Assembly: GCA_964587755.1 (NCBI GenBank) | Contig: CAZPMC010000006.1 | Span: forward strand, 5,488-69,487 | Direction: 5' to 3' | From: an uncultured Oscillospiraceae bacterium | Lineage (GTDB): Bacteria > Bacillota > Clostridia > Acetivibrionales > DTU013 | Length of the DNA stretch: 64,000 nucleotides | In this document: one piece after another, positions 1-64,000 of the stretch | How the letters are laid out: the number at the start of each line of letters is the position of its first letter | Position numbering within the stretch: the stretch's first letter is position 1 | The notes under the pieces: model-generated | What the model was told of the DNA's origin: nothing | Database searches by the model: none | Seen by the model: only the letters and a program-made list of their open reading frames with translations | Made by a program: the position numbers and the translations under genes

Positions 1-1
1 T

Positions 2-181
2 ATAAAGCTTATTGCCACGGATAAGATCAGGTGCTTTATCGAGACTATGGATAGAGGGCTAAACAAAGAGGAAAGGGAGTTTCTTAAGCAGTTAATTGTT
101 ACCAGTATGAACAGATCCTTCTGTTATGGCTACGGTATTGGGAAAATAGAAGGGGATACTAAAGAACGGGTTATATTATAG
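2..181 (+). CDS. 3' end of an upstream CDS (C-terminal 59-aa fragment), function unknown
   Basis: Frame 2 is open from the window edge to TAG at 179-181 (...SFCYGYGIGKIEGDTKERVIL*). No motif recognised. Truncated by the window edge. Confidence 0.3.
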   Translation: MKLIATDKIRCFIETMDRGLNKEEREFLKQLIVTSMNRSFCYGYGIGKIEGDTKERVIL

Positions 182-248
182 ATTTAAATTAAAGCAAAAA
201 ATGATAAAAAAGGACAAGCAAATTGGGTAATAAAGGTGTAGAATTTCA

Positions 249-277
249 TTGACATTGCTTTAATGCACTGGTAGAAT
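249..277 (+). promoter_or_regulatory. sigma-A type promoter for the ilv-leu leader
   Basis: TTGACA (249-254), 17-nt spacer, TAGAAT (272-277), directly upstream of the T-box leader. Confidence 0.6.
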
Positions 278-295
278 ATAATACAATTAATTTCA

Positions 296-565
296 AATAG
301 CCAAAGCGATGAAGGAAAAAAGACAATTCCGAGTGCTTAAGAGAGCCGGTGGCTGGTGGAAACCGGTGCATAGGTTTTGTGTATAGCTCGTTCCGGAGTC
401 TCATCATTGTAGTCGGCTGATGAAGATGATGACGGTAACTACGTTATAGTTAAGTACATATGTACTTGCCGAGGATAAGCTTTTATGCTTATCAAATCAG
501 GGTGGTACCACGTTGGATGATTCCCTTCGTCCCTGCAGTAATGCAGTGATGAGGGGTTTTTTATA
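296..565 (+). promoter_or_regulatory. T-box riboswitch leader, probable Leu (CUC) specifier
   Basis: Stem I elements are AGCGATGAAGG (305-315), the AGAGAG bulge (340-345) and the GGTGGAAACC distal loop (355-364). The specifier-loop context is tagCTCgttccGGAG, with CTC at 387-389. The conserved T-box sequence AATCAGGGTGGTACCACG lies at 495-512, followed by an intrinsic terminator. Confidence 0.8.
523..562 (+). terminator. T-box attenuator (intrinsic terminator)
   Basis: CCCTTCGTC (523-531) pairs with GATGAGGGG (548-556), including G-U pairs. An inner stem is CTGCA/TGCAG (533-546). A T6 run follows at 557-562. Confidence 0.75.
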
Positions 566-576
566 AGATAGGAGGG

Positions 577-2211
577 GTGAAAATGAAAATCAACGGTGCC
601 CAAGCAATAGTCAAATCACTTGAGTTAGAAAAAGTCGATACAATATTCGGCTATCCGGGTGCTGCTATCTCTCCGTTTTATGATGCACTATTGGAAGGGA
701 ATATAAGGCATATACTCACCCGCCATGAGCAAGGTGCTGCCTATGCAGCCAACGCTTATGCCCGAGTGACTGGAAAGGTGGGAGTATGTGTGGCTACCTC
801 GGGTCCGGGAGCTACAAATCTCATTACAGGGATTGCAAATGCTTATATGGACAGTATTCCCATAATTGCAATTACAGGACAGGTGGACAGCTCCATGATT
901 GGCACCGACGCCTTTCAAGAGGCTGATATTACAGGAGCTACAGCACCATTTTGTAAGAACAACTACCTTGTGAAAAAGGCAGAGGAGCTACCGAGAATAA
1001 TAAAGGAAGCCTTTCACATAGCGGCAACAGGCCGTCCGGGTCCCGTTGTCATTGATGTGCCGATAGATGTACAAAATAGCATTTTGGATTTTAAATATCC
1101 TGAAACTGTTGATATAAGGGGTTATAAGCCAACCGTGAAGGGGCACCCCATGCAGATTAAGAAAGCTGTTGCGGCTCTGGAAGATGCTAAGGCTCCTGTC
1201 ATTTGTGCAGGAGGAGGTGTTATTAGCTCTAAAGCTTCCGGCGAGCTCGTCGCTCTGGCGGAAAAATGCAATATACCTGTAGCGACTACATTAATGGGTA
1301 TTGGCTCTATTCCGTCAGACCATAAGCTTCATACCGGCATGGTCGGGACTCATGGAAGCTTTTTAGCCAATTATGCCGTGCACCATGCAGACCTGGTTCT
1401 CATAATCGGCGCAAGAGTCGGTGACAGGGCAATTGGAGCGGCTTCATCAATATCAAAAAAAGCTAAGGTGGTTCATATTGACATAGACCCTGCCGAAATC
1501 GGTAAAAACATAGAAGCGGCCATTCCTGTGGTGGGAGATGCTAAGCTGATTATAGGGGAAATGCTTGCGGCAGCGAAAGAACTAAGTCGAGATGAATGGT
1601 TAAATGAAATAGAAAAACAAAGAAAGCTTCGTAGGAAAGATAAACCAGCAGGAGACTGTGAAAGCTATGTAAATCCTAAATATGTGCTTTCCGTATTGTC
1701 GGAATTTATTCGGCCGGATACTGTTATTACTACAGAGGTCGGACAAAACCAAATTTGGGCGGCCAATAACTGCAGCATAAGAAAGCCGGGAACCTTTATT
1801 TCTTCCGGAGGTTTGGGAACTATGGGATATGGCCTGCCTGCTGCCATAGGCGCAAAGCTTGGAATCCCCGGTTCTCCGGTGGTGGTTATAAGCGGTGACG
1901 GGAGTTTCCAGATGTCAATGCAGGAGCTTGGGACAATAAAACAATACGGTATCGGAATCAAAATTATACTCTTCAATAATTGCCGTTTGGGAATGGTTCG
2001 TGAACTGCAGCTTAAGAGACATTGCGGAAGATATTCCCAATGCTGTCTTGATGACAACCCGGACTTTGTGATGATTGGAGCGGCATACGGCATTAAAGGG
2101 GAAAGAATCAGCTCCGACAAGGATGTCAGAGCAGCTCTTGAAAGACTATGCGCAAATGAGGGCTCGTACATTTTGGAATGTATTGTGGATCCTATGGAAT
2201 CAACACTCTGA
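577..2211 (+). CDS. ilvB: acetolactate synthase (acetohydroxyacid synthase) large subunit
   Basis: 544-aa ORF of the ThDP-enzyme family, with GYPGAAI near the N-terminus and the ThDP-binding GDGSFQM...NN motif. It is followed by ilvN and ilvC. The true start is probably ATG 583, with GGAGG at 571-575. Confidence 0.93.
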   Translation: MKMKINGAQAIVKSLELEKVDTIFGYPGAAISPFYDALLEGNIRHILTRHEQGAAYAANAYARVTGKVGVCVATSGPGATNLITGIANAYMDSIPIIAITGQVDSSMIGTDAFQEADITGATAPFCKNNYLVKKAEELPRIIKEAFHIAATGRPGPVVIDVPIDVQNSILDFKYPETVDIRGYKPTVKGHPMQIKKAVAALEDAKAPVICAGGGVISSKASGELVALAEKCNIPVATTLMGIGSIPSDHKLHTGMVGTHGSFLANYAVHHADLVLIIGARVGDRAIGAASSISKKAKVVHIDIDPAEIGKNIEAAIPVVGDAKLIIGEMLAAAKELSRDEWLNEIEKQRKLRRKDKPAGDCESYVNPKYVLSVLSEFIRPDTVITTEVGQNQIWAANNCSIRKPGTFISSGGLGTMGYGLPAAIGAKLGIPGSPVVVISGDGSFQMSMQELGTIKQYGIGIKIILFNNCRLGMVRELQLKRHCGRYSQCCLDDNPDFVMIGAAYGIKGERISSDKDVRAALERLCANEGSYILECIVDPMESTL

Positions 2212-2262
2212 GAGTTAAATATAAAGGTTTAGCTGTTAAGAAATAGAGAGGAGATAATCACT

Positions 2263-3776
<1,514 letters not shown>

Positions 3777-3860
3777 GTTGTTTATTAGAGAGATATATAG
3801 AGAGATAAAATGGCGGGAAATACCGCCGGATATTTATGAATATGAAAAGGGGAATGACGT

Positions 3861-5405
3861 ATGGGAAAGAGAATCAAAATTTTCGACACCACGTTGAGAG
3901 ATGGAGAGCAAACTCCGGGAGTAAATCTTAATATACAGGAAAAACTAGAAATTGCCCGTCAACTGGTACGACTAGGTGTAGATGTCATGGAAGCTGGCTT
4001 TGCTATTGCATCACCCGGTGATTTCCTCGCAGTTAAGACGGTGGCAGAAAATATAAAGGGCGCTACAATTGCAAGCCTGTGCAGGGCTGTTGAGCAGGAT
4101 ATAGACAGAGCCTGGGAAGCCGTACGCTATGCTGAGGCTCCAAGGATTCATACCTTTATTGCAACCTCGGACATCCACATGAAATATAAGCTCAGAATGA
4201 CTGAAGAGGAAGTTCTTAACAGGGCGGTTGCAATGGTAAAATACTCTAAAAAATATTGTTCCGATGTTGAGTTTTCTGCAGAGGACGCCAGTAGAACAAG
4301 AACAGAATTCTTGTACAGAATTTTAGAGGCCGTTATTAAGGCAGGAGCAACAGTTGTCAATATTCCTGACACTGTGGGATATGCATCACCCGAGGAATTT
4401 GGGAAATTGATAAAGGGCATAAGAGAAAATGTCCCCAACATTGACAATGCAGAAATAAGCGTCCATTGTCACAATGACCTTGGCATGGCTGTTGCAAATT
4501 CTCTGGAGGCAATGAAAAATGGAGCTACCCAGTTGGAGTGTACTGTAAATGGTCTTGGAGAGCGGGCAGGTAATGCTTCCTTAGAAGAGATTATTATGGG
4601 TATAACCACCAGGAAGGATTATTACGGGGATATTGTTCACAATATCGATACAAAGCAAATATATAGAACAAGCAGACTTGTCAGCAGACTTGCCGGTATT
4701 AAAGTGCAGCCAAACAAAGCAATTGTAGGGTCAAACGCTTTTGCACATGAATCCGGAATTCACCAGCATGGAGTTTTGTCGGAAAAGAGCACTTATGAAA
4801 TTATGACACCCGAATCCATAGGACTGTCTCAAAACAGAATGGTTCTTGGCAAGCTTTCAGGCAGGCATGCCTTTACTGAGAGGCTTAAAGAGATGGGCTA
4901 TAACCTGACTCCTGAAGATATATCTAAGGCATTTGAGAAGTTTAAGGATCTGGCTGACAAGAAGAAAACAGTTTCAGACAGAGATATTGAAGCTCTTGTG
5001 GAGGAAAAGGTATCTCAGGTTGTAGAAACATATAAGCTGGATAGCTTCCAGATTAGCAGCGGAAACAAAATTATTGCCACAGCAACCGTTAATCTTTTGA
5101 GAAATGGTGAGCCTGTGACAGAGGCTGCAGTAGGCGACGGCCCAATAAGTGCCGCATTTAAGGCTATTGAGAAAACTGTAGGCTTTTCGCTGGAGCTTCA
5201 GGATTATAGCTTAAAAGGTGTAACTGAAGGCGCCGACGCGTTGGGAGAAGCTACTGTGCGTGTAATGAAGGGCGACAGGATATATGTGGGCAGAGGTGTC
5301 AGTACTGATATTATAGAAGCAAGTGTTAAGGCATATATACATGCGATAAACAGGATAATAAACGAAAACGGCAAAGGTACAATGGTCAAGGAGGCTACTG
5401 TATGA
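3861..5405 (+). CDS. leuA: 2-isopropylmalate synthase
   Basis: 514 aa. Has the N-terminal [11 protein letters not shown] motif, [12 protein letters not shown], and a C-terminal LeuA dimerisation/regulatory domain. Confidence 0.9.
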
Positions 5406-6976
5406 AAAACATTGTTGTTTTGGATTCTACATTAAGGGACGGGGCTCAAGCCCAGGGTATATCTTATACTGTAGAAGACAAACTGAAAATTGTAAGGAAG
5501 CTTGACCTGTTGGGGGTTGACTATATTGAGGCCGGAAACCCGGGCTCAAATCCAAAGGATCTGGAATTTTTCGAGAGAGCAGGCAAGCTCAAGCTCAGCA
5601 GAGCAAAGCTAATAGCCTTCGGGAGCACAAGGAGGGTTGGCATTTCAGTAGAGGATGATGCAAATGTTAGATCACTCTTAAGAGCAGGTACGGATGCTGT
5701 TGTGATATTCGGCAAATCATGGGATTTTCAGGTGACTGATATTCTAAAGACGACATTGGATGAGAACTTAAGTATGATTGCCGATACAGTAAGCTATTTT
5801 AAAAGCTTGGGTAAGGAAGTCGTATACGATGCAGAGCATTTTTTCGATGGCTATGCAGCAAATCCGGAATATGCCTTAAAAACCCTTAAGGCAGCTTATG
5901 ATGCCGGGGCAGACAGCATTTGCCTGTGTGACACAAAGGGAAGTGCGCTTCCTCTAACCATATTCAAAATCACAAAGAGAATTGTTGAGATGTATGATAA
6001 ACCTATTGGTATACACTGTCACAATGACAACGGCATGGCTGTTGCCGGGTCAATAATGGCAGTGGAAGCGGGAGCGGCGCAAGTACAGGGGACGATTAAC
6101 GGGCTTGGGGAGAGATGCGGAAATGCGAACCTTTGCACCATTATACCTACCTTGCAGCTTCAAATGGGCTACAGTTGTATCCCAAAGAGCAGTATGCCTG
6201 AAATTACTGCAGTGGCCAGGTCTATCAGTGAAATATCCAATGTAATTCATGATGAGAGGGCGCCTTATGTCGGCAAGTATGCATTTGCACATAAGGCAGG
6301 TATGCATGCCGATGCTGTTGTAAAGAACACAATGGCGTATGAGATGGTAGACCCTGAGGTTGTTGGAAATGAGAGACTGTTCCTGATGTCTGAGGTGGCG
6401 GGCAGGAGTGCTGTGCTCAATATGATTCATAAAATAGAACCTTCAATTACAAAGGACTCGGAGGAGACAAAAATTATACTCCAGAAGCTTAAGGAAATGG
6501 AATATGAAGGATATCAGTATGAAGGTGCAGAGAGCTCATTTGAACTGATTATCATGAAGGTTTTGGGCAAATATCATCCATTCTTTGAGCTGGAGGATTT
6601 TAAGGTAATTGTAAACGAACCTACAACGTCATGTAAACGCAACTCTTCGGCTATGATTAAGGTTAAAGTCGGAGAGCAGGTTGAAATTACAGCAGCAGAG
6701 GGCGACGGACCGGTTAATGCCCTTGATAATGCACTTAGGAAGGCGTTATTAAGGTTTTATCCAAGTATTGCGGATATGAAGCTGACCGACTTTAAGGTAA
6801 GAGTATTGAATTCGGAAGCTGCTACCGCTGCAAAGGTTAGGGTTTTGATTGAGTCTACGGACGGGAATGAAGTTTGGACCACAATAGGGGTCTCCACCGA
6901 CGTTATTGAAGCCAGTTGGATAGCTCTTGTGGATTCCATTGAATATAAGCTGGGAAAGGAAGGCAAGTCAAATTGA
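5402..6976 (+). CDS. cimA: (R)-citramalate synthase (LeuA-family paralog)
   Basis: 524 aa. Has [22 protein letters not shown] and [12 protein letters not shown], with a long C-terminal domain typical of CimA-type enzymes. ATGA start/stop overlap with leuA. Confidence 0.75.
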
Positions 6977-7230
6977 TACTTATCGGAAAGCTTCATGTTG
7001 GAGGAAAGCTGGTCAGACAGGGCGATACAATGGATGAAGACGAAACAAAAAGCTTTAGAGACAAGCTAGAAAAGTGCCTTATAGAGCTTTGTGCACAAAT
7101 GGATATACCTGTGCCTCTTTGGCTTAAGAAGAATACAAGAGAGCTTGCCATTTTTAAAAGGACATTTTTCTCCTCCGAACAATTTATTGATAAGGTATGG
7201 TTTGATAAGTTCGAAATATTTTTACAATGA
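6973..7230 (+). CDS. small hypothetical protein (85 aa)
   Basis: ORF overlaps the cimA stop by 4 nt (TTG start preceded by AAGGAAGG) and is followed by a terminator-like hairpin. No motif recognised. An internal ATG at 7030 is an alternative start. Confidence 0.35.
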   Translation: MILIGKLHVGGKLVRQGDTMDEDETKSFRDKLEKCLIELCAQMDIPVPLWLKKNTRELAIFKRTFFSSEQFIDKVWFDKFEIFLQ

Positions 7231-7267
7231 AACAATCTATAATATCAGATTGGGATTAGACAAAAAA

Positions 7268-7322
7268 CCTCCGCATATAAATAGACTGTAACATATTGCA
7301 GCCTTGCGGAGGTGTTATTTTT
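7268..7322 (+). terminator. terminator-like hairpin ending the ilv-leu operon
   Basis: CCTCCGCA (7268-7275) pairs with TGCGGAGG (7305-7312), followed by TGTTATTTTT. The loop is large (29 nt), so strength is uncertain. Confidence 0.5.
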
Positions 7323-8022
7323 GAACAAGCTGAGATTTTATGCTGCGGCCTTCCTTGCGATTTTGTTTGCATTATCTGGAGCCCAGATTTATATTGATAA
7401 AAGGACAAATGTGGTATTAGATACTGATGCTGCTAAAGCAAAGGCGGTATATTCAGTATTTATTGAGATTGAAGATAAAACCCTTTATCTGTTAGAGGAC
7501 GGCAAATCTATAAAGGAATACATTATTGCCTCAGGCAAATCCGGTTATCCGACACCCTTAGGCAGTTGGACCATAGTTGAAAAGGGAGATTGGGGTGAGG
7601 GCTTCGGCGGCAGTTGGATGGGGCTTGATGTACCCTGGGGAAAGTATGGAATTCATGGCACTCTCTCTAACAGCTCTATTGGGTATGCATCAAGCGAAGG
7701 ATGTATCCGGATGTTTAATGATGATGTAGCTGAGCTGTACCATCTTCTGCCCATCGGGACTGAGGTAATGATAGTAAACGGCAAATTTGGTCCCTTTGGA
7801 AATGGCTTCGCAGAAATTAAAGCAGGGGACAGGGGCTCTGATGTGCTTGCAATACAGCGGCAGTTGAAAAAGCTGGGGTTTTATAAAGGTGAGCTTGACG
7901 GTATATATGAGGACGGGCTTAAAAAGGCGCTCCATGAATTCCAGCGCGCCAATGGATTGACGGCTAAAAATACAATTACTAAGGACGATTGGCTTATGAT
8001 GGGATTCAGGGAGTTTGAGTGA
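7321..8022 (+). CDS. L,D-transpeptidase (YkuD domain) with C-terminal peptidoglycan-binding domain
   Basis: Catalytic motif HGT...SSEGCIRM, an N-terminal signal/TM segment, and a C-terminal PG_binding_1-like repeat (GDRGSDVLAIQRQLKKLGFYKGELDGIY). TTG 7321 sits 8 nt after GGAGG. The ORF-track start GTG 7312 overlaps the RBS. Confidence 0.85.
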   Translation: MNKLRFYAAAFLAILFALSGAQIYIDKRTNVVLDTDAAKAKAVYSVFIEIEDKTLYLLEDGKSIKEYIIASGKSGYPTPLGSWTIVEKGDWGEGFGGSWMGLDVPWGKYGIHGTLSNSSIGYASSEGCIRMFNDDVAELYHLLPIGTEVMIVNGKFGPFGNGFAEIKAGDRGSDVLAIQRQLKKLGFYKGELDGIYEDGLKKALHEFQRANGLTAKNTITKDDWLMMGFREFE

Positions 8023-8032
8023 GTAAGATAGA

Positions 8033-8061
8033 TTGACTCTGATTGTGCCGGTTGGTATAAT
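8033..8061 (+). promoter_or_regulatory. sigma-A promoter of the GntR-family gene
   Basis: TTGACT (8033-8038), 17-nt spacer, and an extended -10 TGgTATAAT (8053-8061). Confidence 0.7.
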
Positions 8062-8075
8062 ACAAATATCATTAA

Positions 8076-8095
8076 CTTGTAGAACAACCTACAAG
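8076..8095. promoter_or_regulatory. palindromic operator, candidate GntR/FadR-type site 1
   Basis: CTTGTAG-AACAAC-CTACAAG is a perfect 7-bp inverted repeat just downstream of the promoter. It fits the GntR-type tnGT-N-ACna pattern. Confidence 0.6.
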
Positions 8096-8109
8096 CTAAT
8101 GATATTATA

Positions 8110-8829
8110 ATGAGCAATACACTTGGGAGAAGCCTAATTATGATGCCTATTGGGAAGCGGAATGTAGTAGATATGGCTTACGAGCAGATGAAGGATCTCA
8201 TCATAAACGGAGAGTGGAGGCCTGGCGCAAAAATACCCTCTGAGAATGAGCTGAAAGAAATGCTTAAAGTAAGCAGAAATACTGTAAGAAGTGCTATTCA
8301 AAAATTAAAAACCTTGGGTGTTTTAGAAACAAAGCAGGGGCAGGGGACATTTGTCTGTAAATCGGCATCAGCCGGCTTTGTGAACAGCTTCATGCCTTTT
8401 ATTTCTCTAAGCAAAGAAGATATTCTGGAAATCCTTGAATTCAGAAAAACCATAGAAATCGAGAGTGTTGAGCTTGCAGCCATAAGGCGAGACCATAAGG
8501 ACTTGGAATCAATAAAAGCTGCTGTAGATGAAATGGTGGGGAGCAAGGATGACTTTAAGAGGTATTCTATTGCTGATTATCAATTTCATCTTAGCATTGC
8601 CAGAGCATCAAAAAATAAAATATTTTATATGGTTCTAAAATATCTGAAGGATGTACTATACAATCATTTTGAGGATATGAATAAAGAGCTGGGAGCGGAA
8701 ATGAGTGTTGATAACCACTTAAGGATTTATGAGGCGATTCGGGACAGTGACCCTCAAATGGCAATATTACATATGAAGAACAATATTGAACTAAGTATAA
8801 ATGAAATGCGAAAACATAATGGGACATAG
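8110..8829 (+). CDS. GntR-family transcriptional regulator (FadR/FCD subfamily)
   Basis: N-terminal winged HTH (KIPSENELKEMLKVSRNTVRSAIQKLKTLGVLETKQGQGTFV) plus an all-helical FCD-like C-terminal domain. The start may be ATG 8140/8143. Confidence 0.85.
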   Translation: MSNTLGRSLIMMPIGKRNVVDMAYEQMKDLIINGEWRPGAKIPSENELKEMLKVSRNTVRSAIQKLKTLGVLETKQGQGTFVCKSASAGFVNSFMPFISLSKEDILEILEFRKTIEIESVELAAIRRDHKDLESIKAAVDEMVGSKDDFKRYSIADYQFHLSIARASKNKIFYMVLKYLKDVLYNHFEDMNKELGAEMSVDNHLRIYEAIRDSDPQMAILHMKNNIELSINEMRKHNGT

Positions 8830-8843
8830 TAATATTTTCAAAT

Positions 8844-8867
8844 AACTTGTAGCACAACCAACAAGTT
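8844..8867. promoter_or_regulatory. palindromic operator, candidate GntR-type site 2
   Basis: AACTTGTAGCACAACCAACAAGTT has nearly the same half-sites as 8076-8095. It lies between the regulator gene and the PfkB kinase gene. Confidence 0.55.
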
Positions 8868-8918
8868 CAAACAATAACAGCAATAAACGCAGAAATTAAA
8901 TTTGGGAGGTATCTAGAA

Positions 8919-9992
8919 ATGGAGCTAAAAAAGGATTTTACGTATTCACTAGTTGTTCCGACAAGCATGGGCATAAGAATCACACCAGTTAATGGGCAGC
9001 CTGTTCATTCCAGTGATACTTTTATGTTGCATGTAACAAGCGCTGAGACAAATGTTGCAAGTATTTCGTCATACCTGGGGCTGCCAACAAAGGTTTTGAC
9101 CACATTTGTAAAAGATAGCCCCATTGCCAGGCTTATAAAGGACAATTTGGCAAGCCGCCATATGGCTTATGAGGGGAAGGAGGTACCACAAGGAGAGCCT
9201 TGGGGATACCGTCATCAGATTAACATTGCTGACAGCGGCTTTGGAGTGCGTGGGCCGAGAGTGTACAATGACCGTGCAGGCGAGGTGGGGAGAACTCTGG
9301 ATGTCCGAGATTTTGATTTGGACAGGCTTTTTGGAAAGGAAGGCGTTCAGATAATTCATATGTCAGGTCTTATAGCGGCTTTATCACCTCAAACAGGCAA
9401 CTTCTGTCTTGAGCTGGCAAGAAAAGCGAGGAAGTATGGCACAAAGATATCCTTTGATCTCAATTTCAGAGATTCATTCTGGAAAGGCAGAGAAAAAGAA
9501 TTAAGAGAAATTTTCTCTGAGATAGCAAGTATTTCTGACATACTCATAGGCAATGAAGAAGACTTTCAGCTTAGTCTCGGGATTGAAGGCCCCAAGACCG
9601 GCGGTGAGGGAATTGCCGGAAAAATTGATGGCTTTAAGGAAATGATCGGAAGAGTGAAAAAAGCATACCCCAATGTTTCAGTTTATGCCAATACACTTCG
9701 CCAGGTAATAAGCACAAATAAGCATTTGTGGGGAGCGCTTATGCTTGAAGGCGAAAACTGGTACGTGGCCGAACCCCGCGAAATCCATGTCCTTGACAGA
9801 ATCGGAGGCGGTGATGGGTTTGTCGGAGGACTTCTTTATGCAATACTTAAGGGTTGGGCTCCCGAAAAGTGGATACAATTTGCCTGGGCGTCCGGTGCAT
9901 TGGCTACAACCTTCCTGACAGATTATGCACAGCCCGCAGATGAAGAGCAGATTTGGAGCATCTGGGAGGGTAATGCAAGGGTAAAAAGATAA
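8919..9992 (+). CDS. PfkB/ribokinase-family sugar(-acid) kinase, KdgK-like
   Basis: 357 aa. Has the C-terminal PfkB signature DRIGGGDGFVGGLLYAIL and AETNVA in the N-terminal region. Confidence 0.75.
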   Translation: MELKKDFTYSLVVPTSMGIRITPVNGQPVHSSDTFMLHVTSAETNVASISSYLGLPTKVLTTFVKDSPIARLIKDNLASRHMAYEGKEVPQGEPWGYRHQINIADSGFGVRGPRVYNDRAGEVGRTLDVRDFDLDRLFGKEGVQIIHMSGLIAALSPQTGNFCLELARKARKYGTKISFDLNFRDSFWKGREKELREIFSEIASISDILIGNEEDFQLSLGIEGPKTGGEGIAGKIDGFKEMIGRVKKAYPNVSVYANTLRQVISTNKHLWGALMLEGENWYVAEPREIHVLDRIGGGDGFVGGLLYAILKGWAPEKWIQFAWASGALATTFLTDYAQPADEEQIWSIWEGNARVKR

Positions 9993-10068
9993 GCTGTACT
10001 AAAATAATTAATAAGTGTTAACTAATACTAAACTATTAACCGAATTAAGTAGAATTGGAGGCACTACA

Positions 10069-11520
10069 ATGGCAAAAGCGGATATTGGATTAATCGGACT
10101 GGCAGTTATGGGAGAAAACCTGGTAATGAACATGGAAAGCAAGGGATTTACGGTAGCGGTGTACAATCGTACTGTTGAGAAGGTCTCTGACTTTGTAAAT
10201 GGCAGGGCAAAGGGGAAAAACATCATAGGGACATATTCTTTTGAGGAGCTGGTTGCTTCCTTGAAAAAGCCTCGTAAAGTAATGCTGATGGTCAAGGCAG
10301 GAAAACCTGTAGATGATTTTATAGATGCCTTGATTCCTTTGCTGGAGGAAGGCGACATTATAATTGACGGAGGAAATTCAAATTATAATGATACCATTCG
10401 CAGGACTAAGTATGTTGAGGAAAATAAGCTGCTTTATATGGGAACAGGTGTGTCCGGAGGAGAAGAAGGAGCTCTTATAGGCCCAAGTATAATGCCGGGG
10501 GGCTCGCCTGCAGCTTGGCCTCATGTAAAGCCTATATTCCAAGCGATTGCAGCCAAGGTTGAGGATGGCTCGCCATGCTGTGAATGGGTTGGTGAAAACG
10601 GAGCCGGTCATTTTGTAAAAATGGTACATAACGGAATTGAGTATGGTGACATGCAGTTGATTTGCGAAGCATATCACATAATGAAGGAACTTTTGGGAAT
10701 GTCTGCAGACGAAATGCATGAGGTATTCAGGGAATGGAATGAGGGTGAGCTCAACAGCTATCTTATAGAAATCAGCAGCAATATACTAAAGTATAAAGAT
10801 GAGGACGGAGAGCCTATAGTAAACAAAATATTAGATGTGGCCGGGCAAAAAGGTACAGGAAAATGGACAGGAATTGCTGCTCTTAACGAAGGAGTACCAT
10901 TGACGCTGATTGGCGAAGCAGTTTTTGCCCGTTGCCTGTCAGCAATGAAGGCAGAAAGAGTGGAAGCTTCCAAGGTACTGGCGGGGCCAGCTCCTACGTT
11001 TAAAGGCGACAGGAAGGCTATGGTTGAGGATATTAGAAAGGCACTTTACGCTTCAAAAATAATATCCTATGCCCAGGGATATACTCTTATGCGTGCGGCG
11101 GCGGAAACATATGGATGGAAGCTGAATTATGGCGGCATTGCTCTGATGTGGAGGGGAGGCTGTATTATACGCTCAACATTCCTTGGAAAGATTAAGGATG
11201 CATTCGACCAAAACCCTGATTTGGCAAATCTACTTCTGGATCCATTCTTTAAGGAGATAGTGGTAGGTGCGCAGGAAAGCTGGAGAAGAGTTGTCACTAC
11301 AGCACTCAGCAACGGTATACCTGTACCTTCATTAGCCTCTGCTCTTTGCTATTTTGATGGATACAGAAGTGCATGGCTGCCTTCGAATTTACTGCAAGCC
11401 CAACGGGATTATTTCGGTGCACATACTTATGAACGTGTCGACAGGCCGCGAGGCGAGTTTTATCATACGAATTGGACGGGACACGGAGGAGATACCTCTG
11501 CATCCACATATACAGTATAA
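10069..11520 (+). CDS. gnd: 6-phosphogluconate dehydrogenase, decarboxylating
   Basis: ADIGLIGLAVMGENLVMN Rossmann motif and GHFVKMVHNGIEYGDMQLI. GGAGG sits 7 nt upstream of ATG 10069; the ORF-track start at 10015 is an upstream extension. Confidence 0.92.
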   Translation: MAKADIGLIGLAVMGENLVMNMESKGFTVAVYNRTVEKVSDFVNGRAKGKNIIGTYSFEELVASLKKPRKVMLMVKAGKPVDDFIDALIPLLEEGDIIIDGGNSNYNDTIRRTKYVEENKLLYMGTGVSGGEEGALIGPSIMPGGSPAAWPHVKPIFQAIAAKVEDGSPCCEWVGENGAGHFVKMVHNGIEYGDMQLICEAYHIMKELLGMSADEMHEVFREWNEGELNSYLIEISSNILKYKDEDGEPIVNKILDVAGQKGTGKWTGIAALNEGVPLTLIGEAVFARCLSAMKAERVEASKVLAGPAPTFKGDRKAMVEDIRKALYASKIISYAQGYTLMRAAAETYGWKLNYGGIALMWRGGCIIRSTFLGKIKDAFDQNPDLANLLLDPFFKEIVVGAQESWRRVVTTALSNGIPVPSLASALCYFDGYRSAWLPSNLLQAQRDYFGAHTYERVDRPRGEFYHTNWTGHGGDTSASTYTV

Positions 11521-11534
11521 AGCTAAGAAGAAAA

Positions 11535-11570
11535 GGGGATGGTTCTTTTTGCTTTAAAAGAGTCATCCCC
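11535..11570. terminator. hairpin between convergent gnd and the NTPase gene
   Basis: GGGGATG-gt-TCTTTT pairs with AAAAGA-gt-CATCCCC. A U-run is present for the minus-strand transcript (complement of AAGAAGAAAA). The T-run on the plus side is weak. Confidence 0.6.
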
Positions 11571-11576
11571 CTTAGT

Positions 11577-12110
11577 TCAAAAGCTGTCTAGGTCTATGAG
11601 GAATACATCCTGGCGGGATTTCAGCTCGTCCAGAAAAGGACGGCTATCCTTTCTCAGCACTGCGATTACTCTTTTGCTCTCAAGGCATGCACGGAGTGCT
11701 TCTTGATAGACCGGTGCATTACTTTCAAGAAAGCCTATTTCATCGATCACGACCCAATCTGATTTATTTTCGAGACATTGCCTTAAAATTTTCACACCTG
11801 TGTCTTCAAAGCCTTTAAGTTCTGGTAAAACACCATTGCCTTGCTGGTTTTTCACTCCAATGATGGCATTGACAGAAGGATTTCTTATATCCTCCAATAA
11901 AATATATTCGGGGACGTTTCTGCAGGTTCTGATTGCCCGGGTAATAATCCCTGAGTAGTCAATATCATGTCCAAGTATAAATTTTAGAAAAGTTGATTTA
12001 CCACTGGCCTTACTTCCGGTAATAAAAAGATGTTTTTTAGAGCTTGCCAAAAAAGAGCCCCAAATTGATTTCATTAAATCTATATAGATGCCTTTGTTAA
12101 AACCACTCAT
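11577..12110 (-). CDS. P-loop NTPase, THEP1/NTPase_1-like
   Basis: 177 aa. Walker A ITGSKASGKST and Walker B-like VVIDEIGFLES. Confidence 0.6.
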   Translation of the reverse strand: MSGFNKGIYIDLMKSIWGSFLASSKKHLFITGSKASGKSTFLKFILGHDIDYSGIITRAIRTCRNVPEYILLEDIRNPSVNAIIGVKNQQGNGVLPELKGFEDTGVKILRQCLENKSDWVVIDEIGFLESNAPVYQEALRACLESKRVIAVLRKDSRPFLDELKSRQDVFLIDLDSF

Positions 12111-12158
12111 ACATTACACCCTTGCTTTTGTTGTGAGAGCAGCGCCCTGTTCATAAGT

Positions 12159-12938
12159 TCATTCCCTTACTATTAGATAGCGGTTATTATGCTCAATAAT
12201 GTCTATATCCCCGTATATTAGAGACAGCTTGTTTTTTAAATCGGCAGAATCAGAGCTCAGATAAATTTCTTCCTGTATATCACCGTCAGACATAAGCAGA
12301 AGCCGGTCACAGTACTGCAGCGCAAAATTAGGATCATGCATTGTAATCAAGCCGCACTTTTCCTGTGTGTGAATTGTGTCTCTTATTTTTGACAGTACCA
12401 GATTGCGATTAACAAAATCAAGTGCGCTGTCAGGCTCATCCATCAGCATAACAGGCGTATTTTGAATCAATGCTCTTGAAAGTATGACAAGCTGTTTCTG
12501 ACCTTCACTTAAATGAAGAAAATTATCATCAGCGAGATGTTCTATCCCCAGGGTTTGTAAGGACTGAACCGCTAAAAGCTTTTGTTTTTTACCCGGAGAC
12601 TGGAAAAAGTGCATTGAAGAATTAAAGCCCATTATTACAACGTCAATGACGGAGGTGTTGTAAACAATACTGTGCCTTTGAGGTATATAGCTAATTAACC
12701 TGGCTCTGCTCTTCTCATTTAAACTGAGTATGTCTATGTCGCCCCATAAGCATGCCCCGCTGCTTGGTTTTTTCAAGCCACAGATCCCACGCATCAGCGT
12801 GGTTTTCCCTGAGCCATTTAGACCTAAAAGTGCAGTAAATTCACCTTTACGAAGAGAAAAGCTTACATTCCGGATGATGTGCTTTTTCCTGTATGAGATA
12901 TTTAGATTATTAATAATCAAAGATTTTTGTTCATTCAT
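12159..12938 (-). CDS. ABC transporter ATP-binding protein (iron-chelate/cobalamin FepC/BtuD type)
   Basis: Walker A GLNGSGKTT, signature LSEGQKQ, Walker B LMDEPDSALD. Overlaps the upstream permease gene. Confidence 0.88.
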   Translation of the reverse strand: MNEQKSLIINNLNISYRKKHIIRNVSFSLRKGEFTALLGLNGSGKTTLMRGICGLKKPSSGACLWGDIDILSLNEKSRARLISYIPQRHSIVYNTSVIDVVIMGFNSSMHFFQSPGKKQKLLAVQSLQTLGIEHLADDNFLHLSEGQKQLVILSRALIQNTPVMLMDEPDSALDFVNRNLVLSKIRDTIHTQEKCGLITMHDPNFALQYCDRLLLMSDGDIQEEIYLSSDSADLKNKLSLIYGDIDIIEHNNRYLIVRE

Positions 12939-13945
12939 TCAAGTCTTTTCCCCCGACGACTCATAAAATATGCTAAAAATGGCGCACCTATAAGCGAAGT
13001 CATTATGCTTATGGGAACCTCACTGCTGGAGATACTTCTTGCGAGGCAATCCGCTGCAAGCAATATGACAGCACCCACAAGTCCACTGAAGACAGATGTA
13101 TTAAAATTATTTCTCTTCAGGATTATCCTGCCGATATGAGGAGCAATTAGTCCAATAAAAGAAATCAATCCAGTGATGCATATAACGCTTGCTACAACTA
13201 GTGTTGCGCATAGCAGAACACCTAGGCGTATATACTGTACACGAACCCCGAGCATTTTGCTCTCATCATCATTTAAAGACAGCAATGTGATTTGCCATCT
13301 GAAAACGAATAAACCTGCCATACCCAATAAAAAAACAGGGAGTATAATAAACAGTTTTTCATTTGTAATATTCCCAAAGCTCCCCATAGTCCAGAATTCT
13401 ATTGATGCAAGCTGACGTTCCGGGTCTGCAAAAAATTTAAGAGTCATAATGAAAGCCTGTGCAAGTGCGTTGATTACTATACCGGAGAGAACATAAGTAG
13501 CAATGCTTTTATTATTGGCGACACTCACAAGCCCCAAAAGGAAAAGCAAGACAACCAGGCCGCCTGCAAATGCGCTGGCAGCGATGACAATAGTTCCGCT
13601 GCCAAGGAACACAATCGCAAAAGCAGCACCCATGCTGGCCCCTGATGAAACACCTATAATATCGGGTGAGGCAAGAGGATTTTTAAATATTGTCTGGTAG
13701 ACACAGCCGGCAACGCTGAGTCCGAAGCCGGCTAAAACTACCATTATGGTTCTTGGAAGGCGCAAGGTGAGAAATACATTCCGCGTCATTTCTTCTACCT
13801 GCTTTCCAGAAATAATGTTAAGTATCTCCTCTATTGATATTGGATATTTGCCTACTCCGATGGAAACCATGATAGCACAGAGGAGTAATGCTATTATTAT
13901 ACCGTAAAGAGCAATTATTTTTCTTCTTTCGGATACAGAAACCAT
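12935..13945 (-). CDS. FecCD-family ABC permease (iron-chelate/B12 type)
   Basis: 336 aa, polytopic. The LRLPRTIMVVLAGFGLSVAG motif is typical of FecCD/BtuC. Confidence 0.88.
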   Translation of the reverse strand: MVSVSERRKIIALYGIIIALLLCAIMVSIGVGKYPISIEEILNIISGKQVEEMTRNVFLTLRLPRTIMVVLAGFGLSVAGCVYQTIFKNPLASPDIIGVSSGASMGAAFAIVFLGSGTIVIAASAFAGGLVVLLFLLGLVSVANNKSIATYVLSGIVINALAQAFIMTLKFFADPERQLASIEFWTMGSFGNITNEKLFIILPVFLLGMAGLFVFRWQITLLSLNDDESKMLGVRVQYIRLGVLLCATLVVASVICITGLISFIGLIAPHIGRIILKRNNFNTSVFSGLVGAVILLAADCLARSISSSEVPISIMTSLIGAPFLAYFMSRRGKRLE

Positions 13946-15081
13946 TATTTTGTAATTTCCTCTTTGTTTATTTCAAAATCATAAAATTCTTTATAGAATT
14001 CTGCCGCATCTTCCATAAATTTATCAAAGGGATATTTGTTTTCATGCAAAATGCTTGTCAGCCACATAGTGCCAAGAATTCCGGAAGGTACAGGAGAATC
14101 CCAGGCTTCGAAGCTTTCAGGCATCTTATAGACTGCTTTATTTTTAACCGCGTTTATGGATTGAAGCTTTGAATCCTTCAGAACATCCTCCTTGGTGTAT
14201 TCCGCAAAGGGTACAATGATTATTATATCAGGATTATACGCCAATAGCTGCTCATATGATATAGTTGCCCAATAAGTATCGTCGATATCCGAGGCAACAT
14301 TTTTCCCGCCGGCTGCTTCAATAAGAGAGCTTTGATACATTTTTGATGTAGCAGTAGAAAGCATATCGCTGTTGCCAGCTAAATAAATATTTTTTTGAGC
14401 GCTGGCGTCTTTTGTGAGATTTGAAATTTCACCAATTTTTTTATCATAGTATTCTATAAGCTTACGAGCCCTGTTATCTGCACCTGTTGCCTTACCGATA
14501 AGTGTTATTGTTTCTTTCAGCAGCTCCATATCCTCTGGATTTACTCCAATGACATTGACACCTGACTTTTCAAGTGTTTCGATACTGTCCTTGAGCTTAA
14601 TGGGGAGAATTACAAGATCGGGCTTTAACGCAAGGCATCCCTCTAAATCAAACTGCTTAGCTGTTCCGACATTTGGAAGGTTCAAAATTTCCGGTGCAGC
14701 CAGTGAATAAATGGGCCTGCTGCCTGCTTTTGCTTCGACACCGACTATTTTATCCTCCAAACCTAAAGCTATTAATAAGGATGTAGTAATATAATAGCCG
14801 CTTACTATCTTTGTGACCTCATCTGTGATGGTTATTTGTCTGCCAAGCTGATCAGTTACAACGATTGGCTCGTTTGAACTATCAGATGTTGCGGTTTCAG
14901 TGCCAGTTGTTTCATTGCCGGTAGTTTCGGTGCCGGCAGTTTCTGTACCATTGGTTTCAGAGCTTTGCGTTGAAGGCTGTTTATCTGATGTTTGGGTATT
15001 ACTGCATGCTACAGATGAAAACAGCATTGCCACTACCAATAAAATTACTGCGATTTTTGTTAAAAATCCTTTTTTGTTCAT
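13945..15081 (-). CDS. ABC substrate-binding lipoprotein (periplasmic binding protein, BtuF/FhuD class)
   Basis: Lipobox LFSSVAC, a Thr/Glu/Gly-rich linker, then a PBP fold. The ATG at 15081 has GGAGG 8 nt upstream; the ORF-track start at 15096 lies upstream of that RBS. Confidence 0.82.
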   Translation of the reverse strand: MNKKGFLTKIAVILLVVAMLFSSVACSNTQTSDKQPSTQSSETNGTETAGTETTGNETTGTETATSDSSNEPIVVTDQLGRQITITDEVTKIVSGYYITTSLLIALGLEDKIVGVEAKAGSRPIYSLAAPEILNLPNVGTAKQFDLEGCLALKPDLVILPIKLKDSIETLEKSGVNVIGVNPEDMELLKETITLIGKATGADNRARKLIEYYDKKIGEISNLTKDASAQKNIYLAGNSDMLSTATSKMYQSSLIEAAGGKNVASDIDDTYWATISYEQLLAYNPDIIIIVPFAEYTKEDVLKDSKLQSINAVKNKAVYKMPESFEAWDSPVPSGILGTMWLTSILHENKYPFDKFMEDAAEFYKEFYDFEINKEEITK

Positions 15082-15262
15082 AGATGAATCCTCCAAGTAT
15101 TTCAGTCGTTATGTTTTTAAAAATACAACGGTAATGTAACCAGTATAATATTAAAAAATCATTTTGTAAACCAAATTTGAAGTAAAACTCAAAAAATAAA
15201 CCTAAAGAATACAAAGACATACTCAAGTATTTCTCAAACTGACCTATAACGATACAAAAAGT

Positions 15263-15291
15263 TTGACTTTTACGACAAGAATATATATACT
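15263..15291 (+). promoter_or_regulatory. sigma-A promoter of the amidohydrolase/xdhD gene block
   Basis: TTGACT (15263-15268), 17-nt spacer, TATACT (15286-15291). This gives a 5' UTR of about 110 nt. Confidence 0.55.
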
Positions 15292-15409
15292 ATTATTACT
15301 CAAAGAGTTTACAATAATATTATAAAGATATAACAATTTCATGATTGCTTGAATTTTACATTCCGGTTTGTTAACACTTATAAAAATATAATAAAAAGGA
15401 GAAAAGGCA

Positions 15410-16765
15410 ATGAAAATTATTAAAAATGCAATGATCGTCGTACCTGACAAAGAAAAACGCTTAATCCGTGATGGATTTATCCGCATTGACGGCAATTTGA
15501 TTGCTGAGATTGACTCAATGGACAAGCTGACTCCTCAAAAGCTTGAAGGTGCAGAAGTCATCGACGCGAAGGGCAAAATTGCCATTCCAGGCTTTGTTTC
15601 CACCCATAGCCATTTGTACAGCGCTGTTGTACGCAGCTTACCTCACTCAGGCTATGATGATGTAGACTTCTCGTTTGTTTCCTGGATGGAGAGATTCTGG
15701 TTTGCAATGCTTGAAGACAAGGTTACCAGAGAGGATATTTATGCCGGCACATTGATTAACTGCATTGAAAACATAAAGCACGGTTATACAACAACATCTG
15801 ATACATGTGAAGGCTCCTACGCACTTCCCGGAGCATTGTTTGAAACCGGCAGGGCTGTTAAGGAATCGGGAATGCGCGGTGTACTTTCCTTTGAAACAAC
15901 AGGAAGAATCAGCGAAGAAAACGCTATGTTGGGACTCAAAGAGAATGTTGATTTTATTGAGCATTGCCGTAAGCATGAGACTGACGGACGTATAAGAGGT
16001 GTAGTAGGGGTACACACTACATATACCTGCTCAGGTGACCTGATTCAAAAATGCAAGGCAGAAGCTCAACGCCTTGGTGTGGGAATACAGATGCATCTTG
16101 CCGATGACCGCTGGCACAGCTTCCATTCAACTCTAAAGTATGGAAAACGCTGCCTGAAGTGGTTGGAAGATCTTGAATTCTTAGGACCCGACGTATTATT
16201 CTTCCACTGCAGCTATATGGATAACAGGCTTGATCCTGCTATTATGAAGCATTACGGCTGCAACATTTCGCACCAGCCTGTTTCCAATGCAAGCTTCGGT
16301 TTCTGGCCAAACATGGTTCCATTCATTGATGCAGGTGTAAATGTATCACTCGGAACTGATGGACAGACACAGTCCATGTTTGAAAATATGCGTGCTGCAC
16401 AGATGATACACAGAATCCGTTATGAAAATCTTGAGCTTCTTCCTGACGAGGAAATGTTTGAAATGGCAACAATAAACGGAGCAAAATCATTACATCTTGA
16501 AGATGAAATAGGTACTCTTGAGGTTGGTAAGAAGGCTGATATAGTACTGCTGAAAAATAACAGCCCGGTTCCTGTATTTGAGAACAATATTATGAACTTC
16601 ATTGTTACAGTAGCTGACAGTGCTCATGTGGATACAGTATTGATTGATGGAAGGATGGTAGTTAAGGGCGGCGAGTACTTACTGCTTGACGAGGAAGAAG
16701 TCAGGGCACGCTGCCAGGAGCAGGCTGTTGATTTCTGGAAGCGCAATGACTGGCCGACTCCATAA
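15410..16765 (+). CDS. amidohydrolase, SsnA-like (ATZ/TRZ chlorohydrolase/aminohydrolase family)
   Basis: 451 aa. Metal-binding STHSHLYS, SFETTGR...ENVDFIEH (compare E. coli SsnA CFETTDR...ENIRF), and a GTDG motif. Confidence 0.8.
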   Translation: MKIIKNAMIVVPDKEKRLIRDGFIRIDGNLIAEIDSMDKLTPQKLEGAEVIDAKGKIAIPGFVSTHSHLYSAVVRSLPHSGYDDVDFSFVSWMERFWFAMLEDKVTREDIYAGTLINCIENIKHGYTTTSDTCEGSYALPGALFETGRAVKESGMRGVLSFETTGRISEENAMLGLKENVDFIEHCRKHETDGRIRGVVGVHTTYTCSGDLIQKCKAEAQRLGVGIQMHLADDRWHSFHSTLKYGKRCLKWLEDLEFLGPDVLFFHCSYMDNRLDPAIMKHYGCNISHQPVSNASFGFWPNMVPFIDAGVNVSLGTDGQTQSMFENMRAAQMIHRIRYENLELLPDEEMFEMATINGAKSLHLEDEIGTLEVGKKADIVLLKNNSPVPVFENNIMNFIVTVADSAHVDTVLIDGRMVVKGGEYLLLDEEEVRARCQEQAVDFWKRNDWPTP

Positions 16766-16814
16766 AACGGCGTTTAATGAAAACTGTTTGCACAAACATA
16801 AAGGAGTAAATTAT

Positions 16815-18044
16815 ATGAGTGATTATATAGCAAAATATTCCGGCGATTATGTCGGAAAAGATAAGTATATAACAAATGAAGAAGTGTGCCAAATTCTCTC
16901 TGACATAGTGACTGTTGATAGCACATTCGGCAGAGAGGGAGAATGCGGAAGGCTGATTGAAAAGATATGCAAGGAGCATGGGCTTAATGTTGAGATTATG
17001 CCTGTGACCGATGAACGTTTCAATGTGATGATTACCGTCGGTGCAGACAGTTACAAGAGCAAAAAGCTCGGGCTGATGCTCCATGGACATTATGATACGG
17101 TACCGGCTTTGGATATGGAGGATCCCTTTGTTACTAAAATACGTGACAATAAAATGTGGGGAAGGGGTATTGTAGACCAAAAGTCAGGTTTGGTGGCCTC
17201 AATTTGTGCAGCAATTGCCATTAAGCGTTCAGGCAAGCAGCTTAAAAAACCTTTCTGTGTTGCTGCTGTTGTTGACGAGGAGTCAGAGCACAGGGGAAGC
17301 TATACATTAGTAAGAAGTGGAATAGATGCTGAATATGCAATTGTTACCGAGCCTACCAATACAAGAACTGTTGAGTTTGGCTGCAAAGGCACTACTCCCA
17401 TCCGTATTACAGTTAAAGGCCGTACTGCCCATGCAAGTAACCCTTGGATAGGGGTAAACGCAATTGAAAAGGCAATGCCGATATTGAACGGTTTGTTTGC
17501 TATGAAGTTCCCTGAGAAAGATTTGGGAGAGTTCGGAAAGCTACAAGGCACACTGTGTGTAAGCAAGCTTGATGCAGGAACGGCATACAATAATGTTCCC
17601 GGAGAAGCCGTTATATGGATGGACAGAAGAACCGTCCCCGGTGAAAATACACCGTTGGCTTTAGCCCAGGTAAATTTGGTTATTGCAGAAGCTAAGAAAC
17701 ATGATCCTGAGCTTGATGCCTTTGCAGAAGTAGCTCGTCCTGACTGGCATTGGCAGCCTATTCGCGAACGGGGTCTAAATCCCACAGTTATGGACAGTGA
17801 TTGTGAGATTTACCATATTCTTAAAAGGGCAGCTAATAAGAGCGGATTAACTACTTTAGAAAAGCGTTATTCCAACGGTTACAATGAAATGGATTTCCTA
17901 ATTAACGATTTGAATATACCGACGCTAGTTTACGGACCTGGTGATGGGCAGATGGCTCACAGCCCTCGTGAAGAAGTTGATATTGATGATGTCTGCAATG
18001 TAGCGGAAGTATATTGCAATATGATCGAAGAAATTTGCATGTGA
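16815..18044 (+). CDS. M20-family metallohydrolase (ArgE/DapE/N-carbamoyl-amino-acid amidohydrolase-like)
   Basis: LHGHYDTVP, GRGIVDQKSG and VVDEESEH metal-ligand motifs. AAGGAG lies upstream of ATG 16815. The ORF-track start at 16686 overlaps the preceding gene. Confidence 0.8.
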   Translation: MSDYIAKYSGDYVGKDKYITNEEVCQILSDIVTVDSTFGREGECGRLIEKICKEHGLNVEIMPVTDERFNVMITVGADSYKSKKLGLMLHGHYDTVPALDMEDPFVTKIRDNKMWGRGIVDQKSGLVASICAAIAIKRSGKQLKKPFCVAAVVDEESEHRGSYTLVRSGIDAEYAIVTEPTNTRTVEFGCKGTTPIRITVKGRTAHASNPWIGVNAIEKAMPILNGLFAMKFPEKDLGEFGKLQGTLCVSKLDAGTAYNNVPGEAVIWMDRRTVPGENTPLALAQVNLVIAEAKKHDPELDAFAEVARPDWHWQPIRERGLNPTVMDSDCEIYHILKRAANKSGLTTLEKRYSNGYNEMDFLINDLNIPTLVYGPGDGQMAHSPREEVDIDDVCNVAEVYCNMIEEICM

Positions 18045-18100
18045 GACAAAAAAGAAGCAATGAAGGGCTCACGACTACTATGATTTAAGGGGGAAGTGAT

Positions 18101-19189
18101 ATGGCATTTAATGTTGATCTGTCTGTAGAAGTAGCAGGTGTAAAAATGAAAAACCCTCTGGTTCTTTCAGAAGGGCCATTGTCAGGAAGCAAGCGACTGA
18201 TTGAACGTGCCGCACAGCACAATATAGGAGCAATCGTAACAAAAAGTATCCAGCAGAAAGCGAATGTATCCGCAAACCCGTACATGATTGCTGCAAATCG
18301 CGGCTTGATTAATGCGGATTGGACTGATATCGGATTAGAAACATGGCTTGAAGAACTTAAGAAGATAGATATACCGATGCCGCTGATTACGAATATTGGA
18401 ACAAACAATGTCCCGCCAAAGCAGGCTGCCGAATGGGCAGGTATTCTGCAGGAGCATGGTGCGGCTATGGTCACATTCTCTGATTATGAGCCTGAAAATC
18501 TGGTTGATGCCGTAAGCTATGCACGAAAAGAAGTTGATGTACCGATTATGGTTAAGCTGCCTCCTTTTGTAAAGAATATTGCAGATTTGTGCAAACGCCT
18601 TGAAGCGGCAGGCGTAACCATGATAGCTGCAATGGACGCAGTCGGGCCTGCAATGGATATAGATATATCAAAACGCAAACCTATTCTCGGTAATGACGGT
18701 GCATTTGGTTATATGTCATCAGCTCCCATATTCCCGCTGACTCTTGCATATATTGCTGAAATCGCAGGAAGCGTTAGTGTACCTGTACTTGGTGTCGGAG
18801 GCGTTACAAGTGCAGCTGATGTAATTAAGCTGATAATGGCCGGTGCCACATGTGTTGGTATGGTAGGTACTCCTATTCTTAAAGGCCTTGGAATATTTGA
18901 CAAGATTGAAGCTGATCTTCGCAAATGGATGGCAGAAAACAACGTTAAGAACCTGGCAGAGATAAGAGGCTGTGCACAGCCGTATATACATCAGACTGAG
19001 AAATACGGATTGAAAGCCAAGGTCGATTATGACACATGTACTGCATGTGGTTTGTGCTTTAAATCATGCTATGCGGCTGCTTTGACACCAAACAGTGATA
19101 AAAAGCCTGTTGTTAACACCCAATACTGCTCAGGTTGCGGTGTTTGCCAGAGTGTATGCCCTGTTAAGGCTATTAATGTTAGAGAATGA
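18101..19189 (+). CDS. dihydroorotate/dihydropyrimidine dehydrogenase-like flavoprotein fused to a 2x[4Fe-4S] ferredoxin domain (PreA-like)
   Basis: DHOD-type TIM-barrel N-terminus (VAGVKMKNPLVLSEGP...VTKSI). The C-terminus carries CTACGLCFKSC and CSGCGVCQSVCP. Confidence 0.7.
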   Translation: MAFNVDLSVEVAGVKMKNPLVLSEGPLSGSKRLIERAAQHNIGAIVTKSIQQKANVSANPYMIAANRGLINADWTDIGLETWLEELKKIDIPMPLITNIGTNNVPPKQAAEWAGILQEHGAAMVTFSDYEPENLVDAVSYARKEVDVPIMVKLPPFVKNIADLCKRLEAAGVTMIAAMDAVGPAMDIDISKRKPILGNDGAFGYMSSAPIFPLTLAYIAEIAGSVSVPVLGVGGVTSAADVIKLIMAGATCVGMVGTPILKGLGIFDKIEADLRKWMAENNVKNLAEIRGCAQPYIHQTEKYGLKAKVDYDTCTACGLCFKSCYAAALTPNSDKKPVVNTQYCSGCGVCQSVCPVKAINVRE

Positions 19190-19205
19190 AATGAGGAAGA
19201 ACACT

Positions 19206-20393
19206 ATGCTAAATGAACAACGTCGCAATGCTTTGATAGAGCTTTGCAGGAATTTGATCAGTACTTATAGCGTAACCGGTTCGGAAAAGGATATTGCTCT
19301 GCTTATATGTGACCGGATGAAAGCGGCAGGCTTTGATGACGCCTGGGTGGACGAGCAGGGTAATGCAATAGGAAAGATAAAAGGTACAGGCGGAGGAAAA
19401 ACAGTACTTTTAGACGGACATATGGACACTGTTGAGGTTTCAGACATAAAGAAGTGGAAGCATGATCCTTTCGAGGCTGAAATAGACAATGGCCGTATTT
19501 ACGGAAGGGGAGCCGCTGATATGAAAGGTGCGCTTGCTGCCATGATTATGGCAGCAGGCTGGCTTGCCTCTGACAAGCGCCCGGCGGGCGATGTATATGT
19601 CACGGGCACTGCTATGGAGGAGATCTCTGAGGGATGTGCGTTGTCTCACATAATAAAAAATATAAAGCCGGACTATGTCATTATCGGTGAGGCAAGCATG
19701 CTAAATCTAAACATTGGTCAGCGTGGCCGGGGTGAAATTGTGGTAAGTACAAAAGGCAAGCCTGCTCACTCCTCAAATCCAGAGGTTGGTGTAAATGCTG
19801 TGTACAAGATGGTTAAGCTGATTGAAGGCATCCGCAATATCCCTGTTTCCAATCATGAATTACTCGGCGAAGGCATATTGGAGTTGACTGATATTATCTC
19901 ATCTCCATATCCCGGAGCATCTGTTGTGCCAGAATTGTGTACTGCCACATTTGACAGACGGCTTTTGATAAATGAGACTGAAGAGACAATTCTTGAACCA
20001 ATCCGTAAGCTCATAAATGAGCTTAAGAAGGAAGATCCAAAATTCGATGCCGAGACATATGTTGCAGGTATGGATTTGGAATTCTATACAGGATTTAAAA
20101 CAAAGCATTTAAAATTTGCCCCTGCATGGTGTCTTGATAAAGAAAAGAACGCTGATCTGATAAATTGTGCACTTGAGGCATTACGCACTTCAGGACTTGA
20201 TCCCAAAGTGTCAACCTATAAATTCTGCACAAACGGAAGTGCTTCTGCAGGCATTCACAACATTCCTACAATTGGCTTCGGACCGTGTGCGGAATCTCAA
20301 GCCCATGTAGTGGATGAATATGTTGAAATTGCTCAGCTGGAAGGAGCATGTTGCGGTTATTACAATTTGATTGACGCACTTTGCCGTCTTTAG
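19206..20393 (+). CDS. YgeY-like M20 metallohydrolase
   Basis: 395 aa. Has DGHMDTV, GRGAADMKG, QRGRGEIVV..GKPAHSS, and FCTNGSASAGIHNIPTIGFGPCAESQAHVVDE, which parallels E. coli YgeY [39 protein letters not shown] RBS upstream of ATG 19206. Confidence 0.8.
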   Translation: MLNEQRRNALIELCRNLISTYSVTGSEKDIALLICDRMKAAGFDDAWVDEQGNAIGKIKGTGGGKTVLLDGHMDTVEVSDIKKWKHDPFEAEIDNGRIYGRGAADMKGALAAMIMAAGWLASDKRPAGDVYVTGTAMEEISEGCALSHIIKNIKPDYVIIGEASMLNLNIGQRGRGEIVVSTKGKPAHSSNPEVGVNAVYKMVKLIEGIRNIPVSNHELLGEGILELTDIISSPYPGASVVPELCTATFDRRLLINETEETILEPIRKLINELKKEDPKFDAETYVAGMDLEFYTGFKTKHLKFAPAWCLDKEKNADLINCALEALRTSGLDPKVSTYKFCTNGSASAGIHNIPTIGFGPCAESQAHVVDEYVEIAQLEGACCGYYNLIDALCRL

Positions 20394-20422
20394 GGTGAAT
20401 CAAAGTTAAAGGGAGAATGTTT

Positions 20423-21838
20423 ATGGAGCTTTTAATTAAAAATGGAACGCTAATCACCGTTGATAATGAGAGAAGGGTTTTTAAAGGAGATATTGCCGTT
20501 GACAAAGGAAGGATCGTCCGCATAGGAGAAGACTTATCCGACATCAAGGCAGATAAGGTGATTGATGCTGATGGATGTGCTGTTATGCCCGGAATGATCA
20601 ACACCCACACACATATATATCAGGCTCTCATTGAAGGTATTGGCTACGATATGCATTTTGAACCCTGGAATTGGCGTTTTCTGTTTCCGGTTGTAAGCAG
20701 GATGACACCGGAGCATTCTTATGTGAGTGCGCAGGTGGCTGCTTTGGAGATGATAAAAAGCGGAACTACAACAGTATGCGACCACTGGTATATGCATACA
20801 TATTTTGAGAACGTACGCAATGTTGCGCAAGCTTTGGATCAAAGCGGAATGCGCTCCTGCATCGTATATGGTTTATTGGATCGTTCCTTTGCAGGTTCAG
20901 CCATTGACGACGAAAGCATGACAATGGTACACACCCGGGAGGATTTAATGGCTGATGCGGAAAAATTTGCAGCAAAATGGCATAGGACAAGACGCACCAC
21001 AGTTGCATTAGGAGTGGGAACAACGCAGGATGCTTCCCCAGAGCTTTTAAAAATGTCCCAGGAGTTTTGCCTTGCAAACGGTATGCAAAACAACTTCCAT
21101 GTTGCTGGCTGGAGCGAGCTTATTACAAACTGCTATAAACAATTTGGAATGCGTGATGTTGAGAACCTTGCGAGGCTCGGATATGTAGGACCAAACATGG
21201 TATATGTCCATGCCGTGTGGCTGACTCCCGAGGAGATAAAGATAATTGGGGATACGGATACAAAGGTAGCCCACTGCCCGGTTGCCAATTCGCAGCTGGC
21301 ATATGGTGTTTCACCTGTTAGCGAAATGTTGGCACGGGACGTTGCAGTCGGCTTGGGTACAGATGGTGGTGCAAGTTACACTTATGACATGTTTGAGGTG
21401 ATGCGTACAGCATCATATTTGCAAAAGCAGAAAAATCTATCAGCCGACTTTTTAACTGCTGAGCAGGCAATAGAGCTTTCCACAATTAACGGCGCCCGGG
21501 TGCTGAATATGCAGGACGAGATTGGTTCATTGGAAGCAGGTAAGAAGGCTGACATTATTATTGTAGATTTTAATAAACCACACCTGATTCCTGTAAACCG
21601 CTACACTCCCAAATTAGTGTACAGCGCAAACGGCGGTGATGTAAGGACCACCATAATCGACGGAAAGGTTGTTATGGAGGACTATGAGGTTAAGACACTT
21701 AATGAAAAAGAAATAATGAAGGATGCTATTCGCTGTGCTAAGGAACTTGTCAGCGGCGCATCAAATGATGATACAGAAAAATTACTAAATGCTCCGTGGG
21801 GACGCAAACGTCCTTATTGGAGAAGCAAGGAGGATTAA
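20423..21838 (+). CDS. amidohydrolase, ATZ/TRZ family (paralog 2)
   Basis: MPGMINTHTHIYQ, a GTDG motif and GSLEAGKKADIIIVD. GGGAG sits 7 nt upstream of ATG 20423. Confidence 0.8.
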   Translation: MELLIKNGTLITVDNERRVFKGDIAVDKGRIVRIGEDLSDIKADKVIDADGCAVMPGMINTHTHIYQALIEGIGYDMHFEPWNWRFLFPVVSRMTPEHSYVSAQVAALEMIKSGTTTVCDHWYMHTYFENVRNVAQALDQSGMRSCIVYGLLDRSFAGSAIDDESMTMVHTREDLMADAEKFAAKWHRTRRTTVALGVGTTQDASPELLKMSQEFCLANGMQNNFHVAGWSELITNCYKQFGMRDVENLARLGYVGPNMVYVHAVWLTPEEIKIIGDTDTKVAHCPVANSQLAYGVSPVSEMLARDVAVGLGTDGGASYTYDMFEVMRTASYLQKQKNLSADFLTAEQAIELSTINGARVLNMQDEIGSLEAGKKADIIIVDFNKPHLIPVNRYTPKLVYSANGGDVRTTIIDGKVVMEDYEVKTLNEKEIMKDAIRCAKELVSGASNDDTEKLLNAPWGRKRPYWRSKED

Positions 21839-21841
21839 GTT

Positions 21842-23200
21842 ATGGCTAAGCTTGAATTCCCAAAGGATTTTATTTGGGGCATCGGCAACGGTGCATATCA
21901 ATCCGAAGGTGGATACAATGAGGACGGAAGAGGCGAGACTATTTGGGACCGCTACTGTCACATACCCGGCCGGATTATTGACGGCGCCAGCGGTGATGTC
22001 ACATCGGATTTTTACCATAGGTATAAAGAGGACATTGCCCTGATGAAAAAGATGGGTATTCCGAACTTTCGCATGTCAATTTCCTGGGCGAGGATAATAC
22101 CTGACGGGAGAGGCGAAATAAATGAAAAGGGTATAGCCTTCTATCATTCTGTTTTGGATGAGCTGATAAAAAATGGTATCGAGCCCATGGTAAACCTTTA
22201 CATGTGGGATTTGCCACAGAAGCTGCAGGATATCGGAGGATGGGCAAATAGAGATGTGACAGATTACTTTGAAAGATATTGCCGGATTGTATTTAAGGAA
22301 TACGGCTCTAAGGTCAAGACCTGGCTTACATTTGATGAACCCTTCTGCTGTGCGTTTATAGGCAATTACCTGGGAACATACGCACCAGGGCTTACGGATT
22401 TCTCCACTGCTCTTTTGGTAAGCTACAATATGCTTCTTGCCCATGGCAAGGCTGTAAAAGCGTGCCATGAAATAATACCTGATGCAAAAATCGGTATAGC
22501 ACTAAACCTTTCAGACTGCAAAAGTGCAACTGACAAGAAGGAAGATATTGAAGCAGCAATTCGCGCAGACGGCTACCGTAACCGCTGGTTCCTGGATCCG
22601 ATTTACAAGGGAAGCTTCCCGCAGGACATGCTTGATTGGTACGAAAAACAGGGAGTAGTTATGCCAGAAATATTGCCGGAGGATTTGAAAATCATGTCCG
22701 AGCCACAGGATTTCCTGGGAATTAACTTCTATTCACCTCATTTCTACGTACATGACGAACAGGTCTGGCCAATAAAGCTGACTGGAGTTAAGGTAGGATA
22801 CCCGGTAAATTATATTAATTGGGAAATTGTGCCTGAGGCAATTTACAACATCCTCACCCGTGTTAAAAAAGATTACGGGGATATTGAGATAAAAATTACT
22901 GCCAACGGCAACTGTACTACGGATATTATCAATCGTGAGCACAAGCTTCTGGATGATGAGCGTATTGATTATATGTACAATCATCTTATACAGATAAATA
23001 AAGCAATTGAAGAAGGCATTCGTGTTACAGCGTATTATGCATTCTGCTTTACCGACAACCTTGAATGGACCCTTGGCTTTACTAAACGTTTCGGCCTTGT
23101 GTATGTTGATTTTAAGACTCAGGAGAGGATAGTCAAGGAAAGCGGTCACTGGTATTCTAAGGTAATAAGGGACAATGGCTTCGAGCTGGTTGACAAATAG
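21842..23200 (+). CDS. glycoside hydrolase family 1-like protein with a non-canonical active site
   Basis: Full-length GH1 fold (AYQSEGG, FRMSISWARIIPDG, NLEW, KRFGLVYVD). The TENG nucleophile motif reads ITANG (Ala354, GCC 22901-22903), NEP reads DEP (D165-E166), and YHWDLP reads YMWDLP (M121). Confidence 0.85.
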   Translation: MAKLEFPKDFIWGIGNGAYQSEGGYNEDGRGETIWDRYCHIPGRIIDGASGDVTSDFYHRYKEDIALMKKMGIPNFRMSISWARIIPDGRGEINEKGIAFYHSVLDELIKNGIEPMVNLYMWDLPQKLQDIGGWANRDVTDYFERYCRIVFKEYGSKVKTWLTFDEPFCCAFIGNYLGTYAPGLTDFSTALLVSYNMLLAHGKAVKACHEIIPDAKIGIALNLSDCKSATDKKEDIEAAIRADGYRNRWFLDPIYKGSFPQDMLDWYEKQGVVMPEILPEDLKIMSEPQDFLGINFYSPHFYVHDEQVWPIKLTGVKVGYPVNYINWEIVPEAIYNILTRVKKDYGDIEIKITANGNCTTDIINREHKLLDDERIDYMYNHLIQINKAIEEGIRVTAYYAFCFTDNLEWTLGFTKRFGLVYVDFKTQERIVKESGHWYSKVIRDNGFELVDK

Positions 23201-23263
23201 AATTTTGGAAGGCAATAGTTTTAAGCGATATAAATTTGGAATGATAGGAGATGGATAACTGCA

Positions 23264-24619
23264 ATGCGTGAATGTGATTTAATACTTGGAGGAAGCTACC
23301 TTCTCGCAATGGATGATAATGACACCCGAATCAGAAATGGTGGTGTGGCAATTAAAGATGGCAAGATTATTGCACTTGCGGAAATATCCGAGTTGAGAAA
23401 TCAGTATAAACCGAAAGAGGAAATCGTACACGAAAATGCAGTTATCCTCCCGGGCTTGATTGATGCTCATACCCATGAAACTTTAACAAGGGGCCTGCAT
23501 GAGGACCTCCCATTGATGCGGTGGTTGGAAGAGGTATGCTACCCCGTTGAGGCAAGCTATACACCGGAAGATATATATGCCGCTGCACTGATGACACAGA
23601 TGGAGCTTATACGCGGTGGAGTTACGACTTTTATTGATATATTCAGATATGCAGACCAAGCTATAAAGGTCATTGAAAAGTCCGGAATGAGAGCCATATT
23701 TACTCCCCAGTTTTTTGATGAGACTTCTGATACGCTGGAGAGTATTGATAAAACAGTGGATTTGATTGAGAAATATCATGGCAGCCAAAACGGCCGTGTC
23801 AGTGTCTGGTTTGGACCTCACGCACCTTATTCCTGCGGCCCCGAAAGCTATGCAAGGGCCGCTGAGCTTTCGAAAAAACTCGGTGTCGGAGTCCATACTC
23901 ATATGTGTGAGACAAAGGCAGAGGTTCAATTAATAAAAGAAAGATACGGAAAGGATCCTGTAGAATACCTCCATGAGGCAGGCGTTCTAGATGTTCCCTG
24001 TGTTTTGGCCCACTCTATCTACCTGACAGATGAAAATATTTCACTGTTGGCAAAGAAGCGGGATACTGCAGGACTTGTATATAACCCCATAAGCAATATG
24101 AAAATAGCCGATGGAATAGCAAGAATACCTGAGCTTCTTTCGGCGGGCTGTACGGTCGGCTTGGGCACTGATTCCAATTTATCTAACAATGGATTGGATA
24201 TGTTTGCAGAAATGCGCATAGGAAGTTACCTGCAGAAGGTGTTTAATGATGATGCGACCATAATGCCATGCTTTGAAATGCTAAAGCTGGCAACACGCGG
24301 CAGTGCAAAGGTTCTAAAAATGGAAGACAAAATAGGAAGCTTAGAACCCGGAAAATGTGCTGATGTTATTGCTGTAAGCTTCAGTAAACCGCATATGTGG
24401 CCTATTTATTATGAGAATCCAAGTAATATTGTTGAGCAGATTGTCTACTCGGCACGCGCTTCAGATGTTATAACAACTATAGTTGATGGTAAGGTTTTAA
24501 TGGATAATTATGTTATCCGGACACTTGATGAGAAAGGTGCTTTTGAGTTTATACAAAAAAGGGCAATGGATTTATATGCACGCAGCTTTCCAGACAGGGT
24601 AAGCAGTGAGAAAATATAA
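23264..24619 (+). CDS. amidohydrolase, MtaD/nucleoside-nucleobase deaminase-like (paralog 3)
   Basis: LPGLIDAHTHE..RGLHEDLPLMRWLEE, HTHMCE, a GTDS motif and GSLEPGKCADVIAV. Confidence 0.8.
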   Translation: MRECDLILGGSYLLAMDDNDTRIRNGGVAIKDGKIIALAEISELRNQYKPKEEIVHENAVILPGLIDAHTHETLTRGLHEDLPLMRWLEEVCYPVEASYTPEDIYAAALMTQMELIRGGVTTFIDIFRYADQAIKVIEKSGMRAIFTPQFFDETSDTLESIDKTVDLIEKYHGSQNGRVSVWFGPHAPYSCGPESYARAAELSKKLGVGVHTHMCETKAEVQLIKERYGKDPVEYLHEAGVLDVPCVLAHSIYLTDENISLLAKKRDTAGLVYNPISNMKIADGIARIPELLSAGCTVGLGTDSNLSNNGLDMFAEMRIGSYLQKVFNDDATIMPCFEMLKLATRGSAKVLKMEDKIGSLEPGKCADVIAVSFSKPHMWPIYYENPSNIVEQIVYSARASDVITTIVDGKVLMDNYVIRTLDEKGAFEFIQKRAMDLYARSFPDRVSSEKI

Positions 24620-24650
24620 ATATTTAAGCATGAGGAAGGAGCCAGTTAAG

Positions 24651-27434
24651 ATGAATGAAATAAAACTTACAGTAAACGGGAAACAGGTTACTGCTACCAA
24701 TCCAGAAATGACTCTTCTGAAATTCCTGCGCGAAGAATTGGGACTTGTTGGTGCAAAAGACGGGTGCAGCAGAAGCCAATGCGGTTCTTGTACGGTAATA
24801 GTAAATAAAAAAGCTGTTACTGCCTGTTCACAGAAGATGAAGAGGCTTGAGGGGGCAATTGTTGAAACTATAGAAGGATTGGCAGACGGCGACAAGCTCC
24901 ATCCCTTGCAGATTGCGTTTATGAAATTAAGTGCATTTCAGTGCGGCTTCTGTACTCCTGGAATGATAATGAAGGCTAAGGAGCTTTTAGACAAAAATCC
25001 TGACCCGTCGGAGGAAGAAATAAAAGAAGCATTAAAGAGAAACATTTGCCGCTGCACAGGGTACAAAAAGATTGTTGAAGCTGTTCAGCTGGCTGCCCGG
25101 ATTTTAAGCGGCAAAGAAGCAGTTGATTTATATGATGACGACGGCAGGGTAGGAGACCGTACTGTTCGTACCGATGCCCTTAGAAAGGTAAAGGGTCATC
25201 CTGTATACACCGATGACTACAAGCTGGTTAAACCGCTACAAGGGAAAATGCTGTTTTCTGAGTATCCTCATGCAAAGATATTGTCTATTGATATTGAAGA
25301 GGCGAAAAAAATGCCTGGTGTTGCTGCAATTGCTCTTTATAAAGACGTTCCCGGGCGAAAGGTATTTGGACAGGGAATGGTTCCGAATCAGCCTGTTATC
25401 GCAGGTGACATTGTCCGCTTTGTAGGCGATCCGGTGGCGGTAGTTTACGCGGATACAGAGGAACAAGCCTATGCAGCAATGGAACGTATTAAGGTCGAGT
25501 ATGAACCGCTGCCTGTCCTTACTTCCCCAAGAGAAGCCATGAAAGAGGATGCATTCAAGATATATGATGAGGGCAATATTCTTAAGCACCATCATACTCA
25601 CAAGGGAAATGTGGACAGGGGCTTTGAACAGTCAGATATCATAATTGAGGATACCTATTATACTCAATGTATTGATCATGGTTATATGGAGCTGGATGCA
25701 GCCCTTGCAGAATATGACGAAAATGGCAGGCTGATAGTGTACGGCTCTGTGCAGAATCCGTTAGGTCTGGTTAAGGACATAGCTGCGTGCCTGGCATTGG
25801 ACGAGGACAAGGTCCGTGTAGTTATCCGTCCAAACGGCGGTGCCTTCGGCGGAAGAGAAGAGCCTTCAGTTCATATCCAGGCAGCTTTAGGAACCCTGAT
25901 GACTGGAAGACCTGTAAGAATGGTTTTCAGCCGTGAAGAATTAAATATATTCTCAACAAAACGCCATGCAATGGAATTAAAATATAAAATCGGTGCTACC
26001 AAAGATGGCAAGCTGATGGCTATTAAGGCTGAGACTGTTGGTGATACAGGAGCCTATGATTCTTCAGGTGAATTTGTTTTATTCCGTGCATGCGTGTTTG
26101 GAGCAGGACCATATGAGATTCCAAATGCCTGGATGGACAGCTATGCAGTGTATACAAACAATGCAAATGCCGCTTCGATGCGCGGTTTTGGAAGCACCCA
26201 GCCATGCCTGGCAATGGAAGCAATGCTTGACAGGGTGGCAGAGGCATGCAACATTGACCCCTTTGAAATTCGCAGGATAAACGGATTGGATATTGGAAAG
26301 CAGACAATTACCGGCCATGTAATTGATTACGGAATAGGTTTTAAAGAAGCCCTTAATGCTATAGAAAGAGAAGTTAAGAAAGACGGATTGCCAGAACCTT
26401 CAGGTCCGAATAAGAAGATAGGTATCGGTATAGCAGGCAGTATGAAGAACGTCGGTCTGGGCTCGGGCTCTGAAGACTCTGCATGGGCTCAGATGCGTCT
26501 GGGTGAGGATGGGAAGATTGTTGTTATGATGGGTGCCGTTGAATTCGGACAAGGCTGCGATACGGTTATGGCTCAGATTGCAGCAGAGACTTTGGGTGTA
26601 TCCATCAGAAATATCCGGATGGCTCCGGTAGACACGGAATATACTCTCGACGGCGGGATTACAACTGCTTCAAGACAGACATTCGTTTCAGGCAATGCAG
26701 TTAAGACAGTCGGAAGCATTTTTAAGAACACTATGCTAAATTACGTTTCGGAAGTCTCCAAGATACCTGTTGGATATCTTGAATGTGACAAGGACGGAAT
26801 ATATGACGTACGTAAAGGGCAAAGCTTCAGGATGAGCTTTGAAGAACTGGCAAAGACAGCAAAGCAAAATAATCGTGATATACATGAAAAATATTATTAT
26901 GTTGCTCCTGAGACAAGACCTTTAAAGGAATGCTCGGATAACTTATCAAACGATGTGGTCGGACACAGGCTTCATTTCTCATACTGCTTCGGCGTACAGG
27001 CTGTAATTGTCGAGGTGGACGAGGAAACCGGAGAAGTGAAGGTGCTTCGTGCTTATGCCGCAAACGATGCAGGCCGTGCAATCAACCCTGCCCTCGTAGA
27101 AGGCCAAATCGAGGGTGGCGTTGCCATGGGAATCGGTTACGCACTTTCAGAGAACTTTGAAATGAAAGACGGGTATGTGGTGTCTAAGGAATTTAAAGAT
27201 CTGGGACTTCCAAGGTCAACAGATATCCCGACTGACATAAGGACAATTATTGTAGAAGAAAATCACCCTTATGGGCCCTTCGGTGCTAAAGGAATGGGTG
27301 AGTTGCCGTTGAATGCAACTGCACCGGCAATCTTAAATGCAATTTATGATGCTGTCGGAGTTAGAATAACATCATTACCTGTTAAGCCGGAAAAGCTTTC
27401 AGAGCTTATTAAGGATAAGAAAAAAAGTAGTTAG
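24651..27434 (+). CDS. molybdopterin-dependent hydroxylase, fused [2Fe-2S] plus Mo-binding subunit (XdhD-like, xanthine dehydrogenase family)
   Basis: 927 aa from ATG 24651. N-terminal CSRSQCGSCTV and QCGFCTPG [2Fe-2S] motifs, GGAFGGRE, and C-terminal PFGAKGMGE. No FAD-binding subunit gene is adjacent. Confidence 0.85.
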   Translation: MNEIKLTVNGKQVTATNPEMTLLKFLREELGLVGAKDGCSRSQCGSCTVIVNKKAVTACSQKMKRLEGAIVETIEGLADGDKLHPLQIAFMKLSAFQCGFCTPGMIMKAKELLDKNPDPSEEEIKEALKRNICRCTGYKKIVEAVQLAARILSGKEAVDLYDDDGRVGDRTVRTDALRKVKGHPVYTDDYKLVKPLQGKMLFSEYPHAKILSIDIEEAKKMPGVAAIALYKDVPGRKVFGQGMVPNQPVIAGDIVRFVGDPVAVVYADTEEQAYAAMERIKVEYEPLPVLTSPREAMKEDAFKIYDEGNILKHHHTHKGNVDRGFEQSDIIIEDTYYTQCIDHGYMELDAALAEYDENGRLIVYGSVQNPLGLVKDIAACLALDEDKVRVVIRPNGGAFGGREEPSVHIQAALGTLMTGRPVRMVFSREELNIFSTKRHAMELKYKIGATKDGKLMAIKAETVGDTGAYDSSGEFVLFRACVFGAGPYEIPNAWMDSYAVYTNNANAASMRGFGSTQPCLAMEAMLDRVAEACNIDPFEIRRINGLDIGKQTITGHVIDYGIGFKEALNAIEREVKKDGLPEPSGPNKKIGIGIAGSMKNVGLGSGSEDSAWAQMRLGEDGKIVVMMGAVEFGQGCDTVMAQIAAETLGVSIRNIRMAPVDTEYTLDGGITTASRQTFVSGNAVKTVGSIFKNTMLNYVSEVSKIPVGYLECDKDGIYDVRKGQSFRMSFEELAKTAKQNNRDIHEKYYYVAPETRPLKECSDNLSNDVVGHRLHFSYCFGVQAVIVEVDEETGEVKVLRAYAANDAGRAINPALVEGQIEGGVAMGIGYALSENFEMKDGYVVSKEFKDLGLPRSTDIPTDIRTIIVEENHPYGPFGAKGMGELPLNATAPAILNAIYDAVGVRITSLPVKPEKLSELIKDKKKSS

Positions 27435-27458
27435 TAAAGGTTGGAAAGAGGATTTAAT

Positions 27459-28655
27459 ATGGACAAAAAATTTTCATTGGCACCAATACAGAGGAAGGCT
27501 ACTGATAACAACAAGTTTCTCAGCGTAGAGCTGGGTGAACAGGTTGTAAATTATCACAAAAGCTTTCCTGCCTATGAGCAAACACCTTTAACCGATTTAC
27601 CAGAGCTTGCAAGGGAAATCGGAATCGAAAAGCTATATGTTAAGGATGAATCTTACCGATTCGGGCTTAATGCATTTAAGGTATTGGGCGGTAGCTACAG
27701 TATAGGTGCTTATCTCGCAAAAAGGTTACAGCTTGCTCCAAATCAGATAAACTACGGGACCCTCTGCTCTGATGCTGTCCGTGAGAAGCTGGGCGTACTA
27801 ACATTTGTCACTGCGACCGATGGGAATCACGGTCGCGGTGTGGCATGGACCGCACGGGAGCTCGGACACAAATCAGTGGTGTACATGCCTCATGGCAGCT
27901 CAGATGAGAGATTAGAAAATATAAGGGCAGAGGGCGCCGAAGCTGAGATACTTGACATGAATTATGATGAGGCTGTCAGGCTGGCAAATAAAATGGGTAA
28001 AGAGCATGGATGGATTATGGTACAGGATACGGCATGGGAAGGCTATGAGGAGATACCCCGCTGGATTATGCAGGGGTATTTGACGATGGCATATGAGGCT
28101 GCCACGCAACTGAAAGACCAAGTCCCGACTCATGTATTCTTGCAGGCAGGTGTCGGTTCATTGGCAGGGGCTGTTGCAGGTTACCTGGCTAATTACTATG
28201 GCAATAACAAGCCACAGATTGTTGTAGTTGAGCCGAATAAGGCAAACTGCATTTACAGGACTGCTGCTGCAGCTGACGATAAGCTGCACTTTGTAACAGG
28301 CAAGCTGGATACACTAATGGCAGGTTTAGCTTGTGGAGAGCCAAACCGGATAGGTTGGGAAATATTACAGGAGACTGCAGAATATGCAATATCGTGTCCT
28401 GATTGGGTAGCTGCTAAGGGAATGAGAATTTTGGCCGCTCCTATCGGAAACGACAGTAAAGTGATTTCAGGTGAAAGCGGAGCGGTTACCACAGGACTGG
28501 TCGCCCAAATCATGACAGACCCTGATTTAGCATGGATGAAGGATGAGCTGAAAATTGACAGCACGTCAAAAATCCTTTGTTTCAGTACTGAGGGGGATAC
28601 AGACAAGGAAAATTACCGCCGTATCATTTGGGACGGTGCTTACCCTGGGCTTTAA
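27459..28655 (+). CDS. dpaL: diaminopropionate ammonia-lyase (PLP-dependent), YgeX-like
   Basis: 398 aa. KDESYRFGLNAFKVLGG matches the YgeX/DpaL lysine motif region, and TATDGNHGRGVAW is present. Confidence 0.85.
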   Translation: MDKKFSLAPIQRKATDNNKFLSVELGEQVVNYHKSFPAYEQTPLTDLPELAREIGIEKLYVKDESYRFGLNAFKVLGGSYSIGAYLAKRLQLAPNQINYGTLCSDAVREKLGVLTFVTATDGNHGRGVAWTARELGHKSVVYMPHGSSDERLENIRAEGAEAEILDMNYDEAVRLANKMGKEHGWIMVQDTAWEGYEEIPRWIMQGYLTMAYEAATQLKDQVPTHVFLQAGVGSLAGAVAGYLANYYGNNKPQIVVVEPNKANCIYRTAAAADDKLHFVTGKLDTLMAGLACGEPNRIGWEILQETAEYAISCPDWVAAKGMRILAAPIGNDSKVISGESGAVTTGLVAQIMTDPDLAWMKDELKIDSTSKILCFSTEGDTDKENYRRIIWDGAYPGL

Positions 28656-28801
28656 TACAGAACATGAAAAGGTAGTTAAGAGTTAATCAAGAAAATGCAA
28701 TAACTGTATTAAAATGTTGACAATTATTAAAAAAAGAGATACTTTAGTAATATTATATAATATTTGTATTAAAGGGAAAATATTGCGGGAAGGTAAAAAT
28801 A

Positions 28802-29566
28802 ATGATGAGGTTAGACAGACTAAACAGTATGGAAGAGTATGTGCATGAATGCGGTAGTGTCTCTTTAAGCGACCTGGCTAAGAAATTCAATATTTCGATT
28901 AATACTGTTCGCCGGGATGTGGAGGAATTATTGGAACGGGGCACAATGAAAAAGGTGTACGGAGGCGTTGCATCTAACATAACTACACAAGTTATGCCTA
29001 TCAGTGACCGGGAAAACACTAATATTGCTGCAAAGCAGAGTATAGGGAAAATGGTTGCAAAGCTCATTGATAATGATTCAACGGTATTCATTGACTCGGG
29101 CTCAACACCTGCACAGGTTATTCAACACTTAGGCCAGAAAAACAATATAACTGTCATCACTAATAGTCTAAAAGCTATGTATGAGAGCTCAAAATATCCT
29201 AACATTAGGCTTTTAGGAATAGGAGGCTTGTACAATACCTTCAAAGGCTCTTTTGTCGGTTCCAGCACATTAGAAAACATTTCGAAACTAAATTTCGATG
29301 TAGTTCTTCTTGGTTCCACTTGTATTTCCTTAGAAAATGGGCTGACAATAAACTCATTTTTCGAAGTTGATATTAAAAGATGGCTTGTTCAGCATAACAA
29401 ACGTACTATATTAATGGCTGACACAAGCAAATATGATAAGACGGCTCTTTACTCCTTCAGTGATTTTAGCGATGTAAAGATTGTTGCTGCTGAGAAGCCT
29501 TTGCCCCCAAGGTACATGAAAGAGATTTCTGAGCGCGGCATGACCTTCCTTTGCCCGGATAATTAA
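28802..29566 (+). CDS. DeoR-family transcriptional regulator
   Basis: N-terminal HTH (VSLSDLAKKFNISINTVRRDVEELLERG) and a C-terminal DeoR sugar-phosphate-binding-type domain. Confidence 0.88.
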   Translation: MMRLDRLNSMEEYVHECGSVSLSDLAKKFNISINTVRRDVEELLERGTMKKVYGGVASNITTQVMPISDRENTNIAAKQSIGKMVAKLIDNDSTVFIDSGSTPAQVIQHLGQKNNITVITNSLKAMYESSKYPNIRLLGIGGLYNTFKGSFVGSSTLENISKLNFDVVLLGSTCISLENGLTINSFFEVDIKRWLVQHNKRTILMADTSKYDKTALYSFSDFSDVKIVAAEKPLPPRYMKEISERGMTFLCPDN

Positions 29567-29589
29567 ATATGAAAGGCAGGAGTACTCAT

Positions 29590-30489
29590 ATGAAAACTAT
29601 TATAGATGAAGTCACCGTTACACAGGTGATTTCAAAATTCATCACTTATTTTGCCAAGGTACTTCCTGATGATATAATAGCAAAGCTTCAAGAATTAAGA
29701 ACGCTGGAAACAGATGAATTGCCGGCGCTTATATATGATACTATGATCAAAAATCAGGAGCTGGCACAAAAGCTCGACAGGCCAAGCTGCCAGGATACAG
29801 GCGTAATACAGTTCTTTCCGAAGGCAGGTACAGCGTTTCCGCTGATTGACAGGTTACCTGATATATTTAAAAATGCAGTTTTAAGTGCGACGGTAAATGC
29901 ACCGTTGCGTCATAACGCAGTTGAAACATTCGACGAGAAAAATACAGGAAACAACACAGGCTACCGTGTGCCTACTATTGAATGGGAGATTGTACCCAAT
30001 TCTGATGAGCTTATTTTAGATATTTATATGGCAGGAGGAGGCTGTACTCTTCCAGGAAAAGCAATGGTGCTTATGCCGGGTGCCGGCTATGAAGGGGTAG
30101 TTGATTTTGTGTTGGATGTAATAACTTCTTATGGCATTAATGCATGTCCGCCCCTTGTTGTAGGAGTTGGAGTGGCAACCTCTGTTGAAACTGCTGCAAT
30201 GTTATCAAAAAAAGCAATTCTCAGACCTCTTGGTTCGAGAAATCCAAACGAACGGGCAGCGATGCTGGAAGCCCTTCTTGAGGAAGGAATCAATTCAATT
30301 GGTATTGGACCTCAGGGATTGTCCGGCAGGAAATCTGTTTTGGGCGTACATATCGAAAATGCAGCACGCCATCCATCAACCATAGGTGTAGCAGTAAATG
30401 TAGGCTGCTGGTCTCATAGGCGCGGACGCATCATTTTTAAGGCAGATGGCATATATGAAATTGTTTCGCATAAGGGGGTGCGTCTATGA
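29590..30489 (+). CDS. Fe-S hydro-lyase alpha subunit (class I fumarase / L(+)-tartrate dehydratase TtdA-like)
   Basis: The SCQDTGV motif is typical of the class I fumarate/tartrate hydro-lyase N-terminal domain. AGGAG sits 7 nt upstream of ATG 29590. Confidence 0.75.
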
Positions 30490-31094
30490 AGCATGTATTG
30501 ACTACACCGATCAAGGATACTGACATAGAGAAGCTTAAAATCGGGGACGTCATTTACCTGACCGGTCATATTGTGACCTGTCGTGATGTAGGACATCGCC
30601 GCCTAATTGAAGAAAAAAGGGCATTACCTGTAGATTTAGCAAACGGGGCAATCTTTCATGCAGGCCCGATTGTCAAAAAGCATGAAGACGGCCGGTATTC
30701 TATGGTTTCTATCGGACCCACTACAAGCATGAGGATGGAAAAGTTTGAGAAGGATTTTATTGAACAGACGGGCGTTAAGCTTATTGTGGGCAAGGGTGGA
30801 ATGGGTGAGAAAACCGTATCAGGATGCAAACAGTTTAAGGCAATTCACTGTGTATTTCCGGCAGGATGTGCAGTACTTGCAGCAACACAGGTGGAAGAGG
30901 TTGAAAGAGTTGAGTGGACAGAATTGGGAATGCCCGAAAGCCTTTGGGTAATGAGGGTAAAGGAACTAGGGCCCCTTATAGTTTCAATCGATATACACGG
31001 AAATAATATCTTTGAAAATAACAAAAAAATATTCAATGAAAGAAAAAAGAATGTTATAGAAAAGATACATAAAAATGTTGGCTTCATAAAATAG
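30486..31094 (+). CDS. Fe-S hydro-lyase beta subunit (TtdB / fumarase C-terminal domain-like)
   Basis: 202 aa with [13 protein letters not shown] overlap with the alpha subunit gene. Confidence 0.75.
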
Positions 31095-31118
31095 ATAAAG
31101 TAATTAAGGAGGCAGGAA

Positions 31119-31778
31119 ATGGAGCTTAATCGTTATTTAGATCATTCAGTACTAATTCCCAATCTAACTAAGGAAGAGGCGCGGGAAGGCATACAAATAG
31201 GGTTGGATCATAACGTCAGATCTGTTTGTGTACGTCCCTGTGATATTGACATGGCTGTGAGCATGTGCAAGGGAACAGATACAGCGGTATGCTGCGTTTT
31301 GGATTTTCCTCATGGCACAGGCGGGGCTTTAGCAAAAGAGGCTCTTGCTAAGATCTATGTAGATCAGGGCGTTGAGGAGATTGATATGGTTATGGATTAC
31401 TCCGCAGCCCGCTCGGATAGGTGGGACGTTGTGGAGGAGGGAATAAAACGGGTTGTTCAAGTGGCGCGCCCGAAAAATGTAATCGTTAAGGTTATATTCG
31501 AAACAAGCGAGCTTTCCAAAGAGCAAATTGAAAAGGCAACGGCTGCATCAATTTCTGCAGGTGCAGATTTTATAAAGAGTTCGACAGGCTTTGCCGGAAA
31601 TGTCACCGAAGAAGCTGTAAGATACATGATGGATGCAGCGGCAGGAAAAATCCAGGTCAAAGTCTCAGGCGGGATACCCAATTATCAGATGGCGAAGAAG
31701 TTTATCGAAATGGGTGCAACACGCCTGGGTGTAAAATACAGTGTGACTCCTGTATGGATGAGTGAATGCAGCCGCTAA
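31119..31778 (+). CDS. deoC: deoxyribose-phosphate aldolase (DeoC family)
   Basis: 219 aa. LDHSVL, VCVRP, VLDFPHG, and the Schiff-base region ADFIKSSTGF. Confidence 0.85.
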   Translation: MELNRYLDHSVLIPNLTKEEAREGIQIGLDHNVRSVCVRPCDIDMAVSMCKGTDTAVCCVLDFPHGTGGALAKEALAKIYVDQGVEEIDMVMDYSAARSDRWDVVEEGIKRVVQVARPKNVIVKVIFETSELSKEQIEKATAASISAGADFIKSSTGFAGNVTEEAVRYMMDAAAGKIQVKVSGGIPNYQMAKKFIEMGATRLGVKYSVTPVWMSECSR

Positions 31779-31857
31779 GAGCTGACATCTTCATGCAACG
31801 GAGTAATGCCGGAAACAGGCTGTAAGAAATAAGTCTCGCTGAAATGTAGCAGCCAAG

Positions 31858-31911
31858 AGTGCTTAGAAAAAACCGGCAGTGCCATTTGTTCCGGTTATGT
31901 TTCTAAGCACT
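31858..31911. terminator. long nested hairpin between convergent deoC and the chemoreceptor gene
   Basis: Perfect 12-bp outer stem AGTGCTTAGAAA/TTTCTAAGCACT, plus an inner AACCGG/CCGGTT stem. Confidence 0.6.
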
Positions 31912-31939
31912 TACTGTACTGCCCCAACCCTTGCCAATT

Positions 31940-33658
31940 TCACAGTTTAAATTGATGAATTATCTGCTTTAGCTGGTCTGCCATATCTGACAGAATGTTT
32001 GCTGAGGATGATATTTCTTCAAGGCCGGCTGTTTGCTCTTCTGCAGCCGAAGCGACATTTTCACTGTCATTGGAAGATTGTATGGCAATATCCTTCATTT
32101 CCTGGATCATAGAGTCGATTCTTTGCATTGCATCAGCCATTATTTCTATCTCAGTGGAAATATCTTTAATCTGCTGGTCTACATTTACGCTTGTTTTGAT
32201 GATACGGCCGAACGCTTCTTTAGCGTCTTCAGCCTTTTGCAATCCGTCATTTACGCTGATAACACCTTCATTCATTTTAGCGGCTACTTCTTTGGAAAAC
32301 TGTTTTACTTCGTTGAGTATAGTTGTTATCTCTTTCGTTGCAAGAGCTGTCTCTTCAGCCAACTTACGGACTTCTTCGGCAACAACGGAAAAACCTTTTC
32401 CATGCTCGCCTGCTCTTGCTGCTTCAATAGCCGCATTTAGAGCAAGCAGATTTGTCTGCGAAGCAATATTGTTAATTGCAGTTACGATACTCTCAATCTC
32501 TTTTGATCTTGAGTCCAGTAATCCGGATACATCTTGGGTTGACAGCAATTTCCCTTCTATATCTTTAATTTTCTCCAACATAGTTATCATTCTTTCATTT
32601 CCGTTGGCAGCGGCCTGAGTGGCTTCCCTGGAGGATTCTAGCACTGATTGGGCCTGTTCTTTCATATACAAGTTCTTTTTGTAAAAATCATTTACTGTTG
32701 AAGTGGTTTGATACGAATGCTCAGTCTGTTTTGCCGCTCCATGGGCGACCGATTGAATAGAGGTGGCAATAAGCTCAAGTGCCTTACTGCTTTGCTCTAC
32801 ATTTGCTTTCAAAAGTTCTGCAGAAAGGCTCACATCATCACTGCTGGTACTAATCCTTCCAACAAGGTCTCTCAGGTTTTCACACATTTTGTTAAAAGAG
32901 GCAGCTAAGACAGATAGCTCATCCTTAGATTTCACACTGATGTTCTCAACATTTAGTTCGCCCTTTGATATCTTATGAGCATTTGAAGCTAATTTCGAAA
33001 TAGTTCTGGCTATATTTCTGGAGAACAAAACAGACCATAATATACTTAAAGTCGTAAATGCAAGAGTTAAAACAATTAGAATAGTGCCGGTGAGCTTTGT
33101 TTTTTTGTTTAGTTCCTCTTTTATTATTTCATGTTGGGATAATTCACTGTTGATAAAATTACTGACGGTATTGCGTAAGAAAATCTGGGTTGACTTTTGC
33201 ATTGCCCCAAGATCCATGAGCCCGCTTACATCATTACCCTCATCTGCACCCTTTTGTATCAGCTCCCAATTCTCTAATGCTGTTTGATAATGTTTATCAA
33301 GGTACTTTAATGCTTGCTTGCCTGAATCACTTTCTACATTCAGCGAAAGTTCTTTAATATTGTTACCGATTAACATAAACCCGTCGGATATTTCCTGTTT
33401 AGCATTATAATCATTTTTCAAAATGAATTTATCCATTTTGTTGGAAATCATATCTAATGATGCCACAGATATTGCATTTAGCAAAATTGTAGTTTCCATC
33501 ATTGTATCCTGCTTTGAAATAATCCCGCTCAAAGCTGTATATGATATTATACACATTGAACTAAGAATATAAGCTATTAATACAAAAACCAAAATAAGTC
33601 TTGCTTTTAATGATTTGCGAACGTTAAGTTTCCCGGCTAAAAGTTTTATTATATTCAT
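31940..33658 (-). CDS. methyl-accepting chemotaxis protein
   Basis: 572 aa. Two TM segments flank an extracellular domain of about 150 aa, followed by a HAMP domain. Contains the highly conserved MA hairpin [35 protein letters not shown]. Confidence 0.92.
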
Positions 33659-33688
33659 TTATGTTTCTCTTCCCTAAATTATGCTAAT

Positions 33689-33706
33689 ATAGTCAGATAT
33701 GACTAT
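33689..33706. promoter_or_regulatory. 18-bp palindrome ATAGTCA-GATA-TGACTAT at the rpiB/mcp junction
   Basis: Perfect 7-bp inverted repeat overlapping the rpiB stop codon. It shares the TGACTA core with the direct repeats at 35205-35223. Confidence 0.3.
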
Positions 33707-34164
33707 TCGCTCAGGGCTCCAGTTTCTTCAATTTGTGAAATCATATCTATACGACTTTGGTGGGGGTCACCGAGAAATTCACCATTTAGCCATTGGTCGA
33801 CAATCATTTTAGCAAGCTCTCCTCCGACAACTCTTGTCCCGAGGGCAAGCATATTCGCATCATTGTGTTGCCTGGACATTAGTGCTGAATATGGTTCAGA
33901 GCAGCATACACAGCGTATCCCCTTAACCTTGTTGGCAGCTATGGAAATGCCAACTCCTGTGCCGCAAAAAAGGATACCTCTTTCACATACTCCGTCCTTT
34001 ACAGCATTGGCTGCCTTCAGTGCATAAACAGGATAATCGCACGGCTCGGTATCATATGAGCCGAAATCTTTGTATTCGATTCCTTTAGAATCAAGGTACT
34101 CCATAATAATTTTTTTAAGGGTAAATCCAACAAAATCACTGGCAAGTGCTATCATAGTATTCAT
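33703..34164 (-). CDS. rpiB: RpiB/LacAB-family sugar-phosphate isomerase
   Basis: 153 aa. GILFCGTGVGISIAANK and the C-terminal HQSRI region are typical of RpiB. Confidence 0.85.
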   Translation of the reverse strand: MNTMIALASDFVGFTLKKIIMEYLDSKGIEYKDFGSYDTEPCDYPVYALKAANAVKDGVCERGILFCGTGVGISIAANKVKGIRCVCCSEPYSALMSRQHNDANMLALGTRVVGGELAKMIVDQWLNGEFLGDPHQSRIDMISQIEETGALSE

Positions 34165-34174
34165 CTCCCGTTCT

Positions 34175-35044
34175 TTAAATGTTCTTTAAATGTGATATGC
34201 TGTTTTTTGCGGCTGTTACACCATCAGGTATCGGAAGGCATTCAACAGAAACGTATCCTTTGTAGGAAATTTTATTGAGTGCATCCAATACCTTCTTAAA
34301 ATCGATACTGCCCTCACCGCATGTACGGCGGGTATTATCCGCAACGTGAATATAGCCAAGTTTGTCCGAGCACAATAAAATCGCCTCTTCCATGCTGCTT
34401 TCTTCTATATTCATATGGAAAGTGTCTAAATGAACGAACAAATACTCGCTATTAAATTTATTTATGTATTCAAGTGTTTCTTTTGCGGTATTTAAGTAAT
34501 TGTTTTCGTATCTATTGATTACCTCAAGATAAATAGGTACTTCCTTAGACTCGCTATAAGAGAGGATTTCTTGTAAGCATTCAGCCATGCGTTGGTCCTC
34601 TTGTACTCTATTATCGGGGTCGGGAATTATACCGCGCATGCTGCCGATTATAACCCCGCACTTTAAAATCTCGCACCAGTCAATAAATTCCTTAATGCGT
34701 TTAACTGCGGCAGCTCGTACCTTAGGATCCTCATCAATAAAGCATAGCTTTTCTACCAGCTTGGAAAGGCCGGTGGCCACAGCAGAAATATTGATGCCGA
34801 ATTCCCGACAAAGCTCGGCAATTTCTTGTACAGGTGCATCCTTAGGAGTAAGAAGATGAAGCTCCAACGCATCATAACCAAGTTTTTTTGCTTGTTCAAA
34901 CAGGGGGCGCATGGGATTGCTGCAAAGCAAAACAGGTGCACCCTTAAGAGCCCAAGGAGCGGCGCTTACAGAAAATTTGAAGTTATTTACTGATTCTTGT
35001 GAGTAATTGCTCGTATCTTGTACTAAAGTGTCTACAGAATGCAA
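34175..35044 (-). CDS. xylose isomerase-like TIM-barrel protein (sugar phosphate isomerase/epimerase family)
   Basis: 289 aa. Has the pattern YDALELH...LEVINRYE..HLDTFHMNIEE..HVADN, characteristic of AP_endonuc_2/xylose-isomerase-like TIM barrels. Confidence 0.75.
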   Translation of the reverse strand: MHSVDTLVQDTSNYSQESVNNFKFSVSAAPWALKGAPVLLCSNPMRPLFEQAKKLGYDALELHLLTPKDAPVQEIAELCREFGINISAVATGLSKLVEKLCFIDEDPKVRAAAVKRIKEFIDWCEILKCGVIIGSMRGIIPDPDNRVQEDQRMAECLQEILSYSESKEVPIYLEVINRYENNYLNTAKETLEYINKFNSEYLFVHLDTFHMNIEESSMEEAILLCSDKLGYIHVADNTRRTCGEGSIDFKKVLDALNKISYKGYVSVECLPIPDGVTAAKNSISHLKNI

Positions 35045-35204
35045 TTTATTTACCCCCTCTTGATTAATTAAAAATTTAAAAGTTGTTAATTAAGTGGCAA
35101 TGCTACTTATAATATAAATATATAAGATACATCATCTAATTGCAAGCAAATATGATATAAATATAACAAAAACATTATCAAAATAATTGAAAATCAACAA
35201 GGAC

Positions 35205-35223
35205 ATGACTAATTTATGACTAA
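35205..35223. repeat. direct repeat ATGACTAA x2 with 11-bp phasing, candidate operator
   Basis: ATGACTAAtttATGACTAA ends 7 nt upstream of the -35 box of the hydantoinase promoter, in a divergent intergenic region. Confidence 0.4.
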
Positions 35224-35229
35224 ATGTAA

Positions 35230-35258
35230 TTGAAAAATATATAAGGTTATGGTAGAAT
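35230..35258 (+). promoter_or_regulatory. sigma-A promoter of the hydantoinase-like gene
   Basis: TTGAAA (35230-35235), 17-nt spacer, and an extended -10 TGgTAGAAT (35250-35258). Confidence 0.6.
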
Positions 35259-35302
35259 TCAGATGTAGATATTTGTATACTTAATCATATGGAGGCAAAG
35301 GC

Positions 35303-36601
35303 ATGTATGATATAAAAATAGTCGGCGGTCAGCTCTATATTGATGGAAAATGGAGTGAACAAAATTTATATATAAAGGGCGAAAAGATATCACAAATATC
35401 TGAAGCTGATTTGGATGCCAAAGAATCCTATGATGCAAGTGGAGCTTACATAATACCCGGCTTGATTGACAGTCATGTACACCTGGCAAGTCCCGGAAGC
35501 TCTTCTCCTTCCGATGACTTTTATTCGGGGAGTATTGCTGCTGTCAAAGGAGGGGTTACAACATTAATTGATTTTGTTGCCGAAAGGCGTTTGCCCGAAG
35601 AGATTGAGAGTGCATTTAATAAGAGAATGAAGGATGCTGAAGAGTGTGTAATAGACTATGCCTTTCATTGTGGTCTGTATCAGCCTGAAAACATTCCGGA
35701 GATTTCAAGAATATGCCTGTCTCTTGGCATACCATCGGTAAAGCTATATACTACCTATAGAAAAGAAGGCATTTATTCTGATGACAAGCATCTTTACGAG
35801 GTTTTAAAGCGTACCTCTGAAAAGGATATGATTGCACTTGTCCATACTGAAAACGATAATCTTACTTATCCAGAGTTTAATCTAATGGAACAATACGCCC
35901 AGCGACGGCCGGAAATCTGTGAAATATCTGAGGCGGTAAAGCTGGCTGAAATGACATCTTACAGTGGAGGACAGACTTATATGGTGCACGTTAGCTGCGG
36001 AAGCACCGTAACTGAGCTAAAAAATAGATTTGCAGACATTTTGAACACCTCCTTAATACTTGAAAGCTGTCCCCACTATTTCCTTTTTGACGATTCCATA
36101 TATAAATGTAATGATTCTTATCTTTATACAATGACGCCGCCTTTAAGAAATAAAAACGAAAGGCAAAGACTTATTGACAACATTGATTCAATCTATACCA
36201 TAAGTACAGATCACTGCCCGTTTGTAAGTTCTGAAAAAAATGTGAGCATTGATAACATCCCTATGGGTATCGGAGGGCTTGGCTACAGCTTCCAACAAAT
36301 GTACAGGCTTTTTGGCGTCTCAATAATAGACCTTTTTACTCAAAACCAGTCTAAAATCCACGGTATGTATCCGCGGAAGGGAGTTTTAGCAGAGGGCTCT
36401 GATGCTGATATAGCGATTTTTGAACGTATTGAGCCAGCCTTAAGCAAAGATATAAGGGGCAAATCAGACTATTCTATTTTCAAAGGTCTGGAAGAGACGA
36501 TTTATATACATACTGTATTAAGCAGAGGGGAATTTGTTATGAAAAACGGCGTATTAAATGCCGTGAAGGGGCACGGGCAATATATCAGGCGGAAATTATA
36601 A
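35303..36601 (+). CDS. cyclic amidohydrolase, D-hydantoinase/dihydropyrimidinase-like (HyuA-like)
   Basis: 432 aa. PGLIDSHVHL, SVKLYTTY (position of the carbamylated Lys), VHTEN and STDHCPF. Confidence 0.8.
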   Translation: MYDIKIVGGQLYIDGKWSEQNLYIKGEKISQISEADLDAKESYDASGAYIIPGLIDSHVHLASPGSSSPSDDFYSGSIAAVKGGVTTLIDFVAERRLPEEIESAFNKRMKDAEECVIDYAFHCGLYQPENIPEISRICLSLGIPSVKLYTTYRKEGIYSDDKHLYEVLKRTSEKDMIALVHTENDNLTYPEFNLMEQYAQRRPEICEISEAVKLAEMTSYSGGQTYMVHVSCGSTVTELKNRFADILNTSLILESCPHYFLFDDSIYKCNDSYLYTMTPPLRNKNERQRLIDNIDSIYTISTDHCPFVSSEKNVSIDNIPMGIGGLGYSFQQMYRLFGVSIIDLFTQNQSKIHGMYPRKGVLAEGSDADIAIFERIEPALSKDIRGKSDYSIFKGLEETIYIHTVLSRGEFVMKNGVLNAVKGHGQYIRRKL

Positions 36602-36632
36602 TTCGGCAACTTATTCTATTAACATAAAAGAT

Positions 36633-36661
36633 TTGACAATTCTAGCGTGTGCATATATACT
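36633..36661 (+). promoter_or_regulatory. sigma-A promoter of the BMP-type ABC transporter block
   Basis: TTGACA (36633-36638), 17-nt spacer, TATACT (36656-36661). Gives a 5' UTR of about 160 nt. Confidence 0.6.
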
Positions 36662-36677
36662 ATAAACACACAAAGAT

Positions 36678-36703
36678 GTAACTAAAAATTATGCCACAGT
36701 TAC
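36678..36703. promoter_or_regulatory. inverted repeat GTAACT-N14-AGTTAC just downstream of the promoter
   Basis: 6-bp perfect arms located at about +15 to +40 relative to the predicted transcription start. Confidence 0.3.
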
Positions 36704-36825
36704 TAACCACATTACAAAAATATAACAATACATAAATTATTAATCCTGTATATAATATGCTAATTTTCAAACTTTTATATTTGTTAGGTACCGTCAAGGG
36801 ATCAAAATAAAAAGGAGGAAATTCA

Positions 36826-37923
36826 ATGAAAAGGGTATTAAATGGAAAACTAGCAATGTTGTTAGTACTCGTACTGGTTGTATCGTTGTTCGCAGGATGT
36901 GGAAGCGCTAATAAGCAAACTCCATCTGATACAACGACACCGGCGGCGGAAACTACACAAGCAGAAGCAACTCAACAGGAAGAAGCACAAGATGAAAAGT
37001 TAACAATGGTCATGATTACAGATGCAGGCGGCCTAGGCGACAAAGGCTTTAACGACATCATCTGGAAGGGCATGGAGAAGGCAAGAGATGACCTCGGATT
37101 TGAGATCGCAGTCATTGAGTCAAGCGAAGCCGCACAATACGGTCCTAACATAGCAGCGGCAGCAGAGCAGGGATATGACATAGTTGTACTGGTTGGATTC
37201 TTGTTCACTGACGTACTTGCACAGGTTGCACCTCAATATCCGGACACTCATTTTGTAATGATAGACGGTGAAGTACCGGGTGACAATGTTTATTCATTCA
37301 AGTTTGAGCTTCAGCAATCAGGCTTCTTAGCCGGAGCACTTGCAGGCCTAATGAGCGAATCAAACAAATTCGGCGTTGTAGGTGGAATGGAAATACCTGA
37401 CGTTGTAGCTTGGGAATCAGGCTTTGCTTCCGGAATCAAAACTACACGTCCTGACTCTGAAATCAATATCACATACGTCGGCTCATTCGCTGACCCGGGT
37501 AAAGCCAAAGAATTAGCTCTTGCACATTTCAATAACGGCGCAGACATCTGCATGGAAATTTCCAGCGGTGGTGCGATTGGCGTTATAGAAGCAGCACGTG
37601 ATGCCAACAAAAAATTCGTTGCAACAGATAGCAGTAAAGATGAATTAGCTCCCGGACATGAGTTTACAGCAGCTCTTGCAAAAAGAGACGAAGCCGTATA
37701 CGCAGTTGCAAAAATGATTAAAGAAGGAACAGCAAAACCAGGCATCACTTACCTCTCAATGAAAGACGGTATCTTCGGTTTGCCAGAAGACACAGAAGAA
37801 AGATATGGAAGCGAAGCAGCAGCAACTATTGAAAAACTCAAGGAAATGATCTTAAGCGGAGAACTTGTCGTACCTAAGACAAAAGAACAGGTTGCAGCAT
37901 ACGAACCACCAACACTTGATTAA
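36826..37923 (+). CDS. BMP-family ABC substrate-binding lipoprotein (PnrA/nucleoside-binding type)
   Basis: Lipobox LFAGCGS, a Thr/Glu/Gln-rich linker, DAGGLGDKGFND and the GVVGGMEIP pattern typical of Bmp/PnrA proteins. Confidence 0.85.
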   Translation: MKRVLNGKLAMLLVLVLVVSLFAGCGSANKQTPSDTTTPAAETTQAEATQQEEAQDEKLTMVMITDAGGLGDKGFNDIIWKGMEKARDDLGFEIAVIESSEAAQYGPNIAAAAEQGYDIVVLVGFLFTDVLAQVAPQYPDTHFVMIDGEVPGDNVYSFKFELQQSGFLAGALAGLMSESNKFGVVGGMEIPDVVAWESGFASGIKTTRPDSEINITYVGSFADPGKAKELALAHFNNGADICMEISSGGAIGVIEAARDANKKFVATDSSKDELAPGHEFTAALAKRDEAVYAVAKMIKEGTAKPGITYLSMKDGIFGLPEDTEERYGSEAAATIEKLKEMILSGELVVPKTKEQVAAYEPPTLD

Positions 37924-37981
37924 ACTAATTACAGATCCAGCAAAGAACAAAAATCGGTGAGAACGTCTTCATTAAGCAGAC

Positions 37982-38006
37982 AAGCCTTCTCAATTTGAGA
38001 AGGCTT
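37982..38006 (+). other. perfect intercistronic hairpin after the binding-protein gene
   Basis: AAGCCTTCTCA-att-TGAGAAGGCTT (11-bp stem) with no following T-run. Lies 16 nt upstream of the ATPase start codon. Confidence 0.6.
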
Positions 38007-38022
38007 CCTGCGGGGAGGTTTA

Positions 38023-39573
38023 ATGAATAATATCATTGAAATGAGAAATATCGTCAAGAAATTTGGCGACTTTGTAGCTAACGATAATATTAATCTTGAA
38101 GTCAGAGAAGGAGAGATACATGCCTTGCTCGGTGAAAACGGAGCAGGTAAAAGTACTCTTATGAATGTACTGTATGGACTATATTCTCCCGATGGAGGGG
38201 AAATATATTTCAAGGGAGAAAAGGTCGAAATTAAAGGACCCTGTGATGCCATCAAATTGAATATCGGTATGGTTCATCAACACTTCATGTTAATACCTGT
38301 ATTTACCGTAGCCGAGAACCTGATACTTGGGGCTGAACCGGTTAAAGGCATATCCCTCGACATCAAGAAGGCAATATCACAAATCGAAACAGTTTCAAAG
38401 GAGTACGGCCTTGCTGTTGACCCTAATGCGCTGATTTCCAATATATCTGTTGGAATGCAGCAAAGAGTTGAAATTCTTAAGGTTTTGCTCCGCGGAGCTA
38501 AGGTTTTAATTTTTGACGAGCCGACAGCTGTTTTGACACCACAAGAAATAACTGAATTCTTTGGGATATGCAGAACCCTTCAGGCTCGTGGACATACGAT
38601 TATTATAATCACACACAAGCTTAAGGAAATAAAACAGATAAGTGACAGGGTTACTGTTATAAGAAAAGGTAAGAATATCGGGACTGTTGACACAAACACT
38701 GTCAGTGAACAGGACTTAGCCGAAATGATGGTTGGCAGAAAGGTTATACTGTGTGCAAATAAGAGTGAACAGGAATGTGGTTCACCGGTTCTTGAAATAG
38801 AGGATCTGCACGCAAATAATTACAGAGGCCTGCCAGCACTGCAAGGCTTGTCCTTGAAGGTATGTGCCGGCGAAATAGTGGGAATCGCAGGCGTTGAAGG
38901 CAACGGGCAGACAGAGCTGGCCCTTGTATTGAAAAAGCTTATAAACAAGACTAAAGGAACAATAAAGTTCTGCGGTAAGGAATATACAAAGAAAACTACA
39001 ACCCAGGGACTTATCGATGCAGGCCTTGCTCATATCCCTGAGGATAGGCAGAAACACGGCTTGATTTTGAACTTTTCCATAAAAGAAAATCTTATACTTG
39101 GATGCGAAGACAAGTCAGAATTTACAAAAAGCGTGTTTTTAGATGAGAAAAAAATCAGTTCTTACGGAGATGTTTTAATAGAAGAGTATGATATTAGATG
39201 CAGGGGAGCTGACATGCTGGCAGGAGGATTGTCGGGAGGAAATCAGCAAAAAGTCATACTGGCTCGTGAAATCTCGAGAAATCCTAAGCTGTTAATCGTA
39301 TCGCAGCCGACAAGAGGGCTTGATGTCGGCGCTATAGAGTATGTACATGCCCAGCTTCTTGAACAAAGGAAAAAGGGTTGTGCAATATTGCTGATATCCT
39401 ATGAGCTGGACGAAATAATGTCCTTAAGTGATAGAATACTGACAATTTACAACGGGAAAATTGTTTCAGAACACAGATGCTGCGATGTGACAAGAGAAAC
39501 GATCGGACTAGCAATGACAGGCATAACACAACACAAACAAGTAAACGATACGTCCCAAGAAGGAGTACAATGA
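38023..39573 (+). CDS. ABC transporter ATP-binding protein with duplicated ABC domains (nucleoside/sugar type)
   Basis: 516 aa. Walker A GENGAGKST, the first signature region, a second domain with LSGGNQQK, and Walker B. Confidence 0.9.
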   Translation: MNNIIEMRNIVKKFGDFVANDNINLEVREGEIHALLGENGAGKSTLMNVLYGLYSPDGGEIYFKGEKVEIKGPCDAIKLNIGMVHQHFMLIPVFTVAENLILGAEPVKGISLDIKKAISQIETVSKEYGLAVDPNALISNISVGMQQRVEILKVLLRGAKVLIFDEPTAVLTPQEITEFFGICRTLQARGHTIIIITHKLKEIKQISDRVTVIRKGKNIGTVDTNTVSEQDLAEMMVGRKVILCANKSEQECGSPVLEIEDLHANNYRGLPALQGLSLKVCAGEIVGIAGVEGNGQTELALVLKKLINKTKGTIKFCGKEYTKKTTTQGLIDAGLAHIPEDRQKHGLILNFSIKENLILGCEDKSEFTKSVFLDEKKISSYGDVLIEEYDIRCRGADMLAGGLSGGNQQKVILAREISRNPKLLIVSQPTRGLDVGAIEYVHAQLLEQRKKGCAILLISYELDEIMSLSDRILTIYNGKIVSEHRCCDVTRETIGLAMTGITQHKQVNDTSQEGVQ

Positions 39574-40682
39574 TGAATAAGAAGAGCTCGGGTATAAAGA
39601 GTATTTTATACAAAGCGTTAGATATGTTTCTTGACCCCATTATGGCAATAATATTTTCCCTTGTATTGGGAGCTATTATAATAGGGTCACTTGGATATGA
39701 CGTGAGCAAGGCATATAAAGCACTTGCATCAGGCGCATTTGGCAGCATCCGCTCAATTGGTCAGACGCTGCTTGCCGCCACACCTCTTATGTTTACCGCC
39801 ATGGCGTTTTCAATGGCCTACAGGTGCGGAATGTTTAACCTGGGTGGAGAAGGTCAGTTCTATTCGGGTGCCATTTTAGGTGCCTGGGTCGGGTTTGCCA
39901 TTAAGGGATTACCTGCACCGGTGCATATTTTGGTAGTTATTTTAGCAGGTGCCTTGGGGGGTATGATTACTGCATTTGTTCCCGGTATTCTCAAAGCGAA
40001 GCGCGGTGTTCATGAGGTTATAATTTGTATAATGATGAACTACATTGCTATAAATACAACTAATTATCTGGTGAGTTCCGGTGGTCCCCTTCGTCTTGGG
40101 AGCACAATGCCGGCAACACCCATAATACAGGAATCTGCAAAGCTCCCAATTGTGATTAAGGGTACTACTTTTACTGGTGGATTTTTTATAGCATGTCTGA
40201 TAGCCATAATTTATTACTTCTTCTTATGGAAAACGCGTGAAGGTTACAAAATAAGGGCAGTTGGAGGAAACCCTACTGCGGCTGAGTGCGGTGGTATCAG
40301 AAGTACAAAGTATTCTGTAATTGCACTTGTGATTGCGGGAGCAATGGCCGGAATCGGCGGATCTATTGAAATCATTGGAATACATAACAGATTCTATGCA
40401 AATTTCTCTTCAGGCTATGGTTTTGAAGGTGTTGCAGTAAGTATGCTCGGCGGAAACCATCCATTTGGAATCATTCTCTCGTCATTGTTATTCGGCGCCT
40501 TAAAATCAGGTGCTATGGCTATGCAAATTCAAGCGGGGACGAATGCGGAGCTGGTAAAAATCCTCCAAGCTCTTGTAATTTTCTTCATAGCCGGGAAATG
40601 GAGCATTCTGTATTTAATCACAAGGGCGAGAAAAAAGCGTCAAAACAACAAAAGTATGGATTTAAACATGGTCCAGGAATGA
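39570..40682 (+). CDS. ABC transporter permease (BMP-system, first permease)
   Basis: Polytopic membrane protein. The start ATG at 39570/39573 overlaps the ATPase stop, with AGGAG at 39561-39565. The ORF-track start at 39477 is an upstream extension inside the ATPase gene. Confidence 0.85.
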   Translation: MMNKKSSGIKSILYKALDMFLDPIMAIIFSLVLGAIIIGSLGYDVSKAYKALASGAFGSIRSIGQTLLAATPLMFTAMAFSMAYRCGMFNLGGEGQFYSGAILGAWVGFAIKGLPAPVHILVVILAGALGGMITAFVPGILKAKRGVHEVIICIMMNYIAINTTNYLVSSGGPLRLGSTMPATPIIQESAKLPIVIKGTTFTGGFFIACLIAIIYYFFLWKTREGYKIRAVGGNPTAAECGGIRSTKYSVIALVIAGAMAGIGGSIEIIGIHNRFYANFSSGYGFEGVAVSMLGGNHPFGIILSSLLFGALKSGAMAMQIQAGTNAELVKILQALVIFFIAGKWSILYLITRARKKRQNNKSMDLNMVQE

Positions 40683-40695
40683 GGAGGAAACTGCT

Positions 40696-41628
40696 GTGGA
40701 AGAAATTTTATCAATATTTAGCACAGGCTTTTTTGCTTCCGCTCTACGTATGGCAACACCGCTTATACTCGGTGGTATCGGCGCATTGTTCTCGGAGCGA
40801 GCCGGTATATTAAACCTTGGCGTTGAAGGTATGATGCTTATGGGAGCATTTGTTGCAGCTATTACATCACTTTTTACAGGAAGCCCTTGGCTAGGCGTTC
40901 TTGGTGGCGCTGCAGCCGGCGGACTGGTAGGCTTGCTGCATGCTTTCATGTGTATAAAAGTAAAAGCAAATCAAACTGTTATTGGTACAGGTATTAATAT
41001 TATGGCAATGGGGGTTCCCCCCATGATATTGCAGGCGCTCTACGGAAATCCGGGAAGCACACCCAGTGTTCCCAGCCTTAATTCAATAAGCATACCTGGT
41101 TTAAAGAGCGTACCTATTCTCGGTGAAATAATAGGAACACACAACCCGCTTACTTATATTGCTTTGCTGCTTGTACCCATAACCACGTTTTTTCTGTACA
41201 GAATGAAGACCGGACTTCAGATAAGAGCGGTGGGTGAGCATCCATTGGCTGCGGACACTGTGGGTGTTAATGTTTTCAGGATAAAGTACGGCTGTGTTAT
41301 TTTCAGCGGTGTTCTCTCCGGTATAGCCGGTGCATATTTGTCCCTTAGCCAGGTAGCCATGTTTGTAAAGGGAATGACAAACGGGCGTGGATTTATGGCA
41401 ATGGCAGCAATGATATTTGGAAACTGGACACCGGTGGGAGTATTTAAGGGTTCATTGCTGTTTGGTTTTGCAGACAGCCTTCAGATGTCTATTCAGGTTG
41501 CAGGCTGGCCTATACCTACAGACTTTTTGCTCAGCTTGCCTTATATACTGACAATAATTACCCTGGCGGGATTCGTAGGTAAGGCAGTCGGACCAAAGAG
41601 CGTCGGAAAGCCTTACATAAAAGAATAG
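40696..41628 (+). CDS. ABC transporter permease (BMP-system, second permease)
   Basis: 310 aa, polytopic. GTG start 7 nt after GAGGAGG. Confidence 0.85.
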   Translation: MEEILSIFSTGFFASALRMATPLILGGIGALFSERAGILNLGVEGMMLMGAFVAAITSLFTGSPWLGVLGGAAAGGLVGLLHAFMCIKVKANQTVIGTGINIMAMGVPPMILQALYGNPGSTPSVPSLNSISIPGLKSVPILGEIIGTHNPLTYIALLLVPITTFFLYRMKTGLQIRAVGEHPLAADTVGVNVFRIKYGCVIFSGVLSGIAGAYLSLSQVAMFVKGMTNGRGFMAMAAMIFGNWTPVGVFKGSLLFGFADSLQMSIQVAGWPIPTDFLLSLPYILTIITLAGFVGKAVGPKSVGKPYIKE

Positions 41629-41652
41629 CCAGAATAGTTGGGAGTAAAATTA

Positions 41653-43020
41653 ATGCTAGAAAATAAGCAATCTATTTTAATAAAAAACGCTCTTGTAGTA
41701 ACGATGAATCCCCATGATGAAATTTTCCGTGGAAGCATTTACATTGTGGACGGCAGGATTAAAGAAGTCGGTACTAAAAGAGAGACGGCAGACAAGGTGA
41801 TTGATGCCGGCGGCAGAATTGTAATGCCGGGATTTATTCAGACTCACATTCACCTGTGTCAGGTATTGTTCAGGGGATTAGCAGACGACATGGATGTTGT
41901 TGATTGGCTAAAGCATAGAATATGGCCCTTTGAATCAGCACATAATGAGGACTCAATAAATGCGTCGGCGTATCTAGGTATTGCAGAGCTTATTGCCGGC
42001 GGTACAACAACGGCATTAACAATGGAAACCACTCGGTACACCGACGGGGTTTTTTCCGCCATTGAGGAATCAGGATTCCGTGGGTTTTGCGGTAATGCCA
42101 TGATGGATGTGGTAGAGCCGGGAACAATGATGAAAGGACTAAGCACTCAGGAAAGTTTTGATGAGAGCAAGCGCCTTTTCAATACATGGCATGGAAAGGG
42201 AAACGGACGGGTCAATTATACAGTTATGCCCCGGGGAGCCAGAAATTGTTCTCCTGAGCTTGTTAAGCGTTCACATGCTTTTGCCCGGGAAAACGGACTG
42301 TTGCTGCACACCCATGTTTCTGAAAACGGGCCTTTGTCAGAAAGACTTAAAAAAGAAACGGGCTTAGGAGACATTGAGCTTCTCGAAAGTCAGGGCGTAG
42401 CTGACGAAAAACTAGTTGTTGCCCATGCCATATGGCTAAATGAAAATGATGTGGATATTATCAAGCGCAGGGGGGTAAAGATAGCCCATTGCCCTTCTGC
42501 CAATATGAAGCTCAGCTCAGGATTTTGTAAGGTTCCTGAAATGCTTGATATGGGGATTGACATTTCACTTGGCGCTGATGGAGCGCCATGCAACAATAAT
42601 CTGGATATGTTCAATGAAATGCGTCTAGCCAGCCTGATTCACAAGCCAAGATGCGGGCCTACATCAATGAAGGCATATGAGGTATTGAAGATGGCGACAA
42701 TGGGAGGCGCAAAATGCCTCGGAATTGAAAATGAAGTCGGAAGTCTTGAGACAGGCAAAAAGGCTGATATCATCATTATCAATACAGATGAGCTACACTG
42801 CAGTCCTATGGCAGGTGTTCCGGTAGAATCACAAATCGTGTACTCAATCAAGAGCTCAGATGTTGACACTACCATAATTGATGGTGTTGTTTTATATGAA
42901 AACAAAAAGTTTACGATAATGAACAAGAAAAAAATACTTGAGACTGCCGGAAGAGAAATTGAGAGGCTGTTAGACAGGGTGCCATTCGGCAAAGAGCTGA
43001 TAGAGTCGTTGCCGTATTAG
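41653..43020 (+). CDS. amidohydrolase, MtaD/guanine-deaminase-like (paralog 4)
   Basis: MPGFIQTHIHLCQ..RGLADDMDVVDWLKHRIWP, HTHVSE, GADG and GSLETGKKADIIII. ATG 41653 has a TGGGAG RBS. Confidence 0.8.
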   Translation: MLENKQSILIKNALVVTMNPHDEIFRGSIYIVDGRIKEVGTKRETADKVIDAGGRIVMPGFIQTHIHLCQVLFRGLADDMDVVDWLKHRIWPFESAHNEDSINASAYLGIAELIAGGTTTALTMETTRYTDGVFSAIEESGFRGFCGNAMMDVVEPGTMMKGLSTQESFDESKRLFNTWHGKGNGRVNYTVMPRGARNCSPELVKRSHAFARENGLLLHTHVSENGPLSERLKKETGLGDIELLESQGVADEKLVVAHAIWLNENDVDIIKRRGVKIAHCPSANMKLSSGFCKVPEMLDMGIDISLGADGAPCNNNLDMFNEMRLASLIHKPRCGPTSMKAYEVLKMATMGGAKCLGIENEVGSLETGKKADIIIINTDELHCSPMAGVPVESQIVYSIKSSDVDTTIIDGVVLYENKKFTIMNKKKILETAGREIERLLDRVPFGKELIESLPY

Positions 43021-43046
43021 ACGGATTAAAGGAGATGTATTATTTT

Positions 43047-43808
43047 ATGCGGCTTAAAAATAAGGTAGCACTTATAACCGGAGCGGGAACGGGAATGGGC
43101 AGAGAAACTGCAATGGAATTCCTGCGTCAGGGAGCAAAGGTGGTTATAGCTGATATTAATAAGGAAGCACTGGATACGGCAGTAGCCAAGGGGAAGGAAA
43201 TTTCTCCGGATATAACCGGTGTGCATGCAGATCTTACGAATGAAGAAGACTGTAAAAGATTTATTGATACGGCAGTTGAAGCATACGGAACAATAGACGT
43301 ATTGTTTAACAATCTTGGTATTAACCTTGCCGCTACCATAACCCAGACTACTTTAGAGCAGTGGGATAAGATATTTGCCGTAAATGTAAGAGCAATGTTT
43401 TTGACATGCAAGTACACGCTTCCCATAATGATGAAAAACGGGGGCGGTTCCATTATAAACACTTCATCTGGCGGTGGTATTGTTGCGCTTAAGGGACTTG
43501 CGGCATACAGCGCATCAAAGGGCTCTGTAATTTCACTTACCAGAAGTATTGCAGTTGATTATGCACCATATAACATCCGGTGCAATTATCTCGTACCGGG
43601 AGTTATTATGACGGAAATGACTAAAAAGGTAATTGATGAACAGGAGGACCCTGAAGCATACGCTGAAAACATGAGGACTAACAATCCGTTGCAAAGATTC
43701 GGAACAGAAAATGAAATTGCAATGGCAGCTGTATTTTTAGCTTCAGATGATACCAGATTTATGACAGGGGCAGGAGTCGTCGCCGACGGCGGATATTCAG
43801 CCCAATAA
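43047..43808 (+). CDS. SDR-family oxidoreductase (tandem paralog 1)
   Basis: TGAGTGMG cofactor motif, NNLG, and the YSASK catalytic motif. Start chosen by alignment with the paralog beginning MRLKDK. Confidence 0.85.
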   Translation: MRLKNKVALITGAGTGMGRETAMEFLRQGAKVVIADINKEALDTAVAKGKEISPDITGVHADLTNEEDCKRFIDTAVEAYGTIDVLFNNLGINLAATITQTTLEQWDKIFAVNVRAMFLTCKYTLPIMMKNGGGSIINTSSGGGIVALKGLAAYSASKGSVISLTRSIAVDYAPYNIRCNYLVPGVIMTEMTKKVIDEQEDPEAYAENMRTNNPLQRFGTENEIAMAAVFLASDDTRFMTGAGVVADGGYSAQ

Positions 43809-43860
43809 CACGCCAGTAATATCTGATACAAAATTAAAGTACCAACGGAGGATATAAACT

Positions 43861-44622
43861 ATGCGGTTAAAGGATAAAGTAGCAATTATTACCGGAGGCG
43901 CAAAAGGGATGGGCAGAACAAGCGTGCTCAGATTCCTGGAAGAGGGTGCAAAGGTAGTAGTTGCTGATATAGACGAAAAGGGAATGCTTGAAACTGTAGA
44001 ACTAGGCAAGCAGATTAGTGAAAATGTAATAGGCATGAAGGTAGATTTGACAAAGGAAAATGAAGTTAAAAATTTAGTTGATAAAACAGTCGAAGCTTTT
44101 GGGACAATAGATGTGCTTTTTAATAATGCAGGTATGAATCATGCTGCGCTCTTACATGAAACAACCCTGGAGGACTGGGAGCTTGTTTTTGATGTGAATG
44201 TCAAGAGCATGTTTCTCACATGTAAATATGTTCTGCCCATTATGATGGAAAAGCGCAAGGGCTCCATAATAAACACAGCATCACCCGGGGCATTAGTAGG
44301 CTTAAGAGGAATTTCAGCTTATTGCGCATCGAAAGGTGCAGTCCCGTCACTAACAAGAAGTATTGCTATTGACTATGCCCAGTACAATATCAGAGCTAAT
44401 TTTCTGTGCCCGGGTGTTATTTTGACAGAAATGACAGAAAAAATTATTCAGTCCAAGCCGGACCCGGATGAGTTCAGAGAATGGTACCGTAAGGCAAGGC
44501 CGCTGGGACGATTTGGCGAGCCTGTTGAAATAGCAAATGCCGCAGTTTATCTGGCATCAGATGAAACAACATTTATGACAGGTGCCTCCATTGTAGCAGA
44601 TGGTGGGTTTACAGCACAATAA
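43861..44622 (+). CDS. SDR-family oxidoreductase (tandem paralog 2)
   Basis: TGGAKGMG, NNAG and YCASK. Collinear with the upstream SDR along its whole length. Confidence 0.85.
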   Translation: MRLKDKVAIITGGAKGMGRTSVLRFLEEGAKVVVADIDEKGMLETVELGKQISENVIGMKVDLTKENEVKNLVDKTVEAFGTIDVLFNNAGMNHAALLHETTLEDWELVFDVNVKSMFLTCKYVLPIMMEKRKGSIINTASPGALVGLRGISAYCASKGAVPSLTRSIAIDYAQYNIRANFLCPGVILTEMTEKIIQSKPDPDEFREWYRKARPLGRFGEPVEIANAAVYLASDETTFMTGASIVADGGFTAQ

Positions 44623-44644
44623 TACAAACCGGGAGGAAGATAAA

Positions 44645-45595
44645 TTGAAAATTTATATGCCTACAGTTTTTCCCGATCCTTTAATGGAAGGCTGGGATTC
44701 AGATATTGTACTTGATGTCAACCGTACCGGGTATCCGGTAAGCAGGGAGGAAATGAAGGAGCACATTAAGGATGCTGATGCTGTTATCATAAACCTTGAT
44801 GATGTATTTGACAAAGAGATGATTGACAGTGCCCCAAAATTGAAGGTTATTACCTTATTTGCAGGCAGCACTTACAATATTGATGTGGAATACGCCAAAA
44901 GCCGCGGGATTACAGTGTGTACCACCCCCGGCGAGATTTTTGAAAACACGGCAGACTTGACGTTTGCGCTTTTATTGTCTGCTGCCAGAAGGATACCTGA
45001 GGCAGACAGATATATCCGTGCCGGCAAATATAACAATTGGTGCCCCGCAGACCTTTTAGGCAGTGATATTTATGGGAAGACACTTGGAATATTAGGCCTA
45101 GGTATGATTGGCACTGCAGTGGCAAGACGTGCAAAAGGTTTTAATATGAAGATACTCTATAATGCTGCCCGTGGACCTAAGCCGGAACTGGAAGAGGAAC
45201 TTGGCTGCCAATTCGTTTCATTTGAAGAACTTATTAAGCAATCCGACTTTTTAAGCTTACACTGCAAGCTAAATCCTGACACTGAACACATTATTGGCAG
45301 GCGCGAGATTTCTATGATGAAAAAAAGCGCCTATTTGATTAATACGGGAAGAGGAAAGCTTGTTGACGAAGAAGCACTGGCTGATGCTTTGGAGGCAAAA
45401 GAAATCGCAGGTGCAGGACTTGATGTATTCGAATATGAGCCGAAGGTTACACAAAAGCTTTTAACATTAGATAACGTTGTTTTGACACCACATCTGGGAG
45501 CATCAAGCCTGGACAACCGTTTGGAGATGGCAAGAATTGCATTCCGTTGTACAAGGGATGCCCTGAAAGGCTTAGAACCGGAGTTCCATGCGTAA
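44645..45595 (+). CDS. D-isomer-specific 2-hydroxyacid dehydrogenase (glyoxylate/hydroxypyruvate reductase-like)
   Basis: GILGLGMIGTAVARR NAD motif, NTGRGKLVDE and TPHLGAS. TTG 44645 sits 8 nt after GGGAGG; ATG 44657 is an alternative start. Confidence 0.82.
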   Translation: MKIYMPTVFPDPLMEGWDSDIVLDVNRTGYPVSREEMKEHIKDADAVIINLDDVFDKEMIDSAPKLKVITLFAGSTYNIDVEYAKSRGITVCTTPGEIFENTADLTFALLLSAARRIPEADRYIRAGKYNNWCPADLLGSDIYGKTLGILGLGMIGTAVARRAKGFNMKILYNAARGPKPELEEELGCQFVSFEELIKQSDFLSLHCKLNPDTEHIIGRREISMMKKSAYLINTGRGKLVDEEALADALEAKEIAGAGLDVFEYEPKVTQKLLTLDNVVLTPHLGASSLDNRLEMARIAFRCTRDALKGLEPEFHA

Positions 45596-45656
45596 GCTTA
45601 AATTAATTTTGAAAAGTCATTGCATATTTAATTTTGATAGATAGGGAGGAATTTTT

Positions 45657-46688
45657 ATGGCAAAAGTAAAGGTTGGTGTAGCAGGCTATGGTGTTATCGG
45701 CCAACGCCTTGCAGATGGTGTTGCACTTCAGGAGGATATGGAGCTTGTAGGTATTGCTGATGTGGCTCCAACACTTTCTATCAGAGCTTTAAAAGAAAAG
45801 GGTATGCCCTACGACCTGTATTTGGTAAATGGCAGCAATAAGTCACAGTTTGATGAGCTTAACATTCCTGTCTCGGGCACCTTTGACGACCTTCTTGACA
45901 AAGTAGACATCATGCTTGATTCATCACCCGGCGGTGTAGGAGAAAAGAATAAGGAAATCTACCAGGCGAAGGGTGTAAAGGCAATATTTCAGGGTGGAGA
46001 AAAGAACTCTGTTGCAGATGTCTTTTTCCATGGTTATGCCAACTATGAAAAGGGATTAAATCAAAATTACCTTAAGCTTACAAGCTGTAACACCACCGGT
46101 TTAATACGTTCGGTTGACTGCCTTGACAGGCTTTTCGGAATTGAAAGAGTTGCAATTACTATAGTTAGACGTGTTGCAGACCCCGGCGACTATCATAGGG
46201 GCTTGACAAATGCTTTACAGATGGAAAAAGCACCGTCACATCAGGCTGTTGACCTTATGGAAATCATGCCCCATGTGGAGGCTACAGGAATACTTGTTCA
46301 CACTCCAGTAACCCATGGACATATTATTACTGTAGTAGCTAAGGGCAAAGAGAAAATTACTAAGGAAATGGCTCTTGAAGCATTTTCAAAGCATGAACGC
46401 ATCAGAATAGTTTCAATTGACGAAGGCTTTAAGGGGAATGCATCTTTGTTCAGATATGCCCGTGACCTTGGTAACCCCAGAGGCGATATGTACGAGATTG
46501 CCATATGGTCTGACTCTATTGTTGAATACGGTGACGAAATCATGTTTGCTATAAACATTCCCCAGGAGGCTGTAACAATACCTGAAACCATTGATGGAAT
46601 CAGGGCGGCAATGGGAATGCAAACCGATAGATTAGAGGCTGTTGGGAAAACAAATAAATATTTGGGGTTGGGAAAGTGGAAAAAATGA
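45657..46688 (+). CDS. gap: glyceraldehyde-3-phosphate dehydrogenase, type II (archaeal type)
   Basis: 343 aa. KVGVAGYGVIGQRLADGVALQEDMELVGIAD and the catalytic SCNTTGL, as in archaeal phosphorylating GAPDH rather than the bacterial SCTTN type. Confidence 0.8.
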   Translation: MAKVKVGVAGYGVIGQRLADGVALQEDMELVGIADVAPTLSIRALKEKGMPYDLYLVNGSNKSQFDELNIPVSGTFDDLLDKVDIMLDSSPGGVGEKNKEIYQAKGVKAIFQGGEKNSVADVFFHGYANYEKGLNQNYLKLTSCNTTGLIRSVDCLDRLFGIERVAITIVRRVADPGDYHRGLTNALQMEKAPSHQAVDLMEIMPHVEATGILVHTPVTHGHIITVVAKGKEKITKEMALEAFSKHERIRIVSIDEGFKGNASLFRYARDLGNPRGDMYEIAIWSDSIVEYGDEIMFAINIPQEAVTIPETIDGIRAAMGMQTDRLEAVGKTNKYLGLGKWKK

Positions 46689-47929
46689 GAATTAAACAAC
46701 TTAATGGGATGAATGTAAGTGGAAAGCATGTACTTTTTCGTCCTGACATAAATTCTCCCATAGATCCTGATACGAAGAAAATTGTTAATGACAACAGAAT
46801 CAGAAAAATGGCCCCGACTCTTAAGTACCTTCTTGATGCAGGCGCTGCTGTTGCTATTATCGCACATCAGGGAGATACGCTGGACTACCAGAATTTGATA
46901 TCAATGCAAGAGCACGCTGAAAAGCTGTCTGAGGTAGTCGGATCTGAGATTAAATATATTGATGATGTGTGCGGGGATGCCGCCATAGCTTACGTCAAAG
47001 CCTTAAAGCCCGGCGAATGCATATTGCTTGGGAACTTGCGTTACCTTACCGAGGAGGTATCCACATTTGAACGGGATGTAAAGCTTACACCCGAACAGAT
47101 GAAGGATACATATCTCATTCGCAGGCTGGCGCCTTTGTTTGATCTCTATGTAAATGACGCTTTTTCTGCAGCCCATAGAAATTGTCCGAGCATGACGGGA
47201 TTTCAACACCTGCTTCCGTCAGCGGCAGGATTTCAGTTTTCCGATGAGTATTTTGCACTCAGCTCAGTGCGGGACAATACCAAGAGCCCTGCAGTGTTTG
47301 TGCTTGGCGGCGCCAAAATAAGCGATGCCTTCGGAATGATTGAGACTGTTCTTAAAAATGGAACGGCGGACAAGATATTAACAACAGGTATTACGGCAAT
47401 AACAATGCTGATTGCGTCAGGAGCTGACGTTGGAGAAAAGACATTAAAATTTCTAAAGGACAGGGATCTACTTGTTTTTGCAGAGCCGGCAAAAAAATAC
47501 TTAAAGGAATATGGCAGTAAAATAGAAATGCCTGTCGATTTAGCATATGAAGACAATGGTAGCCGGAAAGAAATAAGTGTTGATAAATTGCCTTTGGATA
47601 CTTTATATCCGGATATCGGGTCTAAAACCATAGAAAAATACTCATCCATACTAAAGGATGCAGGCACAATATTTGCAAACGGACCAGCCGGAGTTTACGA
47701 GAATCCGCTTTTCACAAACGGAACAGAGGGTATATGGAAAGCAATTGCTGACAGTGACGCCTATTCTGTCATTGGCGGTGGTGATACTGTAAGCTCTGCG
47801 ACAAAGTTTATAGATGTAAAGAAAATAAGCTATGTATGTACAGCCGGCGGAGCAATGGTGCGTTTTATGTCGGGTAAGAAATTACCGTTGATAGAGGCAA
47901 TGGAAAATTCATATGGAGGTGTGAAATGA
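46685..47929 (+). CDS. pgk: phosphoglycerate kinase, archaeal-like
   Basis: VLFRPDINSPIDP, AHQGD...DY, LGNLRYLTEEV and YVNDAFSAAHRNCPSMTGF resemble archaeal PGK, not the bacterial SHLGRPKG type. ATGA overlap with gap. Confidence 0.78.
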   Translation: MRIKQLNGMNVSGKHVLFRPDINSPIDPDTKKIVNDNRIRKMAPTLKYLLDAGAAVAIIAHQGDTLDYQNLISMQEHAEKLSEVVGSEIKYIDDVCGDAAIAYVKALKPGECILLGNLRYLTEEVSTFERDVKLTPEQMKDTYLIRRLAPLFDLYVNDAFSAAHRNCPSMTGFQHLLPSAAGFQFSDEYFALSSVRDNTKSPAVFVLGGAKISDAFGMIETVLKNGTADKILTTGITAITMLIASGADVGEKTLKFLKDRDLLVFAEPAKKYLKEYGSKIEMPVDLAYEDNGSRKEISVDKLPLDTLYPDIGSKTIEKYSSILKDAGTIFANGPAGVYENPLFTNGTEGIWKAIADSDAYSVIGGGDTVSSATKFIDVKKISYVCTAGGAMVRFMSGKKLPLIEAMENSYGGVK

Positions 47930-48750
47930 CCCCACTAAAGAAGTTTGCAACACAAATACGAATAGAGCAGATTAAATGTATTAAGCATCGCGGCTTTGGA
48001 CATATAGGGGGCGCTTTGTCGGCAACCGACCTGATAGCGGCACTCTACGGCGGTATCATGCGAATTGATCCGAAGAATCCAGAATGGCAGGACAGGGACA
48101 GGTTTGTATGCTCCAAAGGCCATGCCGGGCCTGCATTGTATGCAGCACTGGCTTTGAAGGGTTATTTCCCGTTTGATTGGCTTCTGACACTGAACAGACC
48201 AGGGACAAAGCTTCCCAGTCACTGTGATATGAATCTTACACCGGGTATCGATATGACAACCGGCTCTCTTGGTCAGGGAGCATCGACTGCCGCAGGCATG
48301 GCACTTGCACTGAAAAACAGTAAATCGGACGCCCGGGTCTACTTGCTTCTTGGCGATGGCGAATGTAATGAGGGTCAGGTGTGGGAAATGGTTATGTTTG
48401 CTGCAGCCAAAAAAATAAATAATCTTATTGCCTTTGTAGACTATAACCACAAACAGTTAGATGGCAGGACTGAGGATATCATTGATTTAGGTGATTTAAA
48501 ATCAAAGTTTGAATCCTTCGGTTGGTTTACCCAGTCTGTGGATGGCAACGATCCGGATGTAATTTTTGAAGCCATAAACAAAGCCAAAGACGAGCAAGGT
48601 GACAGACCTGCGATGATAATATTGAACACAATAAAGGGTGCTGGAGTTCCTTCAATAGAGAAAATGGAATTTAATCACCACATAAATATGAGTCCGGAAT
48701 TCTCGGATGAAGCAATAGCACATCTTGAGAAATTGCTTGAGGAGGTGTAG
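47926..48750 (+). CDS. transketolase, N-terminal (ThDP-binding) subunit
   Basis: 274 aa. GHIGGALSATDLIAALY and GDGECNEGQVWE. ATGA overlap with pgk. Confidence 0.9.
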   Translation: MTPLKKFATQIRIEQIKCIKHRGFGHIGGALSATDLIAALYGGIMRIDPKNPEWQDRDRFVCSKGHAGPALYAALALKGYFPFDWLLTLNRPGTKLPSHCDMNLTPGIDMTTGSLGQGASTAAGMALALKNSKSDARVYLLLGDGECNEGQVWEMVMFAAAKKINNLIAFVDYNHKQLDGRTEDIIDLGDLKSKFESFGWFTQSVDGNDPDVIFEAINKAKDEQGDRPAMIILNTIKGAGVPSIEKMEFNHHINMSPEFSDEAIAHLEKLLEEV

Positions 48751-48752
48751 AG

Positions 48753-49709
48753 ATGTTTACAGTTATTTATAATGGTGAATATGAAAAGGTTCTATTGAGG
48801 GACGTTTTTGCAAGTACTATGGAAAAGCTGTTTAAGCTTGACGATCAGGTAGTGTATCTTGATGCAGATCTGATGAACGCTTTTTCTACCCTCCAGTTAT
48901 CTAAAGATTACCCTGAAAAGGCAATTGACTGTGGTGTGCAGGAAGCCAATATGATCGGTATCGCAGCCGGCATGTCGGCAGTGGGGAGAAAACCGTATGT
49001 TCATACATTTGCAGCCTTTGCGTCCAGGCGCTGTTTTGACCAGGTATTCTTATCCGTAGGGTATTCTAAGAACAGTGTCCGGATTATTGGTTCAGATGCA
49101 GGTGTTACTGCTGCATACAATGGCGGAACACATATGCCCTTCGAGGATGTAGCAATGTACAGGACTATTCCCGGTGCAGCCGTTTTTGATATTGTGGATT
49201 CAGTACAATTTGAAAATGTATTGATGAACACAAAGGACAGACCCGGAGTTACATATATCCGTACAATCCGAAAAAAAGCGGTGGGTGTGTATGGTCCCGG
49301 CAGTGAATTTGAAATAGGGAAAGCCAACGTATTGCGGGATGGTTCAGATGTGACTATCATTGCATGCGGAATCATGGTTGCTGAGGCTCTAAAGGCTGCC
49401 CAAATCCTTGAAGAGCAGGGCATATCTGCCGCAGTTATTGATATCGTTACCATTAAGCCCGTTGACGAGCAAACTGTCATAGAATATGCAAAAAAGACCG
49501 GTGCTGTCGTGACTGCTGAAAATGCAAATATTATAGGCGGGCTTGGCAGTGCGGTTGCGGAAGTAGTAAGCAGGAAGCAGCCCACTAAGATGGGGTTTGT
49601 AGGTATAAATGACCTGTACGGGGAAGTCGGGGAAGAGGAATACTTGAGACAGCGTTTTGAACTGACTCCCGAGAAAATCGTAAAGGTAGTAAAGGATACA
49701 GTTAAATAA
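48753..49709 (+). CDS. transketolase, C-terminal (pyrimidine-binding) subunit
   Basis: 318 aa. DCGVQEANMIGIAAG and the GGTHMPFEDVAMYR pattern. Starts 2 nt after the N-terminal subunit gene. Confidence 0.9.
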   Translation: MFTVIYNGEYEKVLLRDVFASTMEKLFKLDDQVVYLDADLMNAFSTLQLSKDYPEKAIDCGVQEANMIGIAAGMSAVGRKPYVHTFAAFASRRCFDQVFLSVGYSKNSVRIIGSDAGVTAAYNGGTHMPFEDVAMYRTIPGAAVFDIVDSVQFENVLMNTKDRPGVTYIRTIRKKAVGVYGPGSEFEIGKANVLRDGSDVTIIACGIMVAEALKAAQILEEQGISAAVIDIVTIKPVDEQTVIEYAKKTGAVVTAENANIIGGLGSAVAEVVSRKQPTKMGFVGINDLYGEVGEEEYLRQRFELTPEKIVKVVKDTVK

Positions 49710-49745
49710 TGCAGCAATTAAAATATCAGGATTGAGAGGTATACT

Positions 49746-50513
49746 ATGAGTACGTCACTTTTTGATTTAACCGGAAAGATGGCCTTGATAACAGGGTCAG
49801 GGCAAGGCCTTGGCTTTGTAATAGCAAGAGGATTGGGAAAAGCAGGCGCAACTATAGTTTTAAATGATATTGATAAGGATAAATTGGATAAAGCAGTTGA
49901 GATTTTGAGAAATGAAGGGATTGAAACCCACGGAAGCTTGTTCAATGTCACAAAGAAGGATGAAATCGAGAAGGAAGTCAGGTTCATTGAGGAGAAAATA
50001 GGGCCTATTGACATACTTTTCAACAATGCAGGGATACAGCGCAGAATTCCTTTGGAAGATTTCCCTGAATCCGACTGGGATGATATAATGGAGATAAACT
50101 TAAAAGGTGTTTTCCTGACAAGCCAGCAGGTTGTTAAGGGAATGATCTCGCGCAGAAGAGGCAAGATTGTAAATATTTGCTCACTTCAAAGCGAGCTGGG
50201 ACGTCAAACCATAGCACCCTATGCTGCATCTAAAGGCGGTGTAAAGATGCTGACCCGGGGGATGGCTGTTGACTGGGGCAAGCACAATATTCAGACTAAC
50301 GGAATAGGGCCAGGTTATTTTATTACTGAAATGACGCAGAAGCTGGCAGACGACCCGGAATTTGACGCGTGGCTTAAGGCAAGAACTCCGGCAGACCGCT
50401 GGGGATTTCCGGAAGAGCTGGTGGGCACTGCAATTTTCCTGTCCTCTGAAGCATCTAACTTTATTAACGGCCAGATTATTTATGTTGACGGGGGCATATT
50501 AGCTTCAATCTAA
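49746..50513 (+). CDS. SDR-family oxidoreductase, gluconate 5-dehydrogenase/KduD-like
   Basis: LFDLTGKMALITGSGQGLG, NNAG, YAASKGG and a C-terminal GQIIYVDGG. Confidence 0.8.
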   Translation: MSTSLFDLTGKMALITGSGQGLGFVIARGLGKAGATIVLNDIDKDKLDKAVEILRNEGIETHGSLFNVTKKDEIEKEVRFIEEKIGPIDILFNNAGIQRRIPLEDFPESDWDDIMEINLKGVFLTSQQVVKGMISRRRGKIVNICSLQSELGRQTIAPYAASKGGVKMLTRGMAVDWGKHNIQTNGIGPGYFITEMTQKLADDPEFDAWLKARTPADRWGFPEELVGTAIFLSSEASNFINGQIIYVDGGILASI

Positions 50514-50529
50514 GGAGAAGTTCGGTTAA

Positions 50530-51108
50530 ATGACAGCTATAATATTGGCGGCAGGTTTTTCAAAGCGATTTAGGGGAAATAAACTGCTTGCCAAAATTAA
50601 TGGAAAACCCATAATTTCACGAGTTGTTGAAACTGTTCAGAAATGCGGCTTCGAGGAGATTATCCTTGTAAGCCGTTCTTCTGATGTAAAAGAGTTTTTT
50701 AAAGACGCAGATATAAAGGTCGTAATTAATGACAATGCGGCACTTGGAATCAGCACGTCCATAAAATGCGGTATTAGAAATGCCAGGTCTTCGGATTCAT
50801 TTATGTTTTTTGCGGCAGACCAACCCTTTATAGATGAAAAAACTGTTAAAGCATTGTTAGGAGCCTATAAAAACAAGAAGGGTTCTATAATAGTACCCAA
50901 ATACAATGGCGTCAACGGTAACCCTGTTATTTTTGCAGGACGTTGGAAGACAGAGCTTCTAATGTTGACAGGTGATATTGGAGGAAGGGCTATAATAAAA
51001 GCAAATCCTGATAAGGTTCATTATGTGCAGATAGATAATGAGGCTGCAGGAATAGATATAGATACAAGGGATGATTACAGGCTTAACAAAAACAGAGAAA
51101 ACAGCTAG
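50530..51108 (+). CDS. MobA-like nucleotidyltransferase, probable molybdenum cofactor cytidylyltransferase (MocA/YgfJ-like)
   Basis: 192 aa. The N-terminal AIILAAGFSKRFRGNKLL is typical of MobA/MocA NTP-transferases. Confidence 0.72.
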   Translation: MTAIILAAGFSKRFRGNKLLAKINGKPIISRVVETVQKCGFEEIILVSRSSDVKEFFKDADIKVVINDNAALGISTSIKCGIRNARSSDSFMFFAADQPFIDEKTVKALLGAYKNKKGSIIVPKYNGVNGNPVIFAGRWKTELLMLTGDIGGRAIIKANPDKVHYVQIDNEAAGIDIDTRDDYRLNKNRENS

Positions 51109-51113
51109 ATTTA

Positions 51114-51845
51114 TCAGTGAAATACAGCCTTATCAAGCACTTGCCCGATAGGCTCCTTTATAATCAGGTCAGCCCTGTCATCATAAGCGGTGGAAGATTT
51201 GTTGATTAATACAAGCCTGCTGCCTTTGTAATAATTTATAAGACCGGCTGCAGGATATACTGCAAGGGATGTTCCGCCTACAATGAGAGTGTCGGCTTTT
51301 ATTATATATTCTATAGCCTTACTCAAAATATCGTTGTCTAAAGCTTCTTCATAAAGAGTTACGTCAGGCCGGACAATATTTGTGCATTTATCACACTTAG
51401 GAACCGTATCGGCAGAATTTATAATATAGGACAAATCAAACTTTTTTCCACAACCTGTACAGTAATTTCTATGCACTGAGCCGTGGAGCTCAAATACATT
51501 TACGCTTCCGGCTAATTGGTGCAGTCCGTCTATATTTTGGGTTATCACGGCTTTAAGTGAGCCCCTCTCTTCAAGTGCGGACAGTGCTATATGAGCTTTA
51601 TTGGGTTTAGCATCTAAAAAAATCATATTATTTTTATAAAAATCAAAAAATTCCTCAGGATGGCTGACAAAAAAGGAATGACTAAGCATCACCTCAGGAG
51701 GATAGCCAAATTTTTTTATGGTTTTATAAATGCCGTCCTCACTTCTGAAATCAGGTATGCTGCTTTCTGTTGAAACACCTGCTCCGCCGAAAAATACGAT
51801 ATTTTGGGATTGGGCCAAAATATTTTTAAGCTTATCGATGCTCAA
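51114..51845 (-). CDS. cobB: NAD-dependent protein deacylase (Sir2 family)
   Basis: 243 aa. FFGGAGVSTESSIPDFRS, QNIDGLH and a zinc ribbon CTGCGKKF...CDKC. Confidence 0.9.
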   Translation of the reverse strand: MSIDKLKNILAQSQNIVFFGGAGVSTESSIPDFRSEDGIYKTIKKFGYPPEVMLSHSFFVSHPEEFFDFYKNNMIFLDAKPNKAHIALSALEERGSLKAVITQNIDGLHQLAGSVNVFELHGSVHRNYCTGCGKKFDLSYIINSADTVPKCDKCTNIVRPDVTLYEEALDNDILSKAIEYIIKADTLIVGGTSLAVYPAAGLINYYKGSRLVLINKSSTAYDDRADLIIKEPIGQVLDKAVFH

Positions 51846-51847
51846 AA

Positions 51848-52654
51848 TTAATCACCTGCTTCGTTTATATATTTATCAATAGCATATGCTACTCCGTCTT
51901 CATCACATGACTTTGTTACAAAGTCTGCTCTTTTCCTCACTAAAGCATGAGCGTTTTCCATGGCGACACCTAAGCCTGCGTATTCAATCATAGGCAAATC
52001 ATTTAAACCGTCACCAATGGCAATCATCTCTTCAGAGCTTATGTTGTAATACTGACCCAGCCTCTCCAAAGCTTGAGCCTTTGATACATTTTTGTCTACA
52101 AACTCCAAAAAGTAGGGCTGTGACGTATGAAAATTAATGCCCTGGCCAAGGTTATCGTGTAAAATAGGCTGGTACCTGGCGATGTTTTCAGCTTCATCAT
52201 ACCATAAAATCTTTGTTATACCGTTTTGAATGACTGCTTCTTCATTTTCTAATAATATTGGCTCAACACCAGATAAGCTCTTGTATTTTTCTGTTCTCTC
52301 ATTAAACTCGCTTACATACAGCTTGTTGTTTGACCAGACCATTACCGTTGGAGTAAAGCGCTTTGCCCAATAAAGAATACTTCTAGCATCCTCGGCACAA
52401 AGACATTGCTGGTATATTACCTGTCTTGACTTTCCCTTAACAATCATAGCACCGTTGTAGGTGATAAAAGGGGCATCCAAACCTAATATTTCGTTGTAGC
52501 GCTCAACGCCCTGAATGGGCCTGCCGGTTGAAACTGTAAACAATACACCCTTTTCAACAGCCCGCCTGATGGAAAAAACCGTCTTTTTTGTAATGATTCC
52601 CTGAGAGTTTAAAAGTGTCCCGTCCATATCTACAGCTATCAATTTGTATTCCAT
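51848..52654 (-). CDS. Cof-type HAD-IIB phosphatase (paralog A)
   Basis: MEYKLIAVDMDGTLLNS with the DxD motif, and GDGLNDLPMIEYAGLGVAMENA. GGAG precedes the ATG at 52654. The 369-aa ORF-track version extends upstream over the divergent promoter. Confidence 0.88.
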   Translation of the reverse strand: MEYKLIAVDMDGTLLNSQGIITKKTVFSIRRAVEKGVLFTVSTGRPIQGVERYNEILGLDAPFITYNGAMIVKGKSRQVIYQQCLCAEDARSILYWAKRFTPTVMVWSNNKLYVSEFNERTEKYKSLSGVEPILLENEEAVIQNGITKILWYDEAENIARYQPILHDNLGQGINFHTSQPYFLEFVDKNVSKAQALERLGQYYNISSEEMIAIGDGLNDLPMIEYAGLGVAMENAHALVRKRADFVTKSCDEDGVAYAIDKYINEAGD

Positions 52655-52796
52655 AGTATTCTCCGTATATTTATGTATAAATTTTAATGTTACCTTAAGT
52701 ATAGCATAGATATGGCGTAACCGTTTTATATTATTTTCCATGCTTTTGTAATTTTGTACATATTTTTGCCTGCCCCGAAAGATTAACATAATGTTA

Positions 52797-52812
52797 TGAA
52801 ATACGTGTTTCA
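52797..52812. promoter_or_regulatory. 16-bp near-palindrome TGAAATACGTGTTTCA upstream of the sugar-binding protein gene
   Basis: 7 of 8 positions are symmetric around a central CG. Lies about 35 nt upstream of the start codon. Confidence 0.35.
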
Positions 52813-52847
52813 TTTGAAATTGAAAATTAGAACGGGAGGAAAATGTT

Positions 52848-54236
52848 ATGTCAAGAAAAATAAGAGTTTTGGCTCTTGTACTGGCGCTTATTTTCGCAGT
52901 AGGAATTCTTGGTGGTTGCGGCGCAGGCAAAAATGACAAGACAGATGATAAAGGCACTCAAAGTACACCCGATGAAAAAATTGAACTATCTATGCTGTAT
53001 TGGGCAGATGATGTACAAAAAAAGCTGGTAACAAAAGCGTGCGAGGATTATGAGAAAGAAACCGGCATAAAGATAAATGCCGAGGCGTTACCAGCAGACG
53101 AAACCTTTGAAGCATACATACAGACACGTAAAGAGTCCAATACTCTGCCTGATGTAAGCTACATGGGAGAGACCGACATTGTTAAGTATAATGCAATGGG
53201 TATATTGGCGGATATAAGTGATTTATTTGAAGAAGGTAAAATTAACGAAAAGCTTGGTGCTGTTACTATTAAGAGCAGCGATGGAAAGATAATAGGCGTT
53301 GGCCTTTCAAACCAGTTGGTTCTTCTATACTACAATAAAGATATGTTTGATGCTGCAGGACTGGAAGCACCACCAAGCAGGGTTGAGGATGCATGGAGCT
53401 GGGATGAGTTTGTTGAGATTACAAAGAAGCTGACAGTTGATACAGAAGGGAAAAATGCTACAGAAGCAGGCTTCAATCCTAAGAAAATTAAAACATACGG
53501 TATTGGCTTCAACTGTCTTCGTGAATTCCACCAGTTCTGGAGCTTGTATGCCAACGGCGGCGGAGTTGTATCCCCCGACGGAAGCCAGTTCCTCTGGGAT
53601 AGTCCTAAATCCGTTGAAGGTCTTCAGAACCTTATCGACCTAATACATAAGCACAATGTTGCCAGCCAGGCTCTTTACACTTGGCAGTCTTCCATCGGAA
53701 GTGTTGCTGATGCTTTAGGCGGTGGTGGATACGCAATGTACACCAATGGTTCTTGGGATTTGGCTAATCTTCCTAATATTGAAGGAATAAATGTGGGTGT
53801 GGGTGTACTGCCGAAAATGGCAAAGGCTTCGACTATGAACTGTGGTGGACCAATGGTAGTATACAATACCTCTAAGCATCTTGCGGAGGCTAAGGCTTTC
53901 TACGCATATATGGTAGATCCTGAGAAAAACCTGGATATTATAAAGACCGGTGCATGGCTGCCCAATGAAGCAGCATGGTACACTGATGAAGCTCTGATAG
54001 CAAAATGGACTGCCGATCTGCCCAAAACAGCGGTAGAAGCAATACTCAGCTATTCAAACACAGAGGGCTCTATTGCTCAGTGGCCGGCCTATTACGTTCC
54101 TGCATACAACAAGATGGGTACCGAATATGAAAAATACATTGATCAAGCCTTGACCGGTGAGAAGACTGTTCAGGAGGTCTTTGATGAGTGTATGCCGACA
54201 ATAAAAGCTCATTTTGAAAGCGGTACCGTAGATTAA
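52848..54236 (+). CDS. CUT1-type ABC sugar-binding lipoprotein (solute-binding protein family 1)
   Basis: 462 aa. Lipobox ILGGCGA and a fold typical of oligosaccharide-binding proteins. Confidence 0.85.
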   Translation: MSRKIRVLALVLALIFAVGILGGCGAGKNDKTDDKGTQSTPDEKIELSMLYWADDVQKKLVTKACEDYEKETGIKINAEALPADETFEAYIQTRKESNTLPDVSYMGETDIVKYNAMGILADISDLFEEGKINEKLGAVTIKSSDGKIIGVGLSNQLVLLYYNKDMFDAAGLEAPPSRVEDAWSWDEFVEITKKLTVDTEGKNATEAGFNPKKIKTYGIGFNCLREFHQFWSLYANGGGVVSPDGSQFLWDSPKSVEGLQNLIDLIHKHNVASQALYTWQSSIGSVADALGGGGYAMYTNGSWDLANLPNIEGINVGVGVLPKMAKASTMNCGGPMVVYNTSKHLAEAKAFYAYMVDPEKNLDIIKTGAWLPNEAAWYTDEALIAKWTADLPKTAVEAILSYSNTEGSIAQWPAYYVPAYNKMGTEYEKYIDQALTGEKTVQEVFDECMPTIKAHFESGTVD

Positions 54237-54250
54237 TGTTGAGCCTCGGT

Positions 54251-54283
54251 AAAATACCGTTCTCAAATCGGGAACGGTATTTT
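54251..54283 (+). other. perfect intercistronic hairpin after the binding-protein gene
   Basis: AAAATACCGTTC-N9-GAACGGTATTTT (12-bp stem) lies between the binding-protein and permease genes. Confidence 0.6.
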
Positions 54284-54309
54284 ATCAAATACAGGGGAGG
54301 AATTTTAGA

Positions 54310-55254
54310 ATGAACAAGTTGAGAATAAAGCACAGCAAAAGGCTCCGAAAAGAATATCTGGCAGGATATTTATTTGCTTCCCCGGCGATTATCGGCTTTA
54401 TTGCATTGACACTGTATCCCATGCTGGCCAGTCTTTATTACAGCTTTAATAAAATAGGTCTGCAAGGGGACATACAATGGATAGGGTTGGACAATTTTAT
54501 CTTTATGCTGACCGATCCCACATCAGAGTTCAAAAAGTCGATAGCGGTTACTCTTATATATGCCGGTATAAATGTTGTATTGGTAATTGGCTGGTGCCTC
54601 GGTATTTCTCTTTTGCTTAACAGGGATTTTTACGGAAGAAATACACTTCGGGCAATATTTTACCTTCCATCTGTAATTCCTGTATTAGCCACAGCAATAC
54701 TTTGGAAAGTGATTTTACAAAACCAGGCTCAGGGCGGTTTAGTCAATCAGCTCTTACTTGCCTTAAATATGGAAACAGTTGAATGGCTTACCGATACAAA
54801 GATGATTTTTGTAACATTATTTATTATGAGCCTTTGGACTTGTGGCGGTACAATAGTTGTATTCCTGGCAACTCTTCAGGATGTGCCGGAAGAGCTGCTT
54901 GAATCGGTTGCTATAGATGGCGGCAATGCATGGCATAAGTTCAGGGCAGTTGTCTTTCCTACAATTGAGCCTGTACTGTTTTTTCAGTCCCTGATTTGTA
55001 TGATGACATCTGTTCAGATATTTACCCAAAGCGTCGCATTGTCATCTAACGGTGGGCCAAACCGTATGACTTATTTTATTAATGTTATGATATATGACCA
55101 TGCTTTTAAAAAAGTCGGCAGCAGGGGACTAGCATCAGCTGAAGCGTGGGCTGTATTTATTGTCATTCTTTTGCTTACCGCTGTCATGTTTATGCTTCAA
55201 AGCTTTTTCAGCCCCCATCGGGAAAAGCGCATATACAGAAGGAGGGTTAAGTAA
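54310..55254 (+). CDS. carbohydrate ABC permease (MalF/UgpA-like)
   Basis: 314 aa, 6 TM. Has an EAA-loop region with a DGGNAWHKFRAVVFP-like motif. Confidence 0.88.
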   Translation: MNKLRIKHSKRLRKEYLAGYLFASPAIIGFIALTLYPMLASLYYSFNKIGLQGDIQWIGLDNFIFMLTDPTSEFKKSIAVTLIYAGINVVLVIGWCLGISLLLNRDFYGRNTLRAIFYLPSVIPVLATAILWKVILQNQAQGGLVNQLLLALNMETVEWLTDTKMIFVTLFIMSLWTCGGTIVVFLATLQDVPEELLESVAIDGGNAWHKFRAVVFPTIEPVLFFQSLICMMTSVQIFTQSVALSSNGGPNRMTYFINVMIYDHAFKKVGSRGLASAEAWAVFIVILLLTAVMFMLQSFFSPHREKRIYRRRVK

Positions 55255-56108
55255 TGAATGAAACAGTTTCGAAGGACAGAGGGAAGGTTATTAATATTTT
55301 ATTGATAACACTTGTTACCGTATTAGGAATTCTTGTGGCATTTCCACTGTATTGGCTTATAAGAAGCTCCCTGGTCAGCAAGCCTGAATTTCTGGCAAGG
55401 CCGCCGGTTTGGATACCAAGCCGTTTAATGTTTTCAAATTTTTCAAAAGCAATTGAAAGAATAGATTTCCCGGTACAGTTGTGGAATTCCATTTCAATTG
55501 TAGTGCCTTACGTTGTAGGAAACGTTATTACTACAAGCTTTGCCGGGTATGCCTTTGCAAGGCTGCGTTTTCCTTTAAAAAAAATGTGGTATCTGCTTGT
55601 AATAAGCACAATGATGCTGCCAAGCGCTGTGACGTTAATACCGCAGTATATGATGTACAGCAGCCTGAAACTTGTAGGGACGAAGCTTCCATTGATTTTG
55701 CCTGCTTTTTTATGTGCAGGAGGCAATGCCTATTTTGTTTTTCTGCTTAGTAAATTTTTTAATACTATTCCCAAGGAATTGGATGAGGCTGCATGTATTG
55801 ATGGTGCCGGCTATTTTAGAACATATTTTGAAATATTGCTTCCTTTAATCCGCCCGGCTTTGATAGTTGTAGCTCTCTTCAGCTTTATTAATTGCTGGAA
55901 TGAGTTTTTCTACACACTTATCTATCTGCAGGGAGAGAAAATGTACACATTGACTCTCGGGCTGTATACAGTCAATGGACTTAGAATACCTAACTACGAG
56001 CAGGTTATGGCTTTAACGGTAATTATCGTACTTCCTTGTCTTATATTATTTATGATAGGTAACAAATATTTTATAAAGGGGATAGCCCTGACAGGAATAA
56101 AGGGATAA
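55254..56108 (+). CDS. carbohydrate ABC permease (MalG/UgpE-like)
   Basis: 284 aa. EAA motif DEAACIDGAGYFRTYFEILLPLIRPAL. The start overlaps the upstream stop. Confidence 0.88.
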   Translation: MNETVSKDRGKVINILLITLVTVLGILVAFPLYWLIRSSLVSKPEFLARPPVWIPSRLMFSNFSKAIERIDFPVQLWNSISIVVPYVVGNVITTSFAGYAFARLRFPLKKMWYLLVISTMMLPSAVTLIPQYMMYSSLKLVGTKLPLILPAFLCAGGNAYFVFLLSKFFNTIPKELDEAACIDGAGYFRTYFEILLPLIRPALIVVALFSFINCWNEFFYTLIYLQGEKMYTLTLGLYTVNGLRIPNYEQVMALTVIIVLPCLILFMIGNKYFIKGIALTGIKG

Positions 56109-56206
56109 GAGATTTAGCGACAAAGGTTCAGACGAGATTGTTTGGAGTAGTAAAAAGAGGTAAAATGGAACTATACGGGCTTTCTATTTTACAAGGAGAT
56201 AATAGG

Positions 56207-57523
56207 ATGTGTATTAGTAGAAGAATATTATTCTTGGCTGTTTTTGTACTAATTATTATGTCATCAGGGTGTGTATCGGAGCCAGTCTCCTCCTTACCCG
56301 GAAATGATAAGGTTGAGGTTGATTTGGCTTTGGCATCTTATGATCCTGAGGTGCCTGGTTGGAGCGCAGTTATTGAAGCGGCGAACAAAAAGCTTGCGCC
56401 CCAAAACATAGAAATAAAAATTAACAAAATACCGACAAGCACCTGGGAGCCCTATTATCAAAAAATACTTACGCTTATTGCCTCCGGGAATGCACCTGAT
56501 ATAGGACGAATAGCGGAATCATATCTTCCCATTCTCATTGAGAAAAATCAAATCGTAGAGGTAACGGATAAGATGGGGCAGATTGACAAGGAACAATACT
56601 TAGACGGTGCCTTTAGCGGGGCGGCCTTTGTTGACGGTAGGGTGTACGGTCTGCCATGTGGTATTTATACCATGCTTCTATACTATAATAGGGATTTGTT
56701 CGACGAAGCCGGAGTTGAATATCCGTCCAGCGACTGGAACAACCCGGTGACCTGGGACGAGTTTAGAAGCGTGGCGGCAAAGCTTACTAAAGGTGATGGT
56801 TCAGATAAGATATTCGGGGCACATCTAAATCTGGAGATATTGATGCTTAATCAGTATTTCATGGGCAATGGCGGAGCTCCTCTTTTTGATGAGAAGGGTG
56901 CATGTATGCTAAATCACCCCAAAAACGCTGAAATACTTGATCTGTTTGGGAAAATGTATACTGAGGACAAATCCTTAATGAGGCCTATAGATGCAAAAAC
57001 AGTGGGGTACGGTGACATGTTTAGAGCAGGAAAAGTAGGTATGATGGTGGAGGGTACATGGTTTCATTATAAAGCAAAGAACATAAAACAATTTGAAGCA
57101 GGTATCGCCGCAATTCCATCAAATACAGGAAGGTCAGTATGTACAAACTTTATAGACTCCTGGGTGATTTTCAACGGCTCAAAGCATGAAAATGAGGCAT
57201 GGGAAGCACTGAAGGCCATCATAAGTAAAGAGGCGTTCGATGCTCTTGCACCTCACAGTGTAGGAGGTATACCAATTACAAAAAGTACAATAGAGCAATA
57301 TAAGGAAAACATCGTGGGTGAGCATTTTGACAAATACGGTAAAAGTGCTTTTATTGAGAGTATTAATCATACTGTACAGGCAAGCTATTCAGTTAACATA
57401 AATTATTTTACCCGGGATTGGAATTATCTGCTGGAATCATACTCATTAGGAGGGATTACTACCGGAGAATTTATCGAAAGAGGCATGGAGGTTATTTCAG
57501 AAGGAAATATGATAAATAACTGA
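56207..57523 (+). CDS. solute-binding lipoprotein, probable sensor partner of the adjacent two-component system
   Basis: Lipobox MSSGCVS and a family-1 solute-binding fold. AAGGAG sits 8 nt upstream of ATG 56207. Lies directly upstream of the response regulator and kinase genes. Confidence 0.78.
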   Translation: MCISRRILFLAVFVLIIMSSGCVSEPVSSLPGNDKVEVDLALASYDPEVPGWSAVIEAANKKLAPQNIEIKINKIPTSTWEPYYQKILTLIASGNAPDIGRIAESYLPILIEKNQIVEVTDKMGQIDKEQYLDGAFSGAAFVDGRVYGLPCGIYTMLLYYNRDLFDEAGVEYPSSDWNNPVTWDEFRSVAAKLTKGDGSDKIFGAHLNLEILMLNQYFMGNGGAPLFDEKGACMLNHPKNAEILDLFGKMYTEDKSLMRPIDAKTVGYGDMFRAGKVGMMVEGTWFHYKAKNIKQFEAGIAAIPSNTGRSVCTNFIDSWVIFNGSKHENEAWEALKAIISKEAFDALAPHSVGGIPITKSTIEQYKENIVGEHFDKYGKSAFIESINHTVQASYSVNINYFTRDWNYLLESYSLGGITTGEFIERGMEVISEGNMINN

Positions 57524-57544
57524 TAAACAGAGGGGGATACCTTT

Positions 57545-59134
57545 TTGTATAAAGTGCTTATTGTAGATGACGACAAGGTAATACGACAAGATCTAAAAAC
57601 AATTCTTGATTGGCAAAAGTACGGATTCAAGGTCATGGCTGAAGCTGGTACGGGGCATGAAGCATTGGAGCAAATGAAGAAAAACACTTTTGACCTGGTG
57701 ATAACAGATATCTATATGCCAGTAATGGACGGCATCCAGCTGATACAAAGAGCAAAAAGTGAATATCCGTCTACAGAATTCATTGTTGTGAGTAACTATG
57801 ATGAGTTCAGATATGTTAAGACTGCTATGAAGTACGGCGCTCTTGATTATGTCTTAAAATATGAGATTGATGCCAATAGCTTTATCCCTATTATTACATC
57901 TGTACGAAATAAGCTGGAGGGCAGGCAAGAAAACAATAACACTGCTGTGGAGAGAATGAATGAGAATTGGAGACACGCGCTTGAGGAGAAATTCTGGAGG
58001 AATCTGCTGACCGACCAAAAAGACCTTGATACAATACAATCTGAGGGTAGAAGGCTTGGAATAGATGTAACTTGCAGCCCTCATGTTCTTCTTTTCTTAG
58101 ATGTCAGCTTCGGGCAGTTGGACAATGTACAAATAAATTATAAAATCAAAGAGCTTAATAAAAATATTAATAAGTTAGTACGTGAATGTAAGGAAAACTT
58201 TAAATACAGCTTTGTGCTCCGGGTCGAGGAATGCATGTGGGTGGTTATTCTAAAGTCCGGCGAGAAAAGCCAAAGTGCCATAAAGAACTCCGGCTTTTTA
58301 TTCTCCAGAAGTTTAATGAAGAAAATTAAAGATGGTTTTAATGCCAATATTGTATGCGAAATAGGAGATGTAATACTCAAAGCAGAGGAGTTTTCACGGG
58401 CATACAGGAGGATGAGGGAGTGTATTGAAAGTAAGTTTTATTATGGTTTGGACGTTGTTATTGATATGTCTTATATTAATGACATGAAGTTTAGTTATGA
58501 TGAAAAAGTGATGGAGTCTTTGAAAAAGAAAATTCTTGATGATGTTAGCCGGATGGATTTTAAAAAGGCTGAAAAAGAGCTCATATCTGCTGTTGAGGTT
58601 ATAAACAGCCAGAAGCTCAGCCCGGGATTGGTTTATGAATTTTTTACGGTGCTGCTTTTGTCAATGAAAGAAATAATGGCCGGGAAAGGCGTTTTCGATT
58701 ACGAGAGCAGCGGAATATCCATAGGGAAAAAAGTTAGATCCTTTAAAACACTTAAGGGTATTGAACAGTATATTATTCAATTACTGCAGACTGCTGACTG
58801 TATAACCCATAACGATGAGGGGGCTTGTTACAGGCCAGAGGTGCAAAAGGCTGTGTGCCTGATAAGGAATAACTACATGAAGACGCTGACATTAGACAGC
58901 GTATCTGAATCTGTCGGAGTTAGTAAAAACTATCTATGCAGACTTTTCAAGGAGGAGACTGGGGTAAATTTTATTGATTACCTCAATAAAGTCAGAATTG
59001 ACAAGGCAAAACAAATGATTATAAATACAGACAAGAGCATAAAAGAGGTTGCGTGCTTGGTAGGGATGGATTATGCTTATTTTTGTAAGGTTTTTAGAAA
59101 TTTAATGGGTAAAAGACCAAGTGATTTGAGGTAA
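57545..59134 (+). CDS. response regulator with AraC-type HTH output (YesN-like)
   Basis: CheY receiver (VLIVDDD...DLVITDIYMPVMDG) and a C-terminal AraC HTH (LDSVSESVGVSKNYLCRLFKEETG). TTG start after a purine-rich RBS. Confidence 0.9.
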   Translation: MYKVLIVDDDKVIRQDLKTILDWQKYGFKVMAEAGTGHEALEQMKKNTFDLVITDIYMPVMDGIQLIQRAKSEYPSTEFIVVSNYDEFRYVKTAMKYGALDYVLKYEIDANSFIPIITSVRNKLEGRQENNNTAVERMNENWRHALEEKFWRNLLTDQKDLDTIQSEGRRLGIDVTCSPHVLLFLDVSFGQLDNVQINYKIKELNKNINKLVRECKENFKYSFVLRVEECMWVVILKSGEKSQSAIKNSGFLFSRSLMKKIKDGFNANIVCEIGDVILKAEEFSRAYRRMRECIESKFYYGLDVVIDMSYINDMKFSYDEKVMESLKKKILDDVSRMDFKKAEKELISAVEVINSQKLSPGLVYEFFTVLLLSMKEIMAGKGVFDYESSGISIGKKVRSFKTLKGIEQYIIQLLQTADCITHNDEGACYRPEVQKAVCLIRNNYMKTLTLDSVSESVGVSKNYLCRLFKEETGVNFIDYLNKVRIDKAKQMIINTDKSIKEVACLVGMDYAYFCKVFRNLMGKRPSDLR

Positions 59135-59140
59135 ATAATA

Positions 59141-60964
59141 ATGGCAGCCTTAAAACTTATATTCCGGCCCTTTAGATATTTATACCTGTTTATTTCACAG
59201 AGCTTAAAGCATAAGCTCATACTTTCCTTTTTCTTGATTTCAGTAATGCCTATACTGCTTACGGGCAGCCTGATTTACAGGTTCACATCGGATATTGTAC
59301 TCAATAGGGTTACACAAAGCTCTACAGATCTCATTATGAAAAAAATCAGCTATTTTGATGAGGTTTTCTATGAAGTAAATAAAATGCTTTTAGAAGCCAC
59401 CTCATCTACAGATACAATAAAGTATTTAAATATAAGCAAAGACAATCTGGATTTGCCTGAATCACATCAAGTTCTTGATAAAATGGCATCAAAATTTGAA
59501 TATATGCTGCAGATTAAAGGGGATTTAATTGATTCCGTGATGATATTGCCAAGAAAAGGTTACTATCCTTTTTTCAGAGGATTACGAACTGTTGATTATG
59601 CAGATGATTTCAGTCAGTTAGGTATATACAAGGATACAATTGAAAGTAAGAATCTTGTTATGTGGTCCTCTGATAATGATACCGAATCCGGTGGCTACTA
59701 TATTACAGCCTCATCATGTGTAATTGACGGTTTGACTGACCAGGTAATCGGCGTTATAGTGGTTTATTTGGATATTGATAAAGTCCGGGGCATATTTGAG
59801 CATTCCAGTACAACTGAACACGAAGAGCTGTTTGTTTTGGACGCAAGCAATATGATTATTTACCATTCAGATTATTCAAGGATAGGAGGAAGCTTTGGAA
59901 ACGCTGAAATCCTTGACAGGATCGAACAGAACGCACAAAACAGCTTTATACATGATATAGATGGTGTAAGCAAGGTTGTTACCCATTATACCTCAGACAA
60001 CAGTGGATGGCGTATTATAAATACGGTCCCATATGATGATGTAATAAAGGATGTCGGTTTTATACCTTCTATCACAATGTCTGTATTATTAAGCTGCCTT
60101 ATTTACGCTTTTACTATTTCAGTGCTGATATACCGCAACATTTATAACCCTATTAAGAATTTAACCACGTCAATGGGTTTGTTAGGCGATGGAAACCTTG
60201 ACATCCGGGCTGATACAGGCAGGCGGGATGAATTCGGTAAGCTCTCAGAAGGTTTTAACAAAATGATAAAACGGATAGCAGCCTTGATTGAGAATATTAA
60301 GGTTGAGCAAAGACTTAAAAAGGAAAACGAAATAAAAGCCCTTCAATCTCAGATAACCCCTCATTTTATGTATAACACCCTAAATTGCATTAAGGCGATG
60401 GTAAGGGCAGGTAGGAGGGAGGATTCGGTGAACATGATTACCTCACTGATTACCCTTCTAAAAATCAGCTTCAGCAATACAAATGAGCATGTAACAATTT
60501 TAGAAGAGCTTAATTATGTAAGAAGCTATATCGAAATTATGGAATACAGGTATGAAAAAAATGTTGAGGTTGTATATGATATCGATAATAGCCTGCTTTG
60601 CTGCGGCATACTGAAGTTTGTACTTCAGCCTATTGTTGAAAATTGTTTTATTCATGCATTTACTGATACCGGCAGTGACTGGAGAATAAAGATCGCCATT
60701 AAAAAGAAGGATAATAACATAAAAGCTATTGTAAAGGATAACGGTAAGGGGATGAATCTAAGTGAGAAGCATCCTATAGATATATTAAGCGGCAGTTCAA
60801 GAGTGAAATTCAGCTCTATTGGTCTTAGCAACATTCAGGAGAGAATACGTTTGAATTATGGGGAGCATTACGGTGTAAATGTATCAAGCAAGGCAGGTGT
60901 CGGAACAACAATTGAATTGACCCTGCCATATATTGATGCCAATCAAAGCCAGGAAAGAGTATAG
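59141..60964 (+). CDS. sensor histidine kinase (YesM-like; HAMP, His_kinase, HATPase_c)
   Basis: 607 aa. Two TM segments flank an extracellular domain, followed by a HAMP domain. Has QITPHFMYNTLN (internal His-kinase motif) and a C-terminal ATPase with DNGKGM and GLSNIQERI. Confidence 0.9.
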   Translation: MAALKLIFRPFRYLYLFISQSLKHKLILSFFLISVMPILLTGSLIYRFTSDIVLNRVTQSSTDLIMKKISYFDEVFYEVNKMLLEATSSTDTIKYLNISKDNLDLPESHQVLDKMASKFEYMLQIKGDLIDSVMILPRKGYYPFFRGLRTVDYADDFSQLGIYKDTIESKNLVMWSSDNDTESGGYYITASSCVIDGLTDQVIGVIVVYLDIDKVRGIFEHSSTTEHEELFVLDASNMIIYHSDYSRIGGSFGNAEILDRIEQNAQNSFIHDIDGVSKVVTHYTSDNSGWRIINTVPYDDVIKDVGFIPSITMSVLLSCLIYAFTISVLIYRNIYNPIKNLTTSMGLLGDGNLDIRADTGRRDEFGKLSEGFNKMIKRIAALIENIKVEQRLKKENEIKALQSQITPHFMYNTLNCIKAMVRAGRREDSVNMITSLITLLKISFSNTNEHVTILEELNYVRSYIEIMEYRYEKNVEVVYDIDNSLLCCGILKFVLQPIVENCFIHAFTDTGSDWRIKIAIKKKDNNIKAIVKDNGKGMNLSEKHPIDILSGSSRVKFSSIGLSNIQERIRLNYGEHYGVNVSSKAGVGTTIELTLPYIDANQSQERV

Positions 60965-60986
60965 CGCTTTTATCCGGTTGCTTATA

Positions 60987-61802
60987 TTATATTTTACCGT
61001 TAATAATCCTTTCTAAGACATAGGCTACGCCGTCATCGTCATTTGACAATGTTACATAACCGGCAACTGCTTTTAATTCGTCAGGTGCGTTTTCCATCAC
61101 AACACCAAGACCTGCATATTCTATCATTGAAAGGTCGTTATAACTATCTCCGATAGCAACCATTTCATCCTGCTTAATACCGAACCGGGCTCCCAACATG
61201 CCCATTGCTGCTGCCTTTGATGCACGTTTATCAACAAATTCCAAATATTCCGGTTGAGAGGTGTAAAAGTCGACTTCAAGGTTTGAATTCTCCTTCAAAG
61301 TTTTTTCGATACACTCGATTTTATCCTTACTATCACAAAAAAGTATTTTAGTAATTCCTGACTGTATAAGAGCTTCCTCATCCTGGATAAGGGCGGGCTC
61401 AACGGAAGAATACTGCCTATACACCTCAAGGTCTGCATTGAAGGCTGAAGTAAATAATGCATCGGCCAAGCCGTCAGTTGTCCAGGCGATAATAGTGGTA
61501 TCAAACTTTTTCCCCCAGGAAAAAACGACTCTTGCATCATTAGGAGTCAGGCGCTGATCGAATATTATTTCTCCTGATTTGCCCATTACGATTAAAGCGC
61601 CGTTGTAAGCCATATAGGGTATGTCTAGGCCAAGAGCTTCAATATAAGGCTCTATTCCTTTAATGGGCCTGCCGGTGCATATTGCAACAATAATCCCCTT
61701 TTCTGTAGCCATCTTAATAGTTCTGATAGTCTTATCGGTAATCCTTTTATCACTGTTAAGCAACGTTCCGTCCATATCTACTGCTACTAATTTGTACTTC
61801 AT
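60987..61802 (-). CDS. Cof-type HAD-IIB phosphatase (paralog B)
   Basis: MKYKLVAVDMDGTLLNS and GDSYNDLSMIEYAGLGVVMENA. Collinear with paralog A. The ATG at 61802 is preceded by GAGGGGGA. Confidence 0.88.
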   Translation of the reverse strand: MKYKLVAVDMDGTLLNSDKRITDKTIRTIKMATEKGIIVAICTGRPIKGIEPYIEALGLDIPYMAYNGALIVMGKSGEIIFDQRLTPNDARVVFSWGKKFDTTIIAWTTDGLADALFTSAFNADLEVYRQYSSVEPALIQDEEALIQSGITKILFCDSKDKIECIEKTLKENSNLEVDFYTSQPEYLEFVDKRASKAAAMGMLGARFGIKQDEMVAIGDSYNDLSMIEYAGLGVVMENAPDELKAVAGYVTLSNDDDGVAYVLERIINGKI

Positions 61803-61987
61803 TATGTCCCCCTCAAAGATAGATGTCATACATCTTGAGTATATAATACCATGTCTCTTAATTCAACATCGCCCAAACAACGGAAAATGCCACAGCTATT
61901 GCTATTTAATATTATAATAGGATAAAATAAAGCTGGTTTAGGCTTGCTTAGTAGTTTGATGAGAAACGTAAATGGGAGACTTAAATT

Positions 61988-62776
61988 ATGCAAAAGGACA
62001 AATACGACTTTAAGGATCTTTTGAAAATCATGGAGAGGCTTCGCTCTGAAAATGGCTGTCCCTGGGATAGGGAGCAGACACATGAAAGCCTGAGGATATA
62101 TTTGATAGAGGAGACATATGAAGTACTGGAGGCTCTCGATGCTAAAGACATAGGGAAATTCTGCAATGAGCTTGGTGATTTGCTGCTGCAGATAGTGTTC
62201 CATGCCCAGATAGCCAAGGAGAGAGGGGATTTCCAAATAGAAGATGTAATTACCGAGGTATGCAGTAAGCTGGTCTCAAGACACCCTCACATTTTCGGGG
62301 ATGTTAAGGCAGATACATCTGAGCAGGTGCTTGTTAATTGGGAAGCTATTAAGAAAAAGGAGAAGAAGCTAAAAAGCCAGACAGGAGTTTTAAAGGATGT
62401 ACCAAAGAATCTGCCTGCCCTTATGAGAAGCTATAAGGTACAGCAAAAGGCTGCTCAGGTGGGTTTTGACTGGGACGATATAAAGGATGTATTCTCCAAG
62501 GTTGATGAAGAGCTGAATGAATTAAAGGAGGCATACAACAGTAAGGACGCTCAGAGAATAACTGATGAGCTTGGAGACACATTATTTTCAATCGTCAATC
62601 TAGCAAGGTTTCTAAACGTACAGCCTGAGCTGGCACTTACCGGTACGGTTAATAAATTTATCAGAAGATTTGAGTATGTTGAAAAACAAAGCCTTAAACA
62701 GGGGAAAAAGCTTGAGGAAATGAGCCTTGCCGAGATGGACAAGCTTTGGAATGAGGCAAAGAAGGATTTGGCTTAA
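61988..62776 (+). CDS. mazG: nucleoside triphosphate pyrophosphohydrolase MazG
   Basis: 262 aa. LRSENGCPWDREQTHESL and tandem EExxE-type MazG domains. Confidence 0.92.
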   Translation: MQKDKYDFKDLLKIMERLRSENGCPWDREQTHESLRIYLIEETYEVLEALDAKDIGKFCNELGDLLLQIVFHAQIAKERGDFQIEDVITEVCSKLVSRHPHIFGDVKADTSEQVLVNWEAIKKKEKKLKSQTGVLKDVPKNLPALMRSYKVQQKAAQVGFDWDDIKDVFSKVDEELNELKEAYNSKDAQRITDELGDTLFSIVNLARFLNVQPELALTGTVNKFIRRFEYVEKQSLKQGKKLEEMSLAEMDKLWNEAKKDLA

Positions 62777-62800
62777 GGATAAGAGGAAGGTGTTCAGATT

Positions 62801-63040
62801 ATGAGAATTGACAAGTATTTAAAGGTTTCAAGGCTGATTAAAAGACGTACTCTCGCAAATGAGGCTTGCGCGACGGGACGTGTAACCATAAACGGAAAAG
62901 TTGCAAAGCCCGGCTCAGAAGTGAAAACCGGGGACATTATAGAAATAAGATTAGGTAACAGCTTAACAACCGTTGAGGTCACGTCTGTTGCTGAACACGT
63001 TTCGAAGGCTGATTCAAAGCAGATGTATATTATCAAATAG
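62801..63040 (+). CDS. S4-domain RNA-binding protein (YabO-like)
   Basis: 79 aa. MRIDKYLKVSRLIKRRTLA...GRVTINGKVAKPG is an S4 motif. Conserved position between mazG and yabP. Confidence 0.85.
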   Translation: MRIDKYLKVSRLIKRRTLANEACATGRVTINGKVAKPGSEVKTGDIIEIRLGNSLTTVEVTSVAEHVSKADSKQMYIIK

Positions 63041-63045
63041 TCCTA

Positions 63046-63074
63046 TCATTTTATACCTTGTACATGCATATAAA
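63046..63074 (+). promoter_or_regulatory. candidate sigma-E-type sporulation promoter upstream of yabP
   Basis: TCATTTT, 14-nt spacer, CATATAAA compared with my recollection of the consensus (kmATATT-14-CATACAhT). B. subtilis yabP-yabQ-divIC is sigma-E dependent. Confidence 0.35.
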
Positions 63075-63108
63075 TCAAGTAGGATTGTATGCATCAAGGA
63101 GGCTATAA

Positions 63109-63402
63109 ATGATAGATGATAAAAAAGCTCCTAAGCCCAGGGCTCAAAACATTATTCTGGAAAACAGAGAGAAGCTGAATGTTTCCGGGGTAATAGATGT
63201 TGAGAGCTTTAACGATGAAAGCGTAATTGTTGATACAGAGCTAGGGTTGTTAATAATAAGAGGTTATGATCTGCACATAAACAAGCTGAATATTGAAAGC
63301 TCCGAGCTGGGGATAGAAGGGGAAATAGCAAGCATGGAATACTCTGACAGAGAAGGTTCAAGGGGTAAGGGCGGAGGATTTTTTGCCCGTATGTTCAAAT
63401 GA
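63109..63402 (+). CDS. yabP: sporulation protein YabP
   Basis: 97 aa. The NIILENREKLNVSGVIDVESFNDESVIVDTELGLLIIRG pattern is typical of YabP. Confidence 0.88.
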   Translation: MIDDKKAPKPRAQNIILENREKLNVSGVIDVESFNDESVIVDTELGLLIIRGYDLHINKLNIESSELGIEGEIASMEYSDREGSRGKGGGFFARMFK

Positions 63403-63791
63403 TAACTTCTGTCAGCGACCAGGCGTATGTGTTTTTTTGCACTATTATTAGCGGCATGGCTATTGCTCTGGCATATGATATCTTCAGAATATTCAGAAAA
63501 GCTGTCAAAACAAGTAGTGCAGTCACTTATGTGCAGGATTTATTGTATTGGCTTATTGCAGCCGCAATAATGTTTTTAACCGTATATTACAGCAATGACG
63601 GCCAGCTTAGGGCTTATTTATTTGCCGGAGCGATTATAGGTGTTATTTTATACGCTCTGCTACTGAGCAATATAATTATGAGGTCATCTCTATTTATAAT
63701 AAAAATTGCAGCAAAGGTGTTTAAAGCAGTTGTGTTTATTGTTTCCTACCCGTTAAAAATGATTGCTTATTTTCGCAAAAGGCAAAAATAA
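63399..63791 (+). CDS. yabQ: spore cortex biosynthesis membrane protein YabQ
   Basis: 130 aa, multi-TM. ATGA overlap with yabP and conserved gene order. Confidence 0.8.
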   Translation: MITSVSDQAYVFFCTIISGMAIALAYDIFRIFRKAVKTSSAVTYVQDLLYWLIAAAIMFLTVYYSNDGQLRAYLFAGAIIGVILYALLLSNIIMRSSLFIIKIAAKVFKAVVFIVSYPLKMIAYFRKRQK

Positions 63792-63876
63792 TAAATAATT
63801 GCAGGATTTTTTAAGGCAATATAGAATTTATAATATATAAGGGGAATTGGAATTGTGCCATATTGGCTTATGAGGA

Positions 63877-64000
63877 GCAATGGGAAATGAACAAAAGAAA
63901 AAAACCTCCATTTATGATACTTGTATTATGCTTAGCATTTCTCTATTTTTCGTATCTTGCCATTGGGCAGCAGAGGATTTTGGATGCCAAAAACCTTGAA
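63877..64000 (+). CDS. divIC: septum formation initiator (DivIC/FtsB family), 5' partial
   Basis: MNKRKKPPFMILVLCLAFLYFSYLAIGQQRILDAKNLE has a basic N-terminus, a single TM and the start of a coiled coil. GAGGAG sits 9 nt upstream. The position after yabQ matches the Bacillus order. Truncated by the window edge. Confidence 0.6.

Follow-up and report, generated by a model that had tools for sequence, protein, structure and literature searches.

What compound is broken down by the long run of genes between positions 15410 and 51108 of the 64-kb window (the whole stretch of DNA analysed here), and does this run function as a single unit? The original prediction answered yes to the second question, and to the first proposed that a nucleoside-like substrate is imported, its base dismantled, and its sugar fed into lower glycolysis. 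Our analysis points to a catabolic locus made up of several operons, in an uncultured lineage of Clostridia that probably belongs to Acetivibrionales. Its substrate is likely to be an N-heterocycle that carries a sugar, with a purine-type nucleoside the most plausible candidate.

Gene content and organization

Profile assignment using NCBIfam and Pfam identified 31 genes (g1 to g31), arranged in four blocks. Block A (15410–28655, forward strand) encodes an SsnA-like amidohydrolase, an M20 enzyme, a reductase with a DHO_dh domain and two [4Fe-4S] clusters, a YgeY-family M20 enzyme, an ATZ/TRZ amidohydrolase, a GH1 protein, a further ATZ/TRZ amidohydrolase, a fused 2Fe-2S/Mo hydroxylase, and DpaL. 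Block B (28802–31778, forward) encodes DeoR, TtdA, TtdB and DeoC, and Block C (31940–35044, reverse) a methyl-accepting chemotaxis protein (MCP), RpiB and a xylose-isomerase-like TIM barrel. Block D (35303–51108, forward) encodes a hydantoinase-like protein, a BMP solute-binding protein (SBP) with an ATPase and two permeases, a DadD-type deaminase, two SDRs, a 2-hydroxyacid dehydrogenase, type II GAPDH, Pgk, a split transketolase, a further SDR, and a MocA-like protein. All of the gene types originally listed are thus present at 15.4–51.1 kb; the RpiB and TIM-barrel genes (33703–34164 and 34175–35044) had been missed.

With refined start codons, the intergenic gaps in Block A are only 3–63 bp. 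A 313-bp gap separates g1 from a divergent iron-uptake operon, and holds a candidate sigma-70-like promoter for Block A (TTGACT-17-TATACT, 15263–15291, forward strand). This candidate is a weak one, because promoter-like matches across the region occur at roughly chance level; a terminator scan of the locus was likewise at chance level. No riboswitch or known regulator pointing to the substrate was found at the locus. Block B opens with a DeoR-family regulator (g10, 28802–29566, profile assignment), which is conserved in three relatives (L012, L002 and L020; L numbers denote homologous loci). The locus falls into four or five transcription units at a minimum, with a switch of strand, which counts against reading it as a single unit.

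Conservation across relatives

The core genes g1, g2, g3, g5, g6, g7 and g8 occur together in at least 11 independent metagenomic or MAG loci on distinct contigs, with amino-acid identities of 59–93%. A 41-kb JGI contig (L012 and L016) is colinear with the locus from g1 to MocA, and the core is found at 59–92% identity in L002, L013, L014, L020, L021/22, L023/24, L026, L028, L029 and L030. Around the core, in shuffled order, are found the BMP-ABC transporter, the DadD-like deaminase, SDRs and the 2-hydroxyacid dehydrogenase, RpiB and the TIM barrel, DeoC, DeoR, TtdAB, GapII/Pgk, the split transketolase and the hydantoinase-like gene. Such recurrence of accessory genes in shuffled order argues for one functional unit. 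The grouping goes beyond chance and the gene set recurs in relatives: the region behaves as a co-conserved unit. The neighbourhood comparison supports the claim of a single unit, with most of the genes regarded as extra to the canonical set recurring near the core.

Most relatives were viewed only as windows of ±10 kb or as short contigs. In what can be seen of several of them, DpaL, YgeY and the hydantoinase-like gene do not appear; the last steps of the pathway may therefore differ.

Core and putative ring-processing enzymes

Across relatives, g1 (15410–16765; 82–92% identity) is better conserved than any other gene here, and it encodes an amidohydrolase of the ATZ/TRZ class. Among NCBIfam families it scores highest for SsnA, though its 302 bits fall short of the cut-off of 444, and it shares 28% identity with the E. 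coli protein. It keeps the SsnA-specific indel pattern, but has HLAD in place of the SsnA motif HAAE. The product of g3 (18101–19189) has an FMN (DHO_dh) domain followed by two C-terminal [4Fe-4S] clusters, and lacks an FAD/NAD(P)H domain according to the profiles. It is probably a ferredoxin-dependent ring reductase of the PydAc/UacX type, and is conserved wherever the view of a relative extends this far.

Two M20 enzymes flank g3. The first, g2 (16815–18044, in an ORF that opens at 16686), is of the ArgE/DapE deacylase type (TIGR01910, 213.6 against a cut-off of 217.6) and is a candidate for cleaving ureido or N-acyl groups; its likely start was picked from the Shine-Dalgarno sequence AAGGAG and the 409-residue length of homologues. 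It is kept in all loci whose view reaches this point. The second, g4 (19206–20393, ORF opening at 19095), passes one YgeY-family model (NF009555, 432 > 321) and falls below another (TIGR03526, 268 < 321.5). It shares 32% identity with E. coli YgeY, and L021 and L023 have no counterpart of it between g3 and g5.

Two further ATZ/TRZ-type amidohydrolases differ in their motifs. The g5 protein (20417–21838) has HVAG and so lacks the deaminase glutamate; among solved structures, 8-oxoguanine deaminase comes closest to it (7ww2, E = 4e-56). In g7 (23264–24619) the deaminase HxxE motif is present as HMCE. The best solved relatives of g7 are 4dzh and 4f0r (E = 2e-60), and on sequence it resembles nucleoside deaminases of the MTA/SAH/adenosine type; it is conserved in most loci.

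Pfam domains identify g8 (24651–27434, ORF opening at 24606) as a molybdopterin hydroxylase fused to two [2Fe-2S] clusters, with no FAD domain. The best family is Se-dependent XDH, although at 719 it stays below the cut-off of 830 (TIGR03311). Aldehyde oxidoreductase, which is the closest solved structure (1sij, E = 2.5e-128), has the same FAD-free layout. The earlier label of XdhD-like proved too loose, and g8 is not of the XdhD type: it reaches 348 where TIGR03313 requires 1102, lacks the XdhD insertion carrying E606, and is 28% identical to E. coli XdhD. The MocA-like molybdenum cofactor cytidylyltransferase g31 (50530–51108; Pfam NTP_transf_3; TIGR03310, 177.6 against 186.45; 25% identical to E. 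coli MocA), which would provide g8 with its cytosine-dinucleotide cofactor, closes the operon. Among relatives, its counterpart is seen in L016 only.

The 2,3-diaminopropionate ammonia-lyase g9 (DpaL/YgeX, 27459–28655, starting at 27441 or 27459) is assigned cleanly (TIGR03528, 612 > 532) and shares 49% identity with E. coli YgeX. It was found in just two relatives, L012 (81%) and L002, where it sits elsewhere in the locus (48%). The g17 protein (35303–36601) is a cyclic amidohydrolase resembling hydantoinase/dihydropyrimidinase (TIGR02033, 245 against a cut-off of 393), with D-hydantoinase 1yny as its best solved relative (E = 2e-53) and 30% identity to E. coli HyuA. It has relatives in L016 (81%) and L030 (51%), and a truncated Amidohydro_1/DHOase gene at the edge of L020 is possibly a further counterpart.

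A remodelled GH1 protein

The GH1 fold of g6 (21842–23200; TIGR03356, 533 > 478) belongs to a distinct clade, which we call GH1*. Its motifs are TFDEP and ITANG, where the alanine (codon GCC) aligns with the glutamate of ISESG in a solved beta-glucosidase. As predicted, the protein is therefore a GH1 without its nucleophile, ITANG replacing ITENG. Analysis of the clade shows that the sugar-binding −1 subsite is also remodelled. Despite the loss of the nucleophile, g6 is under strong purifying selection (dN 0.058, dS 1.34, dN/dS 0.04). The gap between g5 and g6 is 3 bp, and all loci whose view takes in g5 keep the two genes adjacent, with g5 immediately upstream.

Importer, deaminase and putative sugar-handling genes

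NCBIfam and Pfam assign g18–g21 (36826–41628, forward) to a BMP/PnrA-family ABC importer, comprising the SBP (36826–37923), ATPase (38023–39573) and two permeases (39573–40682 and 40696–41628). The best solved relative of the SBP is 7x0r, named "Lbp" (E = 5.6e-55). We infer this to be the structure of C. thermocellum Lbp, the crystal of which contained guanosine (PMC9601137). The predicted import of a nucleoside-like compound is thus plausible. Homologues of the SBP (61–69% identity) occur in L013, L014, L020 and L024, the latter two also having the ATPase and permeases; in some relatives an ECF transporter adjoins the core, beside or in place of the BMP system. The gene that follows, g22 (41653–43020, forward), encodes a deaminase of the DadD type (5'-deoxyadenosine/adenosine class; NF005557, 545 > 522) with the motif HVSE; in L016 and L020 a counterpart likewise follows the transporter. 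The indications of a nucleoside are thus the HxxE motif kept in g7 and g22, the DadD cut-off passed by g22, and the closeness of the BMP protein to Lbp.

The remaining genes mostly suggest sugar handling. DeoC-type aldolase (g13, 31119–31778, forward; TIGR00126, 175 > 117) is found near the core in L012, L002, L013, L020 and L030. On the reverse strand, the RpiB/LacAB-family isomerase g15 (TIGR01120, 177 > 139) adjoins the core in L020, L023 and L030, and the TIM barrel g16, nearest to 5-keto-L-gluconate epimerase IolO (NF041099, 231 against a cut-off of 300; Pfam AP_endonuc_2), does so in L013, L014, L020, L023, L026 and L030. The SDRs g23 and g24 and the D-2-hydroxyacid dehydrogenase g25 (43035–45595, forward, by profile; likely start of g25 at 44645) include two proteins above the cut-off of 215 for the "glucose 1-dehydrogenase" subfamily (g23 and g24, 237 and 245). 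Both g23 and g25 adjoin the core in L020 and L021, as does g24 in L021. A further SDR, g30 (49746–50513, forward), is nearest to gluconate 5-dehydrogenase (NF005983, 377 against a cut-off of 408), and L002 has an 80%-identical copy directly upstream of g1. Both subunits of a TtdA/TtdB-type Fe-S hydro-lyase are present (g11–g12, 29569–31094, forward; NF006084, 501 > 365; NF006082, 366 > 264), as also in L012, L002 and L014, in the last directly after GapII-Pgk. Catabolism of ribose or deoxyribose offers no evident place for TtdAB, which counts against the proposed reading. The MCP (g14, 31940–33658, reverse, by profile and Pfam), with an unrecognised sensor domain, is a doubtful member of the unit because it is seen only in the close relative L012.

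Type II GAPDH (g26; NF003251, 407 > 185) and Pgk (g27, start 46685) occupy 45657–47929 (forward). The former passes archaeal-type models, and the latter is closest among solved structures to 2cun (289 bits; 1php reaches 216), presumably the archaeal P. horikoshii Pgk, in line with the archaeal types originally assigned. The pair occurs in L016, L002 and L014, with GapII cut at the edge of L030. The two halves of transketolase, N and C (g28–g29, 47926–49709, forward, by profile), accompany it in L016 and L002, and are also present in the Anaerolineaceae loci L017–L019. The GapII-Pgk-Tkt set recurs as a block, but may be a generic add-on, since the module is found with unrelated front-ends too. 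From gene content, the predicted flow of sugar into lower glycolysis is possible; against it, no nucleoside phosphorylase, phosphopentomutase or sugar kinase occurs among the profile-assigned genes of the locus.

Proposed pathway

We propose that the BMP-family importer would bring the compound in, and that the HxxE-type deaminases g7 and g22 would strip its amino groups. The Mo/Fe-S enzyme g8, with its cofactor from g31, may then hydroxylate or dehydroxylate the ring, which g3 would dearomatise, reduced ferredoxin being the likely donor. By analogy, ring opening by g1 could draw this unfavourable reduction forward. Cleavage of further rings and ureido groups would fall to g5 and g17, together with both M20 enzymes (g2 and g4). 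In this genome the carbon skeleton may be taken to 2,3-diaminopropionate, from which DpaL would yield pyruvate and ammonia. The remodelled g6, coupled to g5, is proposed to split the sugar from the heterocycle or its ring-opened remnant, by a mechanism other than classical double displacement. The SDRs, TIM-barrel isomerase, RpiB, DeoC, split transketolase and TtdAB would process the sugar, and GapII would oxidise the resulting aldehyde, with ATP gained via Pgk. An N-heterocycle catabolic locus with a sugar module, working in this way, is our best explanation as a whole, and we judge its chances of being correct to be about even.

Comparison with the reductive uric-acid pathway

The chemistry of the E. 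coli ygeW-xdhD neighbourhood, described in the original prediction as largely unassigned, was reconstituted in 2025 as a reductive 2,8-dioxopurine route for uric acid (bioRxiv 10.1101/2025.05.19.654654, 10.1101/2025.04.24.650524). In C. difficile, UacX stands in for YgfK, and YgeW and carbamate kinase are also absent from that variant. Searches with tblastn using E. coli queries found no match to YgeW, YqeA, YgfK, YqeB, YqeC, YgfM or XdhB in the whole 64 kb, agreeing with the absences of ygeW, ygfK and yqeB/yqeC noted originally. Given the UacX variant, the lack of ygfK, ygeW and arcC is expected and no anomaly. The g3 protein, earlier taken for a PreA-like flavo-ferredoxin outside the canonical set, has the architecture described for PydAc (PMC7332683) and for UacX, the clostridial YgfK replacement. 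The coupling of SsnA with YgfK/UacX in the uric-acid pathway serves as a model for g1 and g3.

Of the six counterparts originally proposed, DpaL passes cleanly and YgeY passes one of two models, while the others are remote: the SsnA-like, hydantoinase-like, Mo and MocA-like proteins all fall under their curated cut-offs. Judged by sequence, most of the six are not orthologues, five being 25–32% identical to the E. coli proteins and DpaL 49%. Furthermore, g5, the GH1 protein and g7 have no place in the urate pathway, yet they are constant in relatives (g7 in most loci). In our reading, the locus follows the logic of the 2,8-dioxopurine pathway without belonging to it, and represents a variant of reductive N-heterocycle catabolism to which a glycoside-cleaving step and a sugar-handling module have been added.

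Gene content and limits of the cluster

ORF listing, followed by NCBIfam and Pfam assignment, identified 31 genes at 15410–51108, numbered here g1 to g31. They are arranged in four blocks. Block A (15410–28655, + strand) consists of nine close-set genes: an SsnA-like amidohydrolase (g1), an M20 deacylase (g2), a protein with a DHO_dh/FMN domain and a C-terminal 2×[4Fe-4S] region (g3), a YgeY-family M20 protein (g4), an ATZ/TRZ amidohydrolase (g5), a GH1 protein (g6), a further ATZ/TRZ amidohydrolase (g7), a fused 2Fe-2S/molybdopterin hydroxylase (g8), and DpaL (g9). Start codons were refined using the Shine-Dalgarno sequence and homologue length, after which the intergenic gaps in Block A are 3–63 bp. 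Block B (28802–31778) contains DeoR, TtdA, TtdB and DeoC (g10–g13). Block C (31940–35044, − strand) contains an MCP (g14), RpiB (g15) and a xylose-isomerase-like TIM-barrel protein (g16). Block D (35303–51108) contains a hydantoinase-like protein (g17), a BMP-family ABC importer (g18–g21), a DadD-type deaminase (g22), two SDRs (g23 and g24), a 2-hydroxyacid dehydrogenase (g25), type II GAPDH (GapII, g26), Pgk (g27), a split transketolase (TktN and TktC, g28–g29), a third SDR (g30), and a MocA-like cytidylyltransferase (g31). All the gene types listed in the original prediction are present, but RpiB and the TIM barrel had been omitted from it. No Pfam family matches the periplasmic/sensor region of the MCP (31940–33658), whose gene lies where Blocks B and C meet.

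The cluster is bordered upstream by a divergent iron-siderophore ABC operon (12159–15096, − strand) and downstream by convergent sirtuin and Cof-phosphatase genes. A search for signs of a mobile element found no tRNA genes, flanking repeats or GC shift, and we therefore describe this region as a gene cluster rather than as a horizontally acquired mobile island.

Conservation of the cluster in relatives

Homologous loci were collected from a genome scan with g8, from searches for homologues of GH1 and GapII, from context look-ups of exact proteins, and from a metagenome scan, and the presence of each gene was scored using tblastn. The relatives all come from metagenomes or MAGs. For the IlvC encoded in the window, the best relative with a name belongs to an Acetivibrionales MAG (87% identity). 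The genome scan gave one close relative, MAG OH_CBB_14 (locus L002). The metagenome scan used an alignment of the clade of GH1 proteins to which g6 belongs (GH1*, described below); members of the clade occur in 7 of the 80 loci returned, the others being ordinary β-glucosidases.

The locus on one 41-kb JGI contig (L012 and L016, GH1 identity about 90%) shares the gene order of the window from g1 through MocA and further. In L002 (GH1 79%) the genes run uninterrupted on one strand in the order SDR(g30)-g1-g2-g3-g4-g5-GH1-g7-g8-RidA-DeoR-TtdAB-DeoC-DpaL-TktN-TktC-GapII-Pgk. L013 (72%) has BMP, TIM barrel and DeoC upstream and an ECF transporter after GH1, followed by g7, g8 and BMP, and L014 (59%) reads g3-g5-GH1-ECF-GapII-Pgk-TtdA-TtdB-BMP-BMP. 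L020 (65%) has DeoC, TIM barrel, RpiB and DeoR upstream, then g1–g7, BMP-ABC, a DadD-like protein, an SDR and a 2-hydroxyacid dehydrogenase (2HADH); L021 (69%) has g8-SDR-SDR-2HADH-g1-g2-g3-g5-GH1-g7. L023 and L024 (70%) contain ECF, RpiB, TIM barrel, g1-g2-g3-g5-GH1-g7-g8 and BMP-ABC, while the order in L030 (68%) is GapII-RpiB-TIM barrel-DeoC-g1..GH1-ECF-hydantoinase-like-g7-g8.

The constant core of the cluster is thus seven genes, namely g1, g2, g3, g5, g6, g7 and g8. Genes g5 and GH1 are adjacent in all loci in which g5 is within view, and g1 is the most conserved, at 82–92%. Nearly all the accessory families of the window reappear beside this core in other orders. Conserved membership combined with shuffled order is a classical sign of functional linkage, and it speaks for a single functional unit. 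The original prediction had proposed looking for co-occurrence in relatives, and the core and most of the extra genes do indeed recur together. Some members are less constant. The MCP is present only in the closest relative, and DpaL was found only in L012 and L002. In L021 and L023, g3 is followed by g5 without the YgeY gene (g4) that normally separates them. Confirmed homologues of g17 are limited to L016 and L030; a gene cut by the edge of L020 may be a further copy. A literature search found no description of this cluster.

Several features of the relatives should be noted in their own right. In L002, a RidA-type deaminase (12939–13328) follows the Mo enzyme, at the position where the window carries DpaL, and a more distant DpaL (48% identity) is found after DeoC (16588–17787). 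An ECF transporter, comprising two ATPases and T and S components, lies beside the core in several relatives, mostly directly after GH1 (L013, 11449–15743; L014, 5066–9327; L023, 1–3028; also L026, L030 and L034). The next gene in L013, L014 and L023 encodes a conserved protein of 303–311 residues with no Pfam match, which the window lacks. Locus L025 (Ga0366808_1159, 4582–8153) contains g5-GH1-g7 and a partial g8, then an inverted g4-g3-g2, an arrangement suggestive of a chimeric assembly or of an inverted duplication.

Relationship to reductive urate degradation

The chemistry of anaerobic purine and urate degradation was described in the original prediction as largely unassigned. This is outdated, because the pathway of E. 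coli, C. difficile and C. sporogenes was reconstituted in two 2025 studies (bioRxiv 10.1101/2025.05.19.654654; 10.1101/2025.04.24.650524). According to these studies, urate is first reduced to 2,8-dioxopurine by XdhD/DOPDH, and 2,8-dioxopurine is then dearomatised by YgfK or, in C. difficile, by UacX, a PydA homologue with FMN and Fe-S and without FAD. Ring opening by SsnA follows, and then HyuA; the 2-ureido group is cleaved either by YgeW plus carbamate kinase or by UacY, which is of D-aminoacylase type; and the last steps are YgeY and then YgeX, which yields pyruvate. The SsnA family served as a pathway marker in this 2025 work, which also linked residue E606 of XdhD to urate orientation. 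The ferredoxin-dependent PydAc provides another example of an architecture of the g3 type (PMC7332683).

The architecture of g3 (PF01180 FMN domain plus Fe-S, no FAD) fits UacX and PydAc, the comparison being by architecture alone. The “PreA-like flavo-ferredoxin”, previously placed outside the canonical gene set, therefore has the architecture of UacX, the clostridial replacement for YgfK. The reported absence of ygeW, ygfK, yqeB, yqeC and a carbamate kinase from the window was confirmed: no homologue of E. coli YgeW, YqeA, YgfK, YqeB, YqeC, YgfM or XdhB was found within the 64 kb, and there is no SelD among its annotated ORFs. A locus of the clostridial variant would be expected to lack ygfK, ygeW and arcC. 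No D-aminoacylase-type (UacY-type) protein was recognised in the window; the M20 protein g2 is a candidate for this role by position only.

Six genes had been put forward as counterparts of E. coli genes, and these were checked using profile HMMs. DpaL passes (TIGR03528, 612 > 532), and YgeY passes one of two models (NF009555, 432 > 321, but not TIGR03526), whereas the other four fall below their cut-offs. Identity to E. coli K-12 is 49% for DpaL/YgeX and 25–32% for the remainder: g4/YgeY 32%, g17/HyuA 30%, g1/SsnA 28%, g8/XdhD 28% (31% to XdhA), and g31/MocA 25%. The scores of g1 against the SsnA models TIGR03314 and NF005540 are 280 and 302 bits, below the cut-offs of 455.5 and 444; g1 has an indel pattern in common with SsnA, and HLAD in place of the SsnA HAAE. 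For g17 the score against hydantoinase TIGR02033 is 245 (cut-off 393), the best solved relatives being D-hydantoinases, and g31 scores 177.6 against the MocA cut-off of 186.45. The description of g8 as XdhD-like did not hold up, since it scores 348 against 1102 on the XdhD-type model TIGR03313 and lacks the XdhD-specific insertion bearing E606. Its best family is Se-dependent XDH (TIGR03311, 719 < 830) and its best solved relative is aldehyde oxidoreductase 1sij; it has a fused Fe-S/Mo layout with no FAD domain. In all, curated cut-offs were passed by DpaL, YgeY (one of two models), TtdA, TtdB, DeoC, RpiB, GapII, the DadD-type deaminase and GH1. At the HxxE-type motif, g5 has HVAG, without the catalytic Glu, and the deaminase motif is retained in g7 (HMCE) and g22 (HVSE).

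It could be argued from these comparisons that Block A and the hydantoinase are a plain urate cluster of the C. difficile type, with urate or xanthine as substrate and with the sugar and transport operons unrelated or loosely linked. Each published step has a candidate (g8, g3, g1, g17, g2 for UacY, g4 and g9), YgeY and DpaL are above curated cut-offs, Se-dependent XDH is the best family for g8, and the missing ygfK, ygeW and arcC match the clostridial variant. However, g1 is below the SsnA cut-offs at 28% identity to the E. coli protein, g8 is below all curated cut-offs and has no E606 insertion, and no UacY-type enzyme was identified. Moreover, g17, g9 and g4 are inconstant, whereas the constant genes g5, GH1* and g7 have no role in urate degradation, and the sugar and transport genes accompany the core in varying order. 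We consider a plain urate cluster to be unlikely. The cluster works like the reductive urate pathway, but is not a member of it.

The GH1* protein

The loss of the GH1 nucleophile from g6 was confirmed: the sequence reads ITANG for ITENG, with an Ala codon GCC, and in an alignment with the solved β-glucosidase 8in1 this Ala falls on the Glu of ISESG. The acid/base motif is TFDEP where the family shows T-x-NEP, meaning that the Glu is kept and the Asn is replaced by Asp. The match to GH1 is full-length (TIGR03356, 533 > 478). A homologue search places g6 in a clade, GH1*, of 53 sequences with 58–100% identity, the next sequences being ordinary β-glucosidases at no more than 54%. In all 53 members, His121 is replaced by Met or Trp, Asn165 by Asp, and Trp401 by Phe, while these three residues are invariant in the 66 ordinary GH1 proteins compared. 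We take them to be residues that line the sugar (−1) subsite of GH1 structures. In g6 itself, residue 121 is Met, 401 is Phe, and His57 is also replaced by Phe. The DNLEW sequence of GH1* presumably includes the Glu and Trp that contact O4/O6 of the sugar in GH1 structures.

The nucleophile position in the clade is occupied by Glu (45 sequences), Ala (7) or Gly (1), and the losses are scattered across the clade. The nearest relative of g6 (90% identity) retains the Glu. A comparison of the two gives dN 0.058, dS 1.34 and dN/dS about 0.04, which is in the same range as for the neighbors g5 and g7. GH1* is thus functional and constrained, with a classical nucleophile that is dispensable, and this combination speaks against the ordinary retaining glycosidase mechanism.

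Putative nucleoside import and the sugar and energy genes

The closest solved relative of the BMP protein is 7x0r, named ‘Lbp’ (E 5.6e-55). From its name and size, this is probably the structure of C. thermocellum Lbp, in whose crystal guanosine was present (PMC9601137); no literature was found under the PDB code 7X0R. The deaminase g22 passes the DadD model NF005557 (545 > 522). Of the genes expected in a deo operon, DeoR and DeoC are present, and a phosphorylase or mutase does not occur among the 31 genes. The BMP protein, the two HxxE deaminases, and DeoR with DeoC are evidence for what would be a nucleoside-type substrate. A simple ribose or deoxyribose route does not fit the TtdAB proteins, the types of SDR, the IolO-like TIM barrel, and the lack of a phosphorylase, mutase or kinase in the cluster.

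The archaeal type proposed for Gap and Pgk was upheld for both enzymes. GapII scores 407 > 185 on NF003251 and 301 > 233 on TIGR01546, and the best solved relative of Pgk is 2cun (289 bits, versus 216 bits for 1php). We take 2cun to be an archaeal (P. horikoshii) Pgk and 1php a bacterial one. The sequence SCNTT, presumably the usual catalytic motif of type II GAPDH, is visible in the GapII of L002. TtdA and TtdB are above the equivalog cut-offs for L(+)-tartrate dehydratase (501 > 365 and 366 > 264), their substrate being a prediction. Both g23 and g24 exceed a glucose-1-dehydrogenase subfamily cut-off, g30 is nearest to gluconate 5-dehydrogenase, and the TIM barrel g16 is nearest to 5-keto-L-gluconate epimerase (IolO-like).

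The Pgk of the cluster (46685–47929 in the window; also in L016, L002 and L014) has the sequence AHQGD, or AHQGSD in L002. At the same place the solved kinases have HQGK (2cun) and HLGR (1php), so that Asp or Ser replaces Lys or Arg. This basic residue presumably contacts the phosphate of 3-phosphoglycerate, and the change may indicate an altered substrate.

A module of TIM barrel-GapII-Pgk-TktN-TktC also occurs in Anaerolineaceae (L017–L019, around 6000–14200), where it lies beside a Gfo/Idh/MocA oxidoreductase, a 622-residue TPP enzyme, LacI and LarA, and heterocycle enzymes are absent from these loci. GapII is more than 80% identical among many, distant bacterial groups. The back-end is therefore a portable unit, and these comparisons suggest that the GapII-Pgk-Tkt module has spread horizontally. 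No description of a GapII/Tkt module was found in a literature search.

Transketolase can turn 5-keto-gluconate into tartaric semialdehyde (PMC12016104; PMC7970118). This raises the speculative alternative of a route from hexose through gluconate, 5-keto-gluconate, tartrate semialdehyde and L-tartrate to oxaloacetate, which would link the transketolase, GapII/Pgk and TtdAB. The substrate would then carry a hexose on an N-heterocycle other than a purine (for example a β-glucoside derived from a pyrimidine, a pterin or a plant), from which GH1* would free the hexose for oxidation via 5-keto-gluconate; transketolase would give tartrate semialdehyde and hence L-tartrate, possibly through GapII/Pgk with a gain of ATP, and TtdAB would give oxaloacetate. 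Such a route is consistent with the derivation of GH1* from β-glucosidases with DNLEW kept, with the family affinities of g23, g24, g30 and g16 and the TtdAB scores, with the transketolase precedent, with the contiguous GapII-Pgk-TtdA-TtdB of L014, and with the Asp or Ser in Pgk where 2cun and 1php have Lys and Arg. On the other hand, the SDR assignments are all at the family level only, the SCNTT motif and the high identity of GapII across bacteria suggest ordinary G3P chemistry, the BMP protein and two HxxE deaminases point to nucleosides, and TtdAB is lacking in several relatives and in the Anaerolineaceae module. We regard this route from a hexoside through tartrate as quite improbable.

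Regulation

A search of the whole window with Rfam at the gathering threshold found no riboswitch other than a T-box leader at 300–537 (106 bits, above the gathering score). This lies ahead of ilvB-ilvC-leuA-cimA, and is ordinary amino-acid operon control, unrelated to the cluster. Permissive scans of three promoter gaps gave no credible riboswitch, and in a six-locus alignment the leader upstream of the BMP gene is unconserved past the closest relative. Promoter and terminator scans were both at chance level. Strand and gaps imply no fewer than four or five transcription units.

The 9-mer ATATAACAA occurs five times in the window, compared to 1.27 expected, and all copies are inside the cluster and on the + strand: at 15328, 35161 and 36720, in promoter-bearing gaps, and at 16867 and 45028. 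It was not found in the corresponding regions of relatives, and is therefore weak as a shared operator.

A set of independent operons lying side by side over the 36 kb (heterocycle, tartrate/deoxyribose, chemoreceptor, nucleoside importer and sugar) with no common substrate would account for the strand switch at 31.9–35.0 kb, the presence of at least four promoter-bearing gaps, the restriction of the MCP to the closest relative, the occurrence of the GapII-Pgk-Tkt module in other contexts and the lack of a shared operator conserved in relatives, but is very unlikely in view of the recurrence of the accessory families in varied order and orientation beside cores of only 59–86% identity, and of the single uninterrupted same-strand array formed in L002 by the core, DeoR-TtdAB-DeoC, DpaL, Tkt, GapII and Pgk.

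Proposed pathway

The cluster is best read as one conserved unit for the catabolism of an N-heterocycle that bears a sugar, and we consider the chances of this being correct to be about even. The original interpretation as one unit is partly supported, by the conserved gene set and by the loci in relatives, but needs to be modified in that the unit resembles the reductive urate pathway without belonging to it. If the reconstituted urate pathway is taken as a model, g3 and g1 would form a reduce-and-open pair; g8 would ready the ring, with its cofactor matured by MocA; g7 and g22 would deaminate; g5, g17, g2 and g4 would cleave further rings and ureido groups; and, in this genome at least, DpaL would carry out the final step. 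GH1*, coupled to g5, would part the sugar from the heterocycle, and the remaining enzymes would turn the sugar into an aldehyde, from which GapII and Pgk would produce ATP.

A more specific version, which we put forward tentatively as rather unlikely in its full detail, is a new anaerobic pathway, encoded by the seven-gene core, in which the ring is reduced and opened while still bound to the sugar. GH1* would then act on an N-glycosyl ureide or amine and free its sugar with no covalent glycosyl-enzyme being formed. A GH1* reaction of this kind would explain the repeated loss of the nucleophile. The sugar would then follow a new transketolase-dependent route to substrate-level phosphorylation by a GapII/Pgk pair of archaeal type dedicated to it, possibly via tartrate semialdehyde and L-tartrate to oxaloacetate.

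Anaerobic purine degradation via 2,8-dioxopurine was solved only in 2025, and the locus re-uses its logic with deeply diverged enzymes, in a larger conserved assembly extended by a step of glycoside cleavage, by dedicated importers and by a back-end that yields ATP. Should a nucleoside or another glycosylated heterocycle prove to be the substrate, this would provide strict anaerobes in biomass-degrading communities with a complete route to carbon, nitrogen and energy. Two questions are tractable: the role of the GH1 fold after replacement of His121, Asn165 and Trp401 and with a dispensable nucleophile, and the compound on which the widely transferred GapII-Pgk-split-transketolase module of bacteria really acts.

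Comparison with known systems

Like the urate cluster, which in E. coli comprises ygeW-ygeX-ygeY-hyuA-yqeA and ygfK-ssnA-ygfM-xdhD, the window contains a Mo hydroxylase, a cyclic amidohydrolase, an M20 ureido-hydrolase, a DpaL giving pyruvate and a MocA-type enzyme, and it pairs a flavin/Fe-S ring reductase with an SsnA-type amidohydrolase. The clostridial variant is matched in having a reductase without an FAD domain, a Mo enzyme without a YgfM/FAD subunit, no carbamoyltransferase and no carbamate kinase. In contrast to the urate cluster, there is no YqeB, YqeC or SelD near the window cluster, and g5, GH1*, g7 and the sugar and transport module have no equivalent in the urate cluster.

The PydAc pathway of Clostridium chromiireducens similarly has an FMN plus [4Fe-4S] reductase without FAD/NADPH domains, and in the window this reductase adjoins ring openers of the amidohydrolase family and a carbamoyl-amino-acid hydrolase. 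However, g3 contains a single Fdx domain and does not reach the PreA/PyrD cut-offs, and the Pyd pathway does not include the Mo hydroxylase, the DpaL, the GH1* or the several ATZ/TRZ enzymes that the window carries. With deo operons and BMP/PnrA importers the window shares DeoR, the DeoC aldolase and a PnrA-family ABC importer. It differs from deo operons in having neither a nucleoside phosphorylase nor a phosphopentomutase, and in that DeoR and DeoC bracket a TtdAB-type Fe-S hydro-lyase.

The GH1 β-glucosidases such as P. polymyxa BglA and T. maritima BglA resemble g6 in its full-length match and retained acid/base Glu. They differ from it in that the g6 nucleophile Glu is replaced by Ala, in the clade-wide replacement of three invariant residues, and in the location of the g6 gene inside a heterocycle-degrading operon rather than a sugar operon. 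Finally, the sugar/cyclitol-type loci of Anaerolineaceae have the same four families in the same order as the window, with identities to the window proteins of 84% for GapII, 64% for Pgk and 55–66% for Tkt.

Follow-up and report, generated by a model that had tools for sequence, protein, structure and literature searches.

Anaerobic breakdown of urate and purines by gut bacteria lowers the urate load of the host. This pathway was resolved only in 2025. In E. coli, YgfK together with SsnA reductively dearomatises 2,8-dioxopurine and cleaves its ring, and neither protein alone gave detectable product. In C. difficile the place of YgfK is taken by UacX (UniProt Q181U4), a PF01180 protein lacking a FAD domain and proposed to reduce 2,8-dioxopurine in a ferredoxin-dependent manner (Li et al. 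2025, PMC12507026). UacX was named from its gene context and an assay protocol was described; no activity result for this NAD(P)H-independent reductase was found in the literature searched. Li et al. also linked residue E606 of XdhD to formation of 2,8-dioxopurine, and the XdhD of C. difficile is only ~26% identical to that of E. coli. A related type of electron supply is seen in PydAc of Clostridium chromiireducens, a DPD-type FMN/Fe-S enzyme running on reduced ferredoxin or viologen (PMC7332683). In an earlier survey, the uncharacterised 'X1' dehydrogenases of the DHOD/DPD superfamily are linked to hyuA, ygeW, ygeY, ssnA, xdh and permease genes, and a purine-catabolic role is suggested for them (Barba et al. 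2013, PMC4016543).

The 64 kb window (the whole stretch of DNA that was analysed) encodes a 362-aa protein which, on balance, we consider to reduce (dearomatise) the ring in a purine-degradation operon that is anaerobic and independent of NAD(P)H. Its gene and the surrounding features, all on the forward strand, are as follows.

15263..15291, forward: TTGACT-17-TATACT, a candidate sigma-70-like promoter within the 314-bp gap before the operon (consensus match only)
15410..16765, forward: SsnA-like amidohydrolase, the proposed ring-opening partner (Amidohydro_1, NCBIfam, tblastn)
16815..18044, forward: M20 hydrolase of the ArgE/DapE type (M20a), candidate ureido/carbamoyl-cleaving enzyme (Peptidase_M20 and M20_dimer)
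18101..19189, forward: DHOD/DPD-like FMN barrel with a C-terminal 2x[4Fe-4S] domain, 362 aa (Pfam, alignments, model)
19207..20393, forward: YgeY-family M20 hydrolase (NF009555, 432 bits, above the 321 cutoff)
20417..21838, forward: TRZ/ATZ-type amidohydrolase/deaminase (AH2), which accompanies the family more constantly than any other neighbour (Pfam, NCBIfam)
21842..23200, forward: GH1 beta-glucosidase within the operon (TIGR03356, 533 bits, above cutoff)
23264..24619, forward: second TRZ/ATZ-type amidohydrolase (AH3) (Pfam, NCBIfam)
24606..27434, forward: XdhD-like molybdenum hydroxylase/dehydroxylase that lacks a FAD subunit and has 2x[2Fe-2S] domains fused to it (Pfam, NCBIfam)
27441..28655, forward: YgeX, 2,3-diaminopropionate ammonia-lyase (TIGR03528, 612 bits, above the 532 cutoff)
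35303..36601, forward: HyuA-like cyclic amidohydrolase, encoded far from the operon (30% identity with HyuA of E. coli; Amidohydro_1)
36826..41628, forward: PnrA/Bmp-type ABC transporter, comprising binding protein, ATPase and two permeases (Pfam, locus comparison)
41638..43020, forward: fourth TRZ/ATZ/guanine-deaminase-like amidohydrolase (AH4) (tblastn, locus comparison)
50530..51108, forward: MocA/MobA-like molybdenum cofactor nucleotidyltransferase (tblastn, Pfam)

The 18101-19189 reading frame starts with an ATG preceded by AAGGGGG and, as the first-pass annotation had reported, lies between two M20 genes, of which M20a probably starts at ATG 16815 after AAAGGAG and the YgeY-family gene starts at ATG 19207 after GAGGAAG. 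Numbers of promoter and terminator matches in the region were not above those of shuffled controls, and no Rfam riboswitch that might name the substrate was found at 14900-15500, upstream of the operon. The best NCBIfam match of the SsnA-like protein is SsnA (301.7 bits, under the cutoff of 444), and its identity to E. coli SsnA is 28%. The XdhD-like protein contains Fer2, Fer2_2, hammerhead, MoCoBD_1 and MoCoBD_2 domains, scores 719 bits with the Se_dep_XDH model (cutoff 830) and has no counterpart of the insertion in which E606 of E. coli XdhD lies. As a marker for formation of 2,8-dioxopurine, E606 was rejected: the insertion is absent, but this is uninformative since known DOPDHs are highly divergent. 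YgeX of the window is 49% identical to E. coli YgeX, and the best solved relative of AH2 is the 8-oxoguanine deaminase 7ww2. The GH1 gene is kept at the same place in seven Bacillota loci.

The protein had been credited with the same architecture as PreA, a DHOD/DPD barrel followed by a 2x[4Fe-4S] domain, and several lines of evidence agree. Pfam searches returned DHO_dh (94.5 bits) and two Fer4 motifs. All eight Cys residues of the 2x[4Fe-4S] domain are invariant among 29 homologs, as are K48, N71, K152 and the GVGG motif. The AlphaFold model has a pLDDT of 93.8, and Foldseek searches with this model gave pig DPD as the top match (TMq ~0.8, covering the FMN and C-terminal ferredoxin domains) followed by DHODB, so that the architecture is of the PreA type. 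The segments of the protein that bear on its function, all on the forward strand, are listed below.

18386..18418, forward: ITNIGTNNVPP (residues 96-106), strand beta3 and turn, with Asn102 invariant (alignments, model)
18467..18496, forward: MVTFSDYEPE (residues 123-132), beta4 and the place from which the catalytic loop is deleted (profile alignments, model)
18626..18649, forward: AAMDAVGP (residues 176-183), with invariant Met178-Asp179; PreA here reads AAINTV, which includes a substrate-binding Asn (alignments)
18707..18721, forward: GYMSS (residues 203-207), at the position of the GGLSG FMN-phosphate loop (alignment)
19016..19183, forward: C-terminal ferredoxin domain, its two CxxCxxCxxxC motifs spanning C313-C323 and C343-C353 (Pfam, homolog alignment, motif scan)

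The segment ITNIGTNNVPP had been taken for an atypical catalytic loop, an assignment that proved wrong: in alignments it pairs with IIANVAGS of DHODB and LIASIMGE of PreA, and in the model strand beta3 spans residues 95-100, so that the segment corresponds to beta3 and the following turn. The real active-site position is after beta4 (model strand 123-127, MVTFS), where profile alignments show the whole family to be ~13 residues short of DHODB, DPD and PreA, the missing segment being the N-x-S-C-P-N loop. Where PreA reads 'IEcnFscpqmtshamgSDVgQSPEL' the 362-aa protein reads 'MVTF..SDY.EPENL', and in the AlphaFold model helix 131-141 comes almost directly after strand 123-127. This placement of the loop is based on the profile alignments and the secondary structure of the model. 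The deleted-loop site is occupied by Asp128-Tyr129, invariant in the 29 homologs, and neither a Cys nor a conserved Ser was found there in the profile alignments, the model or the homolog alignment. The absence of a canonical catalytic Cys/Ser claimed earlier is confirmed on other and stronger grounds, namely deletion of the loop itself; the profile alignments with PreA, DHODB and DPD revealed the misplacement and brought no catalytic Cys/Ser to light at the true site. The GGLSG-type loop is indeed atypical, reading GYMSS in the alignment. Across the family the consensus at this position is GYLSG, and the short-loop clade is characterised by an aromatic residue in place of the second Gly. The deleted Cys loop, Asp-Tyr after beta4, AAMD(A/S)(V/I)GP and GYLSG are offered as a sequence signature.

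No homolog of PreT, GltD, YgfK, YgfM, XdhB or YgfT was detected in the 64 kb window by tblastn or by Pfam searches of nearly all long ORFs, and neither these homologs nor a PyrK or FAD partner gene were present within 10 kb of the family homolog in 47 related loci, in agreement with the reported lack of a PreT/GltD-type partner. The same Pfam searches gave no PyrK-like or pyr genes either. No ferredoxin gene or second ferredoxin domain was found, there being no other CxxCxxCxxxC motif in the 64 kb. Outside Bacillota, at Spirochaetales loci, a small polyferredoxin gene lies directly upstream of the family gene; fusion of the two reading frames at those Spirochaetales loci with long matches was ruled out by in-frame stops. 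The lack of a ferredoxin gene in the window counts against the function proposed here, as do the sub-cutoff scores of the SsnA-like and XdhD-like proteins and the missing E606 insertion.

The 362-aa protein belongs to a tight clade from uncultured anaerobes of the Bacillota, Spirochaetota, Chloroflexota and Atribacterota, comprising gut Clostridia and sediment and subsurface members of the other three phyla. The 47 related loci were found by a scan with two family-invariant motifs, and synteny was counted on the 27 loci of at least 15 kb. A TRZ/ATZ amidohydrolase homologous to AH2 was present in all 27 and an XdhD-like Mo enzyme clustered with the family homolog in 26, being encoded directly upstream of it in Chloroflexota. 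SsnA-like amidohydrolases and homologs of M20a were each found in 22/27 loci and a PnrA-type ABC transporter in 17-22 of 27, the transporter lying inside the family gene's own operon in other phyla; an NAD(P)H/FAD partner was seen in none of the 27. Genes for AOR, transketolase and 2-hydroxyacid dehydrogenase are also present at the loci of other phyla. No YgeX homolog lies within 10 kb of the family homolog at any of the 47 loci, and a locus of Clostridium sp. AM58-1XD, reached through homology to YgeX of the window, consists only of YgeX, YgeY and an amidohydrolase. C. difficile is absent from the 47 loci, from the 120 homologs listed and from the cluster members of sister-clade representatives; the motif scan also missed Neomoorella glycerini, whose homolog carries both motifs, so that the absence of C. 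difficile from the 47 loci has little weight.

Sister short-loop clades adjoin SsnA-like or HyuA-like amidohydrolases, and some of these lack any Mo enzyme. In one sister clade the protein comes together with SsnA and with 2Fe-2S and FAD subunits of the Xdh type, with no Mo subunit. Other relatives have an electron-input module fused to them, either F420 (FrhB) or GltD-like. Fusion to such varied input modules suggests that the barrel is the catalytic module and that its electron donors are interchangeable.

These comparative data, all of them contextual, comprise the synteny of 27 loci, the lack of an NAD(P)H/FAD partner, the upstream polyferredoxin gene outside Bacillota, the sister clade with Xdh-type subunits and SsnA, and the published pathway, which requires a step of this kind. 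They agree with the original suggestion that the enzyme could reduce a purine-derived ring before hydrolytic opening, with electrons from ferredoxin or from the XdhD-like enzyme, and the 362-aa protein is best read as a likely counterpart in function to YgfK of E. coli and UacX of C. difficile. The architecture, the loop deletion, the invariant residues, the missing NAD(P)H partner and the conserved synteny are observations, from which the substrate, direction of reaction, electron donor and proton donor are inferred. Electrons would enter via the two C-terminal [4Fe-4S] clusters, supplied in the source genome by a ferredoxin encoded elsewhere or by the adjacent XdhD-like enzyme, which lacks FAD, through its [2Fe-2S] domains, and in other phyla by the polyferredoxin encoded next door. 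They would then reduce the FMN of the barrel, and hydride would pass from FMNH2 to an oxopurine that the XdhD-like enzyme makes or processes, most likely 2,8-dioxopurine with attack at C6. Because the Cys loop of DHOD/DPD is deleted, protonation would either occur at a nitrogen of the ring (C=N reduction) or be performed by Tyr129/Asp128, which are invariant. Loss of the loop probably also makes the pocket wider, so that a bicyclic substrate can enter. An unstable dihydro product could be taken at once by the SsnA-like amidohydrolase, opening the ring, after which M20/YgeY hydrolases would remove ureido groups and, in the source genome, YgeX would convert 2,3-diaminopropionate to pyruvate and ammonia. 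Since HyuA lies outside the operon and YgeX is absent from the 47 loci, the pathway may not be the same as that published, and a different oxopurine may be the substrate.

The alternative that survives best takes this last point further. It retains ferredoxin-fed reduction of an N-heterocycle before opening by an amidohydrolase and places it in a pathway separate from that of E. coli and C. sporogenes, in which the substrate would not be 2,8-dioxopurine and might instead be xanthine, 6,8-dioxopurine, an 8-oxoguanine-derived compound, another oxo- or amino-purine or a pterin-like ring. We regard this as unlikely. It accords with the SsnA-like and XdhD-like proteins falling under family cutoffs, with the missing E606 insertion in the latter, with the most constant neighbour being a TRZ/ATZ deaminase nearest to 8-oxoguanine deaminase, and with the positions of YgeX and HyuA just described. 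The AOR, transketolase and 2-hydroxyacid dehydrogenase of other phyla do not fit the published pathway, and identity is only 31-36% between the target clade and those sister clades which lie beside better SsnA matches. However, candidates for all roles of the published pathway, true YgeY and YgeX included, are present in the window, and low identity says little given the low value between the XdhD proteins of C. difficile and E. coli.

A role as an electron-transfer (diaphorase-like) subunit of the XdhD-like enzyme, replacing the FAD subunit (YgfM/XdhB) and linking it to ferredoxin or another carrier, is improbable. It would account for an XdhD-like protein without FAD subunit, for the co-occurrence of the two genes at 26/27 loci and their adjacency in Chloroflexota, and for loss of the catalytic loop and its Cys. 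A subunit of this kind is, however, difficult to reconcile with the retained substrate-side framework (K48, N71 and K152, with invariant N102, D128, Y129 and D179), with sister clades that sit beside amidohydrolases where no Mo enzyme is encoded, or with the clade that has Xdh-type FAD and 2Fe-2S subunits and no Mo subunit; the fusion of relatives to dedicated electron-input modules likewise fits a catalytic barrel.

Far less probable is an ordinary ferredoxin-dependent dihydropyrimidine dehydrogenase, that is a reductase of uracil/thymine resembling PydAc or PreA, which might have a PreT-like partner at another place in the genome. The domain architecture is that of PreA, DPD is the best fold match, and hydantoinase-like and M20 genes are also found in pyrimidine-degradation clusters. 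Yet the protein scores only 149 bits with the PreA model (NF006183, cutoff 335), the catalytic Cys and two uracil-binding Asn residues are lost with the loop, a third Asn is replaced by an invariant Asp, PreT is found neither in the window nor at the 47 loci, a single ferredoxin domain is present where PydAc has two, and the neighbours XdhD-like, YgeY and YgeX are of purine type. A biosynthetic class-1B dihydroorotate dehydrogenase, suggested by PyrD models being the top NCBIfam matches and by automated labelling of homologs as 'dihydroorotate dehydrogenase', can be dismissed almost entirely, as the scores of 153.5 (NF005574) and 149.2 bits (TIGR01037) lie well below the cutoffs of 269 and 270, the catalytic Cys loop is absent, neither PyrK nor pyr genes are nearby and a catabolic operon context is conserved.

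A wider reading may be proposed, though only tentatively. It would combine a mechanistically distinct class of heterocycle reductases formed by the short-loop proteins, with Tyr after beta4, an aromatic residue in GGLSG and no Cys, with a second reductive purine pathway that would be ferredoxin/AOR-linked, occur in Spirochaetota, Chloroflexota, Atribacterota and gut Clostridia, and have a substrate or regiochemistry unlike that of the 2,8-dioxopurine route; in addition, Fe-S chains would couple XdhD-like hydroxylation/dehydroxylation directly to ring reduction without NAD(P)H. The present analysis contributes a sequence signature, a conserved operon and a wide taxonomic range for a putative ferredoxin-linked ring reductase, listed in databases as 'dihydroorotate dehydrogenase' or '4Fe-4S binding protein'. 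If the mechanism were true, the DHOD/DPD scaffold would have been re-tooled for bicyclic N-heterocycles through deletion of its acid-base loop, and the family would provide candidate enzymes for YgfK-independent urate-lowering probiotics.

Compared with known systems, the protein shares with E. coli PreA and domains IV-V of mammalian DPD a (beta/alpha)8 barrel with FMN, to which a 2x[4Fe-4S] domain is appended, together with the FMN-side Lys/Asn framework. It is only 26% identical to PreA, from which it differs in lacking the ~13-residue Cys loop and a PreT/FAD-NAD(P)H partner, in having an invariant Asp where PreA has the Asn of AINT, and in its purine-type operon. The PyrD subunit of Lactococcus lactis DHODB is the best sequence-profile match among solved structures and its barrel gives a good superposition (TMt 0.78), but that enzyme is biosynthetic, has an NISCPN loop with the catalytic Cys and a PyrK partner, and lacks a ferredoxin domain. 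Like PydAc, the protein has an FMN domain without FAD/NADPH domains; PydAc, by its description, carries a pair of ferredoxin domains with four clusters, the second domain being encoded in the same ORF or in an adjacent one, reduces uracil and belongs to a Pyd cluster (PMC7332683), whereas the 362-aa protein has one ferredoxin domain, no uracil-type loop and a purine cluster. E. coli YgfK (DOPOR, NADPH:2,8-dioxopurine oxidoreductase) acts at the step proposed here for the 362-aa protein, next to SsnA, to which it is functionally coupled, but it is a protein of 1032 aa that uses NAD(P)H and contains a pyridine-nucleotide oxidoreductase domain. No tblastn match to E. coli YgfK was obtained and profile matches covered the Cys motifs only; kinship to the FMN part of YgfK was not accepted, the resemblance being a non-significant 'YMSG'. 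The proposed role is not new, having been anticipated by the X1 family (2013) and by UacX (2025). X1 proteins are described with similar neighbours, and the available part of that description does not mention the loop deletion, the Asp-Tyr signature or the AOR/polyferredoxin/PnrA context. The UacX cluster comprises XdhD, SsnA, YgeY and YgeX with UacX in the place of YgfK (PMC12507026). In the window YgeY and YgeX pass their cutoffs, whereas the SsnA-like (302 vs 444) and XdhD-like (719 vs 830) proteins fall below theirs, and the window's cluster differs further in its extra TRZ/ATZ amidohydrolases, GH1 and second M20 and in having no adjacent HyuA or UacY. By its description UacX itself is, like the 362-aa protein, a PF01180 protein without a FAD/NAD(P)H domain.

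The target gene (window 18101-19189, + strand) is an intact open reading frame of 362 aa, with AAGGGGG 7 nt ahead of its ATG, and its product matched the Pfam families DHO_dh (94.5 bits) and Fer4 (twice). The top NCBIfam models, PyrD-1B (153 bits, cutoff 269) and PreA (149 bits, cutoff 335), all scored far under cutoff. An AlphaFold model generated with 29 homologs as input was confident (pLDDT 93.8, pTM 0.90), and its top Foldseek match was pig DPD over the FMN and C-terminal ferredoxin domains (TMq about 0.8), followed by DHODB (TMt 0.78). The Pfam, model and DPD matches confirm the FMN barrel plus ferredoxin architecture proposed in the first-pass annotation.

The catalytic loop of DHOD and DPD lies after strand beta4. 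In the target this loop had been placed at ITNIGTNNVPP (residues 96-106), wrongly: phmmer and profile alignments pair this segment with IIANVAGS of DHODB and LIASIMGE of PreA, and in the AlphaFold model it forms strand 95-100 and the following turn. After beta4 the target-family profile has a gap of about 13 residues relative to DHODB, DPD and PreA. The segment reads IELniscpnvkhggqaFGTDP in DHODB, IEcnFscpqmtshamgSDVgQSPEL in PreA, LELnlssphgmgergmglaCGQDP in DPD (the entry is a C671S mutant) and MVTFSDYEPENL in the target, where the model passes nearly directly from strand 123-127 to helix 131-141. All 29 homologs compared (40-90% identity) keep D128 and Y129. Equally invariant are N102, K48, N71, K152, all eight cluster Cys and M178-D179, the last within the motif AAMD(A/S)(V/I)GP, whose PreA counterpart is AAINTV. 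At the GGLSG position the target has GYMSS, as previously stated; GYLSG is the consensus of the family and SGYSG the PreA sequence. Residues about 332-368 of E. coli YgfK (locus L002, 20061-23159), 'MYMSGRALFPLS...SYSGG', resemble the family's GY(L/M)SG..I.P...GVGG FMN-loop region, a non-significant likeness (domain E = 0.04).

A word-indexed search returned 452 homologs at E <= 1e-10; the 120 listed span 341-405 aa, with generic source names where present. When 1.84 billion representatives were searched exhaustively with a profile, two scored >500 bits and the next best 318 bits, a drop indicating that the target family is a tight, distinct clade. Outside it are hundreds of DHOD-like/ferredoxin proteins (541 at E <= 1e-30). 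The beta4 loop is short in 65 of the 127 nearest full-length sequences, target included, and canonical S-C-P in only 22. Residue counts come from 66 short-loop sequences, nearly the same set: all 66 retain K152, 58 retain N71 and 56 retain K48; 46 have a Tyr somewhere in residues 126-131, 45 have Trp or Tyr at the second Gly of GGLSG, and at position 179 there are 35 with Asp and 23 with Asn. Fusion relatives of about 740-850 aa (P0163, P0202, P0222, P0252, P0205 and P0262) join barrel and ferredoxin domain either to F420-type FrhB/FdhB modules or to Fer4_20 plus Pyr_redox_2, P0205 having a short-loop barrel and a PreT-like module arranged in permuted order. The domain make-up of these predicted proteins indicates that the barrel would be a catalytic unit with exchangeable electron-input modules.

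The earlier observation that no PreT/GltD-type partner is present holds within the window: E. coli PreT, YgfK, YgfM, XdhB and YgfT queries gave no tblastn match in the 64 kb, and almost all of its long ORFs were scanned against Pfam, which revealed neither GltD nor PyrK nor any subunit that binds FAD. Apart from the target's own, the window has no CxxCxxCxxxC motif in a credible coding frame. The target lies within ten consecutive same-strand genes (15410-28655) separated by 4-63 nt or overlapping slightly, and the corrected starts of its two neighbours are ATG 16815 and ATG 19207. Genes in and beyond this run include:

15410-16765 (+), SsnA-like amidohydrolase, 302 bits against a cutoff of 444, 28% identical to E. 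coli SsnA
16815-18044 (+), M20 hydrolase
19207-20393 (+), true YgeY, 432 bits, above the cutoff of 321
20417-21838 (+), TRZ/ATZ amidohydrolase
24606-27434 (+), XdhD-like protein with fused 2x[2Fe-2S] and Mo domains and no FAD subunit, Se_dep_XDH 719 bits, under 830
27441-28655 (+), true diaminopropionate ammonia-lyase YgeX, 612 bits, above the cutoff of 532
35303-36601 (+), HyuA-like amidohydrolase, farther downstream
36826-41628 (+), PnrA/Bmp-type ABC transporter, farther downstream
41638-43020 (+), fourth TRZ/ATZ amidohydrolase, farther downstream
50530-51108, MocA-like gene, farther downstream

A scan across GTDB species genomes located a target homolog at 47 loci (the closest 78% identical), all from MAGs, within Bacillota (Christensenellaceae, Oscillospiraceae, Vescimonas, Pelethousia, Dethiobacter), Spirochaetota (Sphaerochaetaceae and others), Anaerolineae/Chloroflexota and Atribacterota. 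Neighbours were counted in 27 loci of >=15 kb each with the homolog called. A TRZ/ATZ amidohydrolase resembling that at 20417-21838 was present in 27/27, the XdhD-like Mo enzyme in 26, the SsnA-like amidohydrolase and an M20 hydrolase resembling that at 16815-18044 each in 22, a PnrA-type ABC transporter in 17-22, an AOR-family oxidoreductase in 19, a polyferredoxin of 130-176 aa in 17 and YgeY in 12; PreT, YgfK, YgfM, YgeW and YqeA were found in none of the related loci. Immediately 5' of the target homolog is the polyferredoxin in many Spirochaetales and the XdhD-like gene in Chloroflexota. Unlike many related loci, the window's cluster has neither AOR nor polyferredoxin. It does contain YgeX, encoded between the XdhD-like gene and a DeoR regulator gene. 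In none of the 47 loci does a YgeX homolog lie within 10 kb of the target homolog, but a YgeX homolog (P0289, 87% identical) and a target homolog (P0002, 90% identical) are each on a 103,956-bp metagenome contig; YgeX thus seems to have been added in this lineage.

Several further features accompany these genes. A genuine GH1 beta-glucosidase gene (21842-23200, +; TIGR03356, 533 bits) sits mid-operon between two amidohydrolases, a position retained in all seven Bacillota relatives (L003-L010); we know of no glycosidase role in the reductive purine pathway. Non-Bacillota loci (L013-L049; e.g. L020 and L027, upstream of position 10001) carry an AFOR_N/AFOR_C gene of the aldehyde:ferredoxin-oxidoreductase family and the 130-176 aa polyferredoxin just 5' of the target homolog, often with transketolase, 2-hydroxyacid dehydrogenase and GntR genes; the published purine pathway has no step for such a W/Mo-pterin AOR. 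The HyuA-like, transporter and fourth amidohydrolase genes form a second purine-related block (35303-43020, +), whereas in other phyla the transporter lies inside the reductase operon; the system in the window is thus divided between two places. Sugar/acid metabolism genes flank the purine genes (28802-35044 and 43035-50513), encoding the DeoR regulator, tartrate/fumarate-type dehydratase subunits, a DeoC-like aldolase, RpiB, a xylose-isomerase-like TIM barrel, three SDRs, a GAPDH-like protein, PGK, a split transketolase and a 2-hydroxyacid dehydrogenase 61% identical to that of the Dethiobacter operon; such a setting may hint at a nucleoside or a glycosylated compound as substrate. A T-box leader (300-537, +; RF00230, 105.8 bits, above the gathering score) 5' of the gene for the large subunit of acetolactate synthase (577-2211) starts an ilv/leu operon, consistent with a Bacillota origin.

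Two 2025 studies established a reductive 2,8-dioxopurine pathway in which XdhD (DOPDH) converts urate to 2,8-dioxopurine, YgfK (DOPOR) reduces it and SsnA opens the ring; 2,8-dioxopurine gave no detectable activity with YgfK or SsnA singly and products only with both (Li et al. 2025, PMC12507026). Across loci the target family is paired with a Mo hydroxylase/dehydroxylase and with SsnA-type amidohydrolases, which parallels the YgfK-SsnA couple. This pairing, an FMN framework that is still intact, a ferredoxin domain and the absence of any NAD(P)H module together suggest that the target is probably, though by no means securely, an oxopurine ring reductase fed by ferredoxin or Fe-S proteins. In DHOD and DPD the Cys serves in protonation or deprotonation of a ring carbon. 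For its loss we infer a chemical rationale: in 2,8-dioxopurine reduction hydride would be added at C6 and a nitrogen protonated, possibly with assistance from Tyr129/Asp128, SsnA would then hydrolyse the product to ureidomethyl-hydantoin, and the loop deletion would widen the pocket for a bicyclic ring.

The nearest solved structure to the constant TRZ/ATZ neighbour is 8-oxoguanine deaminase. The 11-residue insertion GEGKAPTSVPS, which bears E606 in E. coli XdhD, is missing from the XdhD-like protein and its relatives, and in this region they resemble XdhA. A different oxopurine is a quite possible, though less probable, substrate. That the target is an electron-transfer subunit of the XdhD-like enzyme, its near-constant neighbour, is doubtful. 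Gene order in sister short-loop clades follows the same logic as in the target clade, running AOR-ThiS-polyFd-SsnA-like-reductase-AOR-HyuA, amidohydrolase-reductase-HyuA-like or, in archaea, SsnA-reductase-amidohydrolase; one sampled sister clade has no amidohydrolase near the reductase. At loci L059/L060 (7001-10790) the genes after that of the short-loop reductase P0144 encode an XdhC-like 2x[2Fe-2S] subunit, an XdhB-like FAD subunit and a homolog of E. coli SsnA (32% identity), and a molybdenum subunit is lacking; here a DHOD-like reductase seems to have taken over Xdh electron-transfer subunits as its electron supply. The fold is nearest to DPD and DHODB and the catalytic loop of both is deleted; a plain DPD is very unlikely and a biosynthetic DHOD scarcely credible.

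An oxopurine reductase of this kind and its pathway role have already been proposed in print. Barba et al. (2013, PMC4016543) pointed to 'X1', an unknown branch of the DHOD/DPD superfamily beside hyuA, ygeW, ygeY, ssnA and xdh. In C. difficile a PF01180 protein without an FAD domain, named UacX, stands in place of YgfK, with ferredoxin suggested as donor and an assay protocol described (Li et al. 2025, PMC12507026); within the literature searched UacX is mentioned only there, and no activity result was found. As far as these texts show, the recognised deletion of the catalytic loop, the Asp-Tyr/AAMD/GYLSG signature, the tight clade with its four-phylum operon including AOR, polyferredoxin and PnrA transporter, and the large surrounding set of short-loop relatives are new. 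PydAc (PMC7332683) is a precedent for a DPD-type enzyme working on reduced ferredoxin, but it carries two ferredoxin domains and its substrate is uracil.

What the first reader, a model, noticed from the sequence alone, without database searches (positions are those of the whole stretch)
21842..23200. GH1-family protein with the catalytic nucleophile replaced (ITENG to ITANG) plus two further active-site changes
The ORF is a full-length, otherwise well-conserved GH1 barrel, but three hallmark residues differ:
- The nucleophile Glu of the I/VTENG motif is Ala354 (GCC at 22901-22903).
- The Asn of the acid/base NEP motif is Asp, giving TFDEP (D165-E166).
- The glycone-binding His of YHWDLP is Met121.

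GCC needs two nucleotide changes from GAA and more than a trivial change from GAG. Combined with the two other substitutions, this argues against a simple sequencing error.

A retaining beta-glycosidase mechanism is impossible without the nucleophile. Engineered Glu-to-Ala GH1 enzymes are glycosynthases, and Klotho GH1 domains lacking catalytic Glu are non-enzymatic.

The gene starts 3 nt after an amidohydrolase gene and lies inside the purine-type cluster. It may use an exogenous nucleophile (phosphate or substrate assistance), cleave an N- or C-glycosidic bond, or act as a binding subunit.
Basis: seen in the sequence. Interest (0 to 1): 0.75.

Follow-up and report, generated by a model that had tools for sequence, protein, structure and literature searches.

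The report
Rewired GH1 enzyme in purine-nucleoside cluster
A gene that databases would call a beta-glucosidase belongs to a small, strongly conserved clade. In this clade the catalytic nucleophile is dispensable (Glu, Ala or Gly in close relatives) and the sugar C2/C3 contacts are rebuilt. The gene always sits inside an anaerobic purine/nucleoside breakdown cluster, so it probably does a different, still untested reaction.

Summary
**Observation: confirmed.** ORF 21842..23200 is a full-length GH1 barrel with M121, D165-E166 and A354 (GCC), plus F57 and F401 in place of two more conserved residues.

**Not an error or a decaying gene.**
- The same sequence occurs on a JGI contig.
- dN/dS against a 90%-identical ortholog is 0.043, the same range as the neighbouring genes.

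**The clade.** The protein belongs to a closed clade of 53 sequence clusters, all from uncultured anaerobes (one record is titled Clostridia).
- All members carry F57, M/W/A121, D(E/A)165 and F401.
- Q20, R77, W122, E166, Y297, E408 and W409 are invariant.
- The nucleophile position is not clade-defining. It switches between E, A and G at least 5-6 times, even within one 90% cluster.

**Context.** In all 11 loci that hold this type of partner gene and extend past it, the gene directly follows one amidohydrolase. The cluster resembles the C. difficile-type reductive urate cluster. Around it lie a Bmp-type ABC importer, a 5'-deoxyadenosine-deaminase-type enzyme, DeoR, DeoC and RpiB. No nucleoside phosphorylase or hydrolase is present.

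**Best reading (about 0.4).** A nucleophile-independent GH1-fold hydrolase that cleaves the N-glycosidic bond of an imported purine nucleoside-like substrate.

**Main rivals.** A purine-ring hydrolase like soybean hydroxyisourate hydrolase (also GH1), or a non-catalytic partner of the amidohydrolase.

**Status.** The substrate is untested. I found no paper on this clade.

The parts
21842..23200 (+). GH1x: a 452-aa GH1-fold protein with a rewired -1 subsite and no catalytic nucleophile
   Evidence: ORF and translation. PF00232 534 bits. Model pLDDT 88.4, TM 0.93 to 3AHX.
21827..21833 (+). AAGGAGG ribosome-binding site, 8 nt before the ATG and inside the 3' end of the upstream gene
   Evidence: Read directly from the sequence.
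22010..22012 (+). F57 codon (TTT). Canonical GH1 has His here (DHYH). Invariant Phe in the clade.
22202..22204 (+). M121 codon (ATG). Replaces the family-invariant His that binds C3-OH and C2-OH. M, W or A in the clade.
   Evidence: residue role from PMC6522968
22334..22339 (+). D165-E166 (GAT GAA). The NEP Asn (C2-OH ligand) is Asp here. The acid/base Glu is kept and is invariant in the clade.
22901..22903 (+). A354 codon (GCC) at the nucleophile position of I/VTENG. E, A or G in the clade.
23042..23044 (+). F401 codon (TTC). Replaces the invariant sugar-platform Trp. Invariant Phe in the clade.
   Evidence: residue role from PMC6522968
20417..21838 (+). AH2: TRZ/ATZ-type amidohydrolase and invariable upstream partner. 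The stop lies 3 nt before the GH1x start.
   Evidence: GH1x follows it in 11 of 11 loci with AH2 at 68% identity or more that extend past it.
15410..16765 (+). AH1: SsnA-like amidohydrolase, below the SsnA cut-off
   Evidence: 302 bits against a cut-off of 444
16686..18044 (+). M20a: ArgE/DapE/YgeY-type M20 hydrolase. The mechanical TTG start is probably too early.
   Evidence: Orthologs are 409 aa.
18101..19189 (+). UacX/PydAc-like reductase (DHO_dh domain plus 2x[4Fe-4S] ferredoxin domain)
   Evidence: PMC12507026
19095..20393 (+). M20b: YgeY-family hydrolase
   Evidence: NF009555, 432 bits against a cut-off of 321
23264..24619 (+). AH3: TRZ/ATZ amidohydrolase. The nearest solved relatives are MTA/SAH deaminases.
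24606..27434 (+). XdhD-like molybdenum hydroxylase with 2Fe-2S domains fused to the MoCo-binding domains. No FAD subunit.
   Evidence: TIGR03311, 719 bits against a cut-off of 830
27441..28655 (+). YgeX: diaminopropionate ammonia-lyase
   Evidence: TIGR03528, 612 bits against a cut-off of 532
28802..29566 (+). DeoR-family regulator
   Evidence: Conserved next to the cluster in L002, L003, L006 and L007.
29569..31094 (+). TtdA/TtdB: Fe-S tartrate-dehydratase-type hydro-lyase, alpha and beta subunits
31119..31778 (+). DeoC: deoxyribose-phosphate aldolase
   Evidence: TIGR00126, 175 bits against a cut-off of 117
33703..35044 (-). RpiB (ribose-5-phosphate isomerase B) and a xylose-isomerase-like TIM-barrel epimerase/isomerase
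35303..36601 (+). AH4: D-hydantoinase/dihydropyrimidinase-like cyclic amidohydrolase (HyuA-like)
   Evidence: TIGR02033, 245 bits against a cut-off of 393
36826..41628 (+). ABC importer: Bmp/PnrA-type binding protein, a double-ATPase subunit and two permeases
41638..43020 (+). AH5: 5'-deoxyadenosine-deaminase-type nucleoside deaminase
   Evidence: NF005557, 545 bits against a cut-off of 522

Best explanation
GH1x is an active, neofunctionalised GH1-fold hydrolase that no longer uses the Koshland double-displacement mechanism.

**Shown**
- It belongs to a small closed clade under strong purifying selection.
- The acid/base Glu166 and the C4/C6-side ligands (Q20, W122, E408, W409), together with R77 and Y297, are invariant.
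- The three residues that touch sugar C2-OH/C3-OH in ordinary GH1 enzymes (H121, N165 and the nucleophile E354) are replaced or free to vary. The sugar-platform Trp is invariably Phe (F401).
- A new set of polar residues has become invariant: S21, D225, C226, R246, H300, N323 and C358. From homology I place most of them on the aglycone side of the cleft.
- The gene is fixed directly behind one amidohydrolase, inside a purine reductive-degradation cluster.
- Around that cluster lie a Bmp-type ABC importer, a nucleoside deaminase, DeoR, DeoC and RpiB. No other glycosidic-bond-cleaving enzyme is present.

**Inferred**
- The cluster feeds on an imported purine (deoxy)nucleoside or a close analogue.
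- GH1x removes the sugar from the base, or from a ring-opened N-glycosyl ureide.
- Glu166, assisted by Asp165, protonates or activates the nitrogen leaving group.
- Water captures an oxocarbenium-like species directly, without a covalent glycosyl-enzyme intermediate.
- This would explain why residue 354 can be Glu, Ala or Gly with no effect on gene retention.
For: **Fold and family**
- PF00232 534 bits; model TM 0.93 to 3AHX.

**A closed clade**
- 53 clusters share F57, M/W/A121, D/E/A165 and F401.
- Bit scores then drop sharply to canonical GH1 in two independent searches.

**Nucleophile lability**
- At least 5-6 E/A/G changes occur on the tree, which puts the site at the 62nd percentile of site variability.
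- Q20, F57, R77, W122, E166, Y297, F401, E408 and W409 show no changes.
- Both E and A occur within one 90% cluster.

**Purifying selection**
- GH1x dN/dS is 0.043. The neighbouring genes range from 0.022 to 0.095.

**Which residues changed**
- The changed residues are the C2/C3 ligands and the platform defined in PMC6522968.

**New invariants**
- New clade-specific polar residues are invariant.

**Synteny**
- GH1x follows AH2 in 11 of 11 loci, at 59-100% GH1x identity.

**Nucleoside context**
- Bmp-type ABC importer.
- AH5 scores above the 5'-deoxyadenosine deaminase cut-off.
- DeoC and RpiB score above their cut-offs.
- A DeoR-family regulator is present.
- No PNP, PyNP, IU-NH, phosphopentomutase or ribokinase family was found in the 64-kb window.

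**Sister clusters**
- Clusters built on a more distant AH2 lack GH1x.
- One of them (L044) carries RpiB, DeoC, phosphopentomutase and pyrimidine-nucleoside phosphorylase directly upstream of AH2. This shows that this cluster type is coupled to nucleoside cleavage.

**Base-degradation steps are already covered**
- All steps of the published reductive urate pathway have candidate enzymes here without GH1x.
Against: - No substrate was tested, and no riboswitch or other ligand clue was found.
- GH1 enzymes are pyranosidases. As far as I know, no GH1 is known to cleave ribofuranosyl N-glycosides.
- Retention of the C4/C6 hexose ligands (Q20, E408, W409) fits a pyranose, or a polar six-membered heterocycle, better than a furanose.
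- Housekeeping nucleoside phosphorylases may lie elsewhere in these genomes, so the missing-enzyme argument is only moderate.
- In four of the five sister loci that continue past AH2, GH1x is replaced positionally by a tungsten aldehyde oxidoreductase and no nucleoside phosphorylase lies within the fetched DNA. Gene position therefore does not establish functional equivalence.
- The cluster holds no kinase or mutase that would pass a free sugar to DeoC or RpiB.
- Most clade members keep Glu354, so they could still work by the classical mechanism.
Confidence: 0.4

Rival explanations
1. **Purine-ring (cyclic amide or ureide) hydrolase.** GH1x is the anaerobic counterpart of soybean hydroxyisourate hydrolase. 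It would bind a reduced purine or ureide ring, not a sugar, in the former -1/+1 pocket. It would open the ring with a carboxylate pair: E166 plus D165 or E354.
For: - Soybean hydroxyisourate hydrolase is a GH1 member that hydrolyses an internal bond of a purine ring. It has lost conserved glucose-binding residues (PMC1781453; PMC7154165).
- GH1x lies in the middle of the base-degrading genes, directly after an amidohydrolase and near the UacX reductase. In the urate pathway the product of the equivalent reductase must be hydrolysed at once.
- The smallest locus seen (L005) keeps the order UacX-AH2-GH1x.
- Half of the sugar ligands are lost and new polar invariants have appeared.
- Every clade member keeps E166 plus at least one acidic residue at 165 or 354.
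Against: - The soybean enzyme keeps both catalytic Glu residues (HENG motif). From my own recollection of Raychaudhuri and Tipton (2002/2003), it also needs both. Here the second Glu is dispensable.
- The cluster already encodes five amidohydrolases and two M20 hydrolases. That is enough for every ring-opening and ureido-cleavage step of the published pathway.
- The hexose C4/C6 ligands remain invariant.
- The 'one acidic residue at 165 or 354' pattern is not statistically significant. About 0.4 double losses are expected by chance among 55 sequences.
Confidence: 0.2
2. **Non-catalytic GH1 pseudoenzyme.** GH1x would act as a ligand-binding or scaffolding partner of the amidohydrolase AH2, comparable to the Klotho GH1 domains.
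For: - The nucleophile is absent or variable.
- The link to AH2 is tight and probably translationally coupled. The gap is 3 nt in the window, and the two genes abut in L005.
- Catalytically incomplete GH1 domains are common in animal multi-domain proteins (motifs such as ITGNG, VTQNG and ITSNG).
- They also occur in other single-domain lineages.
Against: - The acid/base Glu and most pocket residues are invariant, and new pocket-side residues have become invariant. That points to a conserved small-molecule site. It does not, however, exclude binding without turnover.
- No fusion with AH2 was seen in any locus.
Confidence: 0.13
3. **Glycosidase for a sugar modified at C2/C3** (2-amino, 2-acylamino, 2-deoxy or 3-keto). 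It would work by substrate-assisted catalysis, with a D165-E166 pair as in GH20 and GH84, or by base-catalysed elimination. A carboxylate at 165 or 354 would act next to C2.
For: - Only the C2/C3-side ligands changed. The C4/C6 ligands are kept.
- An adjacent Asp-Glu pair is the hallmark of GH20-type neighbouring-group catalysis. That mechanism needs no enzyme nucleophile (mechanism summarised in PMC10570127).
- Short-chain dehydrogenases and a xylose-isomerase-like TIM-barrel protein lie in the island.
Against: - No such sugar is suggested by the surrounding genes. The context is purine or nucleoside catabolism, not amino-sugar or keto-sugar catabolism.
- The dehydrogenases are not part of the conserved core.
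- D165 is itself replaced by Ala in two lineages.
Confidence: 0.12
4. **Glycoside or nucleoside phosphorylase.** Phosphate, or another external anion, would occupy the cavity left by the missing Glu and act as the nucleophile, as in chemical rescue of Glu-to-Ala mutants.
For: - Anaerobes favour phosphorolysis.
- The island has DeoC, RpiB, transketolase, GAPDH and PGK, which all act on sugar phosphates, but it has no sugar kinase.
- Ala at position 354 would make room for an anion.
Against: - Most orthologs keep Glu354, which would repel phosphate.
- E-bearing and A-bearing orthologs would give opposite anomers within one conserved pathway.
- The clade-specific changes add no Arg, Lys or His near the catalytic centre. 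They remove two His residues and add an Asp.
- No phosphopentomutase is present in the window or in any GH1x locus searched.
Confidence: 0.05
5. **Sequencing error or a strain-specific decaying beta-glucosidase gene.**
For: - The closest orthologs, at about 90% identity, carry ITENG.
Against: - An identical sequence occurs on a second contig.
- Ala or Gly occurs in nine other clusters, with three different Ala codons.
- dN/dS is 0.043 with dS 1.34.
- The ORF is intact, a ribosome-binding site is present, and synteny is conserved.
Confidence: 0.02

Closest known systems
Canonical bacterial GH1 beta-glucosidases (for example C. cellulovorans BglA 3AHX, T. maritima BglA 1OD0)
   Same: - Same (beta/alpha)8 fold: TM 0.93, 48% identity.
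- Full-length PF00232 match.
- Retained: acid/base Glu, Q20, W122, Y297, E408, W409 and R77.
   Different: - The nucleophile Glu is absent here and variable in the clade.
- H121, N165 and the platform Trp are replaced.
- About 16 clade-specific invariants are present.
- The genomic context is purine and nucleoside catabolism, not sugar uptake.
Soybean hydroxyisourate hydrolase (GH1; Raychaudhuri and Tipton 2002/2003)
   Same: - A GH1-fold protein recruited to purine catabolism.
- It has lost conserved glucose-binding residues and acts on a non-glycoside C-N bond.
   Different: - It is a eukaryotic enzyme of the aerobic urate-oxidase pathway.
- It keeps both catalytic Glu residues (HENG).
- Any resemblance would be convergent recruitment.
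C. difficile-type reductive urate (2,8-dioxopurine) gene cluster (PMC12507026; bioRxiv 10.1101/2025.04.24.650524)
   Same: - XdhD-like Mo enzyme without an FAD subunit.
- UacX (PydAc-like) reductase.
- SsnA-like amidohydrolase, YgeY and YgeX.
   Different: - Neither paper mentions a glycosidase.
- This cluster adds GH1x, two TRZ/ATZ-type amidohydrolases and a second M20 hydrolase.
- It is flanked by nucleoside and sugar-phosphate genes.
- The SsnA-like, XdhD-like and HyuA-like proteins score below the equivalog cut-offs.
Engineered glycosynthases (GH1 Glu-to-Ala/Gly nucleophile mutants) and Klotho-type inactive GH1 domains
   Same: - Ala or Gly at the nucleophile position in an otherwise intact GH1 barrel.
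   Different: - Here the change is natural and recurrent, and it interchanges with Glu among orthologs under purifying selection.
- It is accompanied by remodelling of the C2/C3 ligands.
- There is no evidence for activated donors or for a signalling role.
GH20/GH84 hexosaminidases (neighbouring-group mechanism)
   Same: - An adjacent Asp-Glu pair and no enzyme nucleophile.
   Different: - A different family and clan.
- No evidence for a 2-acetamido substrate.
- The resemblance is mechanistic speculation only.

Membership tests
Glycoside hydrolase family 1 (sequence and fold family) | Full-length match to PF00232 and a (beta/alpha)8 GH1 fold | tested here: met
   534 bits over residues 5-447. 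Model pLDDT 88.4, TM 0.93 to 3AHX.
Retaining GH1 beta-glycosidase (Koshland mechanism) | Nucleophile Glu in the I/VTENG motif | tested here: not met
   A354 (GCC) in the window. E, A or G in the clade.
Retaining GH1 beta-glycosidase (Koshland mechanism) | Acid/base Glu in the NEP motif | tested here: met
   E166 is present and invariant in the clade. The preceding Asn is Asp.
Retaining GH1 beta-glycosidase (Koshland mechanism) | The eight -1 subsite residues: Q, H, W, N, W, E, W and the nucleophile (PMC6522968) | tested here: not met
   Four of eight are changed (M121, D165, F401, A354). Four are kept (Q20, W122, E408, W409).
NCBIfam TIGR03356 'GH1 family beta-glucosidase' (equivalog) | HMM score above the curated cut-off | tested here: met
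   533 bits against 478.5. Automated annotation will therefore call it a beta-glucosidase. The catalytic-residue tests above argue that this name is wrong.
GH1-type hydroxyisourate hydrolase | GH1 fold, both catalytic Glu kept (HENG), glucose ligands lost, acts on 5-hydroxyisourate | tested here: inconclusive
   Fold and partial loss of the sugar ligands are met. The second Glu is not kept in the window protein.
Reductive urate (2,8-dioxopurine) degradation cluster | XdhD, YgfK or UacX, SsnA, HyuA, YgeY, YgeW or UacY, and YgeX co-localised | tested here: inconclusive
   YgeY (432 against 321) and YgeX (612 against 532) are above their cut-offs. A UacX-type architecture is present. The XdhD-like (719 against 830), SsnA-like (302 against 444) and HyuA-like (245 against 393) proteins are below their cut-offs. 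This is a related variant, not a proven ortholog of the pathway.
Nucleoside hydrolases and phosphorylases (IU-NH, PNP/UDP, PyNP families) | Membership of PF01156, PF01048 or PF00591/PF07831 | tested here: not met
   GH1x matches only PF00232. A nucleosidase role would be a functional analogy, not membership of these families.

The most novel reading that the evidence does not exclude
A natural GH1 lineage has abandoned the covalent glycosyl-enzyme mechanism. The former nucleophile drifts freely between Glu, Ala and Gly. The barrel has been re-tooled, with E166, D165 and new polar invariants that I place on the aglycone side, to cleave a C-N bond in anaerobic purine or nucleoside catabolism. 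That bond would be either the N-glycosidic bond of a nucleoside-like substrate or a purine-derived ring bond. This would be a new catalytic solution within clan GH-A, and a missing step of a variant 2,8-dioxopurine-type pathway in uncultured anaerobes.
Probability: 0.55. Interest if true: 0.8.

Novelty: new variant of a known kind. Interest (0 to 1): 0.62.

Why it matters
- **Annotation.** Automated annotation will name this protein a GH1 beta-glucosidase, because it scores above the curated cut-off. That name is almost certainly wrong.
- **Enzymology.** The clade is a natural experiment. A textbook catalytic nucleophile has become evolutionarily neutral while the rest of the pocket stays frozen. 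Pairs of near-identical orthologs with Glu or Ala (about 90% identity) are ready-made for mechanistic comparison.
- **Metabolism.** The gene marks an uncharacterised variant of the recently discovered anaerobic reductive purine pathway. This variant seems to start from nucleosides, and GH1x is the only unexplained enzyme in its core.
- **Precedent.** If GH1x acts on a C-N bond, it would be the second case of a GH1 barrel recruited to purine catabolism, after soybean hydroxyisourate hydrolase. It would be the first bacterial, anaerobic one.

Tried and rejected
- **Sequencing error or pseudogene.** Rejected. An identical second contig exists, Ala or Gly recurs with three Ala codons, dN/dS is 0.043, and all orthologs are intact.
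- **A354 as a clade-defining character.** Rejected. Most members have Glu.
- **More members or intermediates.**
  - A second word-based search seeded with the most basal member returned the same 53 clusters.
  - The profile search of 1.84 billion representatives added none. It was dominated by multi-domain eukaryotic GH1 proteins.
  - The GTDB genome scan found one member only.
- **Riboswitch clue to the inducing ligand.** Nothing was found in the window apart from an unrelated T-box. Nothing was found in 13 related loci.
- **Promoter and terminator scan.** Counts were not above chance.
- **Literature.** No paper links a GH1 or a glycosidase to the SsnA/YgeY/XdhD clusters.
  - The GH185 paper that surfaced for 'GH1 + substrate-assisted' is unrelated to GH1 mechanism.
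  - The original soybean hydroxyisourate hydrolase papers are not in the library.
  - PDB entry 7X0R, the closest solved relative of the binding protein, could not be traced to a paper.
- **Structure model.** Foldseek only re-confirmed the GH1 fold.
- **'At least one acidic residue at 165 or 354'.** Noted, but not statistically supported. About 0.4 double losses are expected by chance.
Full report
**1. The observation**

- ORF 21842..23200 (+) encodes 452 aa without interruption.
- It matches Pfam PF00232 over its whole length at 534 bits.
- It also exceeds the curated cut-off of the NCBIfam beta-glucosidase equivalog, 533 bits against 478.5.
- The HMMER alignment to C. cellulovorans BglA (3AHX) shows YHWDLP->YMWDLP, THNEP->TFDEP and ITENG->ITANG.
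- Two further conserved residues are replaced: H57->F, and the sugar-platform Trp->F401.
- An AAGGAGG ribosome-binding site lies 8 nt before the ATG. The upstream amidohydrolase stops 3 nt before it.
- An AlphaFold model built from 28 clade sequences is confident (pLDDT 88.4, pTM 0.91). It superposes on 3AHX with TM 0.93 at 48% identity.

**2. Not an error, not decay**

- The identical nucleotide sequence occurs on a JGI metagenome contig.
- Against the 90%-identical ortholog in L002, dN/dS is 0.043 at dS 1.34.
- That is the same range as the neighbouring genes: AH2 0.022, AH1 0.039, UacX 0.060 and YgeX 0.095.
- All orthologs retrieved are full length.

**3. A closed clade with a rewired pocket**

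Extent of the clade:

| Search | Result |
|---|---|
| 5.8-billion-protein collection, window protein as query | 53 clusters at 58% identity or more; the next hits are canonical GH1 enzymes at 54% or less |
| Same collection, most basal member as query | The same 53 clusters, then a drop from 601 to 504 bits |
| Profile search of 1.84 billion representatives | No further members |
| GTDB genome scan | One member, an uncultured Clostridia MAG |

Residue pattern:
- Every clade member has F57, M/W/A121, D/E/A165 and F401.
- Every neighbouring non-member has H, H, N and W at these positions.
- PMC6522968 lists eight -1 subsite residues conserved in more than 5,000 GH1 sequences.
- The four that changed are those that contact C2-OH (the nucleophile, N165 and H121), C3-OH (H121) and the hydrophobic platform.
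- The four that bind the C3/C4/C6 side are kept: Q20, W122, E408 and W409.
- Within the clade, Q20, F57, R77, W122, E166, Y297, F401, E408 and W409 never change.
- Sixteen positions are invariant in the clade but variable or different in canonical relatives.
- They include the polar residues S21, D225, C226, R246, H300, N323 and C358.
- By homology with solved GH1 complexes, most of these lie in the loops that form the aglycone side of the cleft. This placement rests on my own knowledge and was not checked on coordinates.

**4. The nucleophile is dispensable, not simply replaced**

- Position 354 is Glu in most members. These include P0002 (90% identity, identical synteny) and P0121 (the same 90% cluster as the window protein).
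- It is Ala in P0001, P0006, P0009, P0016, P0050-52, P0122 and locus L035. It is Gly in P0053.
- On a neighbour-joining tree the basal lineages are Ala or Gly. Fitch parsimony needs 5-6 changes.
- That places the site at the 62nd percentile of variability in a protein where 122 sites never change.
- The Ala codons seen are GCA, GCT and GCC, and the Glu codons are GAA and GAG.
- The likely path is a single GAA<->GCA change followed by synonymous drift.
- Positions 121 and 165 also vary (2-4 changes each).
- The observed combinations at (121, 165, 354) are:

| Combination | Count |
|---|---|
| M D E | 41 |
| W D A | 4 |
| M D A | 3 |
| W D E | 3 |
| W A E | 2 |
| A E A | 1 |
| W D G | 1 |

- No member lacks an acidic residue at both 165 and 354. 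Only about 0.4 such cases are expected by chance, so this is a hint and not a result.
- A site that switches between Glu and Ala among orthologs in one conserved pathway cannot be doing covalent catalysis.
- This also argues against an external nucleophile filling the gap, because the two forms would give opposite anomers.

**5. Genomic context**

Core order. In the window and in ten further loci (59-90% GH1x identity) the order is conserved:
1. AH1 (SsnA-like)
2. M20a
3. UacX-like reductase
4. M20b (YgeY)
5. AH2
6. GH1x
7. AH3
8. XdhD-like Mo enzyme

Several loci lack one or more of these genes. L005, for example, retains only UacX-AH2-GH1x.

- Diaminopropionate ammonia-lyase, a DeoR regulator, TtdAB and DeoC often follow the core.
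- GH1x follows AH2 in all 11 loci where AH2 is at 68% identity or more and the contig continues.
- This is a variant of the C. difficile-type reductive urate (2,8-dioxopurine) cluster described in PMC12507026.
- Neither that paper nor the parallel preprint mentions any glycosidase. No paper in the library links one to these genes.

Flanking genes in the window:
- A Bmp/PnrA-type ABC importer, whose solved relatives bind mainly nucleosides.
- AH5, scoring above the 5'-deoxyadenosine deaminase cut-off.
- Bona fide DeoC and RpiB.
- A hydantoinase-like AH4, transketolase, type II GAPDH and PGK.

Missing enzymes:
- No purine or pyrimidine nucleoside phosphorylase, IU-type nucleoside hydrolase, phosphopentomutase or ribokinase family was found in the 64 kb.
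- No pyrimidine-nucleoside phosphorylase or phosphopentomutase was found within 10 kb in any GH1x locus.

Sister clusters:
- They are built on a more distant AH2 (52-62% identity).
- They lack GH1x and have a tungsten aldehyde:ferredoxin oxidoreductase in its place. They also carry a DHDPS-type aldolase, and two of them carry an IlvD/Edd dehydratase.
- One of them (L044) has RpiB, DeoC, phosphopentomutase and pyrimidine-nucleoside phosphorylase immediately upstream of AH2.

**6. Interpretation**

- The conserved, selected pocket with an invariant acid/base argues for a working small-molecule site.
- The neutral nucleophile and the relaxed C2-side triad argue for chemistry that needs neither a covalent intermediate nor 2-OH recognition.
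- The context argues for a purine nucleoside-type growth substrate. Its base-degradation steps are all covered by other enzymes, while its glycosidic cleavage has no other candidate.
- I therefore favour, at about 0.4, a nucleophile-independent N-glycoside hydrolase. E166 and D165 would activate the nitrogen leaving group, and water would attack directly.
- A 2'-deoxy sugar would rationalise both the relaxed C2 ligands and the DeoC gene. This is inference only.
- The hexose-type C4/C6 ligands and the lack of any precedent for furanosides in GH1 count against this reading.
- The main rival, at about 0.2, is a ring or ureide hydrolase. The precedent is soybean hydroxyisourate hydrolase, a GH1 protein that cleaves a purine ring bond and has lost glucose ligands. 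That enzyme, however, retains both Glu residues.
- The remaining readings are:

| Reading | Weight |
|---|---|
| Non-catalytic partner of AH2 | about 0.13 |
| Glycosidase for a C2/C3-modified sugar, using the Asp-Glu pair as in GH20 | about 0.12 |
| Phosphorylase | about 0.05 |
| Error or decay | about 0.02 |

**7. Comparison and novelty**

- By sequence and fold the protein is a GH1 family member.
- It fails the defining catalytic tests of a retaining beta-glycosidase. The nucleophile is absent and four of eight -1 ligands are changed. It should not be annotated as a beta-glucosidase despite passing the HMM cut-off.
- Nucleophile-less GH1 domains are known in Klotho- and lactase-type animal proteins. 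Other single-domain database lineages also lack the nucleophile (P0262, P0279, P0319, P0259). Those lineages mostly keep H121 and the platform Trp.
- What is new here is the combination of three features:
  - a nucleophile that is evolutionarily neutral under strong overall constraint;
  - a specific remodelling of the C2/C3 side together with new polar invariants that I place on the aglycone side;
  - fixed membership of an anaerobic purine/nucleoside catabolic cluster.
- I rate it a new variant of a known kind, with interest 0.62.

Noticed in passing
L039:7727-9580, L041:11377-13290, L044:6889-8727, L040:2313-4217, L042:5288-7138: In clusters built on a more distant AH2 (52-62% identity), a tungsten-type aldehyde:ferredoxin oxidoreductase (AFOR_N/AFOR_C) takes the place of GH1x behind AH2. 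AH1, M20a, a DHDPS-type aldolase, UacX and a Bmp ABC importer follow in L039, L041 and L044, with an IlvD/Edd dehydratase in L041 and L044. This looks like a sister pathway with a non-phosphorylative sugar-acid branch.
   Followed up: partly
L044:100-5205: RpiB, DeoC, a thymidine-kinase-like ORF, phosphopentomutase and pyrimidine-nucleoside phosphorylase lie directly upstream of AH2. This classical deo-type module is attached to the base-degradation genes.
   Followed up: partly
proteins P0262, P0279, P0319, P0259: Other single-domain GH1 representatives lack catalytic residues (HYDP/ITANG, HSEP/ITANG, LHDP/ITGNG, IHEP/VTDNG). They mostly keep H121 and the platform Trp. They appear to be separate nucleophile-less GH1 lineages of unknown function.
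   Followed up: no
window 45657-49709: A type II (archaeal-type) phosphorylating GAPDH, PGK and a split transketolase (N and C halves as separate ORFs) lie inside the catabolic island, next to three short-chain dehydrogenases and a D-2-hydroxyacid dehydrogenase (43035-45595, 49746-50513).
   Followed up: partly
window 29569-31094: TtdA/TtdB L(+)-tartrate-dehydratase-type Fe-S hydro-lyase subunits score above the equivalog cut-offs. They are conserved next to the cluster in L002, L003 and L005. Their role in a purine or nucleoside pathway is unexplained.
   Followed up: partly
L004:14832-15743 and L005:8392-9327: A 303-311 aa protein with no Pfam match follows an ECF transporter (two ATPases, EcfT, and an S component weakly like the riboflavin type). 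In these two loci that transporter sits directly downstream of GH1x.
   Followed up: partly
window 300-537: A T-box leader (106 bits) lies upstream of the ilvB-ilvN-ilvC-leuA operon at 577-6976. It is unrelated to the finding.
   Followed up: no
window 16686-16765 and 19095-19189: The mechanical TTG and GTG starts of the two M20 genes overlap the preceding genes by 80 and 95 nt. Orthologs are 409 and 395-401 aa, so the real starts are probably about 30-45 codons further downstream.
   Followed up: partly
window 50530-51108: A MobA-like NTP transferase lies at the end of the island. It is plausibly the molybdenum-cofactor nucleotidyl transferase that serves the XdhD-like enzyme.
   Followed up: no
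window 52848-60964: A separate sugar-type ABC system (two SBP_bac_1 binding proteins, two permeases) with an AraC-type response regulator and a Cache/HAMP histidine kinase. It is apparently unrelated to the purine cluster.
   Followed up: no
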